Source: Bilabrum cf. latius (taxonomy: Eukaryota). Taken from it: 64,000 nucleotides of DNA. The position numbers were made by a program, and so were the translations under genes. Shown here in pieces: positions 1 to 64,000 of this stretch (position 1 is the first letter of the stretch; the number at the start of each line of letters is the position of its first letter). The notes below the pieces were generated by a model. That model did not search any database. It was not told the DNA's origin and saw nothing but the letters and a program-made list of their open reading frames with translations. The stretch is taken from positions 1,364,001 through 1,428,000 of the forward strand of contig OZ237738.1 in the NCBI GenBank assembly GCA_965178125.1, written 5' to 3'.

Positions 1-336
1 ATGTTCCGCTACGCTCATGATGCGCATAAGGACGCAACTGCTGTGCACATTGCAGCTGCTTACGGCAGACCGCTGCAGCTGGAGGTCTCCCTGGAGCGCG
101 GCAAGCACGCGGGCGCCCTCGACCTCAAGATGCAGGTGGGAGGCGCAGGGGAAGCGATGACCGCGCTCGAAGCGGCTCGGTTTGGCGGGCATGACGAGTG
201 CGTGAAGCTGCTAGAAGAGGCAGCTAAGGCGGCCAATCCGAAGAAGTAGCGCAAGGCTGCTGGGCGCGGCAAGGCCCGTGCAACCCGCGGCAGGAGCAGG
301 AGCACGAGCAAGGGCAAGCGTGGCCGGAAGTGGTAA
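1..336 (+). CDS. Ankyrin-repeat protein, 3' part (5' end probably outside the window)
   Basis: Ankyrin-like motifs TAVHIAAAYGR and TALEAARFGGHDECVKLLEE. The in-frame TAG at 247-249 is followed by a basic tail (RKAAGRGKARATRGRSRSTSKGKRGRKW) ending at TAA 334-336. Confidence 0.7.
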
Positions 337-570
337 CACCATCGCTCATGGGAATCACCGTAGCATGCGAATGAATCCAGACCTAATGTAGGCCTATGTT
401 GTCATACTCCGATCCGCTCGCATACTATCCAACCAAATTACCTTGGCAACACACCTTACAAATATCAACGAAGGAAAATGCAGAGTTTGTAGTCCCAGCG
501 CTGCCCCTACTAGTGCCGTCGCCAGTCGCAGCTCGTGCGGCGCCATGCTGGCCCGCCACCGGCCAATCAG

Positions 571-3294
571 TCAGGCCGCTATGTTCTGCCGGATGTATGA
601 CGGCACAAAATGGTCAAAAAACCAGGGCCCCGGCGGAGCACCCTCTTCCTGCGGCGGGTCACCACCGCCGAACCCAGCTTCAGCTAGTACCGACATTGAC
701 ATGCGAACCACAGGCTCGTCCCCAAGGCCACCCGAGGAGCGGCTTGCCATCAGGAGCTGCGCAGCAGCAGTCATGTCCACCTTGCCCTGGCCCGGGCCGT
801 CGCCCCCTGTCCCTCCCCCGCCCGGTTTCCCCCTCTCTCCCGGTCCGGCCCGCGGGAGAACAAACACTCGCAGCGAGCCATCGGCACCGGTGCGAGCTCT
901 CTCCTCCTGCTCGTCTCGGCGCCACGGCCTCCCCCCCACGCTGCCCTCCCCTCCTCCAGGTTCCCCACCGGCATCGGGGTCAGGACCCCCCATAGTGGGG
1001 CCAGGCACCAGCGCAGTCACGGGCTCTGGAGGCCTCGACATGGCCCCGCGGCCCGAGTGCCCTTCCCTGTACGGCAGCCGAACCGCCGCACTCGTCAGTT
1101 TCGCGTACCTGAACATCCTCTCACGCCACTCCACGCCCCCGAAGCTGCCCTTGGCACCGACAGCCAGGCTCTCTACGTGCCAGTGCGCCATGAAGGAGCA
1201 CCCGTCCGCGTCGCTGTCGCTCCCACTATACTAATACACATCGGCCGCGGCGGCCACGGCAAGTGCCCGAGCGATCCCTGCGGTACGCCCCTCGGTGGGC
1301 GTCAGTCTGGCACGAATGGTTTCCCGCCGCGGGTGTGCGTCCGCCTTGCCGCTCCGGGGAGCGCACCCCGGCGCGCCCACAGCGTCGGCGCGGCAGCCAT
1401 CGCAGCGGAACTCGGGCAGGATGAGGGTCCTCCCGGACGCCGCCGCGAGAGCGAAGCCGGCCCGCAGGCCCGCCACCTGGACCTTCAAGGAGGCGGATTG
1501 GTTGCCCCCCACGAGCTCGAGGTACCTCCTGCTGCCACCCGTGTAGTAGCCCCCGTCTGACCCAGGTGGCCAGACCCCCCCCTCGAAGGCACCGGCGGGC
1601 TGCGCGCCGATCTTCGAGAGGCCGTCTAGAATGGCCTGCACGGGCTTAGGAGGAGCCAACCGTGGCTGCACCATTCCCTGCGGGATTGCACCGTCGCCGT
1701 CGGCTGTGGGAACAGCACCACGGGAGTGAGGGCTTGGCGGCATGCTATCGAAGAACCAAAGCAGCATTTCCTTGAAGCGGTATATCTTCGCTTCGTTCCC
1801 GTTGACCCAGTTGTTGTGGATCATCAGCGGACACCGCGAGTCTGCTTCGGCCACGGAACTCCCGTTGCTTGATGACGAGTCTGCTGCGGCTGTTTGCCTT
1901 GCAACAGGCCTCGCAGCTCCTGCACTTCCACTCGCCCACCCGCCTCTGAGCAGTCCCAATGCCCGAGTTCCGGATGAGCCTCCGACGGTCGGGCCAGCCA
2001 CCGAGCGCTAGCAATCGAAGATTCCAACGCAACCGTCCCGCAGGCTGCCAGCGCCCACCTCTGCCTCACGCTTGGCGCCCGGCGCCAGAGCCTCGCTACC
2101 CCACGCGTCCCCGTACGTGGGAGCGGCGGCTGCATAGCCGGGGCACGCGCGCACCCAGGCAAATGCTCGGCGCTGCATTTCGCCACCAGCCCTGGCTTCA
2201 AAGTACGTCTTGCCGCACGGGTACCGCCTGTCGTCCAGCACACGGAGGGACAGCTCCTTCCCTCGTACGACGACATCGGAGTCACCGGCGCCGTGGACGT
2301 CCCCGTGTGCCCTCTGGAGAACAATGTTTACCGCCGTCTGGTCGTGCATGGTCCTGTCGGTCGACTCCACAGCGACCCGCACGGACTCTTCCAGGAACGC
2401 TAGGCTCCTGCGACTGGCTCGGGCCAGCATGAAGCCGCTGTTGCGGGACCCGCGATCGTCCTGCATTGCAACATCGGGGAGGATTTCCCGCGCATTCGCG
2501 GGAAGATACGGCACACGGTCATCTCGAAGCGCCAGCGAACCCGCGACATCTTGCAAAAAGACGATGTCCCCGTCCACGATGAGGGCGTCAAGGCCAAAGT
2601 GCACGGCGGCCATCATGATCTCGGTCTTAGTGTTGGCAACGCGCGCAAAGGCGACCGAGCCGAAGGTTCCACTCCCAATGTCTTCGCTCTGTGGGTATTC
2701 CCAGCATTCGTAGGCCCGTCGCAGAGGCGACGAAGCGTTCCCTTCAATTGTGTCAGACCATCGCCCGCCCCTGCCCGGCGGAGAAGTCACCCCTATGCCG
2801 TTCGAAAACCCAGCAAGAGCAGCATGGCGGGCCATGAGCTTGTCCAATTTGTTGCACACGCAAGGTTTCGTGGCAACCACGAGAACGTTATCGTAGCCAA
2901 ACCGCAAAACATTGGTCAGAAGCCCGTTGACCAGCATTGGAAGGTAGCCACCATCACCAACTGTGACCATGACGCTACCTGAGCCCTTACTGGTCCTTCT
3001 CAAGGCATCCCTGAAGGACTCGTCGTGAAAAAGCTTGGATGCTGGCGGAGGTGTGGTCTCTGAGAGGTCGATAGGTTCTGGGAGCGACGGGAGCTCGCTC
3101 AGTTTCTATTGCTCAGGAATGCCATCGACTATTAGCATTTGTGTGCATTCCAGATCATGCTGCAAAAGCACGTCACCATGTTGCAATGCCTTCCATGTCA
3201 GGAATATACATGTAATCGCTGCAATGGAAACGGTTACGACGCATAGTTCTCGCTTCCGGGCAACACTAATCGATCTACAGTGCGATCCTAGCAT
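571..3294 (-). CDS. Type II membrane glycosyltransferase, nucleotide-diphospho-sugar transferase (GT77/XEG113-like), ~907 aa with TAG=Gln
   Basis: ORFs 3106-3387, 2008-3003, 1231-2001 and 571-1191 share one frame, joined by TAG at 3106, 2008 and 1231; final stop TGA at 571. N-terminal TM (LCVVTVSIAAITCIFL), DGD motif, NSGF, DQ and HNNW motifs, and a downstream ALAAASGRTLILP segment. Start ATG 3294 is inferred. Confidence 0.75.
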
Positions 3295-3394
3295 ATCCAC
3301 TAGATGCAAGCTGATACGGCACAAGAAATCGCACTGGAAGGGATCTGATAGACCGCACTGCCAGTGGTGGTTTTGGCCACAATGCAATGCAGTT

Positions 3395-4298
3395 GGGAGG
3401 ATCTGATATTTTCAAAAATCGACTCAAAGGCGCACGCTATCACGAACTCACACCTGCAACGATCTGGAATGAGGGCCCGGGACCTGCCAGGCTTCACGCT
3501 TCAGCTGTGATGGCCAAACGCTGAGCAGTCCAGTGAGGACCCATGCCCCCCAGGCAGGCGGCGGCGTTCACGTTCCCTCCGGCGCCCGCTGCCGGCGGCA
3601 CCCCGTCCTGCTGCCTCTTCTGAGCCAGCCCTGCCTTGACGTTGGTGACCGCCATGGCGTGGTTGTTCCTTTCAGCTGCCCCTACAGCCAGGCTGGCAAA
3701 GTCCATCCCGGACTGCCCTTACGAGCGCCCGTGTGGCCTTCGCTGCAGCCTCCCTCGATCCCTTCGAGACGAGGTCGAGGATCCTTGAGTGGTCCTGCAT
3801 GACCAGTGAGTACACAGTGTGGTACACACGCTGTTCCCCGCGCACGTGGTAAATTGGGGGGATCTGATATTTTGTGGACTCAACTCAAAAGCGCACGCTA
3901 TCACGAAGAAACATCTGGAACGAGGGCCCGGGACCTACCAGACTTCACGCTTCAGCTGCAATGGCCTAAACCACCTAAGCTCCACCCTGGGGACCCATTT
4001 CCCCCTGGGGAGCGTCAGCGTTCACGTTCCCTCCGGCGCCCGCTGCCGGCACCCCGTCCTGCTGCCCGTTCTGAGCCAACCCTGCCTTGACGTTGGCGAT
4101 CGCCACGGCGAGGTTGTTGCTTTCGGCTGCCCCTACAGCCAGGCTGGCAAAGTCCTCCCGGACCGCCCTTGCGAGCGCCCGTTTGGCCTTCGCTGCAGCC
4201 CTCCTCGATCCCTTCGAGACAAAATCGAGGATCCTTGAGTGGTCCTGCATGACCCGTGAGTACATAGTGTGGTACACACGCTGTTCCCCGCGCACGTG
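3395..4298. repeat. Two diverged tandem copies of a ~450-bp unit (~3395-3848 and ~3857-4298)
   Basis: Shared blocks: GGATCTGATATTTT, GCGCACGCTATCACGAA, GAGGGCCCGGGACCT, CGTTCACGTTCCCTCCGGCGCCCGCTGCCGGC, GAGGATCCTTGAGTGGTCCTGCATGACC and GGTACACACGCTGTTCCCCGCGCACGTG. Confidence 0.9.
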
Positions 4299-4449
4299 CT
4301 GGTGCTAGGCGGCAACGGACGTGGTAAATTAACCAACCTATGAAGCGTGTGATCTGGCTAAAATCTGATTTTAAAATATGATACTCGGAGTTGTAATGAC
4401 GCCAAGAATCCGGCTTGAAATAAATACGTTGCAAACGTTGAAACGCACC

Positions 4450-5934
4450 ATGAGAGCAGCCCAAGTGTGTCGGCATACGTTCCGGTTGGTAAATTTGACC
4501 GGGTGCAGGTCGTTGCGCACTTCATCAAGGGCATACATGTCAACAAACCCTTTTGATCGTGCCGAGATGGGCACTCCCGATCCGATTCTGGGGCTATCTG
4601 AGGCCTTCCAAAAGGTACGTGTTGCAATCTCGTTGAACTTGGTTATTAATTGCATGGAATGTTTATAGTGCCCGCCTCTTGCAGCCATGCGGACCGGTCA
4701 TGTCGGGCTGGCAGGCAAGCAGACACGTATCACTGCTCGCAAGGGCCGTTTGCACTTCGCCATCTCCATCGTATTGCAGGACTCGGACCCTCGTAAAGTC
4801 AGTGTGGGTGTTGGTGCGTATCGAGACGATGATGGCAAGCCCTACGTGCTACCGAGCGTCCGCGAGGCTCAGAGGAGGATGGTCGAGAAGGGTCTCAACG
4901 AGGAGTACGCCGGGATCCTGGGGATCCCCACCTTTGTAAGCAAGGCAACGGAGTTCCTGTATGGGCACGACTGCTCTGCCATCAAAGAAAACCGCCTGGC
5001 GGCGTCCCAGGCCCTCTCAGGAACAGGCGCGCTGCGCGTGATGTTTACGTTCCTGCACGACCACCTTGGCGAGCGCGCCGACGGCCAGCCGCACAAGGTC
5101 TACATGCCCAACCCCACCTGGGCAAACCACCTCCCCATCGCTAGGTGCAGCGGACTGGAGCCGGCACAGTACAGCTACTACCACCCGGAGACGGTGGGCC
5201 TGGACTTTGACGGCATGCGCAAGGACCTGGAGGGAGCAGAGGACGGCTCCCTCGTCCTCTTCCACGCCTGCGCGCACAACCCGACGGGGATCGATCCCAC
5301 GCGGGAGCAGTGGTCGGAGATCTCCGACCTGTGCAAGAAGAAGGATTTCTTCGTCCTGTTCGACTCGGCCTACCAGGGCTTCGCCTCGGGCGACGCCGAC
5401 AAGGATGCGTGGGCCGTGCGCGAGTTCGTGAGCCGGGGACACCACATGATGGTGGCGCAGTCCTTCGCCAAGAACTTCGGCCTGTACGGCGAAAGGGTCG
5501 GGACTCTGTCGGCGGTGTGCAAGGACGAGGAGGAGAAGGCTAGGGTGACCGAGGCGCTCAAGCGGACCATCCGTCCCATGTACAGCAACCCGCCCATCTA
5601 CGGGGCCAGGATCGTGGACGAGGTGCTGGGGGACGCCGCGCTGGAGGCACAGTGGAGGGAGGAGTGCAAGGGGATGGCGGATCGGATCGCGAGCATGCGG
5701 CAGGCGCTGAGGTCCAAGCTGGAGGGCCTAGGCACTACGCGGGACTGGTCGCACATCACCTCCTAGATCGGCATGTTCTGCTACAGCGGGCTGGCCCCCG
5801 AGCAGGTGGACCGCCTCCGCGAGGAGTTTCACATCTACATGACCCGCAACGGGCGGATCAGCATGGCCGGTGTGACGAGCAAGAACGTGGACTACATGGC
5901 CGAGAGCATCCACGCCGTCACCGGGGGGCATTGA
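4450..5934 (+). CDS. GOT2: Aspartate aminotransferase, mitochondrial type; exons 4450-4614 and 4780-5934
   Basis: Arg-rich presequence, [36 protein letters not shown] lysine motif [16 protein letters not shown] 5764-5766 lies in HITS*IGMF, followed by the GRISMAG motif and TGA 5932-5934. Intron 4615-4779 (GTACGT...TGCAG). Confidence 0.95.
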
Positions 5935-6413
5935 CTGCCTTTCCTGTTGAAAGACGATCTTAGCTACGTGTTTCGCTTTTGTGCTCAATCCCTCAGGTGT
6001 CGGTATCTGTGAGAGTGGTGGAAGTACTGATGCATGGACACAAGGCGTGGTTGCCAGAGCTTCGAAGCGTAAAGCGAGTTGTTTCTATCACAAGACACGG
6101 CACTGCATGCAGCAGCACACGGCAGAGAAGCAGACATACCACCTTCTTTCATGAAGCGGGCCCTGGCCGACAGCAGCCGCCCAGCACACAGCCGAGCGAG
6201 CCATCATAACCCTGAACCTCAGCTCTCAAGAAGAGATGATGCCGTCACCCTCCCGCGCGCCACAAGCGCTCTAGTCCTGCGTGTGTCCCCGCCAGCTGAT
6301 GCGGTCGCGTCAAGCGGGCCAAAGCACCGCCGTCCACGACCGCCGTCCTCCCCTTGCGAGCGAGCACTAGGCAAGTGCTCTAGTGCTCACTCCACCACGC
6401 GCTGAGGGCGCGC

Positions 6414-7688
6414 TCACTCGTCGTCGGAGCCGGACTCGTCCTCGTCGTCGTCCGAGTCGGAGTCGGCGGCCGCGGCCTGGCGCTGCAGGATGGTGCGGTA
6501 GGCGTCCTTGAGGCGGTTGATCTCCTCCCGGCGCTCGACGGCGGTCCTCTTGGGGGGGTTCTTCTTGGAGGGGTCGTGGGCCACGGCGCCCTTGCGCTGG
6601 GCGCGCTGCTCCTTGCGCTCGGCGGGGGTGCCGGCGGGCATGGCGTGGATGGGCTTGGGGTCGGCCTTGATCTTGTCGAAGAGGCCGCGGAAGTGGCCCT
6701 CGATGCCGTCGGGTCCGATGCCCGCCTCGACGTACTTGGCGAAGTGCTTGGCGTACGTCTCGTCGCCCTTCTGCTCCTTCACGTACTCCATGGCAGCCTT
6801 GACCTGCGCGCCCACGATGCGGGCCACGTGCTCCTCGGCGTTGTACTCGCCGGTCTCAACGTCGTACCCGGGGAAGCGCTTCTCCGAGTGGGGGATGTCC
6901 AGGCCGCCGTCCACGGCGCCCTTGAGGGCACCGAACAGCTTGCAGCCGCGGGTCGCCACCCTGACGCCGATGTCCAGGTAGCAGCGGAAGGGTCGGCTGT
7001 CGTCGTCCAGCTCGGGCACGTAGCAGAGCCTCTTCTTGGTGAAGCGCTCCTCCAGCTTGGGGTACTCCTCGATCTTGGCGGCGATGCGGCGGGGCAGGAT
7101 CGGGTCCTCATCGGTCTCGATCTCGCCGGTGATCTCCTCCACGGGGGCGTACTTCTCATGCAGGCCCATGCCGGCCAGGTGGGGGCTGCACTGGAGCAGG
7201 CGGCGGGCGCACAGCAGGCCGGTGGCGTACGCGGCGGCGTACGACTTGAGGCCGCAGGCGGGCACGCCGTACTTCTTGGGGAACTCGGCGGACGAGGCGT
7301 GGCAGATCACGACATCGTTGGAGATGGTCGAGTACACAACCTGGCAAGTGCAGTACCGGTTCGAGAAGCGCACCACGAGGCGGTACTTGTGCATCCCGTA
7401 CTTGCTCTTGTCGTTCACGACGAGGCGGCGGCGCTGCGCGTAGTCGGTCTTGCCGTCACGGCGGCGGCGATACTTGACCTGGTACCTCTTGAAGTAGGCC
7501 TTGTTCTTGATCACCTTGAAGAATGGCTGCAATGGTTCAAGTAGGGTGGGAGCAGCAATGGCAACAGCTTGAAGACCAAAATGACCCTGTCCTGTCCATA
7601 ACAACAACCATTGAACGAAAGTGGCTGAGCTATACTAAGTAAAAAAAAGAAGTAGCATCGATGTAAGGCCACGAAAGATGCTCACCAT
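6414..7688 (-). CDS. RPL5: 60S ribosomal protein L5 (uL18); exon 1 is the ATG only (7686-7688), exon 2 is 6414-7526
   Basis: KVIKNKAYFKRYQVKYRRRRDGKTDY, AAAYATGLLCARR, GALKGAVDGGLDIPHSEKRFPG. Intron 7527-7685 (GTGAG...TGCAG). TGA stop; no internal TAG. Confidence 0.95.
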
Positions 7689-7836
7689 GCTGTAAACCCC
7701 CTTAACTCTTTAGTGTTGTTCTCGTGGCCAGCAGGATCGGATCGCGAATGGCGATTCGGTTACAACCGCACTAACAGTGGTTCCACTGCCGCACAGATTG
7801 CTGGAGTAGCCACTATCGGAGCAACATGCACCAATT

Positions 7837-9589
7837 ATGAAATCATGTAAGTACTTACCCTACAGCTCCCACTGGATTGCCTCGAGAAACTTATTTGTTC
7901 TTACTATTTCTTGCCCTTGAAAGATCGCAGATGGCTTGTCTGGTCGGTGTGGGTCGATTGATAGATATGAGAAAATAGGAAAGCTGGGAAAAGGAACCTA
8001 TGGTAAGATTTATTTGTTCTATGATTGGGTTTAGGTCGTAATATGGCTTGATTCAACCGTTCTGATGTTTTTAGAACTTGCCATGCATATGTAGGCACCG
8101 TTTACAAGGCCCGGCACAAGGACACAGGCGCACTCGTAGCTCTCAAACGGGTAATTCTGCATAGAGAACACTCAGACGGAGTGAGCACTTCGTCCAATCG
8201 CAGTGGCATGGCACCGCGGGGGCGTCAAGACTGCTTCCAGCCCACGATTTGCACTTGCCGCCCCACTCGCAGTTTCCTCTCACATCGCTACGCGAACTCC
8301 GGTGCATGCGCATTGTCCAGCATCCATGCGTGCCCAGAGTGCTCGAAGTGGCCGTCGGCCGCAAGCGCGAGTCCGTCTTCATCGCGATGGAGCTCTTCGA
8401 CACGGACCTGGCCAAGGTGCTGGACGCCAGGGGGGTGGGCTTCCCGGAGCCGCAGGTGAAGCGCCTCGCCATGCAGCTGCTTGATGCACTGCGGGAGGCT
8501 CACGCGAGGTTCGTGCTTCACAGAGACGTGAAGATGTCTAACCTGCTGTACTCGAGCGGGAAGCTCGGCCTGACCGACTTTGGACTAGCGCGACAGTCTC
8601 CCCGCAAGAGGGGCGCAGACATGTCTCCCGGGGTGGTGACTCTCTGGTACAGGCCCCCAGAGGTGCTGCTGGGGGGAAGGCAGTACGGTCCGGCGGTAGA
8701 CGTGTGGGGCGCGGGCTGCGTGCTAGCCGAGCTCCTCGTGGGCGAGCCTCTTGCTCCGGGGAGGGACGAGGCCCACCAGCTGGCCCTGTACGTCGAGCTG
8801 CTGGGACACCCGGAGTAGGAGGAGGGGGGGGAGGAGGGGGGTAAGGGGGGAGGCTCGGGCATGGGCTGTGGCGTGGGCGCAGCCGTGGGGTCATTGGGGA
8901 TGGCTTCTGGAGAACAGCATGGGAGATCGACTCTGCCATCGACTGCAGCCGTAGGCGGTGCTTGGGCTGGCGGTGGCGCCGGGACTGCAGGCACCACCGC
9001 TGCCGCTGGGTCGGCCGCTGCCCCCAGCGGTCGTGGAATTGGTGGGACAATCACCTCAGGATTGGGTGACGGAGAGGGGTACGGTTGGAGAGGCGCCCTG
9101 GATCTGCCCGCCTATGCCCGCCTCTGGCGCGCGGCGAAGCCCTGGGTGAGCAGGGCGCGGGAGAGGATGGGCACCGGCGGGGCTGGGGCTGGTGCTGGGG
9201 CTGGGGCTGGGGCTGCTGGTGCACAGGTGGGTGAGAAACGAAAAGAGGCCGGAGCTGGCGCTGGTGTGACGAGTGCGGCCTCCATGCTGTACAGGCCCTC
9301 GCTGGAGGTGCTGCTGCGGGGGCACTGCAGCGAAGAGTGCGTGCGGATGCTGCGGGGGCTGCTGCACTGGGACCCTGCCAAGCGGCTGAGCGCGGCGGTG
9401 GCGCTGGATCACCCGTGGTTCTCTGCAGCGCCGCCGGCGTGCCCGCTGGAAGCGATGCCTAGCAGCGAGGTGGCGGCGTCGCTCGGCGGCCTTGGCGCTC
9501 CTGCCTCCAGCGCGGCATCTAGATCCATCGCACGACCCGGTGCTGGAGTCGTCCCATCTAGTCGCATGGATGACGGCGATAATACCTAA
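7837..9589 (+). CDS. Cyclin-dependent kinase, CDK10/CDK11-like; introns 7847-7930, 8003-8094, 8181-8272
   Basis: Spliced frame gives YEKIGKLGKGTYGTVYKA, VALKRV, GFPLTSLRE, HRDVKMSNLL, DFGLAR, VVTLWYRPPE and WDPAKRLSAAVALDHPWF. In-frame TAG at 8816-8818; TAA stop 9587-9589. The first micro-exon is less certain. Confidence 0.85.
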
Positions 9590-9620
9590 GTGCACAAACG
9601 GAATCAGACGGGAGCCTCGG

Positions 9621-9680
9621 GTGAGTGAGTGAGTGAGTGAGTGAGTGAGTGAGTGAGTGAGTGAGTGAGTGAGTGAGTGA
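9621..9680. repeat. (GTGA)n tetranucleotide microsatellite, ~15 copies
   Basis: Perfect repeat visible just after the CDK stop codon. Confidence 0.95.
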
Positions 9681-9841
9681 CGATGAACACCGAATTATGA
9701 TCCGGGATGCGCATTATTTGACCCCGATCGTGACCCTAGTTTCCACAGCGCCTGCAATGGCGAGCCAAGTATGTAGGCGAGGCTTGTTTGGACACATCAC
9801 TTCTTAACTTGCTGCGCCGCGCGCGCCAGCATCTGAGACAT

Positions 9842-12800
9842 TCAAGCCAGCTGCACGAGCCACCCCGCTGCAGCCGCGACATCGAGCGAAATCCCACCCA
9901 CAGACTCGGAATGGGAAACCCTTTCGACATGTGCAGGTCGACTTACCCGTGACAATTCAGCCGCCGAGGGTAGCTGAGCCGACAGGGTCGAGGCACGCAA
10001 TCGCTTCGGACCTGCACCAGCAGTGCTCGCGCGCAGGCTCACGCTCTGCGAACGACAGCTCCTGGGCTCCTCGGTTGACCTCCTGGCTGATCCCGACGCG
10101 GACGAGCCGCAGGTACCGCTGCCATTGGCCGCAGCTACGTTGGCATGCGGCTCCTGCCGCCAAGAGTGGCACGCCCCTGAGCCCAGCCCCGAAACCCTCC
10201 TGCTCCTCGCAGGCTGGATCCACCCTTGCCCCGGCCCCTGCCCCGGCCCCTGCCCCTGCCCCTGCCCCGGCCCTGGCCCCGCCCCCCCGGGACTCGCACC
10301 CGCGCTCGCCAGCTCCTCCGCAGAAAACTCCGCCACTGAAACAGCCCCGTCAGCAGGCCCACTCCCCCAGCTGCCCGGCACCTCCGCCGTGGACTCCGAC
10401 CGCACGCTGCCCGCCTAGGGCGAGGCAGCACCACTGCCACTGCCACAGCCCACCCTCCTGCGGTTCGCGTCCCGCTCGTCCAACACGTGGGGTCGACCCT
10501 CTCGGATCAAGCTGCGGACCGCGTCGGGACTAAGCGCGGCTGCTGGTGGCGACAGTCCGCTAGTACGCTCGCGCCAGGGGGATGCAGGCCGGCTCACGGG
10601 TGGTGACCCGCTCTTGGGCTGCAGCCGTGCGAGGGCGCCGTGCACGAGGACTGAATCAGACGCGTCGCCGTTCAGCTGAGACGAATACAGCGACTAATGC
10701 TGCTGTTGCTGCGACTTCTGGCGGCTGCCGCTGCCAGATGGCTGCGGGTTGCTAGAAGAGGACGATGAAGACGAGGAGGCTGATGACGACGAGGACGAAG
10801 AGGACGGTACCCCTCCGCCTAACGATGATGACCCGCCGCCCGCCGCACCCCCCGCTCCCGGGTCGCGGTCGTCATCGCCATTCCTGGTGTTGCCAAGGCC
10901 AGCAGCATCGCCGGCATTCGCGCCCGAGGAGGACGACTGCCTCTTGCTGCCCCTCCCCTTCCCCTTCCCCTCGCCCTCGCTCTCGTCCTCCTTGGGCCGG
11001 TCCTTCCCATCAAGCACCAGCTCGTCGTCGTTTAAATCCAATCCCATGACAGACACCCGCTCCCTGTGGTCTGGAGTGGCTAGGGAGGAGCTAGAGTCCC
11101 CGTCACCAGCCCCAGTAGCCGCGCCTGCACCCGCACCCCGCTGGCCAGCACCCGCACCTCCATTGCTGCGCGAACCGCTGCCGGCGGCAACCGACCTGCC
11201 CGGCAACGAAGACGGCCCCTCACCAGACGCCACACTGCCGCTACCGCTTCCGGAGCTGGCACTCGGGCCCCTGACTACTTCAGCGGAGGGCGACCCCGCG
11301 GGCTCGCGACCATCTGGTGACCCGCCATCGTGACCCGCGGACGCGAGCGGGCTCAGCGCCCGCATCGCCTCCTCGTTGCTCTTGGCGGCTCCCCCGCTCA
11401 GATGGGTGCTCACGACGTGACGAGTGCCGGCCAGGTCCGCGGCACGACCCGCCTCAGCATGCGCCATCTCACTCTGCATTGGCGGCTGCTGCTGCTGCCG
11501 CTGGCCAGCCAGTGTCCCGGCAAAAGTTGATGCCGATGCAGCCGTTACTGGTGCGCTGGCCAGAGCGTCGATGGTGCCCTGCACCCCCTGCGCTCCGTGT
11601 GCGCTCCAGTGCAGCGCCCCCCCCCCCCGCTGCTGCTGCTGCTGGCGCTGCTGCTGCTGCTGCTGGTCCTGGAGCAGCTCCTGGAAGGAGGCGGAGGACG
11701 CTTCCTTGTGCAGGAAGCTGAAGGCTGCGTCTGCCTCCGACCTGACGCTGAGGCCGTTCATCTTCATCTTCATCTCGGGGTCGGATGCGCTGCTGCCGCC
11801 GCTCGCCTGCCCCTGCCCCGGCCCCGGCCCATGGCCCGCACTTTCCGACCTGGCCTTCTTTACCGGGCTGGCACCGCCCCCGCTGCTGCTCCCCCTCTTT
11901 CGCTTGTTCCCTGGAGCCAGTGGTCCGTTGCTGCTGTCGCTGTTCGCCCCGCTCGCGTCCGTGCTGTTCCCCTTGGGCGTGTCCTCGCCCAATCTCGAGG
12001 CTACGGTGCCGGCCCCAGCGCCCCCGAGGCTAGAGCTGCTGCTGATGGCCAGGCTGCTGCCGATAGAAGCCCGGTTGCCCCCGCCCGCGCCCCCCTTGAC
12101 GTCCATCGCCTCGGCCTTCTCCGCGCTCTCCGCCAGCGACAGCAAGCTAGCGGGTCTGACCAGCCCCCGGGAGGAGCTGGAGGGGGACGAGGCGGGCGGG
12201 GCGCTGACTCCCGGGGGCATCCTTAGCTGCGCGGCGTAGGCGGACGAGACGTTGCCTGTCCTGGTGCTCCCCCCTCCTCCTTTCCCTCCTCCTGCCCTCC
12301 CCCCTCCGCTGGTGGGAGAAGGGATCGAAGCAGCAGGAGACACCCCCGGAGGCATCGACACCTGCTGATGCTGCCCTCCACCCGCCAGCCCGCTGCCCAG
12401 CCCTAGCGCTGTGCTGATCGCGCTTGCCCCGCCTTTGCCTCCCGGCCCGTTTCTGTTCCCGTCCCCGCCTGTGAGGCCGCCCTTGCTGCCCCCGCCACCG
12501 CGATCATCATCATTCCCAGCGCTTAGACTGCTCAGCAGGTTGTCAAGCCGCGTCGACTGGCTGAACTGAAGGCCAGAAAAGCTGCTGTTGGAGGCGTTGC
12601 GTGGGATGGAGGACGACGAGGAGGACGAGGACACGGGAGCTGCAGACGACGATGCCCCAACACCCAGGCCGCCACCCATCGTTCCACGGACGCCCGCAGA
12701 CCCGGTCCCGGAATTAGCAGACGACCCGGAGCCACTCACCGGGGCCAGTCCAAACCCGGGAACACCCACCGTGAAGCTACCCCCACGTCCCACCGCGGCG

Positions 12801-14485
12801 CCGGTTCCGCTGCCTCCGAGGGACAGGCTCAGGCTCGGCGACAAGCCAGCCGAGCCTAGAATGGGCGACCCGGCGCCCCCGCCCGAATTGTTCCCTGAGG
12901 GAGACACGTCCTGATGCAGGGCGGCGGCCATGCCCAGCGTGGCCAGCCCGATCCCCGTGCCCATCCCCACGCTCACCCCGCCAAGGAAGCCCCCGCCGCC
13001 GCCACCCAGACCACCCAGAGACGAGTCCGAGGAGCCATCGGGCCGCCGCTGCCTGCCCGGCGGCGGCGGCGGCGGAGGCCCACCGAACCCGGCGCTGTGG
13101 TCAGCAAGGAAGCTCTGCTGGTAGGCGGAAGCCAGCGAATCTAAGGGAACGTTCTCTCTGGGGGAACCATCGGGGGCGTAGGGGTCCTCTGTCCCCGCAA
13201 AGGCCAGGTCGATCGCGCTCCCGCCCCGTGCCCCCCCGCGCCCGCGCCCAGACGCGCCCCCGCCCCGGCCTCCCTTGGCCCCGCCGTTCCGCTTCTTGGC
13301 CGCGCTGCTTGAGGTCCTCCGCTTGGAGCGCGACCCTCCGTCTATGCTCTGCTGCACTCGCTGCAGAAACGCGACCGCCAGTTCCTTGCGCCGCTCCTTG
13401 GCCTTGAGCGCAGCATCGCTGCCACGGTTGGCAAACGCCTGCTGCTACTTCTTCTAGAAATCAGACTGCGACAGAGAGTTGCGCAAGGCCCCAAAGGCAC
13501 GGGTATGGAGGCAAAACACTGGCGGGAGGCCAGCCTTCGATGCACAGCAGTACCAAACACTGGACAAGCGTGCAGATAGCGGGGAAAATCGTCCTCATCA
13601 TTGGGAAATCAGGTGCTGCTATGCCGCGTACCAATCAAAACACCACGGGACGCAGCGTGCTGCGACCGAAATGGCAGCAACACTCGGACACCAGCTGCAA
13701 CTGCAAGAGCAACTCTCGAAAGAGTGCACATATTGCATCGCAAACAGGGAGTGGTGCAGCCGCAAAGGCGCCCCATGCATGAGAATATGCTATGATCCGC
13801 CCAACGGCACCGCAGCGCGTCGCCGCTAGTGTCCGAGGTCACCGATCGGTATGTTTCTGAAAGACGAACGCTCCAGCTCTGTTTCGTCGCTTGACAGAGC
13901 AACATGTCCCACTGCTGGCCATAGAAGCGGTTTATTTGCACTGTTCCACCGTCATTCGCCACACCGCAATAGAAATTATGCAATACCAAACAGATCTACT
14001 TGGATGGCCCACGTGAAATCGCGCAAGCACGTCCGACTTGCGCCGGTAGATCGTTCGAACTGCCATGACGCGCCTACACCACGCCGATGGAGGAGTCTCA
14101 CCTTACGAATAGACAGAGTTCTGTTATATTTTTTAGTGACGCGCATTGGATCCACATAGAGCGCGGCCGCAAGGTACTCTCGGAGCGAGAGGCCGCCTGG
14201 CAGCATAAACAGGCCAGACTGCCAGTCTTCAACTACCTGCGAAGCGTAGGCAGTTTCCTCTGGACTCCACTTCCCCTTCCTTCGTTCACTGCCAGTGAGT
14301 ACTGCATATGCATCTGGGTACATCTGGGGTCCGCCTGCCTCCTTCATCTCCGCCAAAGCTGGGGTGTTGTGCTGCGTGTATTGCTGGCTAGCATCACCAT
14401 CGCCCGACGTCACGCCGCCCCTACCAGCATCATCTAATCCACCTGATGGTTCATACCTGTCAGGACGAACTCTGCGAGTATTCAT
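9842..14485 (-). CDS. Putative transcription regulator: N-terminal Myb-like domain plus a long Gly/Ser/Gln low-complexity region; exon structure in 13466-14101 uncertain
   Basis: RKGKWSPEETAY...LREYLAAALYVDPMRVTKKY in the first exon; donor GTGAG at 14101 and likely acceptor CGCAG near 13466. ORFs 10694-13357, 10415-10645 and 9842-10405 share one frame, with TAG at 13454, 13445, 10694 and 10415; TGA stop at 9842. Confidence 0.6.
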
Positions 14486-14657
14486 TCGGATGGTCGCTTC
14501 GGCAGCCGATGCTGCAGATGGACTTTGCCTCGGTTGCAGTTGCACCTGGGGACGGGCGGCCCTGGTCGAAAATCATATTTGCCATCTAAATACACGTTAC
14601 CATTTTCAAAGTATCCGGAATCCGGATGCCTGACGCACTTGGAGGGATCGGTACGAA

Positions 14658-17179
14658 ATGGACCAAGCTGTCTTTGCGGCTGCAGCTGTCTCTACTGCTG
14701 TGCTTCTAACCATGCGGCGGGGAGCGGCGATTCGCTTCATGATCGGAAAGTGGCGAGGCCCAAACCCTAGCACCACCGCAACCGAAGCTGCTCTTACCCG
14801 TCGCTTTTTCCGGGATTCTTTCAAAGCACGCTTGGACCGCAGCCGAGCCTTTAGCAAAGCATCTGCTCGCATTGTGTCGTACAACGTCCTGGCAGACGGT
14901 CCGTACTATGCGCTATCAGCGTAAGAAGTAGGCTTTCGTTCAAATGTCGGCAGAAATGCATCGAGGCCCTGTCCAGCAGGCACGTGAATGCAGTTTATCG
15001 CGATTTCGTATTGCGCAGTCAGGGCCAGTACTGTCCGCCGGACCTTGTTGCTGCCGCCTCGAGATACCCGCGCGTTCTCAGGGAAATTTCATGGTATAAT
15101 TCGGATTTGCTCACCCTACAGGAGGTCCAGACGCCGTTCTTGCACCACTGGCTCGCTAAGCTATACTCTGCTTAGATAATGGACAGCAAAATGGCGCCCG
15201 GTTCCAGCGTCCCGGACACGGCAGAGTCGTGCGAGGACCATGGGGCGAGCAAGTTCACTCGAAGCGACTTCCTCCCCGAGCCTCCTCAGGCTGCTGGTGC
15301 TGCTGGTGCTGCTGGTGTTGCTGGTGCTGCTGCCGCCACGGGCAGGGAAGACGTGCCGCAATCCGAGGCGCAGCCATCTCTATCCGGTTCACAATCCGCC
15401 GGCCCAAGCTCCACCCTAAGCTCCAGCACGAGCCTGCTGGTGTACAACCCCCGGGTGGCCATGCCAGTGGACCCAAAGGACGAGGCCCTTGCTGCCTCGC
15501 TCACCCACTCCCCCCTGCAGCACGTAGCGCCAAAGGGCGGTGCAGCAGGAGGTCGCAAGGACAAAAAACCGAAGGGTAAATCTGGGTTCAATCCTCTGGC
15601 CACCAACGGCGATGCCACGGTGGTCCGAGGCGAGCTGGAGGTGGTACGGGGGGCCGTCGTGTCTTTCCACGCTGTAGTGTCCGCGCTGGCAGAGTGCAGC
15701 CCACTGCAGCGCGCTCTGGCTCTGCACGGGCCGGAGGGTGCGGAGTTCCACCGGGCGTTGCAGGAAGAGGAGGAGCAGCAGGCCCATCAGGAGGAGGGGA
15801 ACGAGAAGGAAGAACAAGCGAGTGGGCCATCACCGGCGGGCCCCGCCACCATGGCAGGTACGCGAGTGGCGGAGACGCTGCGCACGGTGCGGGCCAGGAA
15901 GGACGGTGCGGTAGTGGTGCTTGCCAGGCACAAAGCCAGTGGCAGGCTGCTCCTGTCTGCGCAGTCCCACCTCTACTACCACCCGTCCAAGCCGCACGCA
16001 AAGGCCATGCAGGCGTGGTGCATGGCCATGGGGGCCAGGGCGCTAGCCTCCTCCTTGGGGCTTCAGGTGGATGACTCAAGCCAGGATCGGATCAAAGGGG
16101 GCGGCCAAACCGGTGGTAGATCGGATCCTTGGCAGGCGGTGGAAGAGGCCTGGGATGCCGTGGCGGCCAAGGTGGCCAAACGCGTCGGGCTGCCTGGTGA
16201 AAGCGGTGGTGCCCTTGGTCCGGGGTCAGGATCGGGCTCAGATCCCCGTCGCAGTGCTAGTGCCGGGGCCAGTGCTGATGGACAGAGCAAGATTCCCCTG
16301 GTCATCTCGGGCGATCTGAACAGTTTCGCGGGCAAGTTCGCCCACCAGCTCGAGCGAAAGTTCGACACAGCGGACCCAGAGGAGTGCGCGGCATTCCGAG
16401 CCGCTGCAGAGGCGAGCGTGACGAGTGCGAACCGAGGTGATGGCGGTGGCGGTGACGATGAATCGGGTGCGAAACAGGCCGGCAAAGCCCTGTGCGGGTC
16501 CGAGGTCGAGCACAGTGAGAGAGTGATGGGTGCACCGCACTGCAGCGGCTCCTCCCGCGCGGAGCTGGACCTGAGTGGCGCTGTTCCCTCCGGGGTGTAC
16601 CGGCTTAACGTGGATGGGGTGCTGCCCTGGTGGGACGCAGACCATCCGAACAGGCGCATGGGCTGCACGGCGGGGGAAGGGGGCGCGGTGGCGGTTCGGT
16701 AGCTGCCCGAGGCCGAGGCCGAGGCCGTGGGGCAGGGCGAGGGCAGGGCTGGCTCTAGTGGGCGCGACTCTGTGCCCTAGGAGGCGCGGGAGGCGAGCAT
16801 GAGGCGGTTGCGGGCAATCCAGAGTGGTGCCGCCGATGAGATCGCGGCTCGCCCCGGGTCCGCTGCCCCCTCCATCGTGCTGCCCGTAGCCCCGCTTCGG
16901 AGTGCCTACGCCCTTGGTCGGGGCAGAGACCCGCCGGTGACCACCAAAACTACGACATTTTAGGGGGCACTGGATCATCTGTTCGTGAGCGGGGCGGTGC
17001 AGGTCGAGCGAACTCTTGACGTGCCCGTGCGACCAAGCCAGGCAGGTGCTTCAAGCGATGCCGCCGCCGGCGATTGGCGCCGAGGGGTGCAAGCACCGAC
17101 GGATGCCGAGCTGCCGCCCATCCCAAACCATGTATGGGGCTCGGACCACCTGGCAGTGGGGGCTGACATTCGTTTCTAA
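14658..17179 (+). CDS. Endonuclease/exonuclease/phosphatase family protein (CCR4/PDE12/Angel-like); intron 14921-15018
   Basis: Family motifs in order: RIVSYNVLA, LLTLQEV, SHLYYHP, VISGDLNS, LRSAY, TTTF*GALDHLF, WGSDHLAV. In-frame TAG at 15173, 16700, 16778 and 16961; TAA stop 17177-17179. Confidence 0.85.
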
Positions 17180-17331
17180 GTAGGAGCGCGGCACGATTGA
17201 TCCCGAGGAGATCGCTCCGAGTCTTTGGGCCTGTGATCACGATGTTGTGTTGCACAGATAGGCAAACGAATTGCGATTGATAGATCTATTGCGAATATTG
17301 TAAATTGCTTTGTGCGAACTTGACCATCAAA

Positions 17332-18258
17332 ATGGAAGCAAGCGCTGGGCCGTTCGCACCAGCTGCAAAAGCTCTGAACCGAGCGCAGTTCGCAGCGATG
17401 CTGCCGATGGATTAGACGACTTTGCCAAGCGGCGCGAAGTGGCCAAACTCATTTATGGCGTCAAGCGTTGCTCTTCTGGCCGGTAATATAGAGCCGAGCT
17501 CTCTGGATTTGACTGTAGTGCTGCCCACAGGTGCTTATCAAGCTCTAGTGGAAGCAGGTGACCTCGCTCGAATAGCTGATGACGCCGCCCTGTGCATACC
17601 TCCAGAGGGCATTGCAAGCAAAATGGTAGCCATGTTAGATCAATCGAGAATCATCACAACGGGTTCGAGTGCGGCCTCGGCAAGTGCGGTGTCCAAGATG
17701 CCCATTTTGGAGATTCCAATTAACCGAAGCTGCCCCACGGAGCTGCAATTTAGTACTGAGACGAAGGATATTGTGCGTGTTGTGTCTACTCTACCGATTT
17801 AGATGGGGACCCAGGCAGGCATCGCTTCGATACCTACCGACGGCGGCGAGGTAGATTCTGGAAGGGTTGCGGGTGGCAAGAGCCCCAGGACAGATGGCTC
17901 CCCGCGACGAACGTCCCCCTCGAAACGGCCACGCGTCGGTATACCCGGAAAACAAGCTGTCTCGCCATCTTCGACTGGCGCAAACGGCTTGGACGCGACC
18001 CGTGGTAGCTACGGCGGGGCATCCAGTGGAGCGGGCAGCGGCACTCCACACACGGCACTGCTTGCGCAATCGGCGAGCCAGTCGGCGTCTTCATCCAGCA
18101 TGTTTTCATCATCATCACCATCCCGCGCAGCTGGCACAGGCACAGGCACGGGCACAGGCGGTACCTCGGTCCCTGCGGCTGCGTCCGCCGGGCCAACCAA
18201 GCCGCAGGTCCTCCACATCAGAAAGAAGAAAAAGAAAGGAAGGAAGAGGTTTGGGTGA
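17332..18258 (+). CDS. Hypothetical protein, ~308 aa, with a basic NLS-like C-terminus
   Basis: One frame from ATG 17332 through TAG 17413 and 17800 to TGA 18256-18258; ends RKKKKKGRKRFG. No domain recognised. Confidence 0.55.
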
Positions 18259-18446
18259 CTGCTGCAGTCGAGAAACGTGCACATGCATTACACTATACGT
18301 TGCAGATGACTGCCAAACTCATGTCTTCGCGCGTGCCACACACCCGTACATTCACACTCGCAGGCGCAGACCTGCCATCCTCATCCACTGGTGCACGCAC
18401 GCATCCATCCATCCATTCATTGCCGCACTCGCCCATGCTCCCTTCC

Positions 18447-21400
18447 TCACAGCTGGCTAGCTCCTGCGCTGCCTCCGTCTCCCGCCGCCGAGCCAGACTC
18501 TGAACCCGGCGCTGGAACGTCGATCGTTGGCGGCTAGAAGCCACCTGTACCACGCGTGTCCTGAGTGTGGGCCTGGGAGTTCGGTTGGGCCTGGGCCTGC
18601 AACCCACCGGCAAGCGTTGCCGCACTCGCGTGCAATGCACCTGACGGGTCAGCCCTACTTCCCTCTGGTCCGACTTGCCCTTGCACCGAGCGAGGCACGC
18701 TGCTATTGCTATTGCTGTTGCTGTTGCTGACGGCCACATGCCCGCCACCTCCAGGCACCACGAATTGGGCCTAGTGCTGTGGCAGCTGCACTTGCTGCTG
18801 CGCCTGGAGTGGATGCTGCAGCGGGGAGGGCGCATACCCGTAAAGCCCCTGCGAGCCAGCTTGTTGCATGGGGAGTGTGGCTCCCGGCCCGAAGACCGGC
18901 GACCCCGGGTTGGGATGGTGGGGCTGGTACCGGTACTGCTGCGCAGCACCATGCAATGCACCGGGTCCCGCGGTTGGGTGCTATCCAAACAGCTGCATCG
19001 CAACGGCAGCTGGGGGTGGCTGCCCCTGGAGGACAGGCGTTCCGATGGATCCACCCGGCACTGGCGGAATTAAGCCTGCTGCGCTTCCGCCGCTTCCGCT
19101 GGCGGGGCTCCCAGCGGGACTCGGCATGGAAGGGGCCCCTGTAGAAAAAGGAGCAGCGGGCATGACTGGTGTGCCCTGTGCGGGGGACACAGCGTGCCCC
19201 TGCCAGCCGAGCACGTGCTGCTGTGGGGTGCCAAACGGAGGCTGCTGGTACACCGGCTGCTGTTGTTGCGGCTGATAAGGGGCGTGTTGCATTGCGACGG
19301 GGACTCCTCCAGTCGATGTTCCCTGCGTCAAGCAAGCTCGGATCCCAGCCACTGCTCCCACCACAAGCAGGGTGGCAAGCACGCCCGCCCCTGCAGCAGC
19401 CCCCACCTCCAGCCTCCACTGCAGCAGCTCCACCTGCTCCTGCGCGGCCTTGGCTTGCCGCTCTGCCTGCCTCACCCTCTGTTTCAGGTCGCCTACATCA
19501 TCTTTGAACCCATAGGCCATCAACATAATCTAGCTTAGACCGCTCTTCAGCTCGTAGGCTACGCTATCTGACAGGTCCAACACAGTCGAGGCACTCCTGC
19601 TGCCCGAGTCACCCCCGCTTTCGCCCTCGCTACGACTGCTGGAACCGTCCCCTCCGTGCCTTTGATCGCGACTTCTTGCGTAGGCGGGCGACGCAGAACC
19701 GCCACGATGAAATCGATCGCGCGCCGCGTGTCCACTGCCAGCACTGCAACCAAGCTGGTCGCACACAGCCTATGTGCCGCTGCCGTCGCCGCGAGTGCCA
19801 CCGCTCAGCAGCACGACCCCGGAGTCAGATGCAGCCGCAGTCTGGTCCAGCAGCTGCGCTGCGGTGGCAGCAGACAGCTTTCCGATCGCCCCCACCAGCC
19901 GCCTCGGCCACTCTTCTACCTGGGCCTGCCAATCAGACGTGTCAATCATGCTGGGCACCTTGCCAGAGCTGCTCAATATTTGGTCATGACCCACTGTGCC
20001 GTTCCGATAGCGATGGCGATGCCTGGCAGCTCTGGGCGAGCAGCCGGTCCTACCAGCATCCAGAGCTTCGCCCGAAGCAAGCACCTCTGTCGCATTCGAT
20101 GCGTCGAAACGATCGCACCGATCCCGCCCGTGCAGCTCCCACGGCCTGTCCGTTGCACGGGCGCCTGTGCCCCCCTCTCGAACCCCTGTGCCCCCCTCTC
20201 GAACTCCTGTGCCCCCCTCTCGAACCCCCCCTGCCACGGTAGGATGCCCGAGCATGCGAGTGCCAGCGGCTGCGGCGGCCTCCGCTTGAGATCTCGCTAG
20301 CCAGTCGACGCACAGGCCACCGGAGCACTGCAAGGCACTTGCCTGGGCCTCCAGGGACACCAGCAAGGCTTCCACAAAGGCGATAGAGCTCGCAAGCGAG
20401 GTGCCGTCAAGCTCACTCCCAGCCATCGTTCCGTTCGCGGACCCCCACGGCGCGTTTGAAGCATCGCCATTCCTGCCCGCACCACGAGTTTGTTCCCTGT
20501 CCAGTTCCCTGGCCTTGCGCGCCTCCTCGAGCGCGTCCACCCTTCCAATCAGCGAGAGCTGGGACTCGAGCACGCCGGACAGTTGCAGCCGCATCGACTT
20601 GGCCAGCGTCTCCAAGTTCCGAATCTTGGCGCGACTAGACTTGAGCTCTCGCACTGCAGTGTCCTGCAGCCGCTAGACGTACCTGTACAGCGTCACGTGG
20701 TCCTTTTGCAGGGCAGTGATGCGGGAGAGCAGGGGGCGCCACGGGCTGTCCCCCTTCTTGACCTGGTATGCCTTTGAGTCTGCCCTCATGTTGTACAAGG
20801 GAATTCGCCGTAGCTTATCCAGCGGTACTGGGTTGGGTGCGCTCACCTGTCCAGGGGAGGCTGTTCGGTTGGCAGGGCCTCTGGTGCGGTTCGATGGCTT
20901 GCTTGTCACCGTACCACCAGCGGGGGATGGACTACCACCACCAGCAGTGGCGTGGTGCAACAGTGCAGCTTGCTTGGCTGGGAATCGACGGGCAGTGGTG
21001 TTAGTGCCGGTGCTGTTACTGGTCTACCCACTGACATCCACGCCCGCGCCAACTGCCGCAGAGCCGTCAGGGCCGGCAGAGCTCGTGTTGGTCGATGCAG
21101 GGCCCTTAGGCTGATCTGAGGGCACCACACCCTGCTCAGCTTGCGTTTCTTGCACATGTGCGCTACCACTCAAATGCGTGGGGGTTGCATTGAGTCCCTC
21201 CATGGTGTCATTCGATGCCAGTGTCTGGTTGGAGCTCTCGGATTCAGGGCTCCCAGGCGAGGCACCTTGTCCTAGGCCGCTGTTCGGATCTGGCTCTCTT
21301 GCTGTTGAAGAGCTGTAGTTCTTGCTCTAGTTCAAGTCAACAAGACCTGCCTCATCTGCGCTACCTGGTATTCGACTCAGCACGGGCTCCATTGATCGAG

Positions 21401-24400
21401 GCTTAGCCTTGGAAGAAGGTACTGCTGCGTCCTCAGCCAAGTCTGCCTCGACCGCCAGATGCCCTGCAGCCGCTTCCTCCTTGCCATCCTCGGGCAAAGC
21501 GGTGGCTTGTGGCGTTGCAACGCGTGAAGGGGGATGGCTTGCTGCGAATGAGGGACTCCCTGCCGCCGCATTGTCTGCGATTAGCTTTCCACCCGACTAG
21601 TGCTCGCCAGCATCTTGCTGCTGGCTTTCGGTCTGCTGACTAGCATGGTCGTCGGGGACCGGCTCAGGCACGGCTTCAACTATGCCAGCCATATCATTCA
21701 AGACACTGGCAGCAAGACCCTCATTTTCCGTCTTGATTGTCCCAACGGAGCCTTCTACTGCCGCAACAGTGCGAGAGGGTAGCGTGCTATCGTCTGTCTA
21801 AGCCGCTTTTGTCACGCTATTTAGGGCTTGCCCGCTGGAATCAGGCGAACGAAGTGCAGCTCCAGCAACTCCAGCCGCATCTACTGGCGCGCCCTCTCCT
21901 TCTCGCTCCGATCCTCCATCGCCCGGCATAAGGGACTTGGACGGCCCCTACTCGGAGCGCTCGTGCATTTGCTCAGCTACTTGGGTCGTGCCGCCGGTAG
22001 ACGCGTCACTCGGCTGGACGCCACCTTCAAGTGCGGGCCCCTCCGCATTGCCAGCTGGTGCACTAGCAAGGGAGTCAGCACCTGCTTGAGGCTGCACCGA
22101 CTGTTGGGCCTCACTGTGAGCTTGGGTAGCACCCGAACTAGCATCCGCATCAACGGAATGCGATTCGCTTGCATCTGCGATTGGGCTAAGGCTAGCTGTG
22201 TCCGAGGCAGTAGTGCTTGCCGCCGATGCGCTGTTTACTGCTTGCTCACCAGCGACAAGTCCAGTCAGATCCACCAACCGGCTGCTGCTGCTGCCATCGT
22301 TCTCACCCAGAGAACTATCTCTTGCAGCACCCTCTACCGCGGGCTCACTCTCTGGCTGGTGCCCCCCCGCCCCCCCATGTCCCTATATTTGCGCCTCCGC
22401 GCCAGCAGCTTCTTCTTCGCCAATCGCAACCGCAATGCTGACACCCACCGCCTCGGTGGCCTCGTCCTCGTCCTCGTCCTCCACCTCGTCCTGCTCGTAT
22501 ATGTTGGCCAGGTCTTCCTGCACTGCTTTGAGCATCTCCGCTTCGATGTCTGCCTCCTGCTCGAACTTTTGGGTGTGCGTGCGCCCGTACACGCTGAGCG
22601 TGGTCATGGTGCACATGTCCTCCAAGCCGTGATACGACTCCCACTCCAGCTTGAGGAACCGGGCCTCAGCTGAGTGCGCCGTGCGGAAGACCTGCTCCTC
22701 CCTCGTGTCCTTGGCCTCGAAGTAGCCGATCTGCACCCAGTCGCTGCCCCCCTTGTCCATCCCCGTGTACACTCGGAACCTGCGCACGCCAGACGCGTGC
22801 CGCTCGCTGTTGGAGATGGCGACCAGATCCACGTGGATGTCGCTGCCTAGACGCACAAGCACCCATTTTTCCTGCTAGGTACAGTCCGCCATTGCGTACT
22901 TATCTTGCTGTCGGTCCAGCAGGTTAGCTGCGTTGTGAAAGGAGGGCGAGCTGGCGGTCAGCTCGGCACCCACAGACGACGCCGCGAAGTTGATCATGCC
23001 CGTCTCAGACGCAGAGTCGTCCTCAGGTCCCATTGGCTCGGCAAAGGGCAGGGGCGTTGGGGCTGCTTCCGAATCTTCATGCTGCTCTGCTGGTGCTGCA
23101 GCTTCTTTTGTGGCATCGGAGACAGCTGCAGGATGATGCTTCTCCTGACCACCGAGAGACACTTGCTATGGTTCAGCTGAAATTCCTGCGTCAGCGCCGC
23201 CCGAAGATTCCTCGACCGGCTCTTCGCGGTCGTTCGCCTCGCCATCCTGCACCAGCCCGCCCTCTCCCAATACGCCCATGCCTTCCTCCCCCGCGTCTGC
23301 TGCCTGGCTATCGTCTGCAACGATGTCCCTTGCGCCAGCAGCAGTAACTTCCTCGCCTGTATCCGCTGGCTACTTCCCAGTCAAATTCTCATCGCTGGCA
23401 TCGTTCGACTTCTGCATCGCTTTCGAGTCCCCAGAATGCTCGGCTTCAAGGTCGGGGGCAGCAGCAGTAGCATCAGCACCGACACCAGCACCGACACCAG
23501 CACCAGTACCAGTACGGCTGGGGGCGACGGCAGCTGCGTTGCCCTAATTCCCGCTGCTCTGTCTCGGCTCTGCAAAACTGTGATCGGAATCCTCCGACTC
23601 AAGCTATGGCTGCGCCTCTGATGCATCACTGGCTTGCTAGTTCGAACCGGCCGTACTGGTACTGGTACTGGTACTGGTACTGGTACTGGTACTGGTACTG
23701 GTACTGGTACTGGTACTGGTACTGGTACTGGTAGTGGCAGTAGTTTCGGTGGCGCTGCCATTGGCAACAATTGAACCCTTGCGTATACTGGCCTAGTCGC
23801 CGCGCTCTTTTCCCAAGCCTGGATTTGGCCTAGCACTCTCAGCCGTGGGCTGCACGCCACCGGCCCCTCCGCCCTCCACCTTCCGCCCGTGGCGCCCACC
23901 CTCCTCATCCTCCTCCTCCGCATTTAGGCCATCGGAATCGGCGGTACTCTTCTGCGACTGCCCCACCTTGGGCGGAGAGTGCTAGGCTGAATTAGAGTCC
24001 GTCTGACCTTGCGACACCATAATGTCATTTCCAGCGACAGTCGCGCTATCCGAACTAGCCATCGACCAGGACACTGGTTGCCCAGTTACACGTGTGGGGG
24101 CTGCGCCTTGTGGTTCGCGCGGTTCGGATGATGTTCCATCAGTCTATTGCATACAAAGCATGGGATCTAGCGGCGGATTTTCTTGACTTGCGTCGCTCGT
24201 AGATTCCTATCGTTGCTCTGCCGCCACGTTGACGGCGCTTGGTGAGGCGGTGGTGACGATGCTGCCTGAGCGCGCTGGGTACTGCATTGAGCTCTATTCC
24301 ATAGCACTCGCATGCGCGAACTGCTAACCCATGTCATGATTCGTTGCAGCGGTTGCCTCAGACAAGATTGCCTCTTGAGATGACAGCTGATTGAATGCAC

Positions 24401-24658
24401 CTTCACCCTTGGGATTTTGCTTGCTCTCGCTCTATCCTAGGTTTCTCTCGACAATACCAGCTTCTTCAGCATCGGCATGATTCGTTATTACAATGCCTGC
24501 ACTTCAAGAGCGGTACATCAATAATAATTCAAGGGATGCGGCTGCAGCCTGGAGGCATCCGATAACACCAAAGTCCGTTCGGGCTCACCAACAACAAGCG
24601 CTGTCATAATTCCTATTCGGCACCATTCTCTGCATATTCCGGTTGATTGATTTTTCAT
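18447..24658 (-). CDS. Mid-SUN domain protein (SUCO/SLP1-like), ~2,040 aa; exons 24589-24658 and 18447-24496
   Basis: SUN domain INFAASSVGAELTASSP...ARFLKLEWESYHGLEDMCTMTTLSVYG (~22570-23000), then coiled coil (LLSRITALQKDHVTLYRYV) and TM (GVLATLLVVGAVAGI). Hydrophobic N-terminus after splicing. Nine track ORFs share one frame, separated by TAG; TGA stop at 18447. Confidence 0.8.
20165..20233. repeat. 21-bp coding tandem repeat, three copies (GVREGGT) inside the SUN gene
   Basis: CCTGTGCCCCCCTCTCGAAC(C/T) occurs three times in tandem. Confidence 0.85.
23654..23733. repeat. (GGTACT)n hexamer repeat, ~13 copies, encoding (Ser-Thr)n in the SUN gene frame
   Basis: Perfect hexamer repeat; the minus strand reads AGT ACC in the gene frame. 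Confidence 0.9.
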
Positions 24659-24971
24659 GACTAAAGGGACCAACTTCGACCTGAAGGCGAATTATTAGGT
24701 CGAAATGCGTTGGTCCACTTCGATGTTCGTGGAACGTTCGATGCGAGTGAGAAAGGTTCGCTTTGCTGGATGACGGGGACACGACATGGCGCACACTGCG
24801 CGGACTAGACCCTTCGCGAAACCTCTCTACAGTCATAACCCAACCTCAATTGTTGGAATTCTTTTCGGGTCGTCCCGACCGTACTTGTCTAGCTTGTCTG
24901 CCGTATCTGCACGATAAGCTACAAAGCCTTTCGGAATGCGCGGAACCAGAGAAGTAGAAGAAACGGGGGTC

Positions 24972-26360
24972 ATGGACAACACGGGTTTGCTAAGTGACGC
25001 TAGTAGAGACGCCAGGGATGGAGAGAAGCCGTACGAGCAGCTAGAGCGGGTGCGGCGGGCCGAAGACTGGCAAGCTTTCCTCGTTTCAGCTGGTGCAGTT
25101 GCCGCGATGCTCGTATTTGCGATCATTGTCGCATCGATACCTAGCTTGCGAGATTCCCATCTTGAAAAGGAGGTGGGCAAGGAGTGGAACATGCTGATAT
25201 CTTTCTGCGGCTGGTTCGCGTTCGCGGCCTGGTCCATTTCATTTTATCCTCAGACTGTGTAGAATTTCGTGCGTGGCAGCGTGGTTGGGATGAACTTCGA
25301 CTACTAGCTGTACAATTTGTTCGGATTCGGGGCATACTCGTTCTACAACTGCGCCTTTTTCTTCAACAGTGCGATCCAGCACATGTACGAGGGGCACCAC
25401 AGCGGGGCGCACAGCGACGTCGCCTCGAACGACGTCTTTTTTGCCCTGCACGCCGAGGTGCTGACCGTAATCACCATGTTTCAGATTTATTTCTACGAGA
25501 AGGGCGACCAGCGGTTCACCATGTTCGCCATCGCGCTCGTCATCCTGCTCACCGCGGGTCTCGTCATTTACGCCGGCATCGTTGGCGGGAACGTGGCGTC
25601 TGACTGGCTTGAGCTCCTCACTGTCGTGGGTTGGTGCAAAGTGGGCATCTCCCTCCTAAAGTACATGCCACAGGCCTACATGAACTGCGTGCGGGGCACC
25701 ACAGACGGCTTCAACGTGTACAACGTTCTGCTGGACTTCACGGGCGGCTCCTTCAACGTGGCGCAGCAGGTGATCCCGTGCATCCTGACGGGGTCCTGGG
25801 ATGGAATCGCGGGGAACAGCGCGAAGTTTGGGCTGGGTATGGCTTCCATGGTCTTTGACACGATCTTTGCGGTGCAGCACTACATCCTGTTCACCCGCCG
25901 CAACGAGCTGTACATATTCGCGAGATCTGCCTCTGGCCTCATGAAGCCTCAAGACAAGGAGGCTGTGCTAGGACTCATGGCAAGGGACCGCATGGATGAT
26001 CTCAGGAACTCTGGGTTGCTGGCCCCCTACGTGCAGCCTGGAGCAGGGGGTGCGCTGGAGGGGTACGGGTCCAGTGGTGGGGGTGGCCGTGGCGGCGCCG
26101 ATGAGGGGGGGGAGGAGGGGGGCATGTCTCCTCTAGGGGACGAGACGGGGCTTCTTCTTGGGAGGAATAGTCTAGGGGGAGAGTCCAAGCTGGATGACAG
26201 GCTCAGTGCCAATGCGGGGGCCAGGTCATTGGGTGGTGGTCGCGCTTCGGCTGGTCGGCCAGGCGTGGACACGAACAGCCTCGGAGTTGGAGGGACGGTG
26301 GAGGGGCTGGGCAGCTCGCTGGACAGCCTGGAGAGTGGGAGTGGACGCCCCTTCCACTGA
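24972..26360 (+). CDS. CTNS: Cystinosin-like PQ-loop lysosomal transporter
   Basis: AWSISFYPQ, SVVGMNFDY, NDVFFALHA, KYMPQAYMN, NVLLDFTGG, KFGLG, QHYILF. In-frame TAG at 25260 and 25305; TGA stop. An alternative in-frame start lies at 24936. Confidence 0.9.
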
Positions 26361-26634
26361 TGTGGCCCCCCGTGACGATCGGATCGGATCGGATCAGATC
26401 GGATCAGCAAGTTCGCTGCAGCCGCAAGGCTCAGACCCTCTCCTCCTGCCTGCTGGATGGTGAAAGTACACGTTGCTTCCTTGTGCGGGGAGGGGTAGAG
26501 GTAGCATTGCGTGCAGTGGGCTTGCGTTAGCTTTTTGATTGTGCCAACAGTGCATGTGAATCGTGCGAGCCGTTTGATACACCCACACAGCATTAGAGAC
26601 CCATGGTGGTTACTGGTCAGACAGAACGATCTAT

Positions 26635-27485
26635 TTACAGGATCATGCACATGCCTCCCGTAGTGACTGGTGGCGTGTCATCCTTCATCTTGTCAGAGTA
26701 GGCCACAGTGGTGCCCGCCCCGAACACTGCCTTGCCTCCCTCCCCCTTGGTGGGGTCAATGGCCTCCTCCAGCACGCGCATGGTGAGCGCTTCGAAAGCC
26801 TCGGACACGTTGATGTCCTCCTTAGCGGAGCACTCGATGTACTGCGCCCCCCAGTCCCTCGCCTTCTTCTCGGCCTCGGCCTTGAGCACGCTCCGGTCCT
26901 CGTCCAGATCGCACTTGGCTCCCACAAGCAGGATGGGGAGCCTCTCGCCTGGCTGGGCCTTCTGAATCTTCTCATATACTTCGTCAAGTGCAGCAAATGA
27001 AGGGTCATCCTTGATGTCAAATACCAGCATGTAGCCATCGCCAGATGCCAACTTTTCGTCTCGCACCGACTCGTAAGCCTACTACCCAGCTGTATCGTCA
27101 ATTTCCAGGTGTCTCGGGGCACCCTTTAGCTCAATATCTTTGGTGTACATGTCTCCGATGGTCGGGTTGTACTGCAAACGATAGAGTCAGAACAGTTGGG
27201 GGACGAGAAGGGTCGAGGTGGGTTGCAATCGACGAAGTCAGCGAATTGCCGCGTCCAGACTTGGCTCACATCCGTGTCGAACATGTCACTTGTGTATCGA
27301 ACTACCATAGCCGTCTTTCCTACGCCACCTTTCCCCATCAAGACGAGTCTGCGAAACGTTTCGTGGCCAAGAAAGAGAATAGCTGTGGTCGGCGGCACAG
27401 CCTACGTGCTAACCCATACAGCCAATCAAAACCAAGTATTAACACACATAACCTCAACATTTAGTCCTTACTTGATTGCTGACAT
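26635..27485 (-). CDS. Ras/Rap-family small GTPase, ~209 aa; exons 27472-27485, 27270-27348, 26635-27171
   Basis: KLVLMGKGGVGKT (G1), YNPTIGD (G2), DTAG** (G3; TAG at 27082 and 27079), AKCDL (G4), ECSAK (G5), and CaaX CMIL directly before TAA. Confidence 0.92.
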
Positions 27486-27594
27486 CTCGTATCGTATCAA
27501 AGTGCCGTTCAGGCAAAACTCCGATTTATTCCTCGAAAAGGATAATGCAACGTAACAAAGTCGAAATTTGATTTCAAAACATTCCAGGAGTACT

Positions 27595-29650
27595 ATGGCA
27601 GCAGTAGGAGGTGCAAGCTCTGGCTCTGGCGCTTCAACTGATCCATCGAGTACGTCGGGCAAGTCAGGAGCCGACGCAGCTTCGTCTCTGTCTGGGAAAG
27701 TATCTTTCTCGTACGAACCTGAGGACGGCGGCGACGGGTACTCTCTTCAGGACCTATTCAAAAAGCAAGGGTGCATTGGATACACATACGATGATGTAAT
27801 TTTGCTGCCTGGTAAGTTCTGTCCAGGATGGACCCTTCATGCCACTATCCAAGGCAGACAGGGCTGAAGATTCAGCCGCCGCTGTTCCTCTTTCTGTTGC
27901 ACTTCGCGTGCAGAAGTTACTGGCAGTGCTTGCAGGCATAATGTGGCCGCAAACCCATAAACGTACTGGTTCGTTCTTCCCACTGCTTTGCATCGCAGGA
28001 TTCATTGATTTTGGAACGGACGATGTTGACTTGTCCACTAACCTCACTAGAAACATCAAGTTGCAGACGCCGCTTATCTCGTCTCCTATGGATACGGTGA
28101 CTGAGAAGGAGATGGCTATCAACATGGCCCTTCAAGGCGGAATTGGAATCGTGCATTACAACAACACGATCGAGGAGTAGGCAGCCGAAGTGCGTAGCGT
28201 AAAGCGGTACGAGAACGGGTTCATCAGCAACCCGCTGTGCCTCGCGTGAGACATGCGCCTCATTGCGTGCACGGGCGACACATCCGCATGCACCAATCAC
28301 ATGTCTCGTATTGATTTTGACGACCTGCCGATCACCCATCGGGGCGTCCCTCCTCTCGCTGCAGCCCACACCACAGTGCTGCACTGCACTGAGCTGACCC
28401 GCATGCGCGGCCTCCCTCTCCCCCCCCAACCGCTCGATGCCTTCCCCTATCCCCGCTCTCTGATATTCTGCCCACGTCGCAGCCCAAGCCACACGGTGGC
28501 AGATGTGGAAGAGCTCAAGAAGAGGCACGGCTTCTCCGGCTTCCCCATCACGGAGGACGGCAAGATCGGCTCCAGGCTGCTGGGGATGGTCACCAGCCGA
28601 GACATCGACTTCAGGAGCGAGAAGGACACCCCCCTGTCCGAGGTCATGTCCACGGACCTGGTGGTGGGCGAGGAGGGCATCTCCCTGCGGGACGCGAACC
28701 TCATCCTGCGGGAGAGCAAGAAGGGCAAGCTGCCCATCGTCAACACCAACTACGAGCTCGTGGCCCTCACCTCACGCACGGACCTCAAGAAGAACAGGGA
28801 CTTCCCGCTGTCGTCCAAGGACGAGGGTGGCCAGCTGCTGGTGGGCGCCGCCATCGGCACGCGGCCCAAGGACAGGGAGAGATGTGCCGCCTTGGTCAAG
28901 GAGGGTGTGGACGTGATCGTGCTCGACTCGAGCCAGGGGGCCAGCATGTACCAGCTCGAGATGATCAAGCACATCAAGGCCACGCACCCGGGCCTGGACG
29001 TGATCGGCGGCAACGTGGTGACCAGGGCACAGGCGCTGCGCCTGATCCACGCCGGGGTGGACGGTCTGCGGGTGGGCATGGGCGTGGGGTCCATCTGCAC
29101 CACGCAGGAGGTGTGCGCGGTGGGGCGCGCGCAGGCGTCGTCCGTGTACCACGTCAGCAAGGCTGCCTGGGAGGCGGACAAGGTCCCTGTGATCGCTGAC
29201 GGCGGGATCGGCAACACGGGCCACATCACCAAGGCCCTTACCCTGGGTGCCTCGGTGGCCATGATGGGAAGCATGCTGGCGGGAACGGAGGAGGCCCCCG
29301 GGCAGTATTTCTTCCAGGATGGAGTGCGGCTCAAGAAGTACAGGGGCATGGGCTCCATCGAAGCGATGACCAAGGGGAGCGCCAAGAGGTACTTTGGCGA
29401 GCTGGCGTCGGTCAAGGTCGCGCAGGGAGTGTCGGGGGCGGTCGTGGACAAAGGCACCATGCGGAGGTACATCCCCTACCTTGTACAGGGCGTCAAGCAC
29501 GGTTTCCAGGACCTCGGGGCGCGGTCCATCGCGCACCTCAGGGAGATCAGGGAGGCGGGCAAGCTCAGGGGGGAGCTTCGGTCTGCTGCGGCCTAGAAGG
29601 AGGGCGGCGTGCACGGGCTGTACACGTACGAGAAGAGGCACTTCGGGTGA
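27595..29650 (+). CDS. IMPDH: Inosine-5'-monophosphate dehydrogenase; exons 27595-27811, 27999-28245, 28483-29650
   Basis: [20 protein letters not shown], a CBS pair, catalytic [30 protein letters not shown] at 28178 (NNTIEE*AAEV) and 29594 (SAAA*KEGGVH); TGA 29648-29650. Confidence 0.96.
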
Positions 29651-29734
29651 GGCCATGGGGCGTGCACGGGCTATTATTTTTCACTTGGTTCGGCTGCATG
29701 CATGCTATAGATCCTCTTAATTGTCGTAGAATAC

Positions 29735-29756
29735 GTGTGTGTGTGTGTGTGTGTGC
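29735..29756. repeat. (GT)n dinucleotide microsatellite
   Basis: Visible between the convergent IMPDH and derlin 3' ends. Confidence 0.85.
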
Positions 29757-29873
29757 GTGCGTGCATTCCCAGACACGCCGTGCTAATTGCATACCTGTTG
29801 GTTCGAAAATACGATTCACATCAAGGAGCATACACCCTACATCCATAAATCAATCTACCTTACGATCGATCAA

Positions 29874-30856
29874 TCAATCCACGGCCCGCCGAGCCGCGCC
29901 CCTGAAGGCCCCCCCGTCGTTGGCGGCCCCGTGCACCCCCTGCTGCACCCAGCGGCCCGCTCTCTCCACGGGGGGCAACTCCCCGCACAGGTCGTACACC
30001 CAGTGGGGGGTGTACAGGAGCCTGTAGCTCTCGTTGTAGTTGGGCAGCACCTCGATGAACACAATGTAGATGTAGGCGGCCGCCAGCCCGAGCAGGTCCA
30101 GCACGGGGTTCTGGCCGGTGACCACGGTGAAGGCCAGGAATATCCAAGGCAAGTACGAGGACGGAAACGGGCCGACTGCGAGTGGGGTGCAAGCACGGTA
30201 ACGCAAGGATCTACACTGTGCAGCAAAATCATGGCATTCGGACCGGTGTGGCCCATGTGGAGACCATCTCACTGAACCAGATTCGAGCCGGGGCGTCAGG
30301 GAAACGCCTCGAGTAAACGAAGATTGCGGCGAACAGCATGCTAAAGCTTAGCACGGGGAAACCCAGCAAAAAGCCACCAATGTGGAGCACGGCGGCGATA
30401 AACATGAGCATGAAGACGTAATCTCCTTGCTGTCCAGCTCGAGCGCCTCCTCCGGACGGGAACGGGTTCTCCTCCAGCGAACGGCTATACTGGTACAACA
30501 TGAACATCTAGAAGAGAAAAGTCATGCTGAATTTGCCTAAAAAGAAGAAGTTTGTCAGCAGCCTCCAAATCTGCGTTCAAGAACTTGGCACTTCCACGTG
30601 TTGAAGTACGCTTGATTGCCGCGCAAAACCGAGGCCATCCGAAGCCAACTATACCACAATAATTTACTGATATGAAACAATACCAGGCACATCGTCTTAC
30701 TTCGAATTTGTAGATAATTCTGTCCCAATCCACCACCAAGTAGGCCGGGCTGATGAGGCCAAAGTTAGCAAGGCATCCCGTCACGATCAGTGCGGCTAAC
30801 CAGTACCTAGTCACGACCGGAATCTATTGAATGAATTCACCTGGCGCAACTGCCAT
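29874..30856 (-). CDS. Derlin (Der1 family ERAD membrane protein); exons 30701-30856, 30273-30570, 29874-30175
   Basis: IPVVTRYW, FEIWRLLTNFFFLG, YSRSLEE, DYVFML, YLPW and a C-terminal SHP-box-like FRGAARRAV. TAG at 30824 and 30508; TGA stop. Confidence 0.9.
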
Positions 30857-31101
30857 TTCGATTCAAGCTGTGGCTTGGACAGATTGGTGGGTCCAACGTG
30901 CCACTCGTCATAATTCGCAGCCATACCGTGACGTGCCACGTCGCCAGAGCAGTTGCGAAAAAGATTCTTCCTGGTAAGATACGCGCGGCCCATGCCTCTT
31001 GGCAGCAACGTCCAGCCTAGACCGGGTCATGTGGCTACCAGAGCAGGCTGCTGGCACCGGCCAAACACCACACTGTGCACCATGATGTCCCACAAGCTCT
31101 C

Positions 31102-33469
31102 TCAGCTCTCCTTGCCGGCAGCACCGCCAGAGGCTGCGGTACCCGCCCCCGCTTCCTTCTCCTTGCCCTCCCCTTCCTCCTCCTTCCTAAGCTCCTCCAG
31201 CGCCGCGATGGCGGTCGCCCCGGACGGCAGCTCGCTCAGCGACCAGGCACGCGCCCAGGACCCGATGGGCTTGGCAGACGCTAGGGGGACCGCAGTGAGG
31301 TCCGAGGAAGAGGCCTTCCGGGTGGTGGCCAGGTGCCTCGCCATCAAAAAGGCAAGCTCCATGGACTGCGCGTAGTTCAGCCGCGGGTCGCAGTAGGTCG
31401 TGTACCGCCTGGGGAGGTCCGATTCCTTGAGGCCCTGAGGGCCGCCCGTGCACTCGGTCACGTTCTCCCCCGTGAGCTCAAAGTGCACGCCGCCCAGCCG
31501 AGTGCCCATCGCGTCGTGGATCTCGATGGTTTGCCGCAGCTCTGACACGATGTCGTCGAAGTTCCTCGTCTTGAGGCCGTGCGTGGCCGCCTTGGTGGTG
31601 TTGCCGTGCATGGGGTCGCACGTCCACACGGGCTGCAGCCCGCTGGCCTTGACGGCGCGGATGAGCGGTGGCAGCAAGGAGTGCACCTTTGAGGCCCCCA
31701 GCCGCGTGATGAGGACGATCTTGCCGGGCGTTGCCTTGGGATCCGCCCACAGTGCCTCGATGAGGGGCACCAGATCATCAGGCTTCATGGAGGGCCCCAC
31801 CTTGATGCCGATGGGGTTGGCCACGCCTCGGAAGTACTCGACGTGTGCGTGGTCCAGCTGCCGGGTCCTGTCCCCGATCCAGATGAAATGCGCGCCGAGG
31901 TTGTAGTACTTCTTGTCCTTGCCCTCTGCCTTTGAGGCCGAGGAGGAGACAGAGGCAGCAGGTGCCGCACCGCTGCCGGTACCGGTACCGGAGGAGGCAC
32001 CATCGATGGGAAGGCCCACATCCCCTGCCTCTGCCTCCTCTTTCTTGGCTTCCTCCTATGCGGCGGCGGCAGCTTCCGCGCCCCCTGCAGCAGCCCCTCC
32101 TGCGTCCACACCGCCCTTTGCACCTGGCACGGCCGGTCCCAGGGGATCCACGGTGTAGGACTTGCCCGAGGCAGCCGGGCTGACTCCCCTCGTGAGCGCC
32201 GACTCGTACTCGAGGTGGAGGCCCTCGTGGGAGGAAAACAGGTCGACCGTCTTGATCGTCTGCTGGTCGTCGCCCACGCCCGCCACCCGCATGAACGCGA
32301 GCGCGCTGAGCATGTGGTCCACCATGTCCTTGTACTGCGCCCGGAGGTCCTCGTCCTGCACGAAGCCCAGGTCCCAGTGCCCCGCGTCGTGGAGGTCCGC
32401 AAACTGCCCAGCGAGGAGGGCCCGCGCGTAGTTGAGGGTGGCCGCCGAATGGAAGTAACCTTGCACTAGCCTCTCGGGGTCGGGCACCCTGTTGTCAGGG
32501 TCATAGCCATTCACGTTGTCGCCACGGAAGGAGTGGACCGTCTCTGCGCGCGAGAAAAGTTTCACCGGGGCAGCGACTTGAAATGCAGCGAAATGGCGGC
32601 GGGTACCGAGGCAGGCATCGATAATGCGTTTAACAGCCTATCTCATATCAAGCATTGTGCTCTTCCGGGCAGCACCGCATTAATCGCTGACAAGTTGCGG
32701 CCGTATCTCACTGCCGTCGACAACTTCAGTTGGGCTGCTTCTCGGCTTGGAGAACTGTCCGGCCATTCTGGCAATGCGTAAGGTTGGGATACGGGCACCC
32801 CAAGTTAAAACCAGCGACATTTGCAGGAGAATCTTAATCTTCTTCTCGATTGGCTCCGAGGAGCAATCCTGAAACCTCTCCGCACAGTCTCCGCCCTGCA
32901 GCAGGAAACGCTTTCCCTCCGCGACTTCATGCAGCTACGCTCGCAACCTATCGATTTCGGTTGGAGAAACGAGGGGTGGCAACCGACGGACTGCGGCGAG
33001 ATAGCGAGCAGAGAAGAATCGATTGCACGAGTGGATTTTTTACAAACCATTGGACTACTTTAGCCAGAGGCAGCAACAGCAGGGGTCATGCAGCTTGTCA
33101 ATCACTACATAAAGCTCATTATAGCGATTGATCGGCCTGTGTTGTCACTGGCTTAGCCAATTGCTTCAGTAGGTATGACTCAGGCAAGGCCGAACAACTG
33201 GGCCACAAGCGATTCTCTCGGCCTTGGTGCAAATGCCTTCCGCGAACCAAGGAATCCCGTGATTATCGAAGCAGTTATTGCAAAATTCATTCGAAAAGGC
33301 TGGCCGCCTACATCTTCGCGAAATATGATATGCAGCAGCTGGAGATGCTTCGCAAAATCTCCTCACCTCGTTCCAACGACTCCCCCAGTGCCTTTTTATC
33401 CTCGTATGGTGGCTGCTACTTGACGGGCTTGCTTCTCCAGGAGTCTAATGTCCAGCCGGGAGCAGACAT
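31102..33469 (-). CDS. Class II DAHP synthase (phospho-2-dehydro-3-deoxyheptonate aldolase); exons 33367-33469, 32712-32990, 31102-32543
   Basis: DSWRSKPVK*QPPY, LPPLVS, FLLQGGDCAERF, RMAGQFSKPRS, SFRGDNVNG, SHEGLHL, AHFIWIGDRTRQ, CDPMHGNT, GGVHFELTGENVTEC, CDPRLN. TAG at 33416, 32935 and 32056; TGA stop. Confidence 0.95.
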
Positions 33470-33610
33470 ACTATTCAGAAATCACGGGTGATTGGTGTAC
33501 GGTCTCCTCGGCGCATGCCCCGCCCGGCCGGTTGTAACCTTTCAAGTTGACGCTCGAATCAGGCTTCTGCCCCTCTTCTGCATAGAATCTAAATCTTAAG
33601 TCCAAACGAA

Positions 33611-36600
33611 TCATGCCAAGTCGAACAGGGCTCCAATAGCTGTGTCAATGTCCCCCTTTGCAAATATGAGCTCATCCTTGATCTTGTCGACCGTGAACTC
33701 GTCCTTGCCCACAACACCCTGCACCTTTGCGACGTTCTCTTCGCAGTCGTACGAGCTGTTGCCAAGCAGGTCGCCGTCGGGCAGCGTGTCGACATCACTG
33801 TCATTACCATCCAGCGGCTAGTAGCTCCCGCCCCTCCCCTCGCCTGTCATGCCAGTCCCGGCCACCGCATCGCCGCTCCCGCCCCTCGGCACCCCACCCT
33901 CCATGTCCTGCAGCTCCCGATCACGCCCGTCTTCTGGCACCGGGTCCATCTGACCGTCGGAAAACAGGCGCCTCTTGGCGGAGCCCTGCCCTTCCAGCTC
34001 CGTCAAACCCCTTCGCTTCGCGCCTACGCCGCCCACACCACCCACACCGCCCACGCCAGACGCAGGTGGTGCAGACGGAGAGGGCGAGGGAGAGGGAGAG
34101 GGGGCGGGGGCGGGTGCAACCCCTGACGGCAGGGCAGACGATGATCCCGCTGCGATGCCGTCGGCGTCTGGGTCGTCCATATCCGCACGGGCCGCACTCC
34201 CAACGGCACTGGCCGCCTCGTCCCCGGCAGCACCACCATGCGATGCAGCTGCGGGGCGCGCCTCCATGGGTCGATTAGGGTCCGCGCCCGAGAGTACCGA
34301 CACCCTTCCCATGATCATCGCCCTCACCGTATCCTCGGCAGACAGCTTCTCCCCAAGGGTGGCCTCGACTGCCTCGTCCAGCACATCGCGGATCAATGTC
34401 TCCCGCCAGCCGCCCGCTTTTCGCAGCTCTGGCCGAAGGAAGCAATGATTCGGCCCCAGCGGCAGCGTCTCGTCGGCTGGCTCTACCCGAACCTCACCCT
34501 GAGCCTCTACTTGTTCCCTGGGCGAGCGTTTCTGGAACGAGTATAGGACGTCAGCCACCCCGGAGGGGCTGTCCTCTACCCTCCTGCCGAGCACCCATGA
34601 CGCGGGCCAGACGTCCGCATGCCGGAGGATGACTCCGTAGTCGCTTCGGATCTCGGGAAGCGGGTCGAATCTCCATATGCTCAGCCTGTAAGGGCCGTAC
34701 GTCCTGCGGAAGACGCGGGTGCCGGTGCTGCCGGCCTGCTCGACGTATCTGCCGTTGATCCAAATCGGCCTGAGCCCTTCCACCTGCAGCACCGTGTCGG
34801 TTTGATTGACAGGCGGGTCGAAATCCTTGGGGGCCGGCCTGGGGACTCGGAAGTCGATAGCTGGCGGCTACTGGCCGTCCATCCTCGGCGCTATCACCTT
34901 CTAGAACAACTGCACGAACCGGGGGTGGGGCACAACGACGCGCAGATTCAGCACGTTCATAGCGGCCTGGTAGGGAACAAGCAAGCCGAGCTGCTCAAGC
35001 CTTCTGACGACTAAGGCGCGCTGTCTCTTCTCGGCACTGATCGCGTCATCCGAGGCCCCACCTGCCGCACCGCCCTCAGCAGCGAGCTATCCCTGCACCT
35101 CTTGCATCGCCTGTTGCGCTAGCTATTGCACCTCAGCAGCTCGGATGGCCATGCCGGAAAGGGCCTACATCATTGCCGCCGCATCTGCGGGCGACACCTC
35201 CCTCACGTATGTGCGGTCCACCCGCTCCAGCACCAATGGCTCCAAGGAGGCGCCAGGCACCTCGGAGTAGTGGAAGAACTCGGTAAGACGCCACGAGGGC
35301 AGCTTCCTGTCGGAGGGTTCGTTATGCAGCGCAAGGCCCTCCGTCAGTCCGTCAGCGACAGCGCCAGCGCTCAGCCGCTTGCGGTATAGCTCGCGCAGGA
35401 ACGCAACGCGCCACGTGCGATACCCCCGTGGGTTCTAAGTGTCGGCAGCGAGAGCGGGGAATCGCTCGGCCAAAGCGGCTGCAGCTTCGGCTGCATCCAC
35501 GCCGCCATGGAACTCCTCTTCCAAGTCGTCCGCCGCGTTCGTCCCCCTCGCTGCTGCGTCCCTCTTGCTCCACCTGCACTGCAGCTCTTGCACCAGCAGC
35601 ACCCTCCTCCGCAGGGCCACGAAGGTCTAATAGAGGAACTCTCCGCAGTTCCTCGTCTCGTAGTTCTCCTTAATCGCCACGAGTGGGTCTTTCTGCTGAG
35701 AGCCCTCATACGCGTCGTTGACGGGCTTGAAGAATCCCTTGCCGTTGCCCACGTGGCTTGGCCAGGAAAACGCGCGGAGGTAGTCCGCTCGGTCCTTAAT
35801 GCCGTCGATCTCCATGTTCCTGACAGCAAACCTCCCAGCCATGTGAAGGAAGTGCGGGCGGTGCAGGAACGCATACACAAGATGGTTGCCCGGTCGGCGC
35901 TCAGTGGGAGCCGCCGGTTGCCCGTCCAGCAGCTCCCTCGCGTACTCCTCGGCTGAGAGCTTCTGCCTGCGGTCCTTGATATCCCGTTCGATGTGCCTGA
36001 TGCCCCGCCGGTTCGCATCCGTTTCTTCCAGGAATGGCCTGTAGTCCATGCTCGCAGCCTCGCTGAGGTGGTCGCAGGCCCTGTAGGCGATGCGGGGCAG
36101 CACCGGCGCGTTTGTCTCCGCAAAGAGGATGCGGAGAAGACCCAGCACGACGTTCCGCAATTCGGCCTCGGTGTAGCCCTCTGCCTTGATCACGGATGGA
36201 TGCAGCTCGCGCGGCATGTTGTGGAACTGTCGGTTGCGCCTTCCACGGGACCCAGCCAACGAAGTCGTGCCACCCACGCCGCCCATGCCGAGGCTAGAGA
36301 GGTCGAGGTGACTAGGCCCAAGCAGGTGCTGCCTCTTGGCCTCGAGCGACTCGTACTGAAGGAAACCGAACACGTCGACGCCCCCCGCTTCTGAGGGCGC
36401 CAGCAATCGTCTGGCGAAATCATAGGCCACGTCGGGCTCCAGATCATCTGCGAAAAAAGCATTCGGGGTGCGGTAGCTCAGGGATGCAGCATGCAACCCT
36501 AGCCGCGAGAGCCACAGCTTGGCGGCTGGCACGGGCGCAGCGGTGGGCACCAATACAAGAGGCACACGAGCACCGAGAGTCATCATCAGAGGACCGCCAT

Positions 36601-39600
36601 GCGAGCCGGCCGCAGCGCCGCCGCTGCCAGATCGAGGCCCCTCTGCTGCAGCGTCCGCGCCTTGCTAGGAACTCAGAGCGGTGGCTTGGATCTGTAGAGA
36701 GCGCCTTCTCATCTGGCTGTACCCGCGCACGAACGACCTCGCCACACCCATGCCAAACACATTCATTGCAATGTCTCGCTGGTACTGTATTTTCATGAGC
36801 GCCTGCAGCATGCCGCCACCTTTGTAGTCCTGGCTGAAAAAGGCGAAAGCATCACGGTACGCCAAGCGGCTGACGTGTCCACAATGCAGTGCAGAAGACC
36901 ATGCGGCTGCAGCCACAATCTGCACATCTCCAGGGTTCGAAAACCCACCGGGCAACGAGTACGTCTCATCGCCCATGTACCGTGCCAACATCGCGCACTG
37001 CTCGTAGCACCCGAGCGACGTGAGGATCCGACCCACGTCGCTGCGAGACGTGTGACCCCTAAGCCTAGGGCCAGGTCTCGACAGAGCAGACATGCCGCTG
37101 CGCCGCCCCTGCCAGTCTGGTGAACCGGGCCACATGTCTTGCATGTCGAAATCCTTGGCTAGCTCCTTGGCGAGCTGGCTAAGCTCGGTGGGGTCAGGTT
37201 CTGAGACGGTGGGCGCCGCGGGGTTCTCGCCCCCGGCTCCCGCCGCAGCTGCTGTTGCTGTTGCTCCGTCCTCCGTGTCCTCCTCTGATGTCTTCCCTTG
37301 CTTGTCTGCTTTGCTTGCAGCTTCGCTCGATTTCTTGGCCTCGTCGTGCTCCCGCTGCAGCCTCGCCCGGCGATCCATGCGAGCCATCTGATGGAACAGC
37401 GCCACAGAAGCGGTTCCTTCTCTCGCGTGCACGGCCAGCAGTCGCAAATCGCTACCCTCGGAATGAGGAACGGAATACTCCTGGCCGACAGAAAGCGGCG
37501 GGGGCCCTCCTCGCACCTGACCCGCCCCATCGTCATGGAGGTTCAGCCTCCTAAGTAGGGTAAAGAACTCGTCGTGCTGCCTCCACATCATCGCCATGTC
37601 CTTTCGGAGCTCCATGCACCGAATTAGCTGCACCAGCAGCGACGTGGCAGGCGAGCTGCAGCGCATCGCTCTTTCCCGGGCCACCTTGCAAGCCACCTTG
37701 GCCACGCGAAGCAGGCGGTTGATTCGCGAAGCCTGGCCAACGTTCAAGCTGCGGGCCTCCTCTGCCAAGGCTGCAGCCGCTTGTGCCTCTTCAAGCTTCT
37801 CGCGCTGCTGCGCGTTGTTCTTGTAGACGCTCGCGTACTACTTCCAGCTCTGCCGGATACTGGCTTTCTCATGATATGACTCCAAGCAGCCACGCTCTCC
37901 GGGAATGGCTCCAGTGTCATCCTTTTGCGTGAACACGTCGGCCTTGAAGCCCGTCGCGCGCCGCACAGCAGCACGGATGTCTTCGAACGAGACCTCGTCT
38001 GGCTTGGACAGGGCAACCTGCTTGCCGGGGCTAGGGCTGGCAGGGCCAGCCGTGCCGGCTCCACCAGCGCCCCCCTCCATGAGGTCGTCCCCGAATGGAT
38101 CGAAGGGGTCCGCACTCACCGCAGCAGCTTGCCGTTTCTTCAGCAAGGGGAAGGTGTTCTCGCTCTTTGCGACCTGGATCTCTTTCTCCCCGATAGCGAC
38201 CTTGTTGCCGTGCAAGGCCCGGAATACGTCCATCTTCTTGCGATTCAGCAGCGGTGTGCTGTTCTCCACAGCAGTGGTCAGCTGCACCACGCGAAGGTTC
38301 TTGTCCTGCGCCCGCTCCTTGGCCGAGCGCTCCTGGTTGAAAGCTGAGGATCCCCGCTTCTGCAAGTGGTCCACTACGGCCTGCAGGTCTTGCACGACGA
38401 TGCATCGGTACAAGTCAGCCCGCACCGCCCGCCACCCCGACAGTTTCCCGCTGTCGCGGTCCTCCCCGCTGCCGTCCTCGGGGGCCACGGAGGAGAGGAT
38501 GCAGTGCATGATCATGTCTTGCAGCCGCTGCCGCACAGCTGCGCTCGTAGCCTTGATGAGTCCCTGCCAAAGCCATGTGCTCTGGATGTCCTGAGTGCTT
38601 GCTTTCGCCACAGGCGCGTCCGGTGCGCAGCCAGGCGGGGGCAGCGACTGCAGAACGGATCTCAGGCAGCCCTTCTCAAAATCGCTCTCCAGATCAGCTG
38701 CAGCGATGGCGGCCTCGATCTCTGCGTCGAGGTTGAAGGCGGCCATGCCGCCCTCGGGTTGGTCTGGTGCCCCTGCACCACTAGACGCGTGCCCCGACCC
38801 TTGGTTGTCCTTCCTCTGCTCTTCCTGCCCGAACACCTCGGTAGCCTCAAGGGCGGCCCCAGGAGGAGATGGCGGGAGCGCGAGCTGCTGCATGAGGCCT
38901 CCGGCGGCGCGGGTGTCGCTCGCGGCGAGGCACAGCATCCCGCCCGCCACGTATCCGATCTGCTTGCGGAGGCGAGAACCGCCACGCATGGCAGTGCCAA
39001 AGTAGGCTCCCGCGGTGAGCTTACCCATCGTGGGCTGCGCCTTTTTGGGGCAGCGGCGGGCGAGATCCGCGAGGAAGTCAAGGAGGCTGGCATCAAATCG
39101 CTGCGCGATGAGGGACAGGGAGCGATTACTGGATCGCAGCTCGCCCCTGGCCTCGTCTGCCAGCGCCCTGGTGCTGAGCACCTCATGGCTGTCCGGCAGC
39201 AGGGCGAGGTCATCCACCAGGCTGCATGGGTCCTCAATCAAAGCCTCGCGCACCTCGTCCTCGCTCGGGGGGTCCTTGCGCGGCTCCTCGCCGGCTCCTT
39301 GCCGCTTGGCAGCGGGACCAGATACTACCAGGTCAGCGGCGACCGGGGTAGGAGCCGCGGCAGAGCTGGCCGGCAGCTTCAGCGAGCCGCTGCGGGCGGA
39401 GGCCGTTGAGACGTACCGCTCCACAGCCTGCCTGGCATTGGCAAGGGCGGTCTTGGCCTGCTGCATCATGTGCGTGTCTGGTGCAGGCAGCAGCGAAGAC
39501 ACTTGGAATAGCGGCTCCTCCTTGGCCACCTTGGCAGCCTTCGCTTGCGCCCTGATGGCAGCCTGCGCCTCTGCTCGCTGGGCTGCAGGCGTGATGCTGG

Positions 39601-42600
39601 CACGGTCATACACAACCAGCAGAGCGTTCTTGATCTCGTCCTCGTACACGGTGACGTACTTGCCAAACCCACCGCTGTAGGTCCACTCCCTCCTCGCCCG
39701 CTTGCCACCGAAGGCCTCCTCTGCCAGGTACTTTGGATTGAAGGGGGTGACTCTGTGATCGTCGAACCGCCACCACTAGCTCGTGGCGCGGTCACGGATG
39801 AACGAATAGTAGTGGCCCGATGTAGCCGTGCCCGTGTGGACGACCACTCCGCTCAGGACGAACTCGTCCTGGTCACCTGTGGGCACGCCGGCCGGACCCC
39901 AGATCGCCTCGGGCACGCCCGACGCTCCCGTCGTCTCCCCGGCAGCGTCAGCCTCCTTGGACTCGGAGGCGCCGGCACCTTGCTGGCTGCTTGTCGCCTC
40001 GCCCTCGCTTGCCGATGCCGCCCCTCCGGCATCAAAGGAGTCTGGGTCGTGCGCCCAGGCGGTGAAAGGCGTGAAGTCGATCCGGTGAGGGAAGGCTACC
40101 CGGTCATTCTTCTTTTCGAACACGTACTCGCCGTTCTTGATAACGCCTCCGAATCGGGCTAGGCCCAGCACCATCGTGTCGGGAAGCCGCATCAGGACGT
40201 TGCCGCGCTCCACCTCCGCCTTCTTGCCGCAGTGGCCGCACGCCACCCCGGAGATGATCTCGCCTCGCTTCCAGTTGTGCAGCGCCGACACCACGTCGGG
40301 GTTGTCCGCACTCACCTGCAGCTGAAGGGGGAATTGCAGCTCGGGGTCTCGGATGTCCTGCGCCCCGCAGCACCCCACCCTGCTCATCGTGGAGGACCCC
40401 TCCGTCCCAAACACCTTGTCCGCTTGTAGCCGCAGGGCAGGTTCCCTTGATACGCGCATCACCGGTCGCATGGCGTCCAGTAGCTTGAGCATGAACTCGG
40501 AGGCGTCGTTCTGGAGCTTGAAGTGGTGGCCCAAACGCAGCACCCCAAAGGACTCGATCAGCGGCGTGGGGTCGTACGCCTGCGCCTCGCTGTGCCGCAA
40601 CCAGACAAACGCCCTCTGCAGCTCTGACACGAGCCTTCGGCCATCAAGCGTGCGCTTCCTGTCATCCAGCGCCCTGCCGGCCTTGCTCTTGATGTCTTTG
40701 TCGAGATCTTCGGGCAGCTTCGGCATGGCACGGGCTTTGTCGCCTTCCGTTTCAGCGTCATTGCCGCCTTCCTTCTTGTCTTCTTCGCCCTTGCCCTCCC
40801 CCTTCTGCTTCTTCTCCTGCTCCTCCTTTTCTTTCTCTTCAGCCTGCTGGCGCTCCAGGGGCGAAGGACCCAGCTTCTCCCGTGCCTTCGCCTCTGCCTC
40901 CTCGCTGGTGGCTCCATCCTTGATGGCAGCTTGCTTCGCCTTGGAGTACTCCTCCTGGTACGACCTCTGCGCCTGCTTTCGAAGGTCTTCCTCGTCGCGG
41001 AGCTTGCGCTTGCGCTGCTCCTCCAGCAACCGAGCCTCAGCCGCGCGAGCTCCGCGCAATTCGGGCACCGGGACCGGCACGTCTACCTGAGTCAGGGCGT
41101 GCCTCATGTGCGGGGTCATGAACAGCTGCTGCAGCACGCTGTTGGCATAGCACGTGGCACCCAGATTAAAGAGGCCGACAAAGCCCTCTTGCGCACGGCC
41201 ACTCGCCTGATCCGCCACGCTCCATTCCTTGCCAGGCTCAACCTCCAGAGCCTGGCCAAGGGTGCACCTGTGGATGAGCCGCAGCAGACCCATGAACCAC
41301 TCGTGCGCGGCGTCCGACATGCCCTCGCTGCGGATGGCTGCCTGCCTGCGGTCCACCTCCAGAGCGCCAGGCTATGGACTGCACATGGCCTGCCTTCTCC
41401 CCGGCAGCTCATCCTTGATTCCGAGTCTTCTCCGCTCATCTGAGCTCAGGTCGCCCTCGTCCTCGATCTCAGCCGCGAGCCGCACGTTGATGCTGCCGTC
41501 AAGGCCGGCTTGCAGCTTGGCCTGCAGCGCGATTCCCACGCTCATCGCCTGCAGACTAGCGATTGTCGCACCCATCCTGGAGGCAAGAGGCACTCCAATT
41601 GACGCAAAGATGACTGCCTGCAGCAGCCCATAGGCTGCAGTCCTTTCGTCTTCGGTGCGGCACAGCGGCCACACCTCTTGCTCGCTTGCTGCTGCAGCGC
41701 CCGGCGGGCCGCCAACAGTCAGAGCTGTGGAAGCCCCCACTGCTTCTCTGTCCTGCGAGCTTTCGCCTGCCTTCTTCTCTTCGTCCGTGTTGCCACCATC
41801 CGTCGCATTGGTGTACAGGCAATGCTGCACCACGAAGCTTGTCAAGAGCGCGCGCAACGGGGCCAGCGACACGCCTGCCCCCGCACCTCCGTCGGCTGCC
41901 TCCGCCTAGTCCAGAGTCTTGTCCACATCACCGCCCGAGCGCAGGCAGGACTCAAGGTCCTCAAGGCGCACCACTGCCTGGGCGAGGTCGGGCGATGCGG
42001 CCGCTGTGCCGTCATCTGCCAAGCGCGGAATGCACACGCTGGGAGCAAGCTCCGTGTCCCTGCCCGCGAAGGCAAGCGCGGCAGACACACGCAGGCAGTC
42101 GATGAGAAGCTTCCTGGATTCGATGACAGTGACTTCGTCCTCATCCTTGTCCTCGCCCTCGCCCTCCTTTTGCTTGCCCTCGCCGTCCGCTGCTGCAGCT
42201 CCGCCCGCGGCACCACCTGCCGCAGCATCCGCGCCATCCGGTCCAGCCGGCGGCGGGGCCTCTTCACCTTCAGCGGATTCTCCTTGCTCCTGCCCCTCCT
42301 CCCCGTGCTCACCTCCACCGTCCTCTTCCTGCCCGCCCTCCTCCTCGTACTCGTCGGCTGCAGCTGCAACGTCCCCGCTCGACGTTTGTGCGATTCTCCA
42401 TCGCAGCACCACACCAACGATGCGGGCGAGGAAGAGACCAACCTGGCGGGGCCCGCCGTCAACCGCATACCTCGCCATCAGCTCCAGGACGTCTGCCCCC
42501 CGAGGGTGGGACGCAGGTAACCGTAGCAACACGCGGTGCAGTGCAGCGCCCTGCAGCGCAGTACCCTTGTCTGTCCGCAGTGCGGGCAGCGGCAGCAGCC

Positions 42601-45600
42601 TCTCCCTCACTGCCTTCCTGACTGACTCGAGCGGCGAAGACGCAAGCACCGCAAAGAGCGCGTCGGCGGCGTCCTTGAGCGAGAGCATCTGCTCGCCGAT
42701 TGTAAGCGCGCCCGAACCAGCCCCAGAACCAGCGCCCTCGCCCTTGCCTGCGCCCCCGCTCAGCCCCTCGCTCAGCACGAACTCCAGCAAGGCAAGGCTC
42801 CGACGAGCCGCCTGCTCTGCCACAAACTCCGTCGTGCACACCGCCTGCGTTGCCATGCCAGCAGCAAGCCCCATGGCAAGACCAGCGGCGCTAGCAGAAT
42901 CAGCCTCGCTGGCGTCTGACCCTGCACGAGCCAGCGTCGCTTGAGCTTGCTTGGCCTGTGCAGTCGTGTCATTCAAAGAGGCGCCGCGCAGAACATGAGC
43001 CAGTACGCGAGCGAGGGCCAACAGCCCACCATACTCCGTGCTGTCACCCGACCCCGTAGAACCGGCTGCCTCCGAATTGGGACTGTCGGAATCCGACGCC
43101 AGCGCTGCCGCCGCGGCCCTCGCGGTGTCTTTTGTGAGGCGGCCTGCCTGCATGCAGTGCCACAGGACTGCCAAACCAGCCACCAGGACGGCTCCCGCCC
43201 TCGCGCGGGCGAGCTGCCCCGGCGCCTGACCCTGCATGCCGCGCAGGGCGGCGCCCACTGCGCGCATGGCCTGCTCTAGTCCACCGGTGGAGCAGAATGC
43301 CTCGAGGAACTCCTCTCGAGCGCGTGCTTTCTGCGTCGACTTGCCAGTCGGCATCACTCGCCCGTTGATGGCCTGCAGGCCATACAGGGCTCGCCAGCCG
43401 CTGCCGTGTATGGCTTTGCTCCAGCAGGTGGGCTCGTGTCGATCCAGCAATGCATCCAGCCTGGGCGACGTCGGGAGGTCGAGAAGGGCGCACCATGCTC
43501 GCTTCTAGACGCGATCGGGCAGGTTGCCAGCCTCTTTGGGTCCTGCATCGTTACTCGCACCAGCAGCACCGGCAGGCGCACCATCTCTCTGCTCGAATGC
43601 TCCCTCGCCCAGGATGCGGAAGAGAACTGCATATTGCTCCTCACACAGGCGGATGGGACCGACGCGTTGGATCGTTGGTTGACTGATGCTGTCGTCTTGC
43701 ATCGTCCGGAGGAGGATCCGGCTCTCGAGACCAGCAGCGGCCTTTGAGAGTTCGTCCAGCTCGGCTGGATCCGCCACCTCCAGCTCCTCCTGTCCCTCTC
43801 CGTACACGCCCTCCTGCACACTTCTCTGCCTGCGCATCACGGGCGCGAGCAGCTGCCCATGCTCCTCCTCAGCCTCCTCTTCGGCTTCCTGCTGCAGCTT
43901 TGGCTCGTCCACGCCGGGCATGTCGCCGTCCAGCGCTTGCAAGTCGCCGAGCCACATCTCGCACCTCTCACCGTGCGGTCCTGCCTATGGCTGCGAGTGC
44001 AAATGCTGGCGGCTTGCCACCAAGCCCGTGTACAGCTGCAGGGCAGTGAGGCACCGGCTCACCAACTGCCTGTTGCTGCGGGCAGCTGCGCTCCCTGGGC
44101 TGGCCGCCAGCGCGGTCATGGCAATGTCGAGCTCCGCCGTTAGCACGTGAGCCAAAGCATGCACCCCTATCCCGGCAGCAGCAGTCACAGTGGCACGCTC
44201 GAGCACTGCCTGAGAATCAGTCGCGCCACCATGGCCCACTGCGATGAAGTGGCGCACCGCGTCGAAGAGCAGCTCGGCCGGAGGCTCTTGCCCGCTCCTG
44301 CGGCCTCCGTCAGATCTCGAAATGTACGCAATCTGGCTGCTGCGGAACAGCTCTAGATTCGTTGTGCTGGCGATAGCTGCATGCGAGAGGAAGAGCTCCA
44401 CAGCGGCATCGGCAGCCGCCCTTGATTCCCTCACGGTGCCTCGTGTGGCAACCGCGTAGATGGGACCGATGGCCGCCAGCTCGCGGGCTGCGCCGGCGCC
44501 CATTTCGGCGCCCTCTATGGCTGCGAGCAGCGACGCTACGGCGCCCTCGGCCTTGGCAGAGCTAGCTCCTGCTCTTGACTCTGCAGCGGCCTCAACAGAG
44601 TGGGCAAGCATGGGTTTTAGCAGAGCCTCAGCCTGGACCGGCTTCCCCCTCCGTACAGAGTCCAGCATTACCACCACAGATCCCGGCGTGGCGCGGTTGT
44701 AGGGCTTGCAGATCGCTTCCCTGACCTCCTGCTTGCGCTGCGGTGAATCCTTGCTGCCATCGCCTGGGTCTGCGAACGTGTCCCGATTCTTGTACCGCTC
44801 CAGCATGATCGGAGCACAGCTAAGCGCATCTGCACCAACCAGCATAAGCCGCTATACGCCCCAAGTCTCCTTGATCTTGTCATAGTTGAGATATATGGGA
44901 GAGTCCGGACGCATCTTCCGGCCATTCATGGTGATGAAAAGAGTCAGCAGGCACCGGAGGCCGTCAGGTCCAAGTAGGTCCGGGTTGAACCGCGGACTCT
45001 TCGGCTCGAAAATCTCTGACAGCACCCCTCGAAGCGCGTCATGCGACAGCAGGCAGTCGTCCATGGTTTGCACACCCTTCCTATCCCCTTTGTTTCGCAC
45101 CAGATTCATACGGTACGACAAGCAGTAGCTAACCTTGGCAGCCGTCCCGCTGCCGTCGTCGCTCGGGAAGAGCGCGAGACTCACCTTTGCAAGCGTGGGG
45201 TAGTCGATCGAAAGTTTCCTAGGCTCAAGCCTGTTCCCTCCAGCGGCTCTCGAGATGAAATCGAAGAAAGCGCGGCGACCCGCCCGCGTGCGGCCAAGCG
45301 CGCCGTCCCAGAGAGTGAGGACACTCTCCTGTGTCAGCCGATCCCGCAGCAGGGGCGAGATTCTCATGATTCCGTATAGCGTAGCCAGCCTGCCTCGGAT
45401 GGCGTACAGCGGTGGCACCTCGTACGTGCGTCCGTACGCAACCAGCTCGGCCTGCATGGCCGAGAAAACGCCCAGTCTCATCTCAAGGGCATGCGTAACA
45501 TCTGCCGCAGCAGTGCCATAGAACGCCCCATTCGCAAGGCCGACCTCGGCGGGCCTCTGGAAGGCATGCACCAGTGTTGCCACCACGTCAAGGGCGCGGA

Positions 45601-48491
45601 GCAGAGGGTCGCGATCGGGCCGCATGGGGCGTTGCACCGCGTCTGCTTGGCCATCCGCGCTCTCCCCTTGTGCCACTCCACTGCTGCTCGCAAGCTCCGC
45701 CCCCTTCGGAATGCTCCGACCGCTCCTTGTCAACGCGTCCAGGTGAACCTTGGCCCTGCGCCGCATGAACGAAGTGATGCGGTAGCCTAGCTTCATGGTA
45801 GACAGCGGCGCTTGCATGGCGAAGAGCGTGCGACACGCCTCTTGCAGCGAATTGCAAGACCGAATGGCCCGAATGGTGTCCGAACTCAGATCAAGCCCCT
45901 GCTACAGCTGCTTAGCCTTCTGCTTCTTGGTCTTCTTCGAAGCACTGCCGGTTGCGTTCCCCCCATGAGCGCCGAACTCCGTCTCGTTCCAACCAACCTT
46001 CGGGGCTGGGGGCGCCTCGATCAGAATCGTGGGCGCCTGTGGGTGCAGCAGAATGTACCACACGAAGTCTTGCATGGCTTCCTCGTACGACCTGTCGTCT
46101 TCATCCGCGCCAACCTCTTCCTTAGTCTGACCCTCAGAGTCAATAGCGGCGGAATCACTTGCTCCTGCACCGCTCGATGCCGCACCAGCCTCGGATTCAA
46201 CTGTACCGGCGCCGGCACTCGCAGCACCAGCACCAGCGGCAGCGATTGCAGCCGCGTGCCCCTCTCGTTCCGGCTGCGCGAGCAAATCCCGCACGGCGTC
46301 AACCCCCGCCAGTTTGGCAAGCTCGACTGCCACCACCGATTGCTTGTAGGCCCCGGCCGTGGACAGCCTGCCTCCGATGCGGAAATCAGCGTGGTCTCGC
46401 ACAAATGCCACATCGTCTGATGGCTTTCCAAGAATGGCAACGTCGGCAGCCCTCTCTTCTAGTAAGCTCTGATCGAGTGCCTCTGCCGCCCGCTTATGTC
46501 TGGCCTCAGCTGCCTCCACCTCTCCCGGGGATCCCTCCTTCTTTGATTCGCTCGCCTTGCCCGCCCCCTCCTTGGCCACCTTGAGGGCGTGCTTGGCACT
46601 CGCCAGCGCGGCGCGCGGGGTCTCGGGCAGATCCAGTTGTTCCAGAGCGCTGGCAGCATGGTGCGTGCAAGTCTGCGCCTGGTGCTTGGCGATGATCTTG
46701 CTGGACCACCTTCTCAGCCGGTTGGAGTCCTCGTTGAACTGCGCCAGCTCGGGTCCGATTGCCGCGACAGCCTGAAAGTTGCCGTCTGCCTGCCGGGCGA
46801 GAAACCGCAAGATGCCTTTGGCAGTGTCCAGCGAGCTCTGCTGCACGCAGATGAAGAAAAACTCGGCGAGTATGTCCCTCTCCCGACCTGGGGAAGCCCT
46901 CCTGACCGCCTCGAACAGCTGCTTGACGTGCGCACCGCGGAGGCTGCCGCTGCTGGCCAAGCACCGAAAGACGGGCTTGCTCCTCTTGAGAACCTCAAAA
47001 TGGATGTTGGATGGGTTCAGGATCGCAGCCACGACGTCCACGTCGGGGTGAACCAGCCACTCGCAAATGTCCGCACAGGTGAAGCTGCCTTGCGCACTTG
47101 GATCCTTGCCATCCCCGATCTGCTTCTTGGTGGTATCGTACACCTGGGTCAGCAGGGGAGACAGCGAGTCCATGGCCGCGGTGCGCTCCGACAGTTTCTC
47201 CGATTTCATCCCTTTCTGCACCGTTGCCAGCCTGAACGCAACCAGAGCTCCCTACTGGCCCAGTGCGGTCTCCACCATCTCGATCACGTCGCCGATTTCT
47301 TTCTCTACGCCGGTTCGCTCCTCCTCTGACAGCTGGGGCAGGAGCTTGAGCGCCTCTACGCACTTGGCAGCGAGCGGCTCTGCCTCCTTGGGGTCCGTCA
47401 CGGCTGGCGGCAAGAAGGCCTTCTCGACTACCTCGGCGTACTTGGCCGGATCCATGCCTCTGTAGATGCGGTTGAACCCGAGGGACTCGCACTGCCGGAG
47501 GGAGTGCGCGGTGGCAGCCAGGCCGGGCACCACGTGTAGGATCACGGCAGCCACTTCCTTCTCCCACTCTTTCTTGGCCTCGTCCATCGGCACCTCGGGG
47601 GCCCCTGCTAGCAGGGCAGCCACGTCTGCCACCTCCTGCTGCGCGCCTTGATCATTTCCCTTATGCTAGCCGGCGCTGGCATCAGCTGCAGCGCCGGCGG
47701 CGGCTGCAACACCGGCGTCCGCTGCAGCGGCCTCTGCCTGTGCTTGCGCCAATCGCATGCTCGCCTGCTTGGCCTCGGGGCCGGCCAGGACCCGATCGAT
47801 GCACTGCACTGCAGCGGGGGCCCAGACCTTCACGCTGGTGGTTGCCGCCCCGCAGTACATTGACCGGATGTGCCCCTGCGGTAGTAGTACATTCCAGGTG
47901 GCGATCGGTGTGGCAAGTAGCATCAGCGGTGGGAACTGGCAGTCTCAAGAGTGCAGCACGACTTGGTCTCACCTGGTAAGTTTTGTATGCTGCGCTTCCA
48001 CTGTTTCGTAGCATTTCATACACGACCTTCTGCGACTGATAGCGCCCTCTGTGCAAGTGCTCGGTGAGCAGCCCGAAGAGCTTGGCCGCGCCGCTAGCTA
48101 CGGTGTTGACGTTGTGGTCCTCCAGCTTGCTTGTTATGATCAGGCGCATTCCTACTGAGAACGTCGGTCCAATATCATTATCAAGCTCTTCACGGTCGAT
48201 AAATTCGGTGGCTGCATCTGCAGCGCTCTCAAACGCCTGCGATCAGAGAAGATCGTGGGTGAGCAAATGTATCTTGGATGCGATAGAGTGGCACTGTGCA
48301 GCCGCTCCGATAGCAAGCATGAAACTTACACCGTAGGTGATGTACTTCTCTCCTAAGCAATTCGATTTTGCGGTCAAGATCGCCCCGTAGGCTTTGTCCC
48401 ACTTGTCTGAATCAACTCCGTCGGCACTCAGTGGTCCGCTCGTTGTCCCAGTCCCACCGGCTGGCTTGAGTGCACTGCACATTTCACACAT
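33611..48491 (-). CDS. Giant ubiquitin-specific protease (peptidase C19, USP9/24/34-like), ~4,900 aa; exons 48330-48491, 47973-48236, 33611-47875
   Basis: Cys box GLFNLGATCYANSVLQQL, QNDASEF, His box GVVVHTGTATSGHYYSFIRDR...*WWRFDD. At least 13 consecutive track ORFs share one frame and all end in TAG. A UBA/CUE-like C-terminus precedes TGA at 33611. Confidence 0.85.
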
Positions 48492-48912
48492 TGCCGCGAG
48501 GGCGCCATTCTAGAACGTGCACGCTGGGCACGCCCACGACATCAAGAGAGCTTTCTTTCCGAATTGCTCAGGAGACTGCAGCAGGAGACCTCGGCACTCC
48601 GTTCACCAATACACTACGAAAGCCTTCTGTTGAAAGTGATATCAAATGATATAATACTAAGAGTGCAGCTATACTTCTACACTACTTGTACACCGCCCAA
48701 TTCACGACACACTACCTCGTTCTTGCTAAAATTTGATTTTATAAAGTAAGGTGCTATTCCAACACAAAGGTTATTCATTATCGGTGTCCACCTTGGGGGT
48801 GTGGCAGCAATAGCGGTTGCACATTAGATCTAGATAATACTTTGTGTGGTTTCTTTACCCCACAACTGATTCTAGCATTGCTGTCTTGCTCCCCAACACC
48901 GGCCAGTTGAGG

Positions 48913-49752
48913 ATGATTGCACTCGCTCTAGCCACGCTTACTTACTGTTCAATGGCAGAGGCGCCGCCGCCGCTTCCACCTGGATTGTCTGTTACAATGA
49001 TTGATGAGTTTAGTGGAAGCAGGGTTAACCAATCCATTTGGACTAAAAGCTCGACCTCCCACCTAAATGCGTGCTACGATCCAGCAGCTGTATCTCTGAG
49101 CGCCGGAGTCCTGTCAATCACGGCAAGCTCTACAGTGGGACGGGTTTGTTCCAACGGCGACACGAGAAACTATTCAAGCGGCTTGCTCAATTCAACTGGC
49201 AAGTTCTTCCAGCAATATGGCGTATTTGAAGCCAGATTGAAGCTGCTAAACAACTCTGGAATGGGATTGCACCCGACGTTCTGGCTGCTGGGAGAGGGAG
49301 ACTACTGCTGGCCGAGCATGGGCGAGATCGATATAGTGGAGGTTGCCGGGCGCAACTACAGGCAATCGGGCCACCACACCGAGTATGCCACCAACCTACA
49401 CGCGGGAGCCCCCGGCTGCTGCTCGCACAACTGCTCCATGAACGCGCAGACGTGGCTCGACTGGGATGAGCCTCCAAACCACACTCTCGACGACTGGCAC
49501 GTGTGGTCATTCCACTGGAACCGCACTTCGATGACCACTTTCCTTGACGGGAAAGCCGTGGGCCAGACCACGAATAGCCGGCTCCTGTCGCTGTACTAGC
49601 TGCCCACATATCTTATACTTGGTTTAGCGGTAATGGACGACGGGGATATCCGCCCCAATGGCCACACGTCTCTGCCATACACCGTGCATGCGGACTGGAT
49701 TCGAGTGGCACAGTGGGATGACTACTTGAACCAGACTGAAGGGTCCGGTTGA
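48913..49752 (+). CDS. Secreted glycoside hydrolase family 16 (laminarinase/beta-1,3-glucanase-like)
   Basis: Signal peptide MIALALATLTYCSMA, DEF, YGVFEARLK, PTFWLLG, catalytic EIDIVE. After TAG 49597 come PTYLILGLAV and DWIRV, then TGA 49750-49752. Confidence 0.88.
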
Positions 49753-49824
49753 GTCTGTCGATCGGAGCTTGATCGGATTGTGCCTCGCTAAGCGTCATCT
49801 GTTGCTAAACAGTTTAATCGCGCC

Positions 49825-51121
49825 ATGGCGAAGCCTCCAAGCAAATCGTCAGATAATGAACCAAAATCTCAAGTTAAGATATCAAAAGGCCCCCCGAAGA
49901 GCAAGAAAGTGAAGCCTTGGGTCAGCGGTGAGCTCCTGCAGGCCGGCTGGTTCATTTGTCGGTGCTTGCTGTGTTGGCCACACATCGCTTCCACCGCATG
50001 CAACGATTATGTCCTCACTGCGCAGTGCTTGCGGGAATGCTTGCTGGGATTACGGAAGCTTGTTCGCTATAGCCTCTCGATGTAGCCAAAACCCGTCTCC
50101 AGCTAGACCATGGCGGCAAGTACAAAGGCATGATTGATTGCGTCCGCACCATCGTACGAGAAGAGGGAGTTGCGGCGCTGTACAAAGGACTGACACCCTT
50201 TGTTACGCACTTGACCGTGAAGTACGCCTTGCGGTTCGGCAGCTATAGCTTTTTCAAGCGCCAACTTGGTGTCGTGCCCGGTTCGCCCAACGAAGCTATA
50301 GGCAACTTCACCGCCGGCCTTCTCAGTGGGCTCACGGAAGCTGTTCTGATTGTAACTCCATTTGAAACCGTAAAAATTCGGCTCCGTGAGAACCTTTAGA
50401 AGCAGACCTGAACATGGATTGCTCTGGCCCATCGCTACCAATCTGCTGCGTGCAACGGCCGCTGCCACCCACCGTGCCAGTGGCGCGCATCTGGGATCGC
50501 GTGCATGGACGTGTCATCCTAGCCATGCTATCCAACTTCCTGTTGCCACGAAACTGCGCACCAATTATCACACACCCCCATTAGATGGCCGCAGAAAAAC
50601 AGCGGGGCACAAAGAACCTCAGGCTGCGAGGTCCCATCCACGCCGCCACGACCATAGTAAAGGAAGAGGGGCCCAGGGCCCTGTGGAACGGCGTGGCGCC
50701 CACCATGCTGCGACAGGGTAGCAACCAAGCCTTCAACTTCATGGCATTCGCGTACCTCTCCGAAAAGGTCTTCGGCAGGGTGGAGGGTGACGGCAAGCAG
50801 CAGGCAGCCTGGAAGCCCTTCCTCACAGGCCTCGTGTCATCCACGATTGGGCCCCTGACCAACTGTCCCCTGGACGTGGCAAAGAGCAGGTTGCAGGCGC
50901 AGGAGAACAGAGGGGAGGAGAAGGCCAGGTACCGCGGGTTCGTGCACTGCATCCGGAGCGTGGCCAAGGAGGAAGGCGTGGCGGCCCTGTGGAAGGGGAT
51001 CACGCCCCGGCTGATGCGGCTGGCCCCGGGGCAGGCCATCACCTGGACCATCGTGTAGAGGGTGCAAACCAAGTTTGAGGAGCTGGGAATCGGCTTGGTT
51101 GAGCCGGCCAAGAAGTACTGA
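49825..51121 (+). CDS. Mitochondrial carrier (SLC25), succinate/fumarate or citrate carrier-like; exons 49825-49927, 50026-50385, 50595-51121
   Basis: Three carrier signatures (*PLDVAKTRLQ, PFETVKIRLQ, PLDVAKSRLQ), plus RQGSNQA and RLAPGQAI. TAG at 50070 and 51056; TGA stop. Confidence 0.92.
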
Positions 51122-51565
51122 GCGTGAGGGAGTCGGCGCGGGATCGAGGATGGGGCGGATCGGCGATCGGTCGTCGGATTGTAGTGGGCGTGAGCTGCCG
51201 GTAGATTAGCGGGTGATTGCAGCTGCCTGGACTGAACTTTGCACAGCCATGTGTTTTTTAATAGCATCGTTAGTTTCTCGCGCGTATGATTGTCTGCTCT
51301 TTCGCGGCCGGGAAACCTCGCAGCACAGTGTCCCTCCCGACAAAAAAGCTCATCATCAAGCTTCATCAACTTGCGACCACCAGTCTGTCATGCCCGTCCT
51401 CGTTGGCCGCCGGCGCATTCTACATGCCGCACCTGTCGAATCAGCGCAGCGAGAGGTGCTTCGAGTCAATATTAATTTAAGGTATCGTTTGGTCAGGTCG
51501 TAGTGCTGAGGGGCGCATCCATAAGGTGCCAAGCATCGGTGTCAACGGCTCGCCAACACATTGTG

Positions 51566-54500
51566 ATGGATTTTGGTGGAACGCGAGAGAGTTTCCGCTC
51601 CTACTTGAAGCGAGAGCTTTTTGTAGACCCAGAAGTAGAAGCCAGGGAGAGGGAGCTGCGCCGTGAGGCTGCAATTGCTAAGGAGGCGCATCATGCAATG
51701 CGTGGAACGCCGTCAGCAACAAGACGCGGTCCTAGCTTGCCTGGAGCAGCTGCATAGCCGGCTGCATCAGGAGATCCTAGTGATGGATCTATCGAAGTGC
51801 ATGTGTAGCGCCGACTTGCCCGTGGGATGTACGAGAAACGGGCCATGACTGGCTCATCTCGCCAAGCCGCTAAAGGCGCAAGTCGTGGCCAAATACAGGT
51901 TGCAAAATGGCAATCGGAACACAAAAGTGGTGAGGTTAGCGGGCATCGATCCCAATCGTGGCTGTCTGAGGCACGAACGGTACGGTCCGGCGCGAGCAGC
52001 TTGGGAAGCCCCCTGCAGCGAGCCGGTGCGGGCGTCGCCAGCTCCCCTCATGGCGGTGGCTCCGTGGCGGGATACCGCGGTAGCCGCCGCAGCAGCGCAT
52101 CTCACACCACTGTAACAGATGCTGGGACCCGCCGCGGGTCGACCGGCGGGCTAGGCGCGTCCGCCCCGGCCGGCCGGTCCCCCTCCACAGATCGACCGAA
52201 GCGGCGAAGGCGTAAGGGCGCCGCCCCACCCGCCGGGCACAGGCCCTTCCGAAGGGGAGGGGCGGTGCACCACGACCCCGCCACGGGCAGCTTCCGCCCC
52301 GGTGCCGAGGACCCGGGTCCTGTTCCCCCGCACCCCTCCACCCTTGTCAGGGTGCCCAAGGAGCGCAAGCCCAAACTCGTGGGAGACGACAGACTAGGCA
52401 GCGTGCCCGTGGAGTCCCTCAGGCGGATGCGGTGGGAGGAGCTCCGATGGCTACACGCGCTGCTCGTCCGCCAGGGCAAGCAGGCCAGCGGCCTGGCGGA
52501 GTACCTGTCCCTGGAAGGTGGCATTCGATCCACCCTGTTCGTGGTGAACATGACGGGGTTTGCGGGGGTGCCGGATCGGATCATCGGGGAGCACGCCAGC
52601 GCCCTCTTCAAGAGCTTCGACATCAGCAGGACCGGGATCGTGGACCCGAGGGAGATCCAGTGCTGCCTCCGGGTGATCGACAAGCCGCACGACACGCCCT
52701 CCCAGCTCATGCAGTGGTGCATCCAGTTCTACGCCGTGCGGAGAAAGTCGGACAACACCACGTGCATACCCAGTGACGACCTCCTCTTCCTCCTATTCGT
52801 TCCCTGCGAGTCGTTCGAGGACGAGCAGGCCCTCAAGAGCCACATGCCGGAGCTCACGCAGGCTCTCGAGCGCTTCACGGGCGACCCCTGGCCCAAGCTC
52901 ATCTCCAGGCACTCTCTCAGCCTGGCTCTCAGCGAGAGCCACAAGTTCTGCGACGAGTACAGGAGACAGTGCATGCGCAGGCTGCCGGACGACGTGCGCC
53001 TGGCGATCATGCGCCGCGCCGCCGAGGAGGCTTCCCTGGTGGTGCAGGGCCGCGAGAGGGCCCTTTAGATTCAAAAGGCCGCCCTGTTTTTGAGAGACAA
53101 GATGAACCCCAGGGTGCTGCGGGACCACTTCTTCGCCTGGAGCGAGCACGCCAGGGAACAAGTTGTCATGCGCGCCATCGATGAGATGTGCGATGCGCAC
53201 TTCCGCCAGGCGGGGCTCAGGCGCGGCGTCCGGCAGTGGCGCAGGAGGGCAAGGCTCCCCCGCATCAACGCGATCGCGAAGGAAAGGTGCCCCAAGAAGA
53301 GGCTCATCCGCATGCTGGCCCGCTGGAAGGCCCGCATGCGCTATTTCCGCATTCTCAAGCGCATCGAGGACGAGAAGAAGTCAGAGGAGCTAGCTCTCCG
53401 TGCGGAGCGCGCCTACAAGTGGGCCGAGGGCTGGAGGCTCCGCCGCAGGGTCGAGACGATGCGCGGGATCTTCTTTGCCATGAAGGTTTCCTTGCGAGCA
53501 TACCAGCGGAAGAAGGCCGCCGCCAAGTGGCTGCGCAAGAAGAGGCTGATGCGGACGTTCCTCTCTTGGAAGAGGGAGGTGATCGAGACGATCCAGCAGC
53601 GGATCGACCTCAAGTACAGGTCGGACGAAGCGCACAAGGCGCTCTCATAGAGGCTTAAGGCCGCGGAGGAGCAGGAGCGCGCCGAGAGGGAGGCAGAGGC
53701 GGCTCGCGTGGAAGCAGAGAAGAAGAAGGAGGAGGAGTACGAGGAGATCATGAGGCGGCAGAGGGCCCGAGCCGCGGTGGTGATGGCGTACGACCGGAGC
53801 GCGGCGGCTCTGGCCCAGAAGCGGGCGTTCGAGCGCCAGCGCATGTTCCAGAAGACGATTCGGGACAGCGCGCGGAGGTGGGAGCGCGATTTTCCCGACC
53901 TGCTTGAGCAGGAGCTGGACAAGCAGCGGACCTGGCTGCGCACAACGATCGACGGCAAGGAAGAGTTCGAGAACCACGTCGTGTACACGATGAGCTCGGT
54001 GGAACTGGCCGTGCCCACGGAGCCGCTCAAGACCCTCGACAGTGAAAAGGCGGAGGAGGAGAAGCAAAAGTAGCAGATTCGCGCGGAGCAGGCCAAGCAG
54101 AGGAAAGCTGCGAACCTGTCGGGGTCCGGCATGGCGATGGCGGTTGGCGCTGACGCAGCCATGGCAGCTGCCGACAAGCTGAGGGAGATGTACGGTGGCG
54201 ACGGGGAAGAGGGGGGGGAGGGCTTTGCCATGCCGATCAACGACGTGGAGAAGCTGGACGACCACGGGCTAGACCCGAAGGACCGCTGGCAGCTGGTCTT
54301 CCGATTCGGTGACCTGTGCAGGGCGTGGGTGAAGCAAGACACGGGTGAGGAGATCGGGCCAGCCTCCAACCGGGTGGGCCTCACGCGGATCAACCGCAAG
54401 CTGGGGGAGCGCATCGCGCTGGAGAACTGGGAGGGGAGGAGGGCCAGGCGACTGGCCAAGGAACTGGATGCCACTAAGCAGCAGAGGTACGAGCTGGCCC

Positions 54501-55687
54501 TCCAGGACGCATACGCAAGCGTGATCCAGAGGTGGTTCAGGGCCTACCTGACGGTCCGCTCCTGGAAGCGCATCCGGGAGGAGACACTCAAGGTGTACCG
54601 CAGGGCGCAAATCCGGATCAAGGCGGTGCGGCGCAAAGCCGCGGTCATGGCCGTGCAGTGCTTCTGGAGGTGCGTGAAGGCCAGGAGGGAGGTGCTGCGG
54701 CGACTGCTGGGCCGGTGGTGTCTCATGGGTGACTTCGAGAACGACGTGCCGTTCTACATGAACATGCACACGATGGAGAGCATGTGGGACGAGCCAGGGC
54801 TCGTGCGGGCCCTCGCTCGCCATAGCTGGGACAAGGGCAGGACCCGCCGGGTGCTGATGATGAAACCATCGGCGAGGCACAAGTACTTTGAAATGAACGG
54901 AGGGGACTTGCAGCAGCTGCTCGGTTTCGAGTCGGCCGAAGAGGCAGAGGAGTTTGAGGCCGCTGAGCTTGAGCACGAGCGTGAGGCAGTTGCGAACAAG
55001 AGGAAGCTCCTCGAAAGTACGTCCAATGGTGGGAAAGGCCGCAGCGACTCTGGTGCATCTAGCCGAATCGAGAGCGGCGGCAGCAGTAGCAGCAGCAAGC
55101 AAGGTGCGGGAGACAGCAGTTCGAGGGGTGCTACCGAGGGACCCGCCAGCGGGGCAGGCGCAGACGAAGACCCGGGGGAAGGCCAGGCATCCGACGGAAG
55201 CGCGCATGCTGTCCCGGTGTGGTACCAGAAGTGCATCGACGCAGCCGTGCCAATGTCATCGGCGGCACAGGAGCGCATGGCATCCGTGTACGGCGACATG
55301 GATGAGAGAGAACAGTGGGTTTGCGTCGTGGAAACTGGGGGGGCGTACTTCCAGCACCACCTGTCGGGCGAGGTGAGGCAGTATGCTCCGGGCGGTTACA
55401 TAGTGTGCGAGGAGTGCAAGTCGTACTTTGCCACGTGCTATGCGGATGGCATGGACAAGGTCTTGTGCTCCACGTGCTTCATTTCCATGCACAAGAAGCC
55501 GAGCAGGGTCGCCACGCAGGCCTACCTCGTCCCTCGGGGCCGCTACTGGCACCCGTATCAGGCCCCTGACCACGTGCCTAGGACGCCCTACTAGCTGTTT
55601 GGCGACGAATTTTGCCAACCCCTGGTTGAGATGGCGCGCCCGAAGCCAGAGCTGTTCAAGAAGTACTTCGTGTACGACGCAACGTGA
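51566..55687 (+). CDS. Multidomain protein, ~1,373 aa: EF-hand, Trp-periodic helical repeats/coiled coil, IQ motifs, WW-like and B-box-like Zn finger
   Basis: FDISRTGIVDPRE (EF-hand), VIQRWFRAY and AVQCFWR (IQ), FYMNMHTMESMWDEP (WW-like), CEECK...LCSTCFISMH (B-box-like). Five track ORFs share one frame, joined by TAG; TGA 55685-55687. Confidence 0.75.
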
Positions 55688-56357
55688 TTTGTGGACACCA
55701 GGCCTGGTAGACACATCCAACTGGCATGGTGGATATTCTGTTCTAATACGTTTTGAAGCAATCAATGGATAACCAAAAGCAAACCAGAATACACGTATGT
55801 GTAATTGTCTGAATACACGACCGAGAGGCCCCAGGCCTTGTGCATGCGTTTGTCACACCGCGTGGCCGCAGTGCTCAGCCTGCTTACCGCGCCACGCCTC
55901 GTTCGTGCTGTTATCGCCTCAAGCGCGCTGCTGCTATATCACGCGCCCGCCGTCTGTCAGGCCTCGCCCATGTTGTTGTCACCTCGCGTGCCCAGCGCCT
56001 GTTCCGACGCGTCAAGCATTGCAGCAGAGATCGTCGCGAGCGAAGTCGTGCGCTCTAGCACTGCGCACCTGCCGTGCTGAAATGCCAGTGGCTACATCGT
56101 GGAATAGCAAGGCACCCAAGAGCGACCACCAACGCGAGGCAGTTGCTTGCCGATGATCGGCAGTGCCCATGCTCACCAATGCTGAACTGACTGGCAAGCA
56201 GCATCATTGCTGCTACTAGCTAGGCATCCGAATGATCCGGGTAGGCATGATTCCAGGTGGCCATACCCCTTGTCAGCCCAAGGCAAGTGTGCTTCGAGTC
56301 TTGCTGTCTCCGCGACTCATCAGGTCCACGCCAAGCTGAAACCGTCAGAAGCCCCCT

Positions 56358-59300
56358 TCATGAGCTGAAACCGATGCGATGCAAAGCTTCCTCCGTGCTG
56401 ATGTCCCCTCTTGTTGCGGCTGCAGCCGCACCGCTCCCAGCCCAGGACAGGCTGAGCGGCTGCTCAGACATAGGAAGTGACTACGACGAAGACGACGACG
56501 AGGCTGAGGCCGTGCGAGGCTACCCAGCAGCCGGCGCGGCCCAACTCGGACCGGTACCGCCCACCTGGCTGCTGTCCTGTTCCCAGAAATGGCCCTCGCC
56601 ACCGCGATCACGGGAGGCAGCAGCGTCATCGCCGCCGCGTCGCCGGACTGCCTGCGACTGCCCGCTCGCTAGACTGTAGCCCGAGCCCTAACTCGCGATC
56701 CTGTCCGAGCTGGTATCAGACTGCGACGTGGAGGCCCAGTCAGAGCCACCCGACGCACGCCTGAACAGGGGGTCCCCAGAGACGCGTACCCTCCGCGCCT
56801 GTGCGTGCACCTCCCGCGAAAAGTCATCCAAGTCAGCCGCTCGCAGAGTTGGCTGGTGCAGCAGGCTGCTACCTGGGTTCAAGTACCCGCGACTGGCACC
56901 TCGTTTACCTGAGCGCTTGCGCTTAATCCGCCTTGGTTTGGGGCGGGCGACCCCATCGGGGTCAGTGGCAAGAGCAATGGTGCTTGGCCCGCTGCTAGGC
57001 ACCGAGCTGAACGAGCCCATGTCTATGCGGCCTGTCGAGAACGGCAATTCGTCCGTGTCCATCTCCGCCGACGGGCTCGCGGCCAGCTCGCGGGACCCGC
57101 CCCAATCAGAGGCCGTCAGCTGCCCTGACGACCCGCTGCCCTTCCTCTCGTGCATGGCCAGTCGGTCGAAGCCGTCCTCGCCGATGTCGTCATCCTCGCT
57201 GCCAGCCCCGCTCCCAAGCTCGCCTTCGCCTTCGCTCTCGCTGACAAATTCGCTCTCCCCGTCACTACCGTCCTCACCGTCGCTGCTGCGGTCGCTGTCC
57301 CCGTCCTCCATCTCGCTGCCCCCATGGGTGGCTGCCTGCTGTTTCCAACTCTACCTGCCGAAACCGAAACCGCTGGCATCCCCAAATAGCATCGCTGCTC
57401 CAGTGCCACCCTGCTCCACGCCCCAGCACATGTCCTACTCCTCCCCGCTGTCCTCTCCGCTTTCCTCCCCGCTGTCCTCCCCGCTGCCCTCACCGTCCGG
57501 GTTGTCAGGGTAGTCCTGGCCCTCTGCCTCCGAGTCGTCGGAGCCATCTTCCTCCCCCTCCTCCTCATCACTGCCAATCCTAGCACCTCCGAGCCAGTCC
57601 AGCGCCCCTGCACCGTAGGCATAGTCTCCCACCTCGACAAACCCACCGTCGTCCGGGAGGGCGGTCACAGGGACGACGTTGCCGAACGCCGCCTGCATGA
57701 AGACGTTTCCTGGAAAGGCGCGCGAGTCGATCGGCGAGGATTTCTCCCCGCCCACTACATGTGCATCGAGTCCAGCCACCACACTGTTCCCTGATTCGAA
57801 TATGGAGCTCTCCTGCGCGGCTGCAGAGTGCGTCTCGACGTAGTGGCCAGAGGTGTGGGCCCTGCTGGTGGAGCTGACAGAGTTGACCGAAGTGGAACGG
57901 CTGACGACCTGCCAGGCGTTCGTGCGCTTCAGACGAGGGGCCGGGCTACGGATGGCGGCGCTATCGACTCCGAGGTGCTCCTCCTCCTGCAGCTCCCCGA
58001 ATGCGTCTGGGTCGAGCTCGTACCCGTGTGGGTTGCTTCGGCTCGACCTCCCGCTGCTGCCCGCCCCCACCGTCCTATCCCCGTCCATTCGTCTAGATCC
58101 AGCGCCACCGTACAATCCCCCGGCCGTCTACGTTTTCTTCCACCTGTTTCTGGTGCTGGGCGCAGCCTAGGCATCGAGGCGCCCCGCGCTGCCGCGGCTC
58201 CCCACCGACCCGACTGGGGAGTTAGGCGCTGAGCTGCTCACCACGGACTGCAAAGGGGGACTGTGGGTGCGCAAGGCCAGTCTCACCCCGCCAGCTGCAC
58301 CTTCTGCGCTTGCGTGCCAGTCGTCTCTTTGTCTGTCGCTGGCACCCAGCTGCATCTGCTGCTGCTTTCCTCCTCCCAGCTGGGCTGCCCAGCTCGGTGG
58401 CATGGAGGCCATCATGGTGCCCAGCGGATCCACGACGTAGTAGTCCTCCTCCTCATCCTCGTCGTCGTCGTCGTCGTTGTCGTCATCGTCTCCGTCTCCT
58501 ACCCCGTCATCTTCCTCAAGAGCACGCGCCCCCCCTCTCGCCAGTCGTTGCGGTCCTAGACCGGACCCGGCACCCCCCCCCTTCCTCATCGCAGCCGAGG
58601 CACCATGGGCTTGATCGAGCCGACGGGAGGATCTGGACAGAGCTGCGCCGGGAATGATACTCCGGGCCACGCCAGCACTCGTGGCAATGCTGCCGCTTAC
58701 GTTGGACGACACCCCGCCGGCGGCTGAGGTGAGCTGCTCTGACGCTGTGGTGGGGCCTGCTGCACTCGCAAGGACGCCTACACCTGCCTGAGTTCCTGTA
58801 TAGGGTGCTGTATCGACTGATTGCTCTTGTTTCTCGGCATGACTCTCCAGAAAGGCCTCAAGTTTGAAATGCCCTGCTCTCCTTGCGTACTCGCTTGCCG
58901 TCATCCTCTCGGAGCTCTGCGCAACGGTAGAGGCTCCGTACTTAAGCAGTTGCTCGCACAACTGCTGTAGATTGTGCTTGGCAGCAGCCATGAGAAACGT
59001 TTTCCCCGTCGTTGAATGCGCAAACTACGCGATTTGACATCGCCGGCGCCTCTATTCAGCCGATCGGCTTGCGGAAGCAGCGGGAGGCGAAAGCCACGCC
59101 CGCAGTTCGCTAAATCTGCCTGTCTCGAACATTTTAGACACATAATCGCCCATGCTTACTGGCTTAGGCATCCTCGTATCGCCAGTTTCCTGGTACTCGC
59201 CAACTGCGCTTGCTGGCAAGAGGCCGTGGGCGCCCGAGTGCGATGATCTCCCGCTTAAGGACGAAGCCATGGCCCCGTACTGCTATATTCGCTCCATTAA

Positions 59301-59873
59301 TGTCGCTTGGCGACGTCCAGCTTGGCTACTGCTGGGTATGGCGGGTAAAACGCTGCCAAGCACCGGTTGTTCAGAACTGCCTGCGCGTCTCTGAGCCTAC
59401 TGTGCCTACTCTCGTATCTTCGAACTGATCTTTTGGGCTTCATCATGCAAACGTGTCGCTCGATGCTGCACGTCCTGTTCAACAGTCTGCGTGGGAGCAG
59501 TCTTCCGTCTCGACGCAACTCGACGAAGCACAACCCTTCGAGGTTTTCCTCCGGAGCTGGCGCTTTTTGGAACTCTTGATGCGCTTGATTTATCAACAGC
59601 ACATCCATTTCCCTCTTTTTTGGGTGCAGCCCCTTCTACTTGAGACCGGCTCACGTGGGCTTGCTGCAAGCTTGCTGACACATCCTCGATTGCTCCATCC
59701 AATCGACGGCGCTGCCGTGGCGGCGGCTACTGCTCTTCAATCAATACTACATCGACTGGTTCTCTGGCACGCTTTCGACGCACTTGCACCACTGGTAGCT
59801 AGCCTATTCGCGAAAACTTTGCGAACGACCAGTCCAAACCATTCTGTGCTGGTGCACCTCCCAACTCAGACAT
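56358..59873 (-). CDS. Iwr1/SLC7A6OS-like protein with an inserted ankyrin pair, ~1,171 aa
   Basis: N-terminal VVQVRRKRAREPVDVVLIE, ankyrin pair GKTFLMAAAKHN...MTASEYARRAGH, acidic EDYYVVD and SDDSEAEGQDYPD. One frame interrupted only by TAG; TGA at 56358. Family assignment is from recalled motifs. Confidence 0.6.
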
Positions 59874-60153
59874 CTTCCGAAGCTTTGCGGCTTCAAAAGT
59901 CAATGAGAAATGTGTGTATGGGTTATGGAGTGGAAAGAAGCCGATCCTCTGGTTTTGCTATGCAGCGGTTGTGAATGTGTTCGTGCCCCGAGCGACCAAA
60001 GGTGGACAACTCGCAGCTCAGCTTCGAGCATGAACGGAGTCGCTTCTTTGTGCCTCCTAGATCGCGACTCGAGCGTTTGGCACTCAGAGCAGATTCATGT
60101 AAGCTTGTTCAATATCACAAACACACTGCCGCCCCACAGTCACAGTCCAAGCG

Positions 60154-63100
60154 TCATTGCGGCTGCTTCCTCCTCTGCTTCCTGGGCGGTCGCCCGCCGC
60201 GAGCCTCGCCCAATGTACCGCCTTTCTTGGATGCCTTTGAAGCTGAATCGTCCTCTCGCTTTCGTTTTGATCCTAATCGCCGTCCTGATGCCTTCGAAGG
60301 ACCGGCAGATGAGGCGCCTTGCCCGGTTTCACCCGACGGTTCACCACCTGCAATGCCTCCGACCCGCCGGGCGGCCGCAGCTTGAGCAGCCTAGCGAGCG
60401 AGAATCCGATCGATGCTTCCCAACAGAAGCAATTTCTTCTTTTTGGCTGCGGAACCCCTTCCGGTTCCCCACGGCGCATCGATCGCCTGTTGCGTCATCC
60501 AGTGCACCACAAGGCCGAGCCCAACAACAGCAGTGCCGTCCGCCACAGCTCCTCGCATGGCCTTGCTCACCTTGTCTGCGACGATCAAAGCTGGTTCTCC
60601 GCTCTTCGCTGCATCTGCTACGGCGGCGAGGCTTCCCAGCGTGGCTCCGCATGCGGCGGCGAACGCCTTTTCGTGCTTCTTGCCAGCATGCGCATTGACA
60701 CCGCACAGGAGACGCCAGCCCTCCCCCTCCCACCCTGCCTCCTCCCCGCGCGCGTTCCTTCGGGCTATGCTGCCTTCGATCGTAAATCCGTTCTCCTTCT
60801 CTGCCGCCTCGTCGACCGCCACGTGCTCCGGGGAAGAGGGATCAACCACGACACCCTGCTCCCCGCACGCCTCGAGCCACGAGGGGCGTACCACGCAGCA
60901 GCGGCGGCTCAGCGCCACGAGCAGCTTCTCGGACCGGCGGCCGTCCCCCCTTGGCTTGAGCACGAGCACCGTCCCGTCCGACACCTCGTCCGCTAGCCTG
61001 AGCCCGATCGCCTTGAGGACGGCCTCGGCCTGCTTCTGCTCGCCCGCGTCGTAGTTGGACAGCACCACGTCCTTGGGGACGAAGCCGATGCCCTGGCCTG
61101 GGCCCGCCCCGCCTGCCCCCGAGGAGGGGCCGGAGGCGGGGGGGGCAGGGGCGGGGGGTCTAGCTGAGGAGGAGGCGCTGCTCGAAGATGAAGAAGGTTT
61201 CGATCTGGTGGAGCGCCGGCGGAGAAGGGGCGCCCCTGTCCCTGTCCCTGCCCCTGCCCATGCCCCCGCCCCCCCCGCCGAGGGGGGCGGGCCCGCGGCT
61301 GCCTGTGCGGAGGTCTCTGCTTCGTTCGGGGCCTTGGATGCCTTGCGGGTCCTCTTGGAATTCCTTGCTGCTGCTTGTCTGCCTCGCTTCGAGGAGGTCT
61401 TGGAACTCCCTTCAGCTGGCAGATCGTCCGATGGATCTTTCCCCGAATCCGGATCCTTCGCGCCTGGAGGGTCACCGGATATGGCTGGATCCGACACCGG
61501 ATCTTTGGATCCCTTCGGCTTTACGGCACTCTTCTTGCCTCGCTGTCCCTGTCTGCGCCGCCCTTTCCGGCCAGAACTGCTTGGCTCGGGTGCTCGCCCG
61601 GCGGGGCTGGCTGGCCTCTCGGCGCGGCCTTGGTCACCGCCATCGTGGGAGCTCGAGCCAGCTGCCAGGTCCTACTTGCGTTCGGGGTCGTTTCCTGGAG
61701 CCTTAACATCCTCACTTTTAGCTGCATCTACACCTTTGGCTTGTGCAGATCCCTACAGCTTGGAAGCAGCCGCAAGGCTCCCTTTGCGCTCGCTCTGCTG
61801 GCCACCGGAGCTCGCCGGGGATGCTGGCGGTCTCGTTGCAGCGGAGACAACTCCGGCCCGCGCCGCGACTAGGCTTGCTTCTGCCTTGCGCTCAGAGTCG
61901 TTGCTCTCATCGGCTTCAATCTGCTAGAATCTCGCTGCCGGCTGCGCGACATCCCCATCAGACTCGCCACCCGGCAGGCGTGCTGCAGCCATCCCTTCCG
62001 ATTCGTCGATGCCGTCTATTTCCTCGTCTTCGTCGCCTTCGTCCTCATCCTCACCACCATTCATGAGATGATCCCGGCTTCGTTTCTATGCAAGCAAAGA
62101 TTGGCGCCTGCCTAGCCTTGAGGCAGAGACGATGCCTCGACTTGGCCGTGTGCCATCACTGCCGGGTCCGATTTGGCGATGGCTGCCCCTATGATCGGAT
62201 GGAGAGCTAGGAAGCATCAATGGGACATCAGCATCGTCCATGCTGCCAAGTCCTAGTGCATCCTGGGTGTCCTCCATCACCATGGTGCCTCCTGCGTACA
62301 TGTCTGCCTCCCCGCTGACGTCCTACTCGAGGCCCATGCCAGAATCGGCCGCTTCAGCACCATCCTACTGGGAGCCTCTCAGCGATGTTGCCCTACCGCT
62401 CTATGGAATAGCCTCATCGTTCGCTCTATCGGCATCGTTCGCGCCGTTCGCGGCTGAGGATGAGCTACTGCTGCACGCGGTGCCAGCTGGACCGGCCTTG
62501 CCAGTGGCGGCCTACTGGCTGTCATGCTCTTGTTCGTTGTCATCGCCCGCGGCTTCCAAAGCTTGCGATGAGAGCCCAACATCAGGAATAGCTTGCGTCG
62601 GAGCGGTGGCAATGTCGCCGTACGCCTGAGTGGGAGCAGTGGCAACCGGCATGGTCTGAGCCGTCTGGCCTCCAGAGGACGAAGACGTAGATGACCCGCC
62701 CCGCGACGACCCCGACGCCACTCCCTCCTGCGCGTCCCAGTGGCGACCACCCGCAGCAGAGGGGTTGTTCTAGCCGTTTCCATCCACGGCACCTGCAGCT
62801 ACGTCGGCCGGGAGGACCTGCGTGGCATCATCATCATCGTCGTCTGCGTCTGCGTCCCAGGAGACCTCCCTCACTGCCTCTGCAGCGTCCTGTGCTTGCA
62901 CAGCTAGCGCGGCATCGTCTTGGGATCCTTCTGCAGGCCTGCCGTCGGCATTAGCTGCGGCTGCGGCTGAGCTGCTCGACGAGGCGGCACTACTACTGCC
63001 GCTATTGCTCGCTGCCTGCGCATCCACTTGCGAGGCTGGTGCAGACTGGGACGGGAGAGCGTCGAGCGCCTTGGCGACCGCAGAATCGGCTCTCGCGAGC

Positions 63101-63752
63101 ATCTGGCTGCCGACTCCGGACGTGTCGGCTGAGCCCGAGCTGGAAGCCTCACTTCTTGGGCTGGATGCAGGCTTGGGCGACTGCGCAGCCGCCGCTGATG
63201 CTGCTGTGGCCGGAACATGCGCGCCCTTCCCTTGATTCTCGCGTGGTGATGGCACCCCTATTGAAGACTGCGGAAGGTCAATAGCACCAATTCCCTTGCT
63301 CTTGGCGTTACTGCCGCCCGCACCTCCACCCACCGCCTCTTGAACTGTCTTTCCTCCTAGCACTGCCATGAGCTCTTCGGTTGAGGCTCCATCCTCATCG
63401 TCCCCAGTGTCGCGCAGCATGTCCTCTTGCTCCACCATGTCATCTTCTTCATCGTCATCATCATCGTCCTCGTCTAGGATACCATCTTGCGTGTTGTGGA
63501 CAGCAACTACTGTTCCTCTTTCCTTATCGGCTCCTTCATGCTGGCCCGCTGACCGCTCCACCTCGTCCCCGCCCTCCATGGGCACCTGGCCCGCTGCTGC
63601 TTCCGGAGTGCCACGGCCCGTTGCTCCCGGTGGCTCATCCCCCGGGTCAGTTTCAGCGTCAGTACTATCTCCATCGTCGTCTCCATCGCCGTCCGCATCA
63701 GTGTCCCCGGACTGCATGGGCGCCTGCTGAGCGGCAGCCGCGCTGCTGCTGC

Positions 63753-63787
<35 letters not shown>

Positions 63788-64000
63788 GTCGCAGGCGCGG
63801 GTTCAGGTGCGCCAGAGAGAGTTAAAGTGCTTTCTTGTGCTTTCCCAGGCCCGGCGCCGTCGGTACTCCCAGACGAGAGCTGGCCGAGTTGCATAGCAAC
63901 GTCGATGGAATCGGTAGCGAGGACCTGCTCCTCTGTCAGCAGCGGCCTCACTTTTTCGCTCTCAGCGGATGCTGCCTCTGAAGAAATCCCATCTGGCAGT
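60154..64000 (-). CDS. Tandem-BRCT DNA-damage mediator (MDC1/PAXIP1-like); 5' end outside the window
   Basis: RRSEKLLVALSRRCCVVRPSWLEAC...EKENGFTIEGSIARR...LLCG resembles MDC1-type BRCT. The upstream acidic disordered region has TQ/SQ and DTD-like motifs. One frame joined by TAG; TGA at 60154. Confidence 0.7.

Follow-up and report, generated by a model that had tools for sequence, protein, structure and literature searches.

Evidence that UAG is read as glutamine in nuclear genes of a GC-rich protist in which UGA and UAA end genes

Introduction

Changes of the nuclear genetic code are uncommon. Different meanings of UAG and UAA within one code were unknown before 2017, and the accounts in PMC5304391 and PMC11687900 describe a handful of lineages with such codes since then. 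The closest of them, UAG as glutamine beside UAA and UGA as stop codons, is documented in these two sources for Iotanema and a few ciliates. In Iotanema spirale (Fornicata) only UAG is reassigned, to glutamine, and UAA and UGA terminate; as described in PMC5304391, no UAG terminator was observed there, and TAG occurs at both hyperconserved and variable glutamine positions. The ciliates Hartmannula sinica, Trochilia petrani and Protocruzia tuzeti have the same codon table according to PMC11687900.

In other systems only part of this pattern is found. UAG-to-Gln is shared by the codes in which UAR stands for glutamine, as reported for many ciliates, Hexamita, Ulvophyceae, Streblomastix and Amoeboaphelidium protococcarum; the same reports document a tRNA-Gln(CUA) in Tetrahymena and Spironucleus (PMC11687900, PMC5304391, PMC6299283). 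UAG is split from UAA but stands for another amino acid in the rhizarian exLh and the TARA phyllopharyngeans (Leu) and in Scotinosphaera (Ser) (PMC11687900), the predicted decoder being a tRNA with the anticodon CUA. In crAss-like and other gut phages with code 15, TAG is read as glutamine via a suppressor tRNA, described as a phage-encoded switch of the infection stage in bacteria (PMC9523058, PMC10879173).

Here we analyse a stretch of 64,000 nucleotides with 62% GC (the window). The window very probably comes from the nuclear genome of a GC-rich protist in which UAG is translated as glutamine in the cytoplasm and UGA, as the main stop codon, and UAA end genes. Hence it shares the codon table of Iotanema and the three ciliates. 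It differs from Iotanema, a metamonad, in lineage, because the nearest named homologues of its proteins come from stramenopiles; from the UAR codes, because UAA is a sense codon there and a terminator here; and from the gut phages, because its genes belong to a eukaryotic nucleus and contain spliceosomal introns.

Results and Discussion

Genes and reading frames

Pfam supports the identity of the genes for aspartate aminotransferase (AAT), ribosomal protein L5 (RPL5), protein kinase, SUN, PQ-loop, Ras, IMP dehydrogenase (IMPDH), class II DAHP synthase (DAHPS), USP, GH16 and mitochondrial carrier; the name Derlin was taken from PDB matches. The genes and frames are as follows.

571..3411, minus strand: nucleotide-diphospho-sugar transferase frame; 3 TAG; terminator TGA
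4795..5934, plus strand: aspartate aminotransferase, second exon (PF00155, E 1.9e-86); TAG 5764 in HITS-q-IGMF; terminator TGA
6414..7490, minus strand: ribosomal protein L5 (PF17144); the sole gene without TAG in its supported coding part
8066..9589, plus strand: protein kinase frame; TAG 8816 in the coding part; terminator TAA
9842..13594, minus strand: low-complexity protein frame; 4 TAG, of which 13456, 13447 and 10696 lie within or next to Gln runs
14447..17179, plus strand: endonuclease/exonuclease/phosphatase-like (EEP-like) frame; 6 TAG; TAA nine codons past the end of the Pfam match
18447..24503, minus strand: SUN-domain protein frame; 2018 codons, 25 in-frame TAG; terminator TGA
24918..26360, plus strand: PQ-loop (cystinosin-like) gene (PF04193); TAG 25260 and 25305; terminator TGA
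26635..27356, minus strand: Ras-like GTPase (PF00071); intron 27172-27269; TAG pair 27084-27079 in DTAG-qq
27595..29650, plus strand: IMP dehydrogenase, three exons (PF00478); introns 27811-27997 and 28246-28482; TAG 28178 and 29594; TGA at 29648
29874..30856, minus strand: Derlin-like gene, three exons; introns 30176-30272 and 30571-30700; TAG codons from 30826 and 30510; terminator TGA; spliced contigs
31102..33469, minus strand: class II DAHP synthase, three exons (PF01474, E 7e-132); introns 32544-32711 and 32991-33366; TAG codons starting at 33418, 32937 and 32058; terminator TGA; spliced contigs
33611..47944, minus strand: giant USP-type deubiquitinase frame; 4777 codons, 19 in-frame TAG; terminator TGA
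48838..49752, plus strand: GH16 glucanase-like frame; TAG 49597; terminator TGA
49932..50411, plus strand: mitochondrial carrier exon; TAG 50070, just ahead of PLDVAKTRLQ
51476..55687, plus strand: IQ-motif protein frame; 1403 codons, 6 TAG
56358..60017, minus strand: frame without Pfam family; 1219 codons, 15 TAG
60154..63999, minus strand: BRCT-like frame extending past the window end; 10 TAG; BRCT match under the Pfam cut-off

The PF03372 match of the EEP-like frame (20.1 bits) also lies below the curated cut-off of 24.5. Two further TAG triplets are not part of supported coding sequence: the one at 4666 is intronic in the AAT gene, and the single TAG of the RPL5 frame (7637) precedes the conserved N-terminus.

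Read with the standard code, the window's three largest stop-to-stop open reading frames span 916, 645 and 532 aa. With TAG as a sense codon, the largest reach 4777, 2018, 1403, 1281, 1250 and 1219 codons, and translation with NCBI table 15 gives the identical set of eight frames of at least 900 aa. Adding TGA as sense lengthens frames far less than TAG does. The 17 coding frames comprise 16,933 codons (terminators excluded) with 99 in-frame TAG, 0 TAA and 0 TGA; since they are bounded by TAA or TGA, the two zeros arise by construction, and it is the length of the frames that carries the evidence. In the two off-phases of the same frames TAG was counted 111 and 99 times, TGA 240 and 312 times, and TAA 43 and 57 times. 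In-frame TAG is thus present in real protein genes, well above chance.

At least one in-frame TAG is found in 17 of our 18 gene models; the codon is likewise widespread in the three ciliates, with 78-84% of genes containing it (PMC11687900). An earlier note on this DNA had counted TAG in 19 of 20 models; the proportion is alike, but the exact count could not be reproduced, as the note did not give its models. The ten TAG codons that it had located are all TAG in the stated frame, four on the plus strand (5764, 28178, 29594, 50070) and six on the minus strand (27082, 33416, 32935, 39776, 10694, 13445), where the number is the low coordinate of the codon; the second TAG of the Ras pair occupies 27079-27081. 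Its observation of TAG beside Gln-rich tracts holds for the codons at 13447 and 10696. CAG or CAA accounts for 21 of the 198 codons flanking TAG (10.6%); the share of CAG or CAA is 8.5% next to Gln codons and at most 5.0% next to the codons of any other residue. The TAG share of the glutamine codons is 12.5%, compared with 18.5-31.8% given for the three ciliates in PMC11687900.

These counts also bear on whether UAA and UAG both encode glutamine, as in codes of the table 6 type, with TAA being scarce only through the high GC content. TAA is indeed the rarest stop triplet of the window (186 and 184 per strand), and UAA is co-reassigned in the majority of known UAG-to-Gln codes (PMC11687900). 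However, reading TAA instead of TAG as sense does not lengthen the frames; the top three stay at 916, 645 and 532 aa. Furthermore, at the observed ratio of CAA to CAG (168:524; CAA is 24% of both), 99 in-frame TAG should be accompanied by some 30 TAA, and none was observed. The TAA codons directly behind the Ras CaaX box and shortly behind the EEP-like domain point the same way. UAA as glutamine was therefore not found, and a UAR-to-Gln code is very unlikely here.

Residues at the TAG positions

Deep homologue alignments were available for five TAG columns, and all five are dominated by glutamine. All 119 homologues have Q at AAT 5764, as do 110 of 111 at IMPDH 28178, 115 of 120 at IMPDH 29594 and 61 of 75 at DAHPS 33416-33418; at DAHPS 32935-32937 Q is the commonest residue, yet present in only 21 of 78. 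The queries with which the homologues were collected spanned neither of the two DAHPS sites, nor IMPDH 28178. For comparison, Q dominates 30 of all 1325 columns (2.3%) and 26 of the 41 columns at the window's own CAG and CAA codons. Among relatives closer to this organism (73-96% identity), Q was found in five of six residue observations over four TAG sites, and E once; in the USP frame, the residue of P0121 (96% identical) is Q at 39778 but E at 41374. The Ras TAG pair, when aligned to wild-type Ral-A, falls on the catalytic Gln and on Glu, respectively; three Ral-B chains have L at the first position.

At variable sites, solved homologues show no conserved glutamine opposite TAG. Solved cystinosins have L or M at PQ-loop 25260 and V at 25305, solved GH16 enzymes H or D at 49597, and N is the residue of human Derlin-1 opposite the second Derlin TAG (30510). 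The third DAHPS TAG (32058) lies within an insert that is absent from 83 of 84 homologues. Solved carriers show F, Q, S or Y at 50070, and the ubiquitin proteases USP34, USP9X and USP47 show K or R at USP 39776. The last two are among the eight sites which the earlier note had listed as conserved glutamines; its assignment stands for the six in AAT, IMPDH (two), DAHPS (two) and Ras, but not for the carrier and USP, even though the 96%-identical relative has Q at the latter. Non-Gln residues at variable TAG sites are weak counter-evidence, because in Iotanema canonical Gln codons also align to non-Gln residues at variable positions, as PMC5304391 describes.

The same columns can be asked whether UAG is a sense codon for Glu, Leu, Lys, Tyr or Ser, in analogy to other UAG-only codes. 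E, K/R or L/M/V at some sites in distant homologues, and E in the one close relative, would fit this. In contrast, the summed log-likelihood over the five deep columns is -1.6 for Q, followed by H (-22.2), R (-29.4), L (-29.5), Y (-31.2) and E (-32.9), and three of the columns have Q in at least 96% of the homologues. The distance between Leu and Gln also separates the window from the exLh and TARA codes. An amino acid other than glutamine is thus hardly credible. Judged from the aligned homologues, UAG corresponds to glutamine at conserved positions.

UAG in transcripts

Spliced contigs from the runs X5, X6 and X7 (studies P2 and P3) show no differing letter within 24501-44500. The kind of these runs is a guess: they are termed RNA-type, are not recorded as RNA, and X5 is marked 'probably DNA'. 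Their contigs lack seven segments bounded by GT..AG, which are retained in run X1, a DNA run that may itself be the source of the assembly; the splice joint of the Ras-like gene is present in all three. The listed contig pieces cover at least 23 TAG sites. For IMPDH the spliced contigs of X6 and X7 contain no other letter, nor do the X5, X6 and X7 contigs spanning the PQ-loop gene, nor the listed RNA-type contigs at 15 TAG sites of the USP frame. Since spliced contigs have the same letters as the DNA, UAG is present in the mRNA. CAG in its place, which the earlier note had named as speaking against a changed code, was looked for in the spliced contigs and not found.

Without a code change, the TAGs would have to be assembly errors, parts of pseudogenes, or codons edited to CAG in the RNA. 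We found nothing in favour of this, although contigs lose rare variants and partial editing could escape such a comparison. Against it stand the identical letters in four runs of three studies, the uniformity of the spliced contigs over 20 kb, frames of up to 4777 codons free of TGA and TAA, and the good conservation of the encoded proteins. The chance that the code is the standard one is negligible. Hence, as far as contigs of runs of guessed kind show, UAG is unchanged in the mRNA and is due neither to editing nor to assembly error.

No in-frame TGA or TAA occurs in the spliced coding sequences with RNA support, those of IMPDH (543 codons), DAHPS (607) and Derlin (251). UGA or UAA as in-frame sense codons, as in the ambiguous stop/sense codes of the Condylostoma and Blastocrithidia types, were thus not found in them.

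Ends of the genes

Of 18 frames, 15 end with TGA and three with TAA. The TGA-ended frames include AAT and IMPDH, the C-termini of which agree with those of the homologues. TAA ends the kinase frame, the EEP-like frame and the Ras-like GTPase, where it follows the CaaX box CMIL directly (26637-26635). UGA thus still terminates, and so does UAA, with three such ends and no in-frame TAA. This usage differs from that in Iotanema, where UAA ends 104 of 119 transcripts (PMC5304391), and from that in the three ciliates, for which PMC11687900 gives UAA as the preferred stop codon and AT-richer genomes (27-54% GC in the class).

No frame requires TAG as terminator (0 of 18), in a small sample of frames drawn by reading through TAG. 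UAG could therefore have a dual meaning, glutamine internally and terminator in some contexts, e.g. near the 3' end. Precedents for dual meaning are Condylostoma, karyorelict ciliates and Blastocrithidia. With 18 gene ends, for most of which homologues do not define where the protein truly ends, and with frames built by read-through, a terminal TAG would be missed by construction. Yet IMPDH TAG 29594 lies only 17 codons ahead of TGA, and the tail downstream of it matches the C-termini of 120 homologues. In AAT, Ras and the EEP-like frame, the TGA or TAA stands at the point where homologues or motifs end as well, and the Ras TAG pair sits inside the G3 motif. Dual meaning is thus unlikely, if somewhat less so than the other alternatives. 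The preferred reading remains that UAG is read as glutamine. The frame lengths, the glutamine columns and the terminators together support the pattern that is the content of NCBI table 15, in line with the proposal of the earlier note.

Decoding and significance

From what is known of such codes (PMC5304391), the decoder of UAG would be a tRNA-Gln with the anticodon CUA, which would pair with UAG and not with UAA. Its gene would probably derive from a duplicate of that for tRNA-Gln(CUG), and the tRNA would be charged by the glutaminyl-tRNA synthetase. The N-domain of eRF1 would have lost its affinity for UAG and kept that for UAA and UGA. Within the 64-kb window there are no tRNA genes, no Rfam matches and no eRF1 gene.

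The code change is of a rare, already described kind, and looks like one in a lineage not yet reported with it. There is an even chance that it is an independent UAG-to-Gln change, with UAA and UGA as stops, in a GC-rich protist outside the ciliates and fornicates, either affiliated with stramenopiles or without named relatives in the databases searched. If so, this would be the first such case in that region of the eukaryote tree, and the change would have arisen in a genome terminating mostly with UGA. Such a genome fits poorly with 'codon capture' accounts, in which AT pressure leads to the loss of a stop codon. A further unrelated, GC-rich carrier would be an independent data point on the decoupling of UAG from UAA and on the role of base composition.

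Gene calling with the standard code fragments nearly every gene of this organism, and table 15 is therefore required to annotate the assembly and its relatives, to score their completeness and for any phylogenomics. Two public predicted proteins already end exactly at TAGs of the window: P0002, which is 99% identical to AAT, stops precisely at HITS, and P0123, a relative of the USP frame, stops immediately before TAG 43987.

Gene content of the window

About 18 eukaryotic genes are tightly packed on both strands of the 64 kb, at a GC content of 55-66% (4-kb windows). Some of the genes contain short GT..AG introns (98-376 nt); the DNA is nuclear. The following proteins and domains were recognized:

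Gene products of the window and the basis of their assignment
Aspartate aminotransferase (AAT), Pfam
Ribosomal protein L5 (RPL5), Pfam
Protein kinase, Pfam
SUN-domain protein, Pfam
PQ-loop (cystinosin-like) protein, Pfam
Ras-family GTPase, Pfam
IMP dehydrogenase (IMPDH), Pfam
Class II DAHP synthase (DAHPS), Pfam
USP-type deubiquitinase, 4777 codons, Pfam
GH16 glucanase, Pfam
Mitochondrial carrier, Pfam
IQ, BRCT and endonuclease/exonuclease/phosphatase (EEP) domains, weaker Pfam matches
Derlin-like gene, PDB matches

PDB searches gave no match for either the SUN region or the EEP-like one. Within the window no tRNA was found by ARAGORN and no Rfam match at the gathering threshold. A perfect (Ser-Thr)n repeat, about 16 units long, is present in the SUN-domain protein (23640-23760, minus strand), and long Ala/Gly/Ser low-complexity tracts occur in several further proteins of the window. 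A TAG-free open frame of 268 codons with no Pfam match (50581-51387, minus strand) faces the stretch that immediately follows the carrier exon on the other strand; it may be a mere antisense of additional carrier exons.

TAG in the reading frames

Under the standard code, stop-to-stop frames reach at most 916 codons. When TAG is read as sense, frames of 4777, 2018, 1403, 1281, 1250 and 1219 codons appear, and NCBI table 15 (UAG read as Gln, UAA and UGA kept as stops) yields the same eight frames of at least 900 codons. Reading TAA as sense instead of TAG leaves the frame lengths unchanged; reading TGA as sense lengthens the frames only modestly, as expected of the commonest stop triplet.

The 17 coding frames (16,933 codons) contain 99 TAGs in frame and 111 and 99 in the other two phases. 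As the in-frame count resembles those of the other phases, in-frame avoidance of TAG is absent, whereas across thousands of codons TGA and TAA are kept out. In the same frames TGA occurs 0 times in frame vs 240 and 312 times out of frame, and TAA 0 times vs 43 and 57 times; the zeros follow from the way the frames were delimited, and it is the frame lengths that constitute the evidence. The observation holds and lies far outside what chance would give.

Every TAG for which the earlier note had quoted a coordinate was found in its frame, and the claim that most gene models hold an in-frame TAG was borne out: by our own gene models, 17 of the 18 genes have at least one. The sole exception is RPL5 (6414-7709, minus strand), the only gene without TAG in its coding part. 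RPL5 is presumably the most highly expressed gene of the window, and its lack of TAG hints that UAG is perhaps avoided in highly expressed genes.

UAG is read as glutamine

Homologues from large database searches were aligned to the window proteins with X placed at each TAG. For DAHPS, 84 homologues were used, namely those of 400-650 residues among 150 matches listed.

Residues of homologues at TAG sites
AAT, 5764: Q in 119 of 119 homologues; the 120th match, 99% identical, stops exactly there
IMPDH, 28178: Q in 110 of 111, H in one; gap in 9 rows
IMPDH, 29594: Q in 115 of 120, I in 4, H in one
DAHPS, 33418 (minus strand): Q in 61 of 75, H in 10, others in 4
DAHPS, 32937 (minus strand): Q in 21 of 78, still the commonest residue
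DAHPS, 32058: no alignable column; within an insert absent from 83 of 84 homologues

Q dominates all five alignable TAG columns. Among all other columns it dominates 30 of 1325 (2.3%), and at the window's own CAG/CAA codons 26 of 41. Summed over the TAG columns, the log-likelihood is -1.6 for Gln, against -22.2 for His, about -29 for both Arg and Leu, and -32.9 for Glu. Three of the five sites lie outside the query stretch, which rules out that the choice of homologues was biased towards Q there. The reading of UAG as Gln, as proposed in the earlier note, is right in substance. The AAT site and both IMPDH sites are indeed conserved Gln positions; of the two DAHPS sites named as such, 33418 is one, but at 32937 Q prevails in just 21 homologues. 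The DAHPS insert (about 31850-32150, minus strand) is rich in Ala, Gly, Ser and Glu; its absence from homologues was counted at the sampled column.

In close relatives (73-96% identity) the AAT site is Q in three of three. In the single relative available for each site, IMPDH 29594 and USP 39778 are Q and USP 41374 is E; the USP frame had only 4 matches to shorter proteins, which kept the number of TAG sites open to comparison with close relatives small. Two public predicted proteins are informative in another way. P0002, 99% identical to the window protein at 4375-5934 (AAT), ends exactly at the window TAG, and the ORF of P0123, 90% identical to the USP (33611-47944), ends immediately before the TAG at 43987. 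Hence genes of this organism or a close relative are already truncated in the databases by standard-code calling.

As an independent check on composition, the codon neighbourhood was compared. CAG or CAA occupies 21 of the 198 positions next to TAG codons (10.6%), 118 of 1383 next to Gln codons (8.5%) and at most 5.0% next to the codons of every other amino acid. With 524 CAG and 168 CAA, TAG makes up 12.5% of the Gln codons, and Gln accounts for 4.7% of residues once TAG is counted.

Paired TAGs and sites without Gln

The Ras-like GTPase has a pair of TAGs (27079-27084, minus strand) right behind the DTAG of its G3 motif (DTAG-qq). In the alignment with wild-type Ral-A the first aligns with Gln and the second with Glu. 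The first position corresponds to the catalytic Gln61 of Ras; three Ral-B chains have L there, presumably the Q72L mutant used for structures. Decoding of the paired TAGs must be efficient for the protein to be made at all.

At less conserved positions, pairwise alignments to solved structures gave residues other than Gln: L or M at one cystinosin site and V at the other, N at the Derlin site (in Derlin-1), and H or D at the GH16 site. Two further sites had been put forward as conserved Gln, which the solved structures contradict, as the carrier site has F, Q, S or Y in them and the USP site K or R. Like those of the window, the UAG sites of Iotanema scatter beyond Gln-dominated columns: according to Panek et al. 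(PMC5304391), at a 50% conservation threshold 23% of UAG and 20% of canonical Gln positions fall in such columns. Since the same scatter is reported there, we weigh the non-Gln sites lightly.

UAG in the message

Contigs from four sequencing runs matching the window were compared over 24501-44500: X1, a DNA run, and X5, X6 and X7, which belong to two further studies, separate from the one behind X1. The kind of X5-X7 is a guess made with no RNA record (X5 is marked 'probably DNA'), and reliance is therefore placed on their spliced joints. X5-X7 contigs join across seven segments that are still present in X1; these have GT..AG borders (CT..AC where the gene is on the minus strand) and are placed exactly where the reading frames require introns.

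Segments skipped by X5-X7 contigs
27172-27269
27811-27997
28246-28482
30176-30272
30571-30700
32544-32711
32991-33366

Over the 20 kb, no other letter, insertion or deletion was found in any of the four runs, as judged from contigs, which drop rare variants, and with X1 possibly being the run from which the assembly was made. Among the pieces listed, those that have 0 other letters include 23 TAG sites (IMPDH 2, Derlin 2, DAHPS 2, USP 15, PQ-loop 2). TAG is also kept in the spliced contigs of X5-X7, so UAG is present in the mRNA as the earlier note expected, at the level of contigs whose RNA kind is guessed. Because the letters are identical in all compared contigs, errors of assembly and complete U-to-C editing are both ruled out.

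One spliced X5 contig of 11,883 letters spans 28483-41136 free of introns and comprises the 3' part of IMPDH (plus strand) together with Derlin, DAHPS and much of USP (minus strand). Such a contig suggests that transcripts overlap or abut, the genome being very compact, or else that the assembly merged them.

Remaining stop codons

Of 18 frames, 15 end with TGA and 3 with TAA; the end of the carrier frame is probably an exon border and not a real terminator. TAA comes straight after CMIL, the CaaX box of the Ras-like protein, and closes the EEP-like frame nine codons past the end of the Pfam match. TGA ends AAT and IMPDH where their homologues end. In IMPDH a TAG precedes the TGA by 17 codons, and the residues beyond it form the conserved C-terminus; nearness to the 3' end thus does not make UAG a stop in this gene. 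If TAA were Gln as well, about 30 TAAs should stand in frame beside the 99 TAGs, going by the CAA:CAG ratio. None was seen, and this reading was rejected.

Proposed decoding machinery

The data show the decoding outcome, whereas the machinery behind it is what we infer. The decoder would be a tRNA with anticodon CUA, the sole type that reads UAG yet ignores UAA, and one base away from tRNA-Gln(CUG). As the anticodon is an identity element for glutaminyl-tRNA synthetase, this enzyme would have to tolerate the changed anticodon. In addition, eRF1 would need to have lost UAG recognition, a loss that a GTS-motif substitution suggests for Iotanema (PMC5304391, PMC11687900). The eRF1 N-domain motifs given in PMC5304391 are GTS, (TAS)NIKS, YxCxxxF, E55, L69 and S70 (human numbering), and T32G is a substitution present in Iotanema.

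Relation to known codes and lineage

The codon table of the window is NCBI table 15. According to Panek et al. (PMC5304391), the attribution of this table to Blepharisma is an error and Iotanema spirale is the first real nuclear case. McGowan et al. 2024 (PMC11687900) add Hartmannula sinica and Trochilia petrani to the UAG-to-Gln codes and cite Protocruzia tuzeti for the same code. They also mention UAG-only reassignment to Leu or Ser in a rhizarian, other phyllopharyngeans and Scotinosphaera. UAR-to-Gln codes (PMC11687900, PMC5304391, PMC6299283) occur in Hexamita, ulvophytes, Streblomastix and Amoeboaphelidium as well as in many ciliates; UAA is sense in those codes but a stop in the window. 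The Amoeboaphelidium type was rejected accordingly, since the code reported there also reads TAA as Gln (PMC6299283). No nuclear UAG reassignment in a stramenopile or bicosoecid was found in full-text searches of mainly open-access literature. Codes of this kind have been described before, and the window adds a further carrier, which appears to be a GC-rich lineage distinct from ciliates and fornicates; if it truly is, this would be of real specialist interest.

The named homologues nearest to the window belong to the stramenopiles: brown algae, Tribonema, Hondaea and oomycetes for AAT (58-62% identity), and for IMPDH Cafeteria (70%), followed by Phaeomonas, Phaeothamnion, Mucochytrium, Florenciella and Pythium (66-68%). 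In quick single-gene trees (IMPDH, 43 of 121 available rows; AAT, 32 rows) the window lies on its own branch, grouping only with environmental sequences. A metagenome scan with IMPDH gave at least 79 loci, of which the first 30 were examined; P0125, a relative at 93% identity, is outside the matches listed. Nearest among the matches listed were the loci L001 and L002 (76% IMPDH identity, 73% GC), which have long standard-code frames and no TAG effect. The IMPDH tree also contains Melainabacteria, Vampirovibrionales and cyanobacterial sequences, 67-68% identical to the window protein, nested among the eukaryotic (stramenopile) ones, which points to this type of IMPDH having been transferred long ago between bacteria and eukaryotes.

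What the first reader, a model, noticed from the sequence alone, without database searches (positions are those of the whole stretch)
334..60156. UAA and UAG are uncoupled: TAA still terminates
Seen: of 20 gene ends, 16 are TGA, 4 are TAA (334-336, 9587-9589, 17177-17179, 26635-26637) and none is TAG. Two TAAs fall exactly at expected C-termini: after the Ras CaaX box CMIL and after the nuclease SDH..F terminus. I found no in-frame TAA inside any traced frame. Established: most nuclear reassignments (ciliate/hexamitid/dasycladacean code) change UAA and UAG together. UAG-only changes are known from few lineages, such as the fornicate Iotanema spirale (Gln), a rhizarian (Leu) and some ciliates. 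Inference: this eRF1 accepts UAA and UGA but rejects UAG.
Basis: partly seen in the sequence, partly recalled or inferred. Interest (0 to 1): 0.88.

Follow-up and report, generated by a model that had tools for sequence, protein, structure and literature searches.

The report
UAG codes glutamine; UAA still stops
This GC-rich eukaryotic nuclear DNA reads the stop codon TAG as glutamine but still ends genes with TAA and TGA, a rare split of the two codons known from only a few other lineages.

Summary
In 16,477 trusted in-frame codons there are 93 TAG, 0 TAA and 0 TGA. The two other frames of the same DNA carry 37 and 55 TAA. I found 20 gene ends: 16 TGA, 4 TAA at the stated coordinates, and no TAG. 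One TGA end rests on a weak ORF.

TAG means glutamine. The TAG in aspartate aminotransferase sits in a column that is Q in 119 of 120 homologs. The 120th is cut exactly there. A related metagenome contig has CAA at that site. A Ras TAG falls on the switch-II Gln.

TAA is a real stop. It follows the Ras C-terminal CMIL. It also follows the last residue of a nuclease whose homologs end 0-3 residues later in 27 of 41 cases. If TAA were a synonym of TAG, 9.5-29.5 in-frame TAA would be expected.

The eRF1 and tRNA explanation could not be tested: no genome is held and the window has no tRNA. The code type is already known (Iotanema, Protocruzia, two phyllopharyngean ciliate lineages). This organism matches none of them. 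Its best named hits are stramenopiles, but its placement is unresolved. I rate it a new member of a known kind.

The parts
1..336 (+). 3' end of an ankyrin-like gene that runs off the window. It has an in-frame TAG at 247-249 and ends in TAA at 334-336.
   Evidence: The Ank match is weak (18.7 bits, below the cutoff). The next in-frame TGA is 88 codons on, in 45% GC DNA. The convergent neighbour ends at 571.
4537..5934 (+). Mitochondrial-type aspartate aminotransferase. Exon 4537-4614, in-frame intron 4615-4779 (GT..AG), exon 4780-5934. TAG at 5764-5766. TGA stop.
   Evidence: The TAG column is Q in 119 of 120 homologs and the 120th is cut there. 114 of 119 homologs end at or before the query's last residue. 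Relative L001 has CAA at the TAG site.
8066..9589 (+). Protein kinase gene (last exon) ending in TAA at 9587-9589.
   Evidence: Pfam Pkinase, E 1e-42. The C-terminus is not conserved. The convergent gene ends at 9842, leaving about 250 nt.
14984..17179 (+). Endonuclease/exonuclease/phosphatase-type nuclease with four in-frame TAG (15173, 16700, 16778, 16961), ending in TAA at 17177-17179.
   Evidence: 121 homologs at E<=1e-3. 27 of 41 aligned homolog C-termini end 0-3 residues after the query's last F. A spliced-run contig spans 15019-17265 unbroken.
18447..24332 (-). SUN-domain protein gene with 24 in-frame TAG and a TGA stop.
   Evidence: 21 of the 24 TAG lie inside contigs of run X5, and no other letters were listed for any of the four runs laid.
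26635..27171 (-). Ras/Ral-like GTPase, last exon. TAG TAG at 27079-27084 in DTAG-x-x. C-terminal CMIL followed by TAA at 26635-26637.
   Evidence: The intron at 27172-27269 is shown by a joint in runs X5-X7. The upstream exon carries the P-loop GKGGVGKT.
27998..29650 (+). IMP dehydrogenase exons with TAG at 28178-28180 and 29594-29596 inside conserved stretches. TGA stop.
   Evidence: That homologs have Q at these two sites is recalled, not tested here.
33611..47944 (-). Open frame of 4,778 codons (giant USP-type ubiquitin hydrolase by its Cys-box and His-box motifs) with 19 TAG, 0 TAA, and TGA on both sides.
   Evidence: The motif reading is mine. No Pfam scan of this frame was run.

Best explanation
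The window is nuclear DNA of an intron-bearing, 62% GC eukaryote whose genetic code has UAG as a glutamine codon. About 12% of Gln codons here are UAG. UAA and UGA remain the only terminators, which is the pattern of NCBI table 15 (table number recalled). What is shown: TAG is translated, stands at Gln positions, and is present unspliced and unedited in spliced transcript contigs. TAA never occurs inside coding frames and closes 4 of 20 genes. What is inferred: a tRNA-Gln with anticodon CUA reads UAG only, since C34 does not wobble to A. That is why UAA is untouched. Termination at UAG is either lost by a change in eRF1 or out-competed by that tRNA. The TAG codons arose from CAG/CAA by C-to-T changes after the reassignment.
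For: The longest stop-free frame grows from 917 to 4,778 codons when TAG alone is opened. Opening TAA as well does not lengthen the six longest frames. In 16,477 coding codons there are 93 TAG, 0 TAA and 0 TGA, while the off-frames hold 37 and 55 TAA. The AAT TAG column is Q in 119 of 120 homologs, and the 120th, 98% identical, is truncated exactly there. The three best solved AAT structures shown in alignment have Q at that site. The syntenic relative L001 (79% nt identity over AAT) has CAA there. The first Ras TAG aligns with the switch-II Gln of RalA. Many TAG sit beside Q runs. The Ras protein ends in CMIL followed by TAA. 27 of 41 nuclease homologs end 0-3 residues after the TAA-defined end, and three of the four best-scoring aligned ones, the top hit included, end exactly there. 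All four TAA ends face a neighbouring gene end or a contig end within a few hundred bases. Intron-skipping joints with GT..AG ends occur in runs X5-X7 but not in X1, and no base differences were listed. Contigs of X5 cover 21 of 24 TAG of the SUN gene and 4 of 4 TAG plus the TAA of the nuclease gene.
Against: There are only 20 gene ends and 64 kb, so rare termination at TAG or rare sense use of TAA cannot be excluded. Only two of the four TAA ends are anchored by homology. A 7-codon read-through of the nuclease would still fall within the spread of homolog lengths, since 14 of 41 are 4 or more residues longer. The second Ras TAG and the carrier-protein TAG align with Glu or Asp in homologs. 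Three other TAG columns are variable. No tRNA, no eRF1 and no peptide data were available. The runs are only guessed to be RNA, and X5 is flagged as probably DNA. The related contig has no in-frame TAG of its own, so the age and spread of the code are unknown.
Confidence: 0.85

Rival explanations
1. This is the ordinary UAR=Gln code (NCBI table 6 type). Both TAA and TAG mean Gln, TGA is the only stop, and TAA is merely rare because of GC pressure.
For: The genome is 62% GC and A-ending codons are disfavoured: TTA is 9% of TTR and CAA about 24-25% of CAR. After three of the four TAA an in-frame TGA follows within 6-13 codons.
Against: There are 0 in-frame TAA where 9.5-29.5 are expected. Reading through TAA would bury the Ras CMIL box 6 residues from the end. 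It would also add 88 codons of 45% GC sequence to the first gene. The short distance to the next TGA is not special: after TGA ends the next TGA lies 2-161 codons on, with a median of about 23.
Confidence: 0.03
2. The code is context-dependent. TAG is Gln inside genes but also terminates near mRNA 3' ends, as in Condylostoma or the karyorelicts.
For: Twenty ends are few. Because TAG was treated as sense when the ends were called, a true TAG stop would be hidden in any gene whose C-terminus is not conserved. Five genes have a TAG in their last 30 codons.
Against: Where the C-terminus is anchored (AAT, Ras, nuclease), the terminator is TGA or TAA directly at the conserved end. The late TAGs of IMPDH and the carrier protein are followed by conserved domain sequence. 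At least one 3' UTR is not minimal: the contig runs 86 nt past the TAA.
Confidence: 0.07
3. TAG is sense but stands for another residue, such as Glu, Ser or Leu as in other UAG-only codes.
For: Two TAG columns are Glu or Asp in homologs. Others are variable, for example A, S, E, R, Q.
Against: The one fully invariant column (AAT) is Q in 119 of 119 readable homologs and CAA in the relative. The Ras switch-II Gln column agrees. TAG often sits next to Q runs.
Confidence: 0.04
4. This is an artefact: pseudogenes, assembly errors, or RNA editing that turns UAG into CAG.
For: None found.
Against: A pattern of 93 TAG with 0 TGA and 0 TAA in-frame is not decay. Four runs from three studies give the same bases, with no other letters listed. 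A database protein 98% identical to the AAT, found in an independent protein search, is cut at the same TAG.
Confidence: 0.01

Closest known systems
Iotanema spirale (Fornicata): UAG=Gln, UAA stop (PMC5304391, passages read)
   Same: The same codon change and the same retained meaning of UAA. Also not a ciliate.
   Different: This window encodes a mitochondrial carrier and a mitochondrial-type AAT, is 62% GC, and has stramenopiles as its best named hits. That fornicates are anaerobes with reduced mitochondria is my recollection. The T32G change in the Iotanema eRF1 could not be compared.
Ciliates with UAG=Gln only: Protocruzia tuzeti, Hartmannula sinica, Trochilia petrani (PMC11687900, passages read)
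   Same: UAG is Gln while UAA and UGA are kept as stops.
   Different: [quoted passage not shown] Here TGA closes 16 of 20 genes and TAA 4. The genome here is GC-rich with introns of 92-187 nt (joints; the AAT intron I mapped is 165 nt), and shows no ciliate features.
Rhizarian exLh (UAG=Leu) and Scotinosphaera (UAG=Ser)
   Same: UAG is reassigned alone and UAA is kept as a stop.
   Different: The amino acid differs. The evidence here points to Gln.
UAR=Gln codes (many ciliates, hexamitids, Streblomastix, some Ulvophyceae, Amoeboaphelidium protococcarum)
   Same: A stop is reassigned to Gln. TAG codons probably arise from CAG.
   Different: In those codes TAA is also Gln. Here TAA is absent from reading frames and ends genes.

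Membership tests
Nuclear code with UAG=Gln and UAA/UGA stops (table 15 type) | In-frame TAG inside conserved, expressed genes | tested here: met
   93 TAG in 16,477 codons. TAG lies inside the AAT, Ras, IMPDH, cystinosin, carrier and nuclease domains. TAG is present in spliced-run contigs.
Nuclear code with UAG=Gln and UAA/UGA stops (table 15 type) | TAG aligns with glutamine at conserved columns | tested here: met
   AAT column Q in 119 of 120, with the 120th cut there. CAA in relative L001. Ras switch-II Gln. Few invariant columns were available, and two others are Glu or Asp.
Nuclear code with UAG=Gln and UAA/UGA stops (table 15 type) | TAA absent from reading frames | tested here: met
   0 of 16,477 codons, with 9.5-29.5 expected.
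Nuclear code with UAG=Gln and UAA/UGA stops (table 15 type) | TAA used at true gene ends | tested here: met
   4 of 20 ends. Two are anchored: Ras CMIL, and the nuclease end shared within 0-3 residues by 27 of 41 homologs.
Nuclear code with UAG=Gln and UAA/UGA stops (table 15 type) | TAG not used as a terminator | tested here: inconclusive
   0 of 20 ends, but the ends were called with TAG read as sense. Only three ends are anchored by homology.
Nuclear code with UAG=Gln and UAA/UGA stops (table 15 type) | tRNA-Gln with anticodon CUA present and no tRNA with anticodon UUA | not testable with these tools
   No tRNA in the window. No genome is held.
Nuclear code with UAG=Gln and UAA/UGA stops (table 15 type) | eRF1 N-domain altered (GTS, NIKS, YxCxxxF region) | not testable with these tools
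   No eRF1 in the window. No genome is held.
UAR=Gln code (table 6 type) | In-frame TAA at Gln positions | tested here: not met
   0 in-frame TAA.
Context-dependent stop/sense codes (Condylostoma type) | The reassigned codon also closes genes | tested here: not met
   No TAG at any of the 20 ends. The sample is small.

The most novel reading that the evidence does not exclude
This is an independent origin of the UAG-only (Gln) code in a eukaryotic lineage where no nuclear code change has been reported. The lineage is either affiliated with stramenopiles or is a deep branch of its own. The change arose in a GC-rich genome where UGA is the main terminator. That is the opposite compositional setting to the AT-rich ciliates, so AT-driven codon capture of UAG cannot be the general route.
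Probability: 0.45. Interest if true: 0.75.

Novelty: new member of a known kind. Interest (0 to 1): 0.62.

Why it matters
UAA and UAG almost always change meaning together. Each natural case where they are split is a test of how the termination machinery can tell the two apart. It also tests whether a tRNA(CUA) alone is enough. A GC-rich, intron-bearing organism with DNA and spliced-transcript data in public runs would be a new setting, unlike the ciliates and the fornicate. There is also a practical point. Standard-code gene callers truncate this organism's proteins: P0124 is cut at the TAG. Its database entries are therefore systematically wrong until the code is set.

Tried and rejected
- The whole genome was asked for and none is held.
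I did not send IMPDH to any other tool, so the two IMPDH TAG columns rest on recall.
- ARAGORN and Rfam found no RNA gene in the window.
- The look-up of sequencing runs listed no holder on record as RNA. Runs X5-X7 are guessed RNA, and I rely only on their intron-skipping joints.
- A metagenome scan with the 4,777-residue USP protein found no relative.
- A protein search with the IQ-motif protein found nothing at E<=0.001.
- A PDB search with the nuclease found nothing. Its Pfam match is below the curated cutoff (20.1 against 24.5 bits), so I used the representative search instead.
- TAG columns in cystinosin (M, V), the carrier protein (E, D) and the nuclease (A 11, S 9, E 5, R 5, Q 4, T 3, others 4, of 41) are too variable to name the residue.
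- I suspected that a backup TGA close behind TAA might signal a leaky TAA. I rejected this because TGA ends show similar distances.
- AAT tree for placement (34 rows chosen by me from 120 hits, with P0124 standing in for the window). The window's clade sits on a long branch outside both the stramenopile and fungal groups, so placement is unresolved.
- In the table typed, one row (P0341) carried a wrong query range. It lies outside the counted set either way.
- Supplementary files of the papers were not opened. The eRF1 alignment of PMC5304391 is in one of them.
Full report
WHAT THE WINDOW IS

The window is 64 kb at about 62% GC. It carries ordinary eukaryotic nuclear genes. Pfam identifies:
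- an aspartate aminotransferase, ribosomal protein uL18/L5e, a protein kinase, and an endonuclease/exonuclease/phosphatase-type nuclease;
- a SUN-domain protein, a cystinosin-like PQ-loop protein, a Ras-family GTPase, and IMP dehydrogenase;
- a Derlin, a class-II DAHP synthase, a GH16 hydrolase, and a mitochondrial carrier;
- several long low-complexity proteins.

There is also a 4,778-codon frame that I read as a giant USP-type hydrolase from its motifs.

Spliceosomal introns are present. Contigs of three public runs (X5-X7) skip 92, 98 and 187 bases with GT..AG ends at 24495/24588, 27171/27270 and 27810/27998. The DNA-like run X1 does not skip them. The aminotransferase has an in-frame GT..AG intron at 4615-4779.

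TAG IS A SENSE CODON

With all three stops, the longest stop-free frame is 917 codons. Opening TAG alone raises it to 4,778 and yields frames of 2,019, 1,404, 1,282, 1,251 and 1,220 codons. Opening TAA as well leaves the six longest unchanged.

In 18 coding intervals (16,477 codons, terminal stops removed) the reading frame holds 93 TAG, 0 TAA and 0 TGA. Frames +1 and +2 of the same DNA hold 105 and 97 TAG, 37 and 55 TAA, and 234 and 306 TGA.

The TAG codons are in the transcripts. No base differences were listed for any of the four runs laid. Contigs of X5 cover 21 of the 24 TAG of the SUN gene and all 4 TAG of the nuclease gene. The RNA nature of these runs is a guess by the tool, and X5 is flagged as probably DNA. 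The intron-skipping joints are my reason to treat them as transcript-derived.

TAG MEANS GLUTAMINE

- The aminotransferase TAG (5764-5766) lies in ...WSHITS-x-IGMF....
  - In a MAFFT alignment of all 120 listed homologs the column is Q in 119. The 120th, P0124, is 98% identical and ends exactly before it, as expected from a standard-code gene caller.
  - The three best solved mitochondrial aminotransferases shown in alignment have Q there.
  - A syntenic metagenome contig from a relative (L001) has CAA at this site. L001 has L5 at 81% and AAT at 79% nucleotide identity, in the same convergent arrangement.
- The first of two adjacent TAG in the Ras gene aligns with the switch-II Gln of RalA. 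The second aligns with Glu.
- Many TAG lie next to Q runs.
- Columns in cystinosin, the carrier protein and the nuclease are variable or acidic and do not decide.
- Two IMPDH TAG lie in stretches where I recall Q in other IMPDHs. That was not tested here.

TAA IS A TERMINATOR

First, TAA is absent from reading frames. I removed the circularity by bounding frames with TGA only. TAA then appears only in 5' flanks or introns and at four 3' ends. If TAA were a synonym of TAG, the expected count depends on the ratio used:
- with the A/G ratio of TTA/TTG (0.093), 9.5 TAA expected, P(0) about 1e-4;
- with the ratio of CAA/CAG (0.24), 29.5 TAA expected, P(0) about 7e-12.

Second, the four ends.
- Ras protein. 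It ends ...GGMCMIL followed by TAA. A Cys four residues from the end is the prenylation box of this family (definition recalled). Reading through would add six residues.
- Nuclease. It ends ...GSDHLAVGADIRF followed by TAA.
  - Of 121 homologs found among 1.84 billion representatives, 61 reach the last 8 residues of the query. Of those 61, 41 end within 3 residues of the equivalent point.
  - In an alignment of 41 of them, which I picked from those whose match reaches the query's C-terminus, 27 end 0-3 residues after the final F. Three of the four best-scoring aligned ones, the top hit included, end exactly there. Fourteen are 4 or more residues longer.
- Ankyrin-like gene (334-336). Read-through would add 88 codons of 45% GC sequence.
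- Kinase end (9587-9589). It is not anchored by homology, but the convergent neighbour ends 250 nt away.

I checked whether the close in-frame TGA after three of the TAA (6, 7 and 13 codons) hinted at leaky TAA. After TGA ends the next TGA lies 2-161 codons on, with a median of about 23. The distances are therefore not special.

TALLY OF ENDS

The tally is 4 TAA, 16 TGA and 0 TAG. One TGA end (3945, minus strand) belongs to a weak ORF in a duplicated segment. Ends were called with TAG read as sense, so the zero for TAG is independent only where the C-terminus is conserved:
- aminotransferase: 114 of 119 homologs end at or before the query's last residue;
- Ras;
- the nuclease.

WHAT COULD NOT BE TESTED

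No genome is held. The window has no tRNA or other Rfam match, and no eRF1. The tRNA(CUA) and eRF1 part of the explanation is therefore inference. The reasoning that a CUA anticodon reads UAG only, while a UUA anticodon would read both, is taken from a passage of PMC11687900.

WHO IS IT

Best named hits are stramenopiles.
- L5: diatoms, Chrysoparadoxa and Bremia at 45-48% identity.
- Aminotransferase: brown algae, Tribonema, Chrysoparadoxa, Hondaea and oomycetes at 58-62%. Fungi are close behind at 55-58%.

Unnamed relatives exist at 98, 89, 85 and 73% (aminotransferase) and 81% (L5). In a single-gene tree the window's clade sits on a long branch outside both the stramenopile and fungal groups. 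I therefore do not name the lineage.

It does not fit the known carriers of this code.
- Ciliates: the composition and gene structure are wrong.
- Iotanema: a mitochondrial carrier and a mitochondrial-type aminotransferase are present here.
- Amoeboaphelidium: reported to read both TAG and TAA as Gln (PMC6299283 passage).

LITERATURE

I read passages, not whole texts, of PMC5304391, PMC11687900 and PMC6299283. They list these UAG-only nuclear codes:
- Iotanema (Gln);
- Protocruzia, Hartmannula and Trochilia (Gln);
- the rhizarian exLh and three ciliate MAGs (Leu);
- Scotinosphaera (Ser).

Seven searches of the held library listed no nuclear stop-codon reassignment in a stramenopile, and no paper matching this organism. 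The library lacks most subscription journals, and I saw no supplements. A report elsewhere cannot be excluded.

VERDICT

It is a known kind of code in what is probably a new lineage. One contrast is notable: TGA is the main stop here (16 of 20), whereas the UAG-only ciliates use UGA least (PMC11687900 passage).

Noticed in passing
window 3401-3800 and 3862-4250: Direct duplication at 84% identity. Each copy carries a minus-strand ORF (3494-3718 and 3945-4328) encoding similar Ala/Gly-rich peptides with no Pfam match.
   Followed up: partly
window 33611-47944 (-): A single uninterrupted frame of 4,778 codons encoding a giant protein with USP-type Cys-box and His-box motifs. No relative turned up in one metagenome scan.
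   Followed up: partly
window 4615-4779 (+): The aminotransferase intron is 165 nt, in frame, and free of TGA and TAA (it holds one TAG). A naive ORF reading therefore inserts 55 false residues. The relative's intron does carry TAA and TGA.
   Followed up: yes
protein P0124: A public database protein 98% identical to the window's aminotransferase stops exactly at the TAG. Standard-code gene calling truncates this lineage's proteins.
   Followed up: yes
L001:1-2808 against window 4537-7254: The convergent pair aminotransferase / ribosomal protein L5 is syntenic in a relative at about 79-81% nucleotide identity. Both of its genes end in TGA and neither holds an in-frame TAG.
   Followed up: yes
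window 6414-7520 (-): Ribosomal protein L5e has an insertion of about 40 residues inside the Pfam domain (163 profile positions spread over 202 residues) and a long acidic tail. The insertion is shared by the relative.
   Followed up: no
window 29874-30862 (-): Derlin gene split into at least three exons. It lies 224 nt from the IMPDH stop and ends in TGA at 29874-29876. A (CA)n-like microsatellite lies just downstream.
   Followed up: partly
window 18447-24332 (-) and 56358-59873 (-): TAG density is very uneven. There are 24 and 14 TAG in two low-complexity proteins, against 0-2 in the conserved housekeeping genes.
   Followed up: no

Follow-up and report, generated by a model that had tools for sequence, protein, structure and literature searches.

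TAG is a sense codon in the 64,000-nt stretch of DNA analyzed here (the window), in which UAA and UGA are the stop codons, UGA in most cases. TAG stands for glutamine and persists in spliced contigs, and the cytoplasmic code matches the pattern of NCBI table 15. The DNA is nuclear and comes from a unicellular eukaryote with a high GC content, probably a marine one. On balance, we favor the joint reading that this is a nuclear UAG=Gln code, that the host is a stramenopile, and that the change arose separately from those in fornicates and ciliates, the last part because the host is most likely a stramenopile. The fuller statement, an unreported and independent change of UAG alone to Gln in a deep and largely uncultured clade of marine stramenopiles that ends its genes mainly in UGA, is in our estimate evenly poised. 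A full-text literature search found no nuclear UAG=Gln code in a stramenopile. Such a clade would appear in public data only as unnamed environmental sequences.

TAG in the reading frames

The GC content of the window is 61.7% (over 64,000 nt), with 2-kb bins ranging from 0.525 to 0.694, and its genes are long and tightly packed. An earlier reading of the letters alone (the sequence-only reading) described the DNA as GC rich, with introns of ∼85 to 380 nt and inserts rich in Gly, Ala, and Ser. The inserts are clearly visible in the translations, and the GC richness stands. The intron range holds for RPL5 (159 nt, 7527-7685) and GOT2 (165 nt, 4615-4779) and is exceeded by the third intron that we delimited (636 nt, 13466-14101). 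Scans of the 64-kb window for tRNA genes and for rRNA or other Rfam families gave 0 matches each.

With TAG read as sense, the longest frames in the window have 4777, 2018, 1403, 1281, 1250, and 1219 codons, whereas the standard code allows no frame longer than 916 codons. Frame length did not increase when TAA alone was freed, and freeing it on top of TAG changed only one of the top six frames, from 1403 to 1465 codons (62 added); freeing TGA brought little or no gain. Both TGA (197 to 304 instances per 21,333 codons) and TAA (52 to 76) occur in the other frames, and the long frames free of the two are therefore not due to chance. Across ten in-frame sets (13,147 codons, excluding DAHP synthase [DAHPS] and a glycosyltransferase), we counted 140 CAA, 445 CAG, and 80 TAG codons. 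As this in-frame frequency of TAG is about that of the noncoding frames, TAG is not avoided in genes. TAA, on the other hand, is not a Gln codon, since the roughly 25 instances expected at the CAA:CAG ratio would break the frames, and the frames are unbroken. The open reading frames (ORFs) end in TGA in 12 of 14 cases and in TAA in the other 2; TAG is needed as a stop in none of the 14.

The longest frame encodes a giant ubiquitin-specific protease (33614..47944, minus strand; Pfam UCH, E = 1.3e-31), which runs uninterrupted through 4777 codons and 19 TAGs to a TGA stop. A SUN-domain protein on the same strand (18450..24503; Pfam Sad1_UNC, E = 7.5e-15) has 2018 codons, 25 TAGs, and a TGA stop; this stretch gave 0 matches in the PDB search. 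The sequence-only reading had named IMPDH, GOT2, DAHP synthase, and RPL5 as genes to compare under table 15 translation. In-frame TAG is present in the first three and in the neighbors of RPL5, but the coding sequence of RPL5 itself (6417..7700, minus strand) has 0 TAGs and a TGA stop. This gene has a very short exon 1, which extends to an ATG at 7686-7700 or beyond, followed by the intron at 7527-7685 and by exon 2 (6417-7526); run contigs have loose ends at 7527.

For a comparison at the RNA level, we used assembled contigs of public runs (X5, X6, and X7 among the 4 runs compared) rather than raw reads. The kinds of runs X5 to X7 are guesses, and DNA admixture in their contigs is possible, but we take these contigs to be RNA derived because introns are spliced out of them. 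Runs X8 to X20 and X22 to X24 contribute small shares only. Run-contig cover is little or absent at, for example, 13471-13921 and 7608-8058.

The gene at 9845-14485 (minus strand) carries TAG across a splice junction. Its exon 1 (14102..14485) has 128 codons and starts with an ATG at 14485; the minus-strand frame 13976..14572 translates as RRKGKWSPEETAYASQVVEDWQSGLFMLPGGLSLREYLAAALYVDPMRVTKKYN. The intron (13466..14101, 636 nt) is of the GT..AG type (AAG/GTGAGA ... TCGCAG/TCT), and from exon 2 onward (9845..13465) there is a long low-complexity frame that closes with a TGA stop at 9842-9844. The exon 2 ORF has 1250 codons and 4 TAGs, two of which (13454-13456 and 13445-13447) lie in frame immediately past the junction. 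Contigs of X5, X6, and X7 span exon 1 from 14102 to 14462-14528 and then continue at 13465, such that the junction 13465/14102, with 636 nt skipped, is found in 3 of the 4 runs, which come from two studies, with 177 to 255 letters on the shorter side. The TAGs after the junction (13445-13456) are unaltered in these spliced contigs, with 0 other letters, and record 25 of X7 spans 13041-13465, also with 0 other letters.

Exon 1 also holds the motif GKW.PEE..Y...LR.YL...L..DPMR(I/V)TKK, which the sequence-only reading had reported within 14101-14300. The motif is real: a regular expression of that pattern, run on the exon 1 translation, located GKW.PEE ... DPMRVTKK at 14129..14275 (minus strand, residues 71-119), inside that interval and in a conserved domain that matches no curated family. 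The interval covers the 3′ portion of the first exon of a gene that is expressed and spliced.

TAG and glutamine

In conserved blocks, 5 of 5 TAGs align to Gln: one in GOT2, two in IMPDH, and one each in a Ras-like GTPase and DAHP synthase. The GOT2 site (5764..5766, plus strand) is in exon 2 (4780-5931) of a mitochondrial-type aspartate aminotransferase and falls in an invariant Gln column (hitsXigmfc, compared with hitdQigmfc in PDB chains). Q occupies this column in 119 of 120 homologues, and the single gap belongs to P0124, a protein that is 98% identical to the GOT2 of the window but was called with the standard code and stops exactly at the TAG. At this position, a relative contig, L001 (89% identical), carries CAA. 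The run contigs retain the TAG at 5764-5766, with 0 other letters (X5 record 7).

Both IMPDH sites are on the plus strand. The one in exon 1 (28178..28180) corresponds to a conserved Gln and aligns with human tpefQanevrkvk; the 120 rows of this column comprise 109 Q, 1 H, and 10 gaps, i.e., Q in 109 of the 110 rows that have a residue. At the exon 2 site (29594..29596; exon 28490-29647), the window has saaXkeggvhg where the human protein has msaQieggvhg, and the column contains Q in 115 of 120 rows (I in 4 and H in 1). The Ras-family GTPase gene (26638-27186, minus strand; Pfam Ras, E = 2.4e-36) contains a tandem TAG-TAG at 27079..27084 (iddtagXXayesvrd, compared with ildtagQEdyaairdn in RalA), of which the first falls on the catalytic Gln of the switch II sequence DTAGQ. 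In class II DAHP synthase (Pfam DAHP_synth_2), the TAG at 32935..32937 (minus strand, exon 32683-33039) lies in idrlraXlhevaegkrfllqggdcae, which aligns with ivrlqeQlaqvakgeafllqggdcae of Mycobacterium tuberculosis AroG. The UAG=Gln assignment put forward by the sequence-only reading is borne out in that the conserved-site alignments and the frame analysis agree, with UAA and UGA absent from the frames.

Three further TAGs fall in variable columns in which a residue other than Gln is the commonest, namely, the second Ras TAG, which aligns to Glu, and the two in a cystinosin-like PQ-loop gene (25260..25307, plus strand), whose columns show L/M and V in PDB homologues. Among 150 cystinosin representatives, the first column has L 69, T 15, I 13, E 12, and Q 3 and the second L 46, Q 28, and V 28. 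Leu is thus the commonest residue at both cystinosin columns, and a UAG=Leu code exists in a rhizarian (PMC5304391), which together with the Glu at the second Ras column could be taken to mean that TAG is read through, encodes another residue (Leu, Glu, or Tyr), or serves as both stop and sense rather than as plain Gln. We consider this very unlikely. The five conserved sites have a near-invariant Gln and contain no Leu, Glu, or Tyr; column frequencies roughly multiplied across four sites favor Gln over Leu by some three orders of magnitude; and the close relative has the Gln codon CAA at one of the conserved sites. A dual role is countered by the stop and frame counts, TAG being neither avoided in frames (80 of 13,147 codons) nor required as a stop in any of the 14 genes. 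It is scarcely credible that the in-frame TAGs are artefacts of pseudogenes, assembly errors, or RNA-edited codons. We found no point in support of this explanation, and against it stand 80 TAGs in ten frames that are otherwise open for up to 4777 codons and the reproduction of TAGs in independent run contigs with 0 other letters, also across a splice junction.

If other UAG=Gln eukaryotes are a guide (PMC5304391), UAG would be decoded by a tRNA-Gln with the anticodon CUA, and eRF1 would no longer recognize UAG.

Placement of the host

Three markers were compared with public proteins, and the taxonomy of named matches was checked by taxid. Among the best 120 matches of each marker, stramenopiles account for 6 of 6 readable eukaryote names for RPL5, 26 of 34 for GOT2, and 9 of 9 for IMPDH, although such a ranking reflects similarity and not phylogeny and can be misled by long branches. 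The 360 best matches listed for the three include no name of a ciliate or a metamonad. The trees are less clear. In the maximum likelihood (ML) tree of GOT2, the window clade (4 rows, stem of 0.5) lies outside a 41-row cluster containing every one of the 20 named stramenopile rows (support of 88). In the best tree, a branch with a support of 76 separates the window clade and 5 fungal rows from the 20 named stramenopile rows plus Rhodomonas. A stramenopile grouping is nevertheless not rejected (p-AU = 0.322). In the IMPDH ML tree, the window falls within a 34-row clade made up only of unnamed environmental proteins. The RPL5 tree is uninformative, a long-branch case, because its stem measures 1.16 changes per site. 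Scans for IMPDH found no relative in viral contigs, and in genome contigs they found 47 loci, all of them bacterial IMPDHs of the eukaryote type (55 to 68% identity) and none from the host lineage.

The motif domain of the gene at 9845-14485 has Bacillariophyta (0.94) and Oomycota (0.91) as its nearest Atlas clusters; it is also present in hypothetical diatom and oomycete proteins. Its description as Myb-like did not gain a curated Myb/SANT match: no Pfam family was found at E values up to 10. A single-sequence AlphaFold model of the domain has three helices and a mean pLDDT of 59.6, which is too weak to exclude a Myb/SANT fold, and a Foldseek search of this model against the PDB returned nothing at E values up to 0.001 (3 rows at E values of 6 to 10). 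In the IQ/WW/B-box architecture that had been proposed for 51476-55684, the IQ part is supported by Pfam (E = 9e-5), whereas neither WW nor B-box was found at E values up to 10.

Taken together, the matches suggest that the host most likely belongs to a rapidly evolving line of stramenopiles that has no close relatives with a name. The stramenopile placement made in the sequence-only reading is partly supported by the named best matches and by the clusters of the motif domain, but no tree of RPL5, IMPDH, or GOT2 puts the lineage inside the stramenopiles. The more specific likeness to bicosoecids gained no support: Cafeteria, the first named IMPDH match, has 71% identity and sits on the opposite side of the IMPDH tree. 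Nothing places the host in ciliates or fornicates, where the same reassignment is already known.

A real code change in a host that is not a stramenopile, such as an orphan or deep lineage near Holomycota and aphelids or in another supergroup, is the less probable placement but one that we take seriously. Under this explanation, fast-evolving genes merely score best against stramenopiles, and the GOT2 tree, with its fungal neighbors and its position beyond the stramenopile cluster, the all-unnamed neighborhood in the IMPDH tree, and the long RPL5 stem would be in line with it. An algal parasite of the aphelid group, Amoeboaphelidium, reads UAR as Gln (PMC5304391 and PMC11687900). However, TAA is not sense in the window, unlike in the aphelid code, and there are no fungal or other nonstramenopile names among the best 120 matches of RPL5 and IMPDH. 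Fungal IMPDH chains in the PDB score 437 to 458 bits, compared with 551 to 581 bits for named stramenopiles; the AU test leaves the stramenopile grouping of GOT2 standing, and the clusters nearest to the motif domain are from diatoms and oomycetes. A host from a lineage already known to use UAG alone as Gln (Iotanema-like fornicates, Protocruzia, or phyllopharyngean ciliates), which would mean no new origin, is highly improbable. The code pattern is identical, with UAG as Gln and UAA and UGA as stops (PMC11687900), but the match lists lack ciliate and metamonad names, and the 64-kb stretch combines a GC content above 60% with long, closely packed genes. The only ciliate-like GOT2 locus found (L012) has 39.8% GC and in-frame TAA and is just 46% identical, which speaks against a ciliate. 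An amitochondriate fornicate is disfavored because a mitochondrial carrier (Mito_carr) and a mitochondrial-type GOT2 with a presequence-like N terminus are present; furthermore, the stops of Iotanema are mainly UAA (PMC5304391), as opposed to the prevalence of TGA here.

Known code variants and implications

UAR is read as Gln (NCBI table 6) in many ciliates, hexamitid diplomonads, ulvophycean green algae, Streblomastix, and Amoeboaphelidium. The window shares with these codes the change of UAG from stop to Gln, but TAA is not sense here: freeing it adds at most 62 codons, and it ends 2 of 14 ORFs. Reports of nuclear codes that split UAG from UAA, in the portions of the literature covered here, concern a fornicate, a few ciliate lineages, a rhizarian (Leu), and a green alga (Ser). 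The fornicate Iotanema spirale, in which UAG is Gln and UAA a stop (Panek et al. 2017, PMC5304391), resembles the window in that UAG alone is reassigned, to Gln, and UAA remains a stop. It belongs to an unrelated supergroup, however, and differs in its preference for UAA at gene ends, where 12 of 14 ORFs here have TGA; the window is also GC rich and has mitochondrial-type genes. The eRF1 of Iotanema carries a T32G change (PMC5304391).

Phyllopharyngean ciliates and Protocruzia tuzeti likewise use UAG alone as Gln (McGowan et al. 2024, PMC11687900), a code of the NCBI table 15 type that, according to the same source, arose more than once. Unlike them, the host has no ciliate affinity in the match lists and has a GC content of 61.7%, and the 64 kb of the window bear no sign of gene-sized chromosomes. 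The rhizarian exLh, with UAG=Leu (PMC5304391), is comparable as a protist of the SAR group in which UAG is uncoupled from UAA, but the residue is Leu there and Gln here. Code 15, with TAG as Gln and TAA and TGA as stops, is also described for phages and giant-virus metagenome-assembled genomes (PMC9523058 and PMC13524828). Those genomes are viral, whereas the DNA here is cellular and nuclear, has spliced genes, and encodes a ribosomal protein.

Nuclear codes that separate UAG from UAA are rare. If the favored reading is true, the window would extend UAG=Gln to a further major group, in a GC-rich protist with an unusual preference for UGA as a stop, and it would mean that reassignment of UAG is not bound to AT-rich genomes. 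The relative contig L001 has no TAG in its two genes (GOT2 and RPL5). L001 goes with the protein P0125, and further relatives are P0243 (94% identity), P0123 (86%), P0126 (73%), and P0244 to P0250 (76 to 78%). Standard-code gene callers cut the proteins of this organism short, as seen for P0124; because that protein ends at the TAG, the lineage is underannotated in public catalogues. The lineage would also provide a culture-independent handle on the changes in tRNA and eRF1 that such a code requires. Finally, it would be a candidate host for giant viruses that read TAG as Gln and may aid the search for the hosts of code 15 viruses.

Reading of UAG as a sense codon

No frame in the window exceeds 916 codons when all three stops of the standard code apply. 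When TAG alone was freed, the longest frames reached 4777, 2018, 1403, 1281, 1250, and 1219 codons. The first of these (33614-47944, minus strand; 19 TAGs) encodes a ubiquitin-specific protease of giant size (match to Pfam UCH at E = 1.3e-31), and the second, with 25 TAGs, encodes a SUN-domain protein. Over the six whole frames, TGA occurs 197 to 304 times per 21,333 codons, TAA 52 to 76 times, and TAG 127 to 172 times; given this background, frames of thousands of codons lacking TGA and TAA are not a product of chance. The 10 in-frame sets (13,147 codons) hold 140 CAA, 445 CAG, and 80 TAG codons, and the absence of TAA and TGA inside them is a consequence of how the frames were defined. Independent evidence against a sense TAA is that frames scarcely lengthen once it is freed: freeing TAA alone left frame lengths unchanged, and freeing it besides TAG altered the top six only from 1403 to 1465 codons. 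A TAA codon for glutamine, used in proportion to TAG as CAA is to CAG, should appear in frame about 25 times. Among the 14 open reading frame ends read, TGA closes 12 and TAA closes 2. In this lineage, UAG encodes an amino acid, UGA and UAA are the remaining terminators, and the code change is solid.

To keep alignments unbiased, TAG was translated as X before homologues were aligned. All five TAGs in conserved blocks fell opposite glutamine. In GOT2, hitsXigmfc aligns with hitdQigmfc; in IMPDH, saaXkeggvhg (exon 2) aligns with msaQieggvhg, and the exon 1 X lies opposite the Q of tpefQanevrkvk; in class II DAHP synthase, lraXlhevaegkrfllqggdcae aligns with lqeQlaqvakgeafllqggdcae of AroG; and in a Ras-family GTPase, iddtagXX aligns with ildtagQE of RalA, the first X being the switch II glutamine and the second lying opposite E. 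Over the 120 best homologues per search, the GOT2 column holds Q in 119 rows, the single gap being a 98% identical standard-code gene call (P0124) that terminates exactly at this TAG. The IMPDH columns hold Q in 115 of 120 rows for exon 2 (I, 4; H, 1) and in 109 of 120 for exon 1 (H, 1; gaps, 10). Leucine is absent at the conserved sites, and glutamine is favored over it by roughly three orders of magnitude (our own arithmetic, a rough product of column frequencies at four sites). The two cystinosin TAGs fall in variable columns. Among 150 representatives, the first holds L 69, T 15, I 13, E 12, M 8, S 7, V 5, Y 4, Q 3, others 8, and gaps 6, and the second holds L 46, Q 28, V 28, A 10, I 9, C 9, T 7, E 5, others 6, and gaps 2. 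Taken alone, these two and the second Ras TAG do not support glutamine. The conserved sites show that the amino acid at UAG is glutamine.

Several features of these and other genes were seen in passing. The tandem TAGs of the Ras-family GTPase (27079-27084, minus strand) sit at switch II as DTAG-TAG-TAG, and the catalytic glutamine is itself read from the reassigned codon. The deubiquitinase frame is unbroken, with no apparent intron across 14.3 kb. A GH16-type glycoside hydrolase (48838-49749, plus strand) with one in-frame TAG weakly matches the SKN1/KRE6 beta-glucan synthesis family (E = 4e-7, under the curated cutoff).

The motif gene and transcribed relatives

The pattern GKW.PEE ... DPMRVTKK, on which the sequence-only reading drew, is confirmed in a minus-strand gene, as residues 71 to 119 of exon 1 (14129-14275). 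Part of the surrounding frame (13976..14572) reads RRKGKWSPEETAYASQVVEDWQSGLFMLPGGLSLREYLAAALYVDPMRVTKKYN. Exon 1 starts with an ATG at 14485 and has 128 codons. In contigs of three public sequencing runs (X5 and X6 from one study and X7 from another), 13465 is joined directly to 14102, with 177 to 255 letters on the shorter side of the joint. The skipped 636 nt end in CT..AC on the plus strand, i.e., GT..AG on the minus strand, with splice sites AAG/GTGAGA and TCGCAG/TCT. Together, the spliced contigs and splice sites make 14101-14300 the 3′ part of exon 1. Past the intron, a long low-complexity frame continues from 13465 to a TGA stop at 9842-9844. Two in-frame TAGs, at 13454-13456 and 13445-13447, lie no more than seven codons past the junction, and the spliced contigs covering them carry no other letters (record 25 of X7 spans 13041-13465). 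The UAG codon is therefore retained in spliced contigs.

The label "Myb-like" was an impression that the searches did not bear out. The domain matched no Pfam family at an E value of up to 10, and its weak single-sequence model (three helices; mean pLDDT, 59.6) gave no Foldseek match at an E value of up to 0.001. In the Atlas, the commonest phyla of the clusters nearest to the motif domain are Bacillariophyta (0.94) and Oomycota (0.91), which is a lead rather than an alignment.

The stretch 4300-9600, which includes RPL5, is partly covered by 24 listed runs from 15 studies, of which four (X5, X6, X7, and X21) were compared in detail. In two RPL5 contigs from a marine plankton metatranscriptome (X21), 9 of 274 letters and 4 of 529 differ from the window, indicating that a near-identical organism is transcribed in marine plankton. 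RPL5 (minus strand) opens with a tiny exon 1 (7686 to about 7700) whose last three letters are the ATG start codon. A GT..AG intron of 159 nt (7527-7685) comes next; run contigs stop at 7527, and their loose letters match 7687-7700. The main exon (6417-7526) carries an insert of about 20 to 25 residues, EITGEIETDEDPILPRRIAAKIEEYPKLEERF..., in common with an 82% identical relative (P0004). The 3′ ends of GOT2 (plus strand) and RPL5 converge and abut or overlap, and one 2781-letter X5 contig spanning 4785-7527 covers RPL5 exon 2 completely and GOT2 in its 3′ part.

Placement of the host

No rRNA or tRNA genes were found in the 64-kb window, and placement draws on its other genes. Among the best 120 hits for each gene, the readable names favor the stramenopile host proposed from the sequence alone. 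For RPL5, all six are ochrophyte stramenopiles at 41 to 51% identity (Mayamaea, Fistulifera, Epithemia, Synedropsis, Grammatophora, and Triparma). For GOT2, 26 of 34 are stramenopiles at 58 to 63% identity (brown algae, Tribonema, Chrysoparadoxa, Hondaea, and oomycetes), the other eight being Rhodomonas, five fungi, and two over-long plant or insect proteins (46 to 47% identity). For IMPDH, all nine eukaryote names are stramenopiles, with Cafeteria first at 71%, followed by Phaeomonas, Phaeothamnion, Mucochytrium, Florenciella, and oomycetes; four rows are bacterial (Melainabacteria, Vampirovibrionales, and a cyanobacterium). The brown-algal and oomycete genera are counted as stramenopiles, in part on their UniRef tags.

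The trees, however, leave the window without a named close relative. In the GOT2 tree (the window and 59 of 120 hits, of which 36 carry a source name or label and 23 are unnamed), P0125, P0123, and P0126 form a clade with the window (support, 100; stem, 0.5). All 20 named stramenopile rows fall in a separate 41-row cluster (support, 88), and the window clade adjoins three unnamed proteins weakly (53). In the best tree, a branch with nonsignificant support of 76 already has the window clade and the five fungi together on one side. Forcing the window clade together with the 20 stramenopile rows against the fungi and Rhodomonas costs 3.61 log-likelihood units and is not rejected (p-AU, 0.322). 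In the IMPDH tree (63 of 120 hits), the window and the 94% identical P0243 fall in a 34-row side (support, 98) of otherwise unnamed environmental proteins, opposite all eight named stramenopile rows and the four bacterial rows. In the RPL5 tree (60 of 120 hits), the window and P0004 share a stem 1.16 changes per site long, which drew a long-branch warning; few ribosomal proteins diverge this much. By its long stems the lineage is fast-evolving, and it has no named close relative among the sequences compared. The single-gene trees do not settle the placement, and a stramenopile assignment is best supported, although not demonstrated.

Eukaryote-type IMPDH at 55 to 68% identity also occurs in Vampirovibrionales/Melainabacteria, some cyanobacterial metagenome-assembled genomes, Planctomycetota, and Spirochaetota (proteins P0290, P0305, P0321, and P0338; contigs L018-L064), and in the IMPDH tree the rows from Melainabacteria are nested next to those of named stramenopiles.

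A host within a lineage already known to read UAG as glutamine, i.e., a ciliate or fornicate, is very unlikely. Ciliates and metamonads are missing from the names among the best 120 hits for RPL5, GOT2, and IMPDH, GC content is 61.7%, and the window encodes both a carrier of the mitochondrial family (Pfam Mito_carr) and a GOT2 whose N terminus resembles a presequence. The one ciliate-like GOT2 metagenome contig found (L012; 1292 nt, 39.8% GC) with seven in-frame TAAs is only 46% identical to the window's GOT2 and presumably comes from an unrelated ciliate with TAA as glutamine. One of its TAAs occupies the conserved glutamine of AYQGF.

Origin and context of the code

A 2808-nt metagenome contig of a relative (L001) carries GOT2 (89% identical) and RPL5 (82%) in the same convergent order, with CAA at the window's GOT2 TAG site and, as in the window, a TGA stop to GOT2. 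At both comparable sites (GOT2 and IMPDH exon 2), the closest relatives (89% and 94% identical) have ordinary glutamine codons, and TAG makes up 2 of 33 glutamine codons in the three conserved genes versus 78 of 632 in the other seven frames. This pattern fits TAG codons derived from CAG and CAA by substitution after reassignment. By analogy with other such codes, UAG would be decoded by a suppressor-type tRNA-Gln(CUA) that GlnRS charges, and eRF1 may recognize G less well in the third position of stop codons; tRNA-Gln(CUA) and eRF1 changes, e.g., T32G in Iotanema, have been proposed for such codes (PMC5304391).

According to PMC11687900, UAG alone encodes glutamine in Iotanema, Protocruzia, and two phyllopharyngean lineages, UAR encodes glutamine in ulvophytes, Hexamita, Streblomastix, and Amoeboaphelidium, and UAG encodes leucine in a rhizarian and serine in Scotinosphaera. 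Unlike in Iotanema, whose main stop is given as UAA (PMC5304391), TGA predominates at the window's open reading frame ends. Full-text searches of the literature outside subscription journals, bioRxiv supplements, and unpublished genome notes returned no report of a stramenopile nuclear UAG-glutamine code, and a prior description of this organism may exist. The finding is a further instance of a known code variant, probably of independent origin.

A scan of viral contigs with IMPDH found no relative. All giant viruses isolated so far are described as coming from standard-code hosts (PMC13524828), and a cellular lineage with a TAG-glutamine code is a lead for the hosts of giant viruses that read TAG as glutamine.
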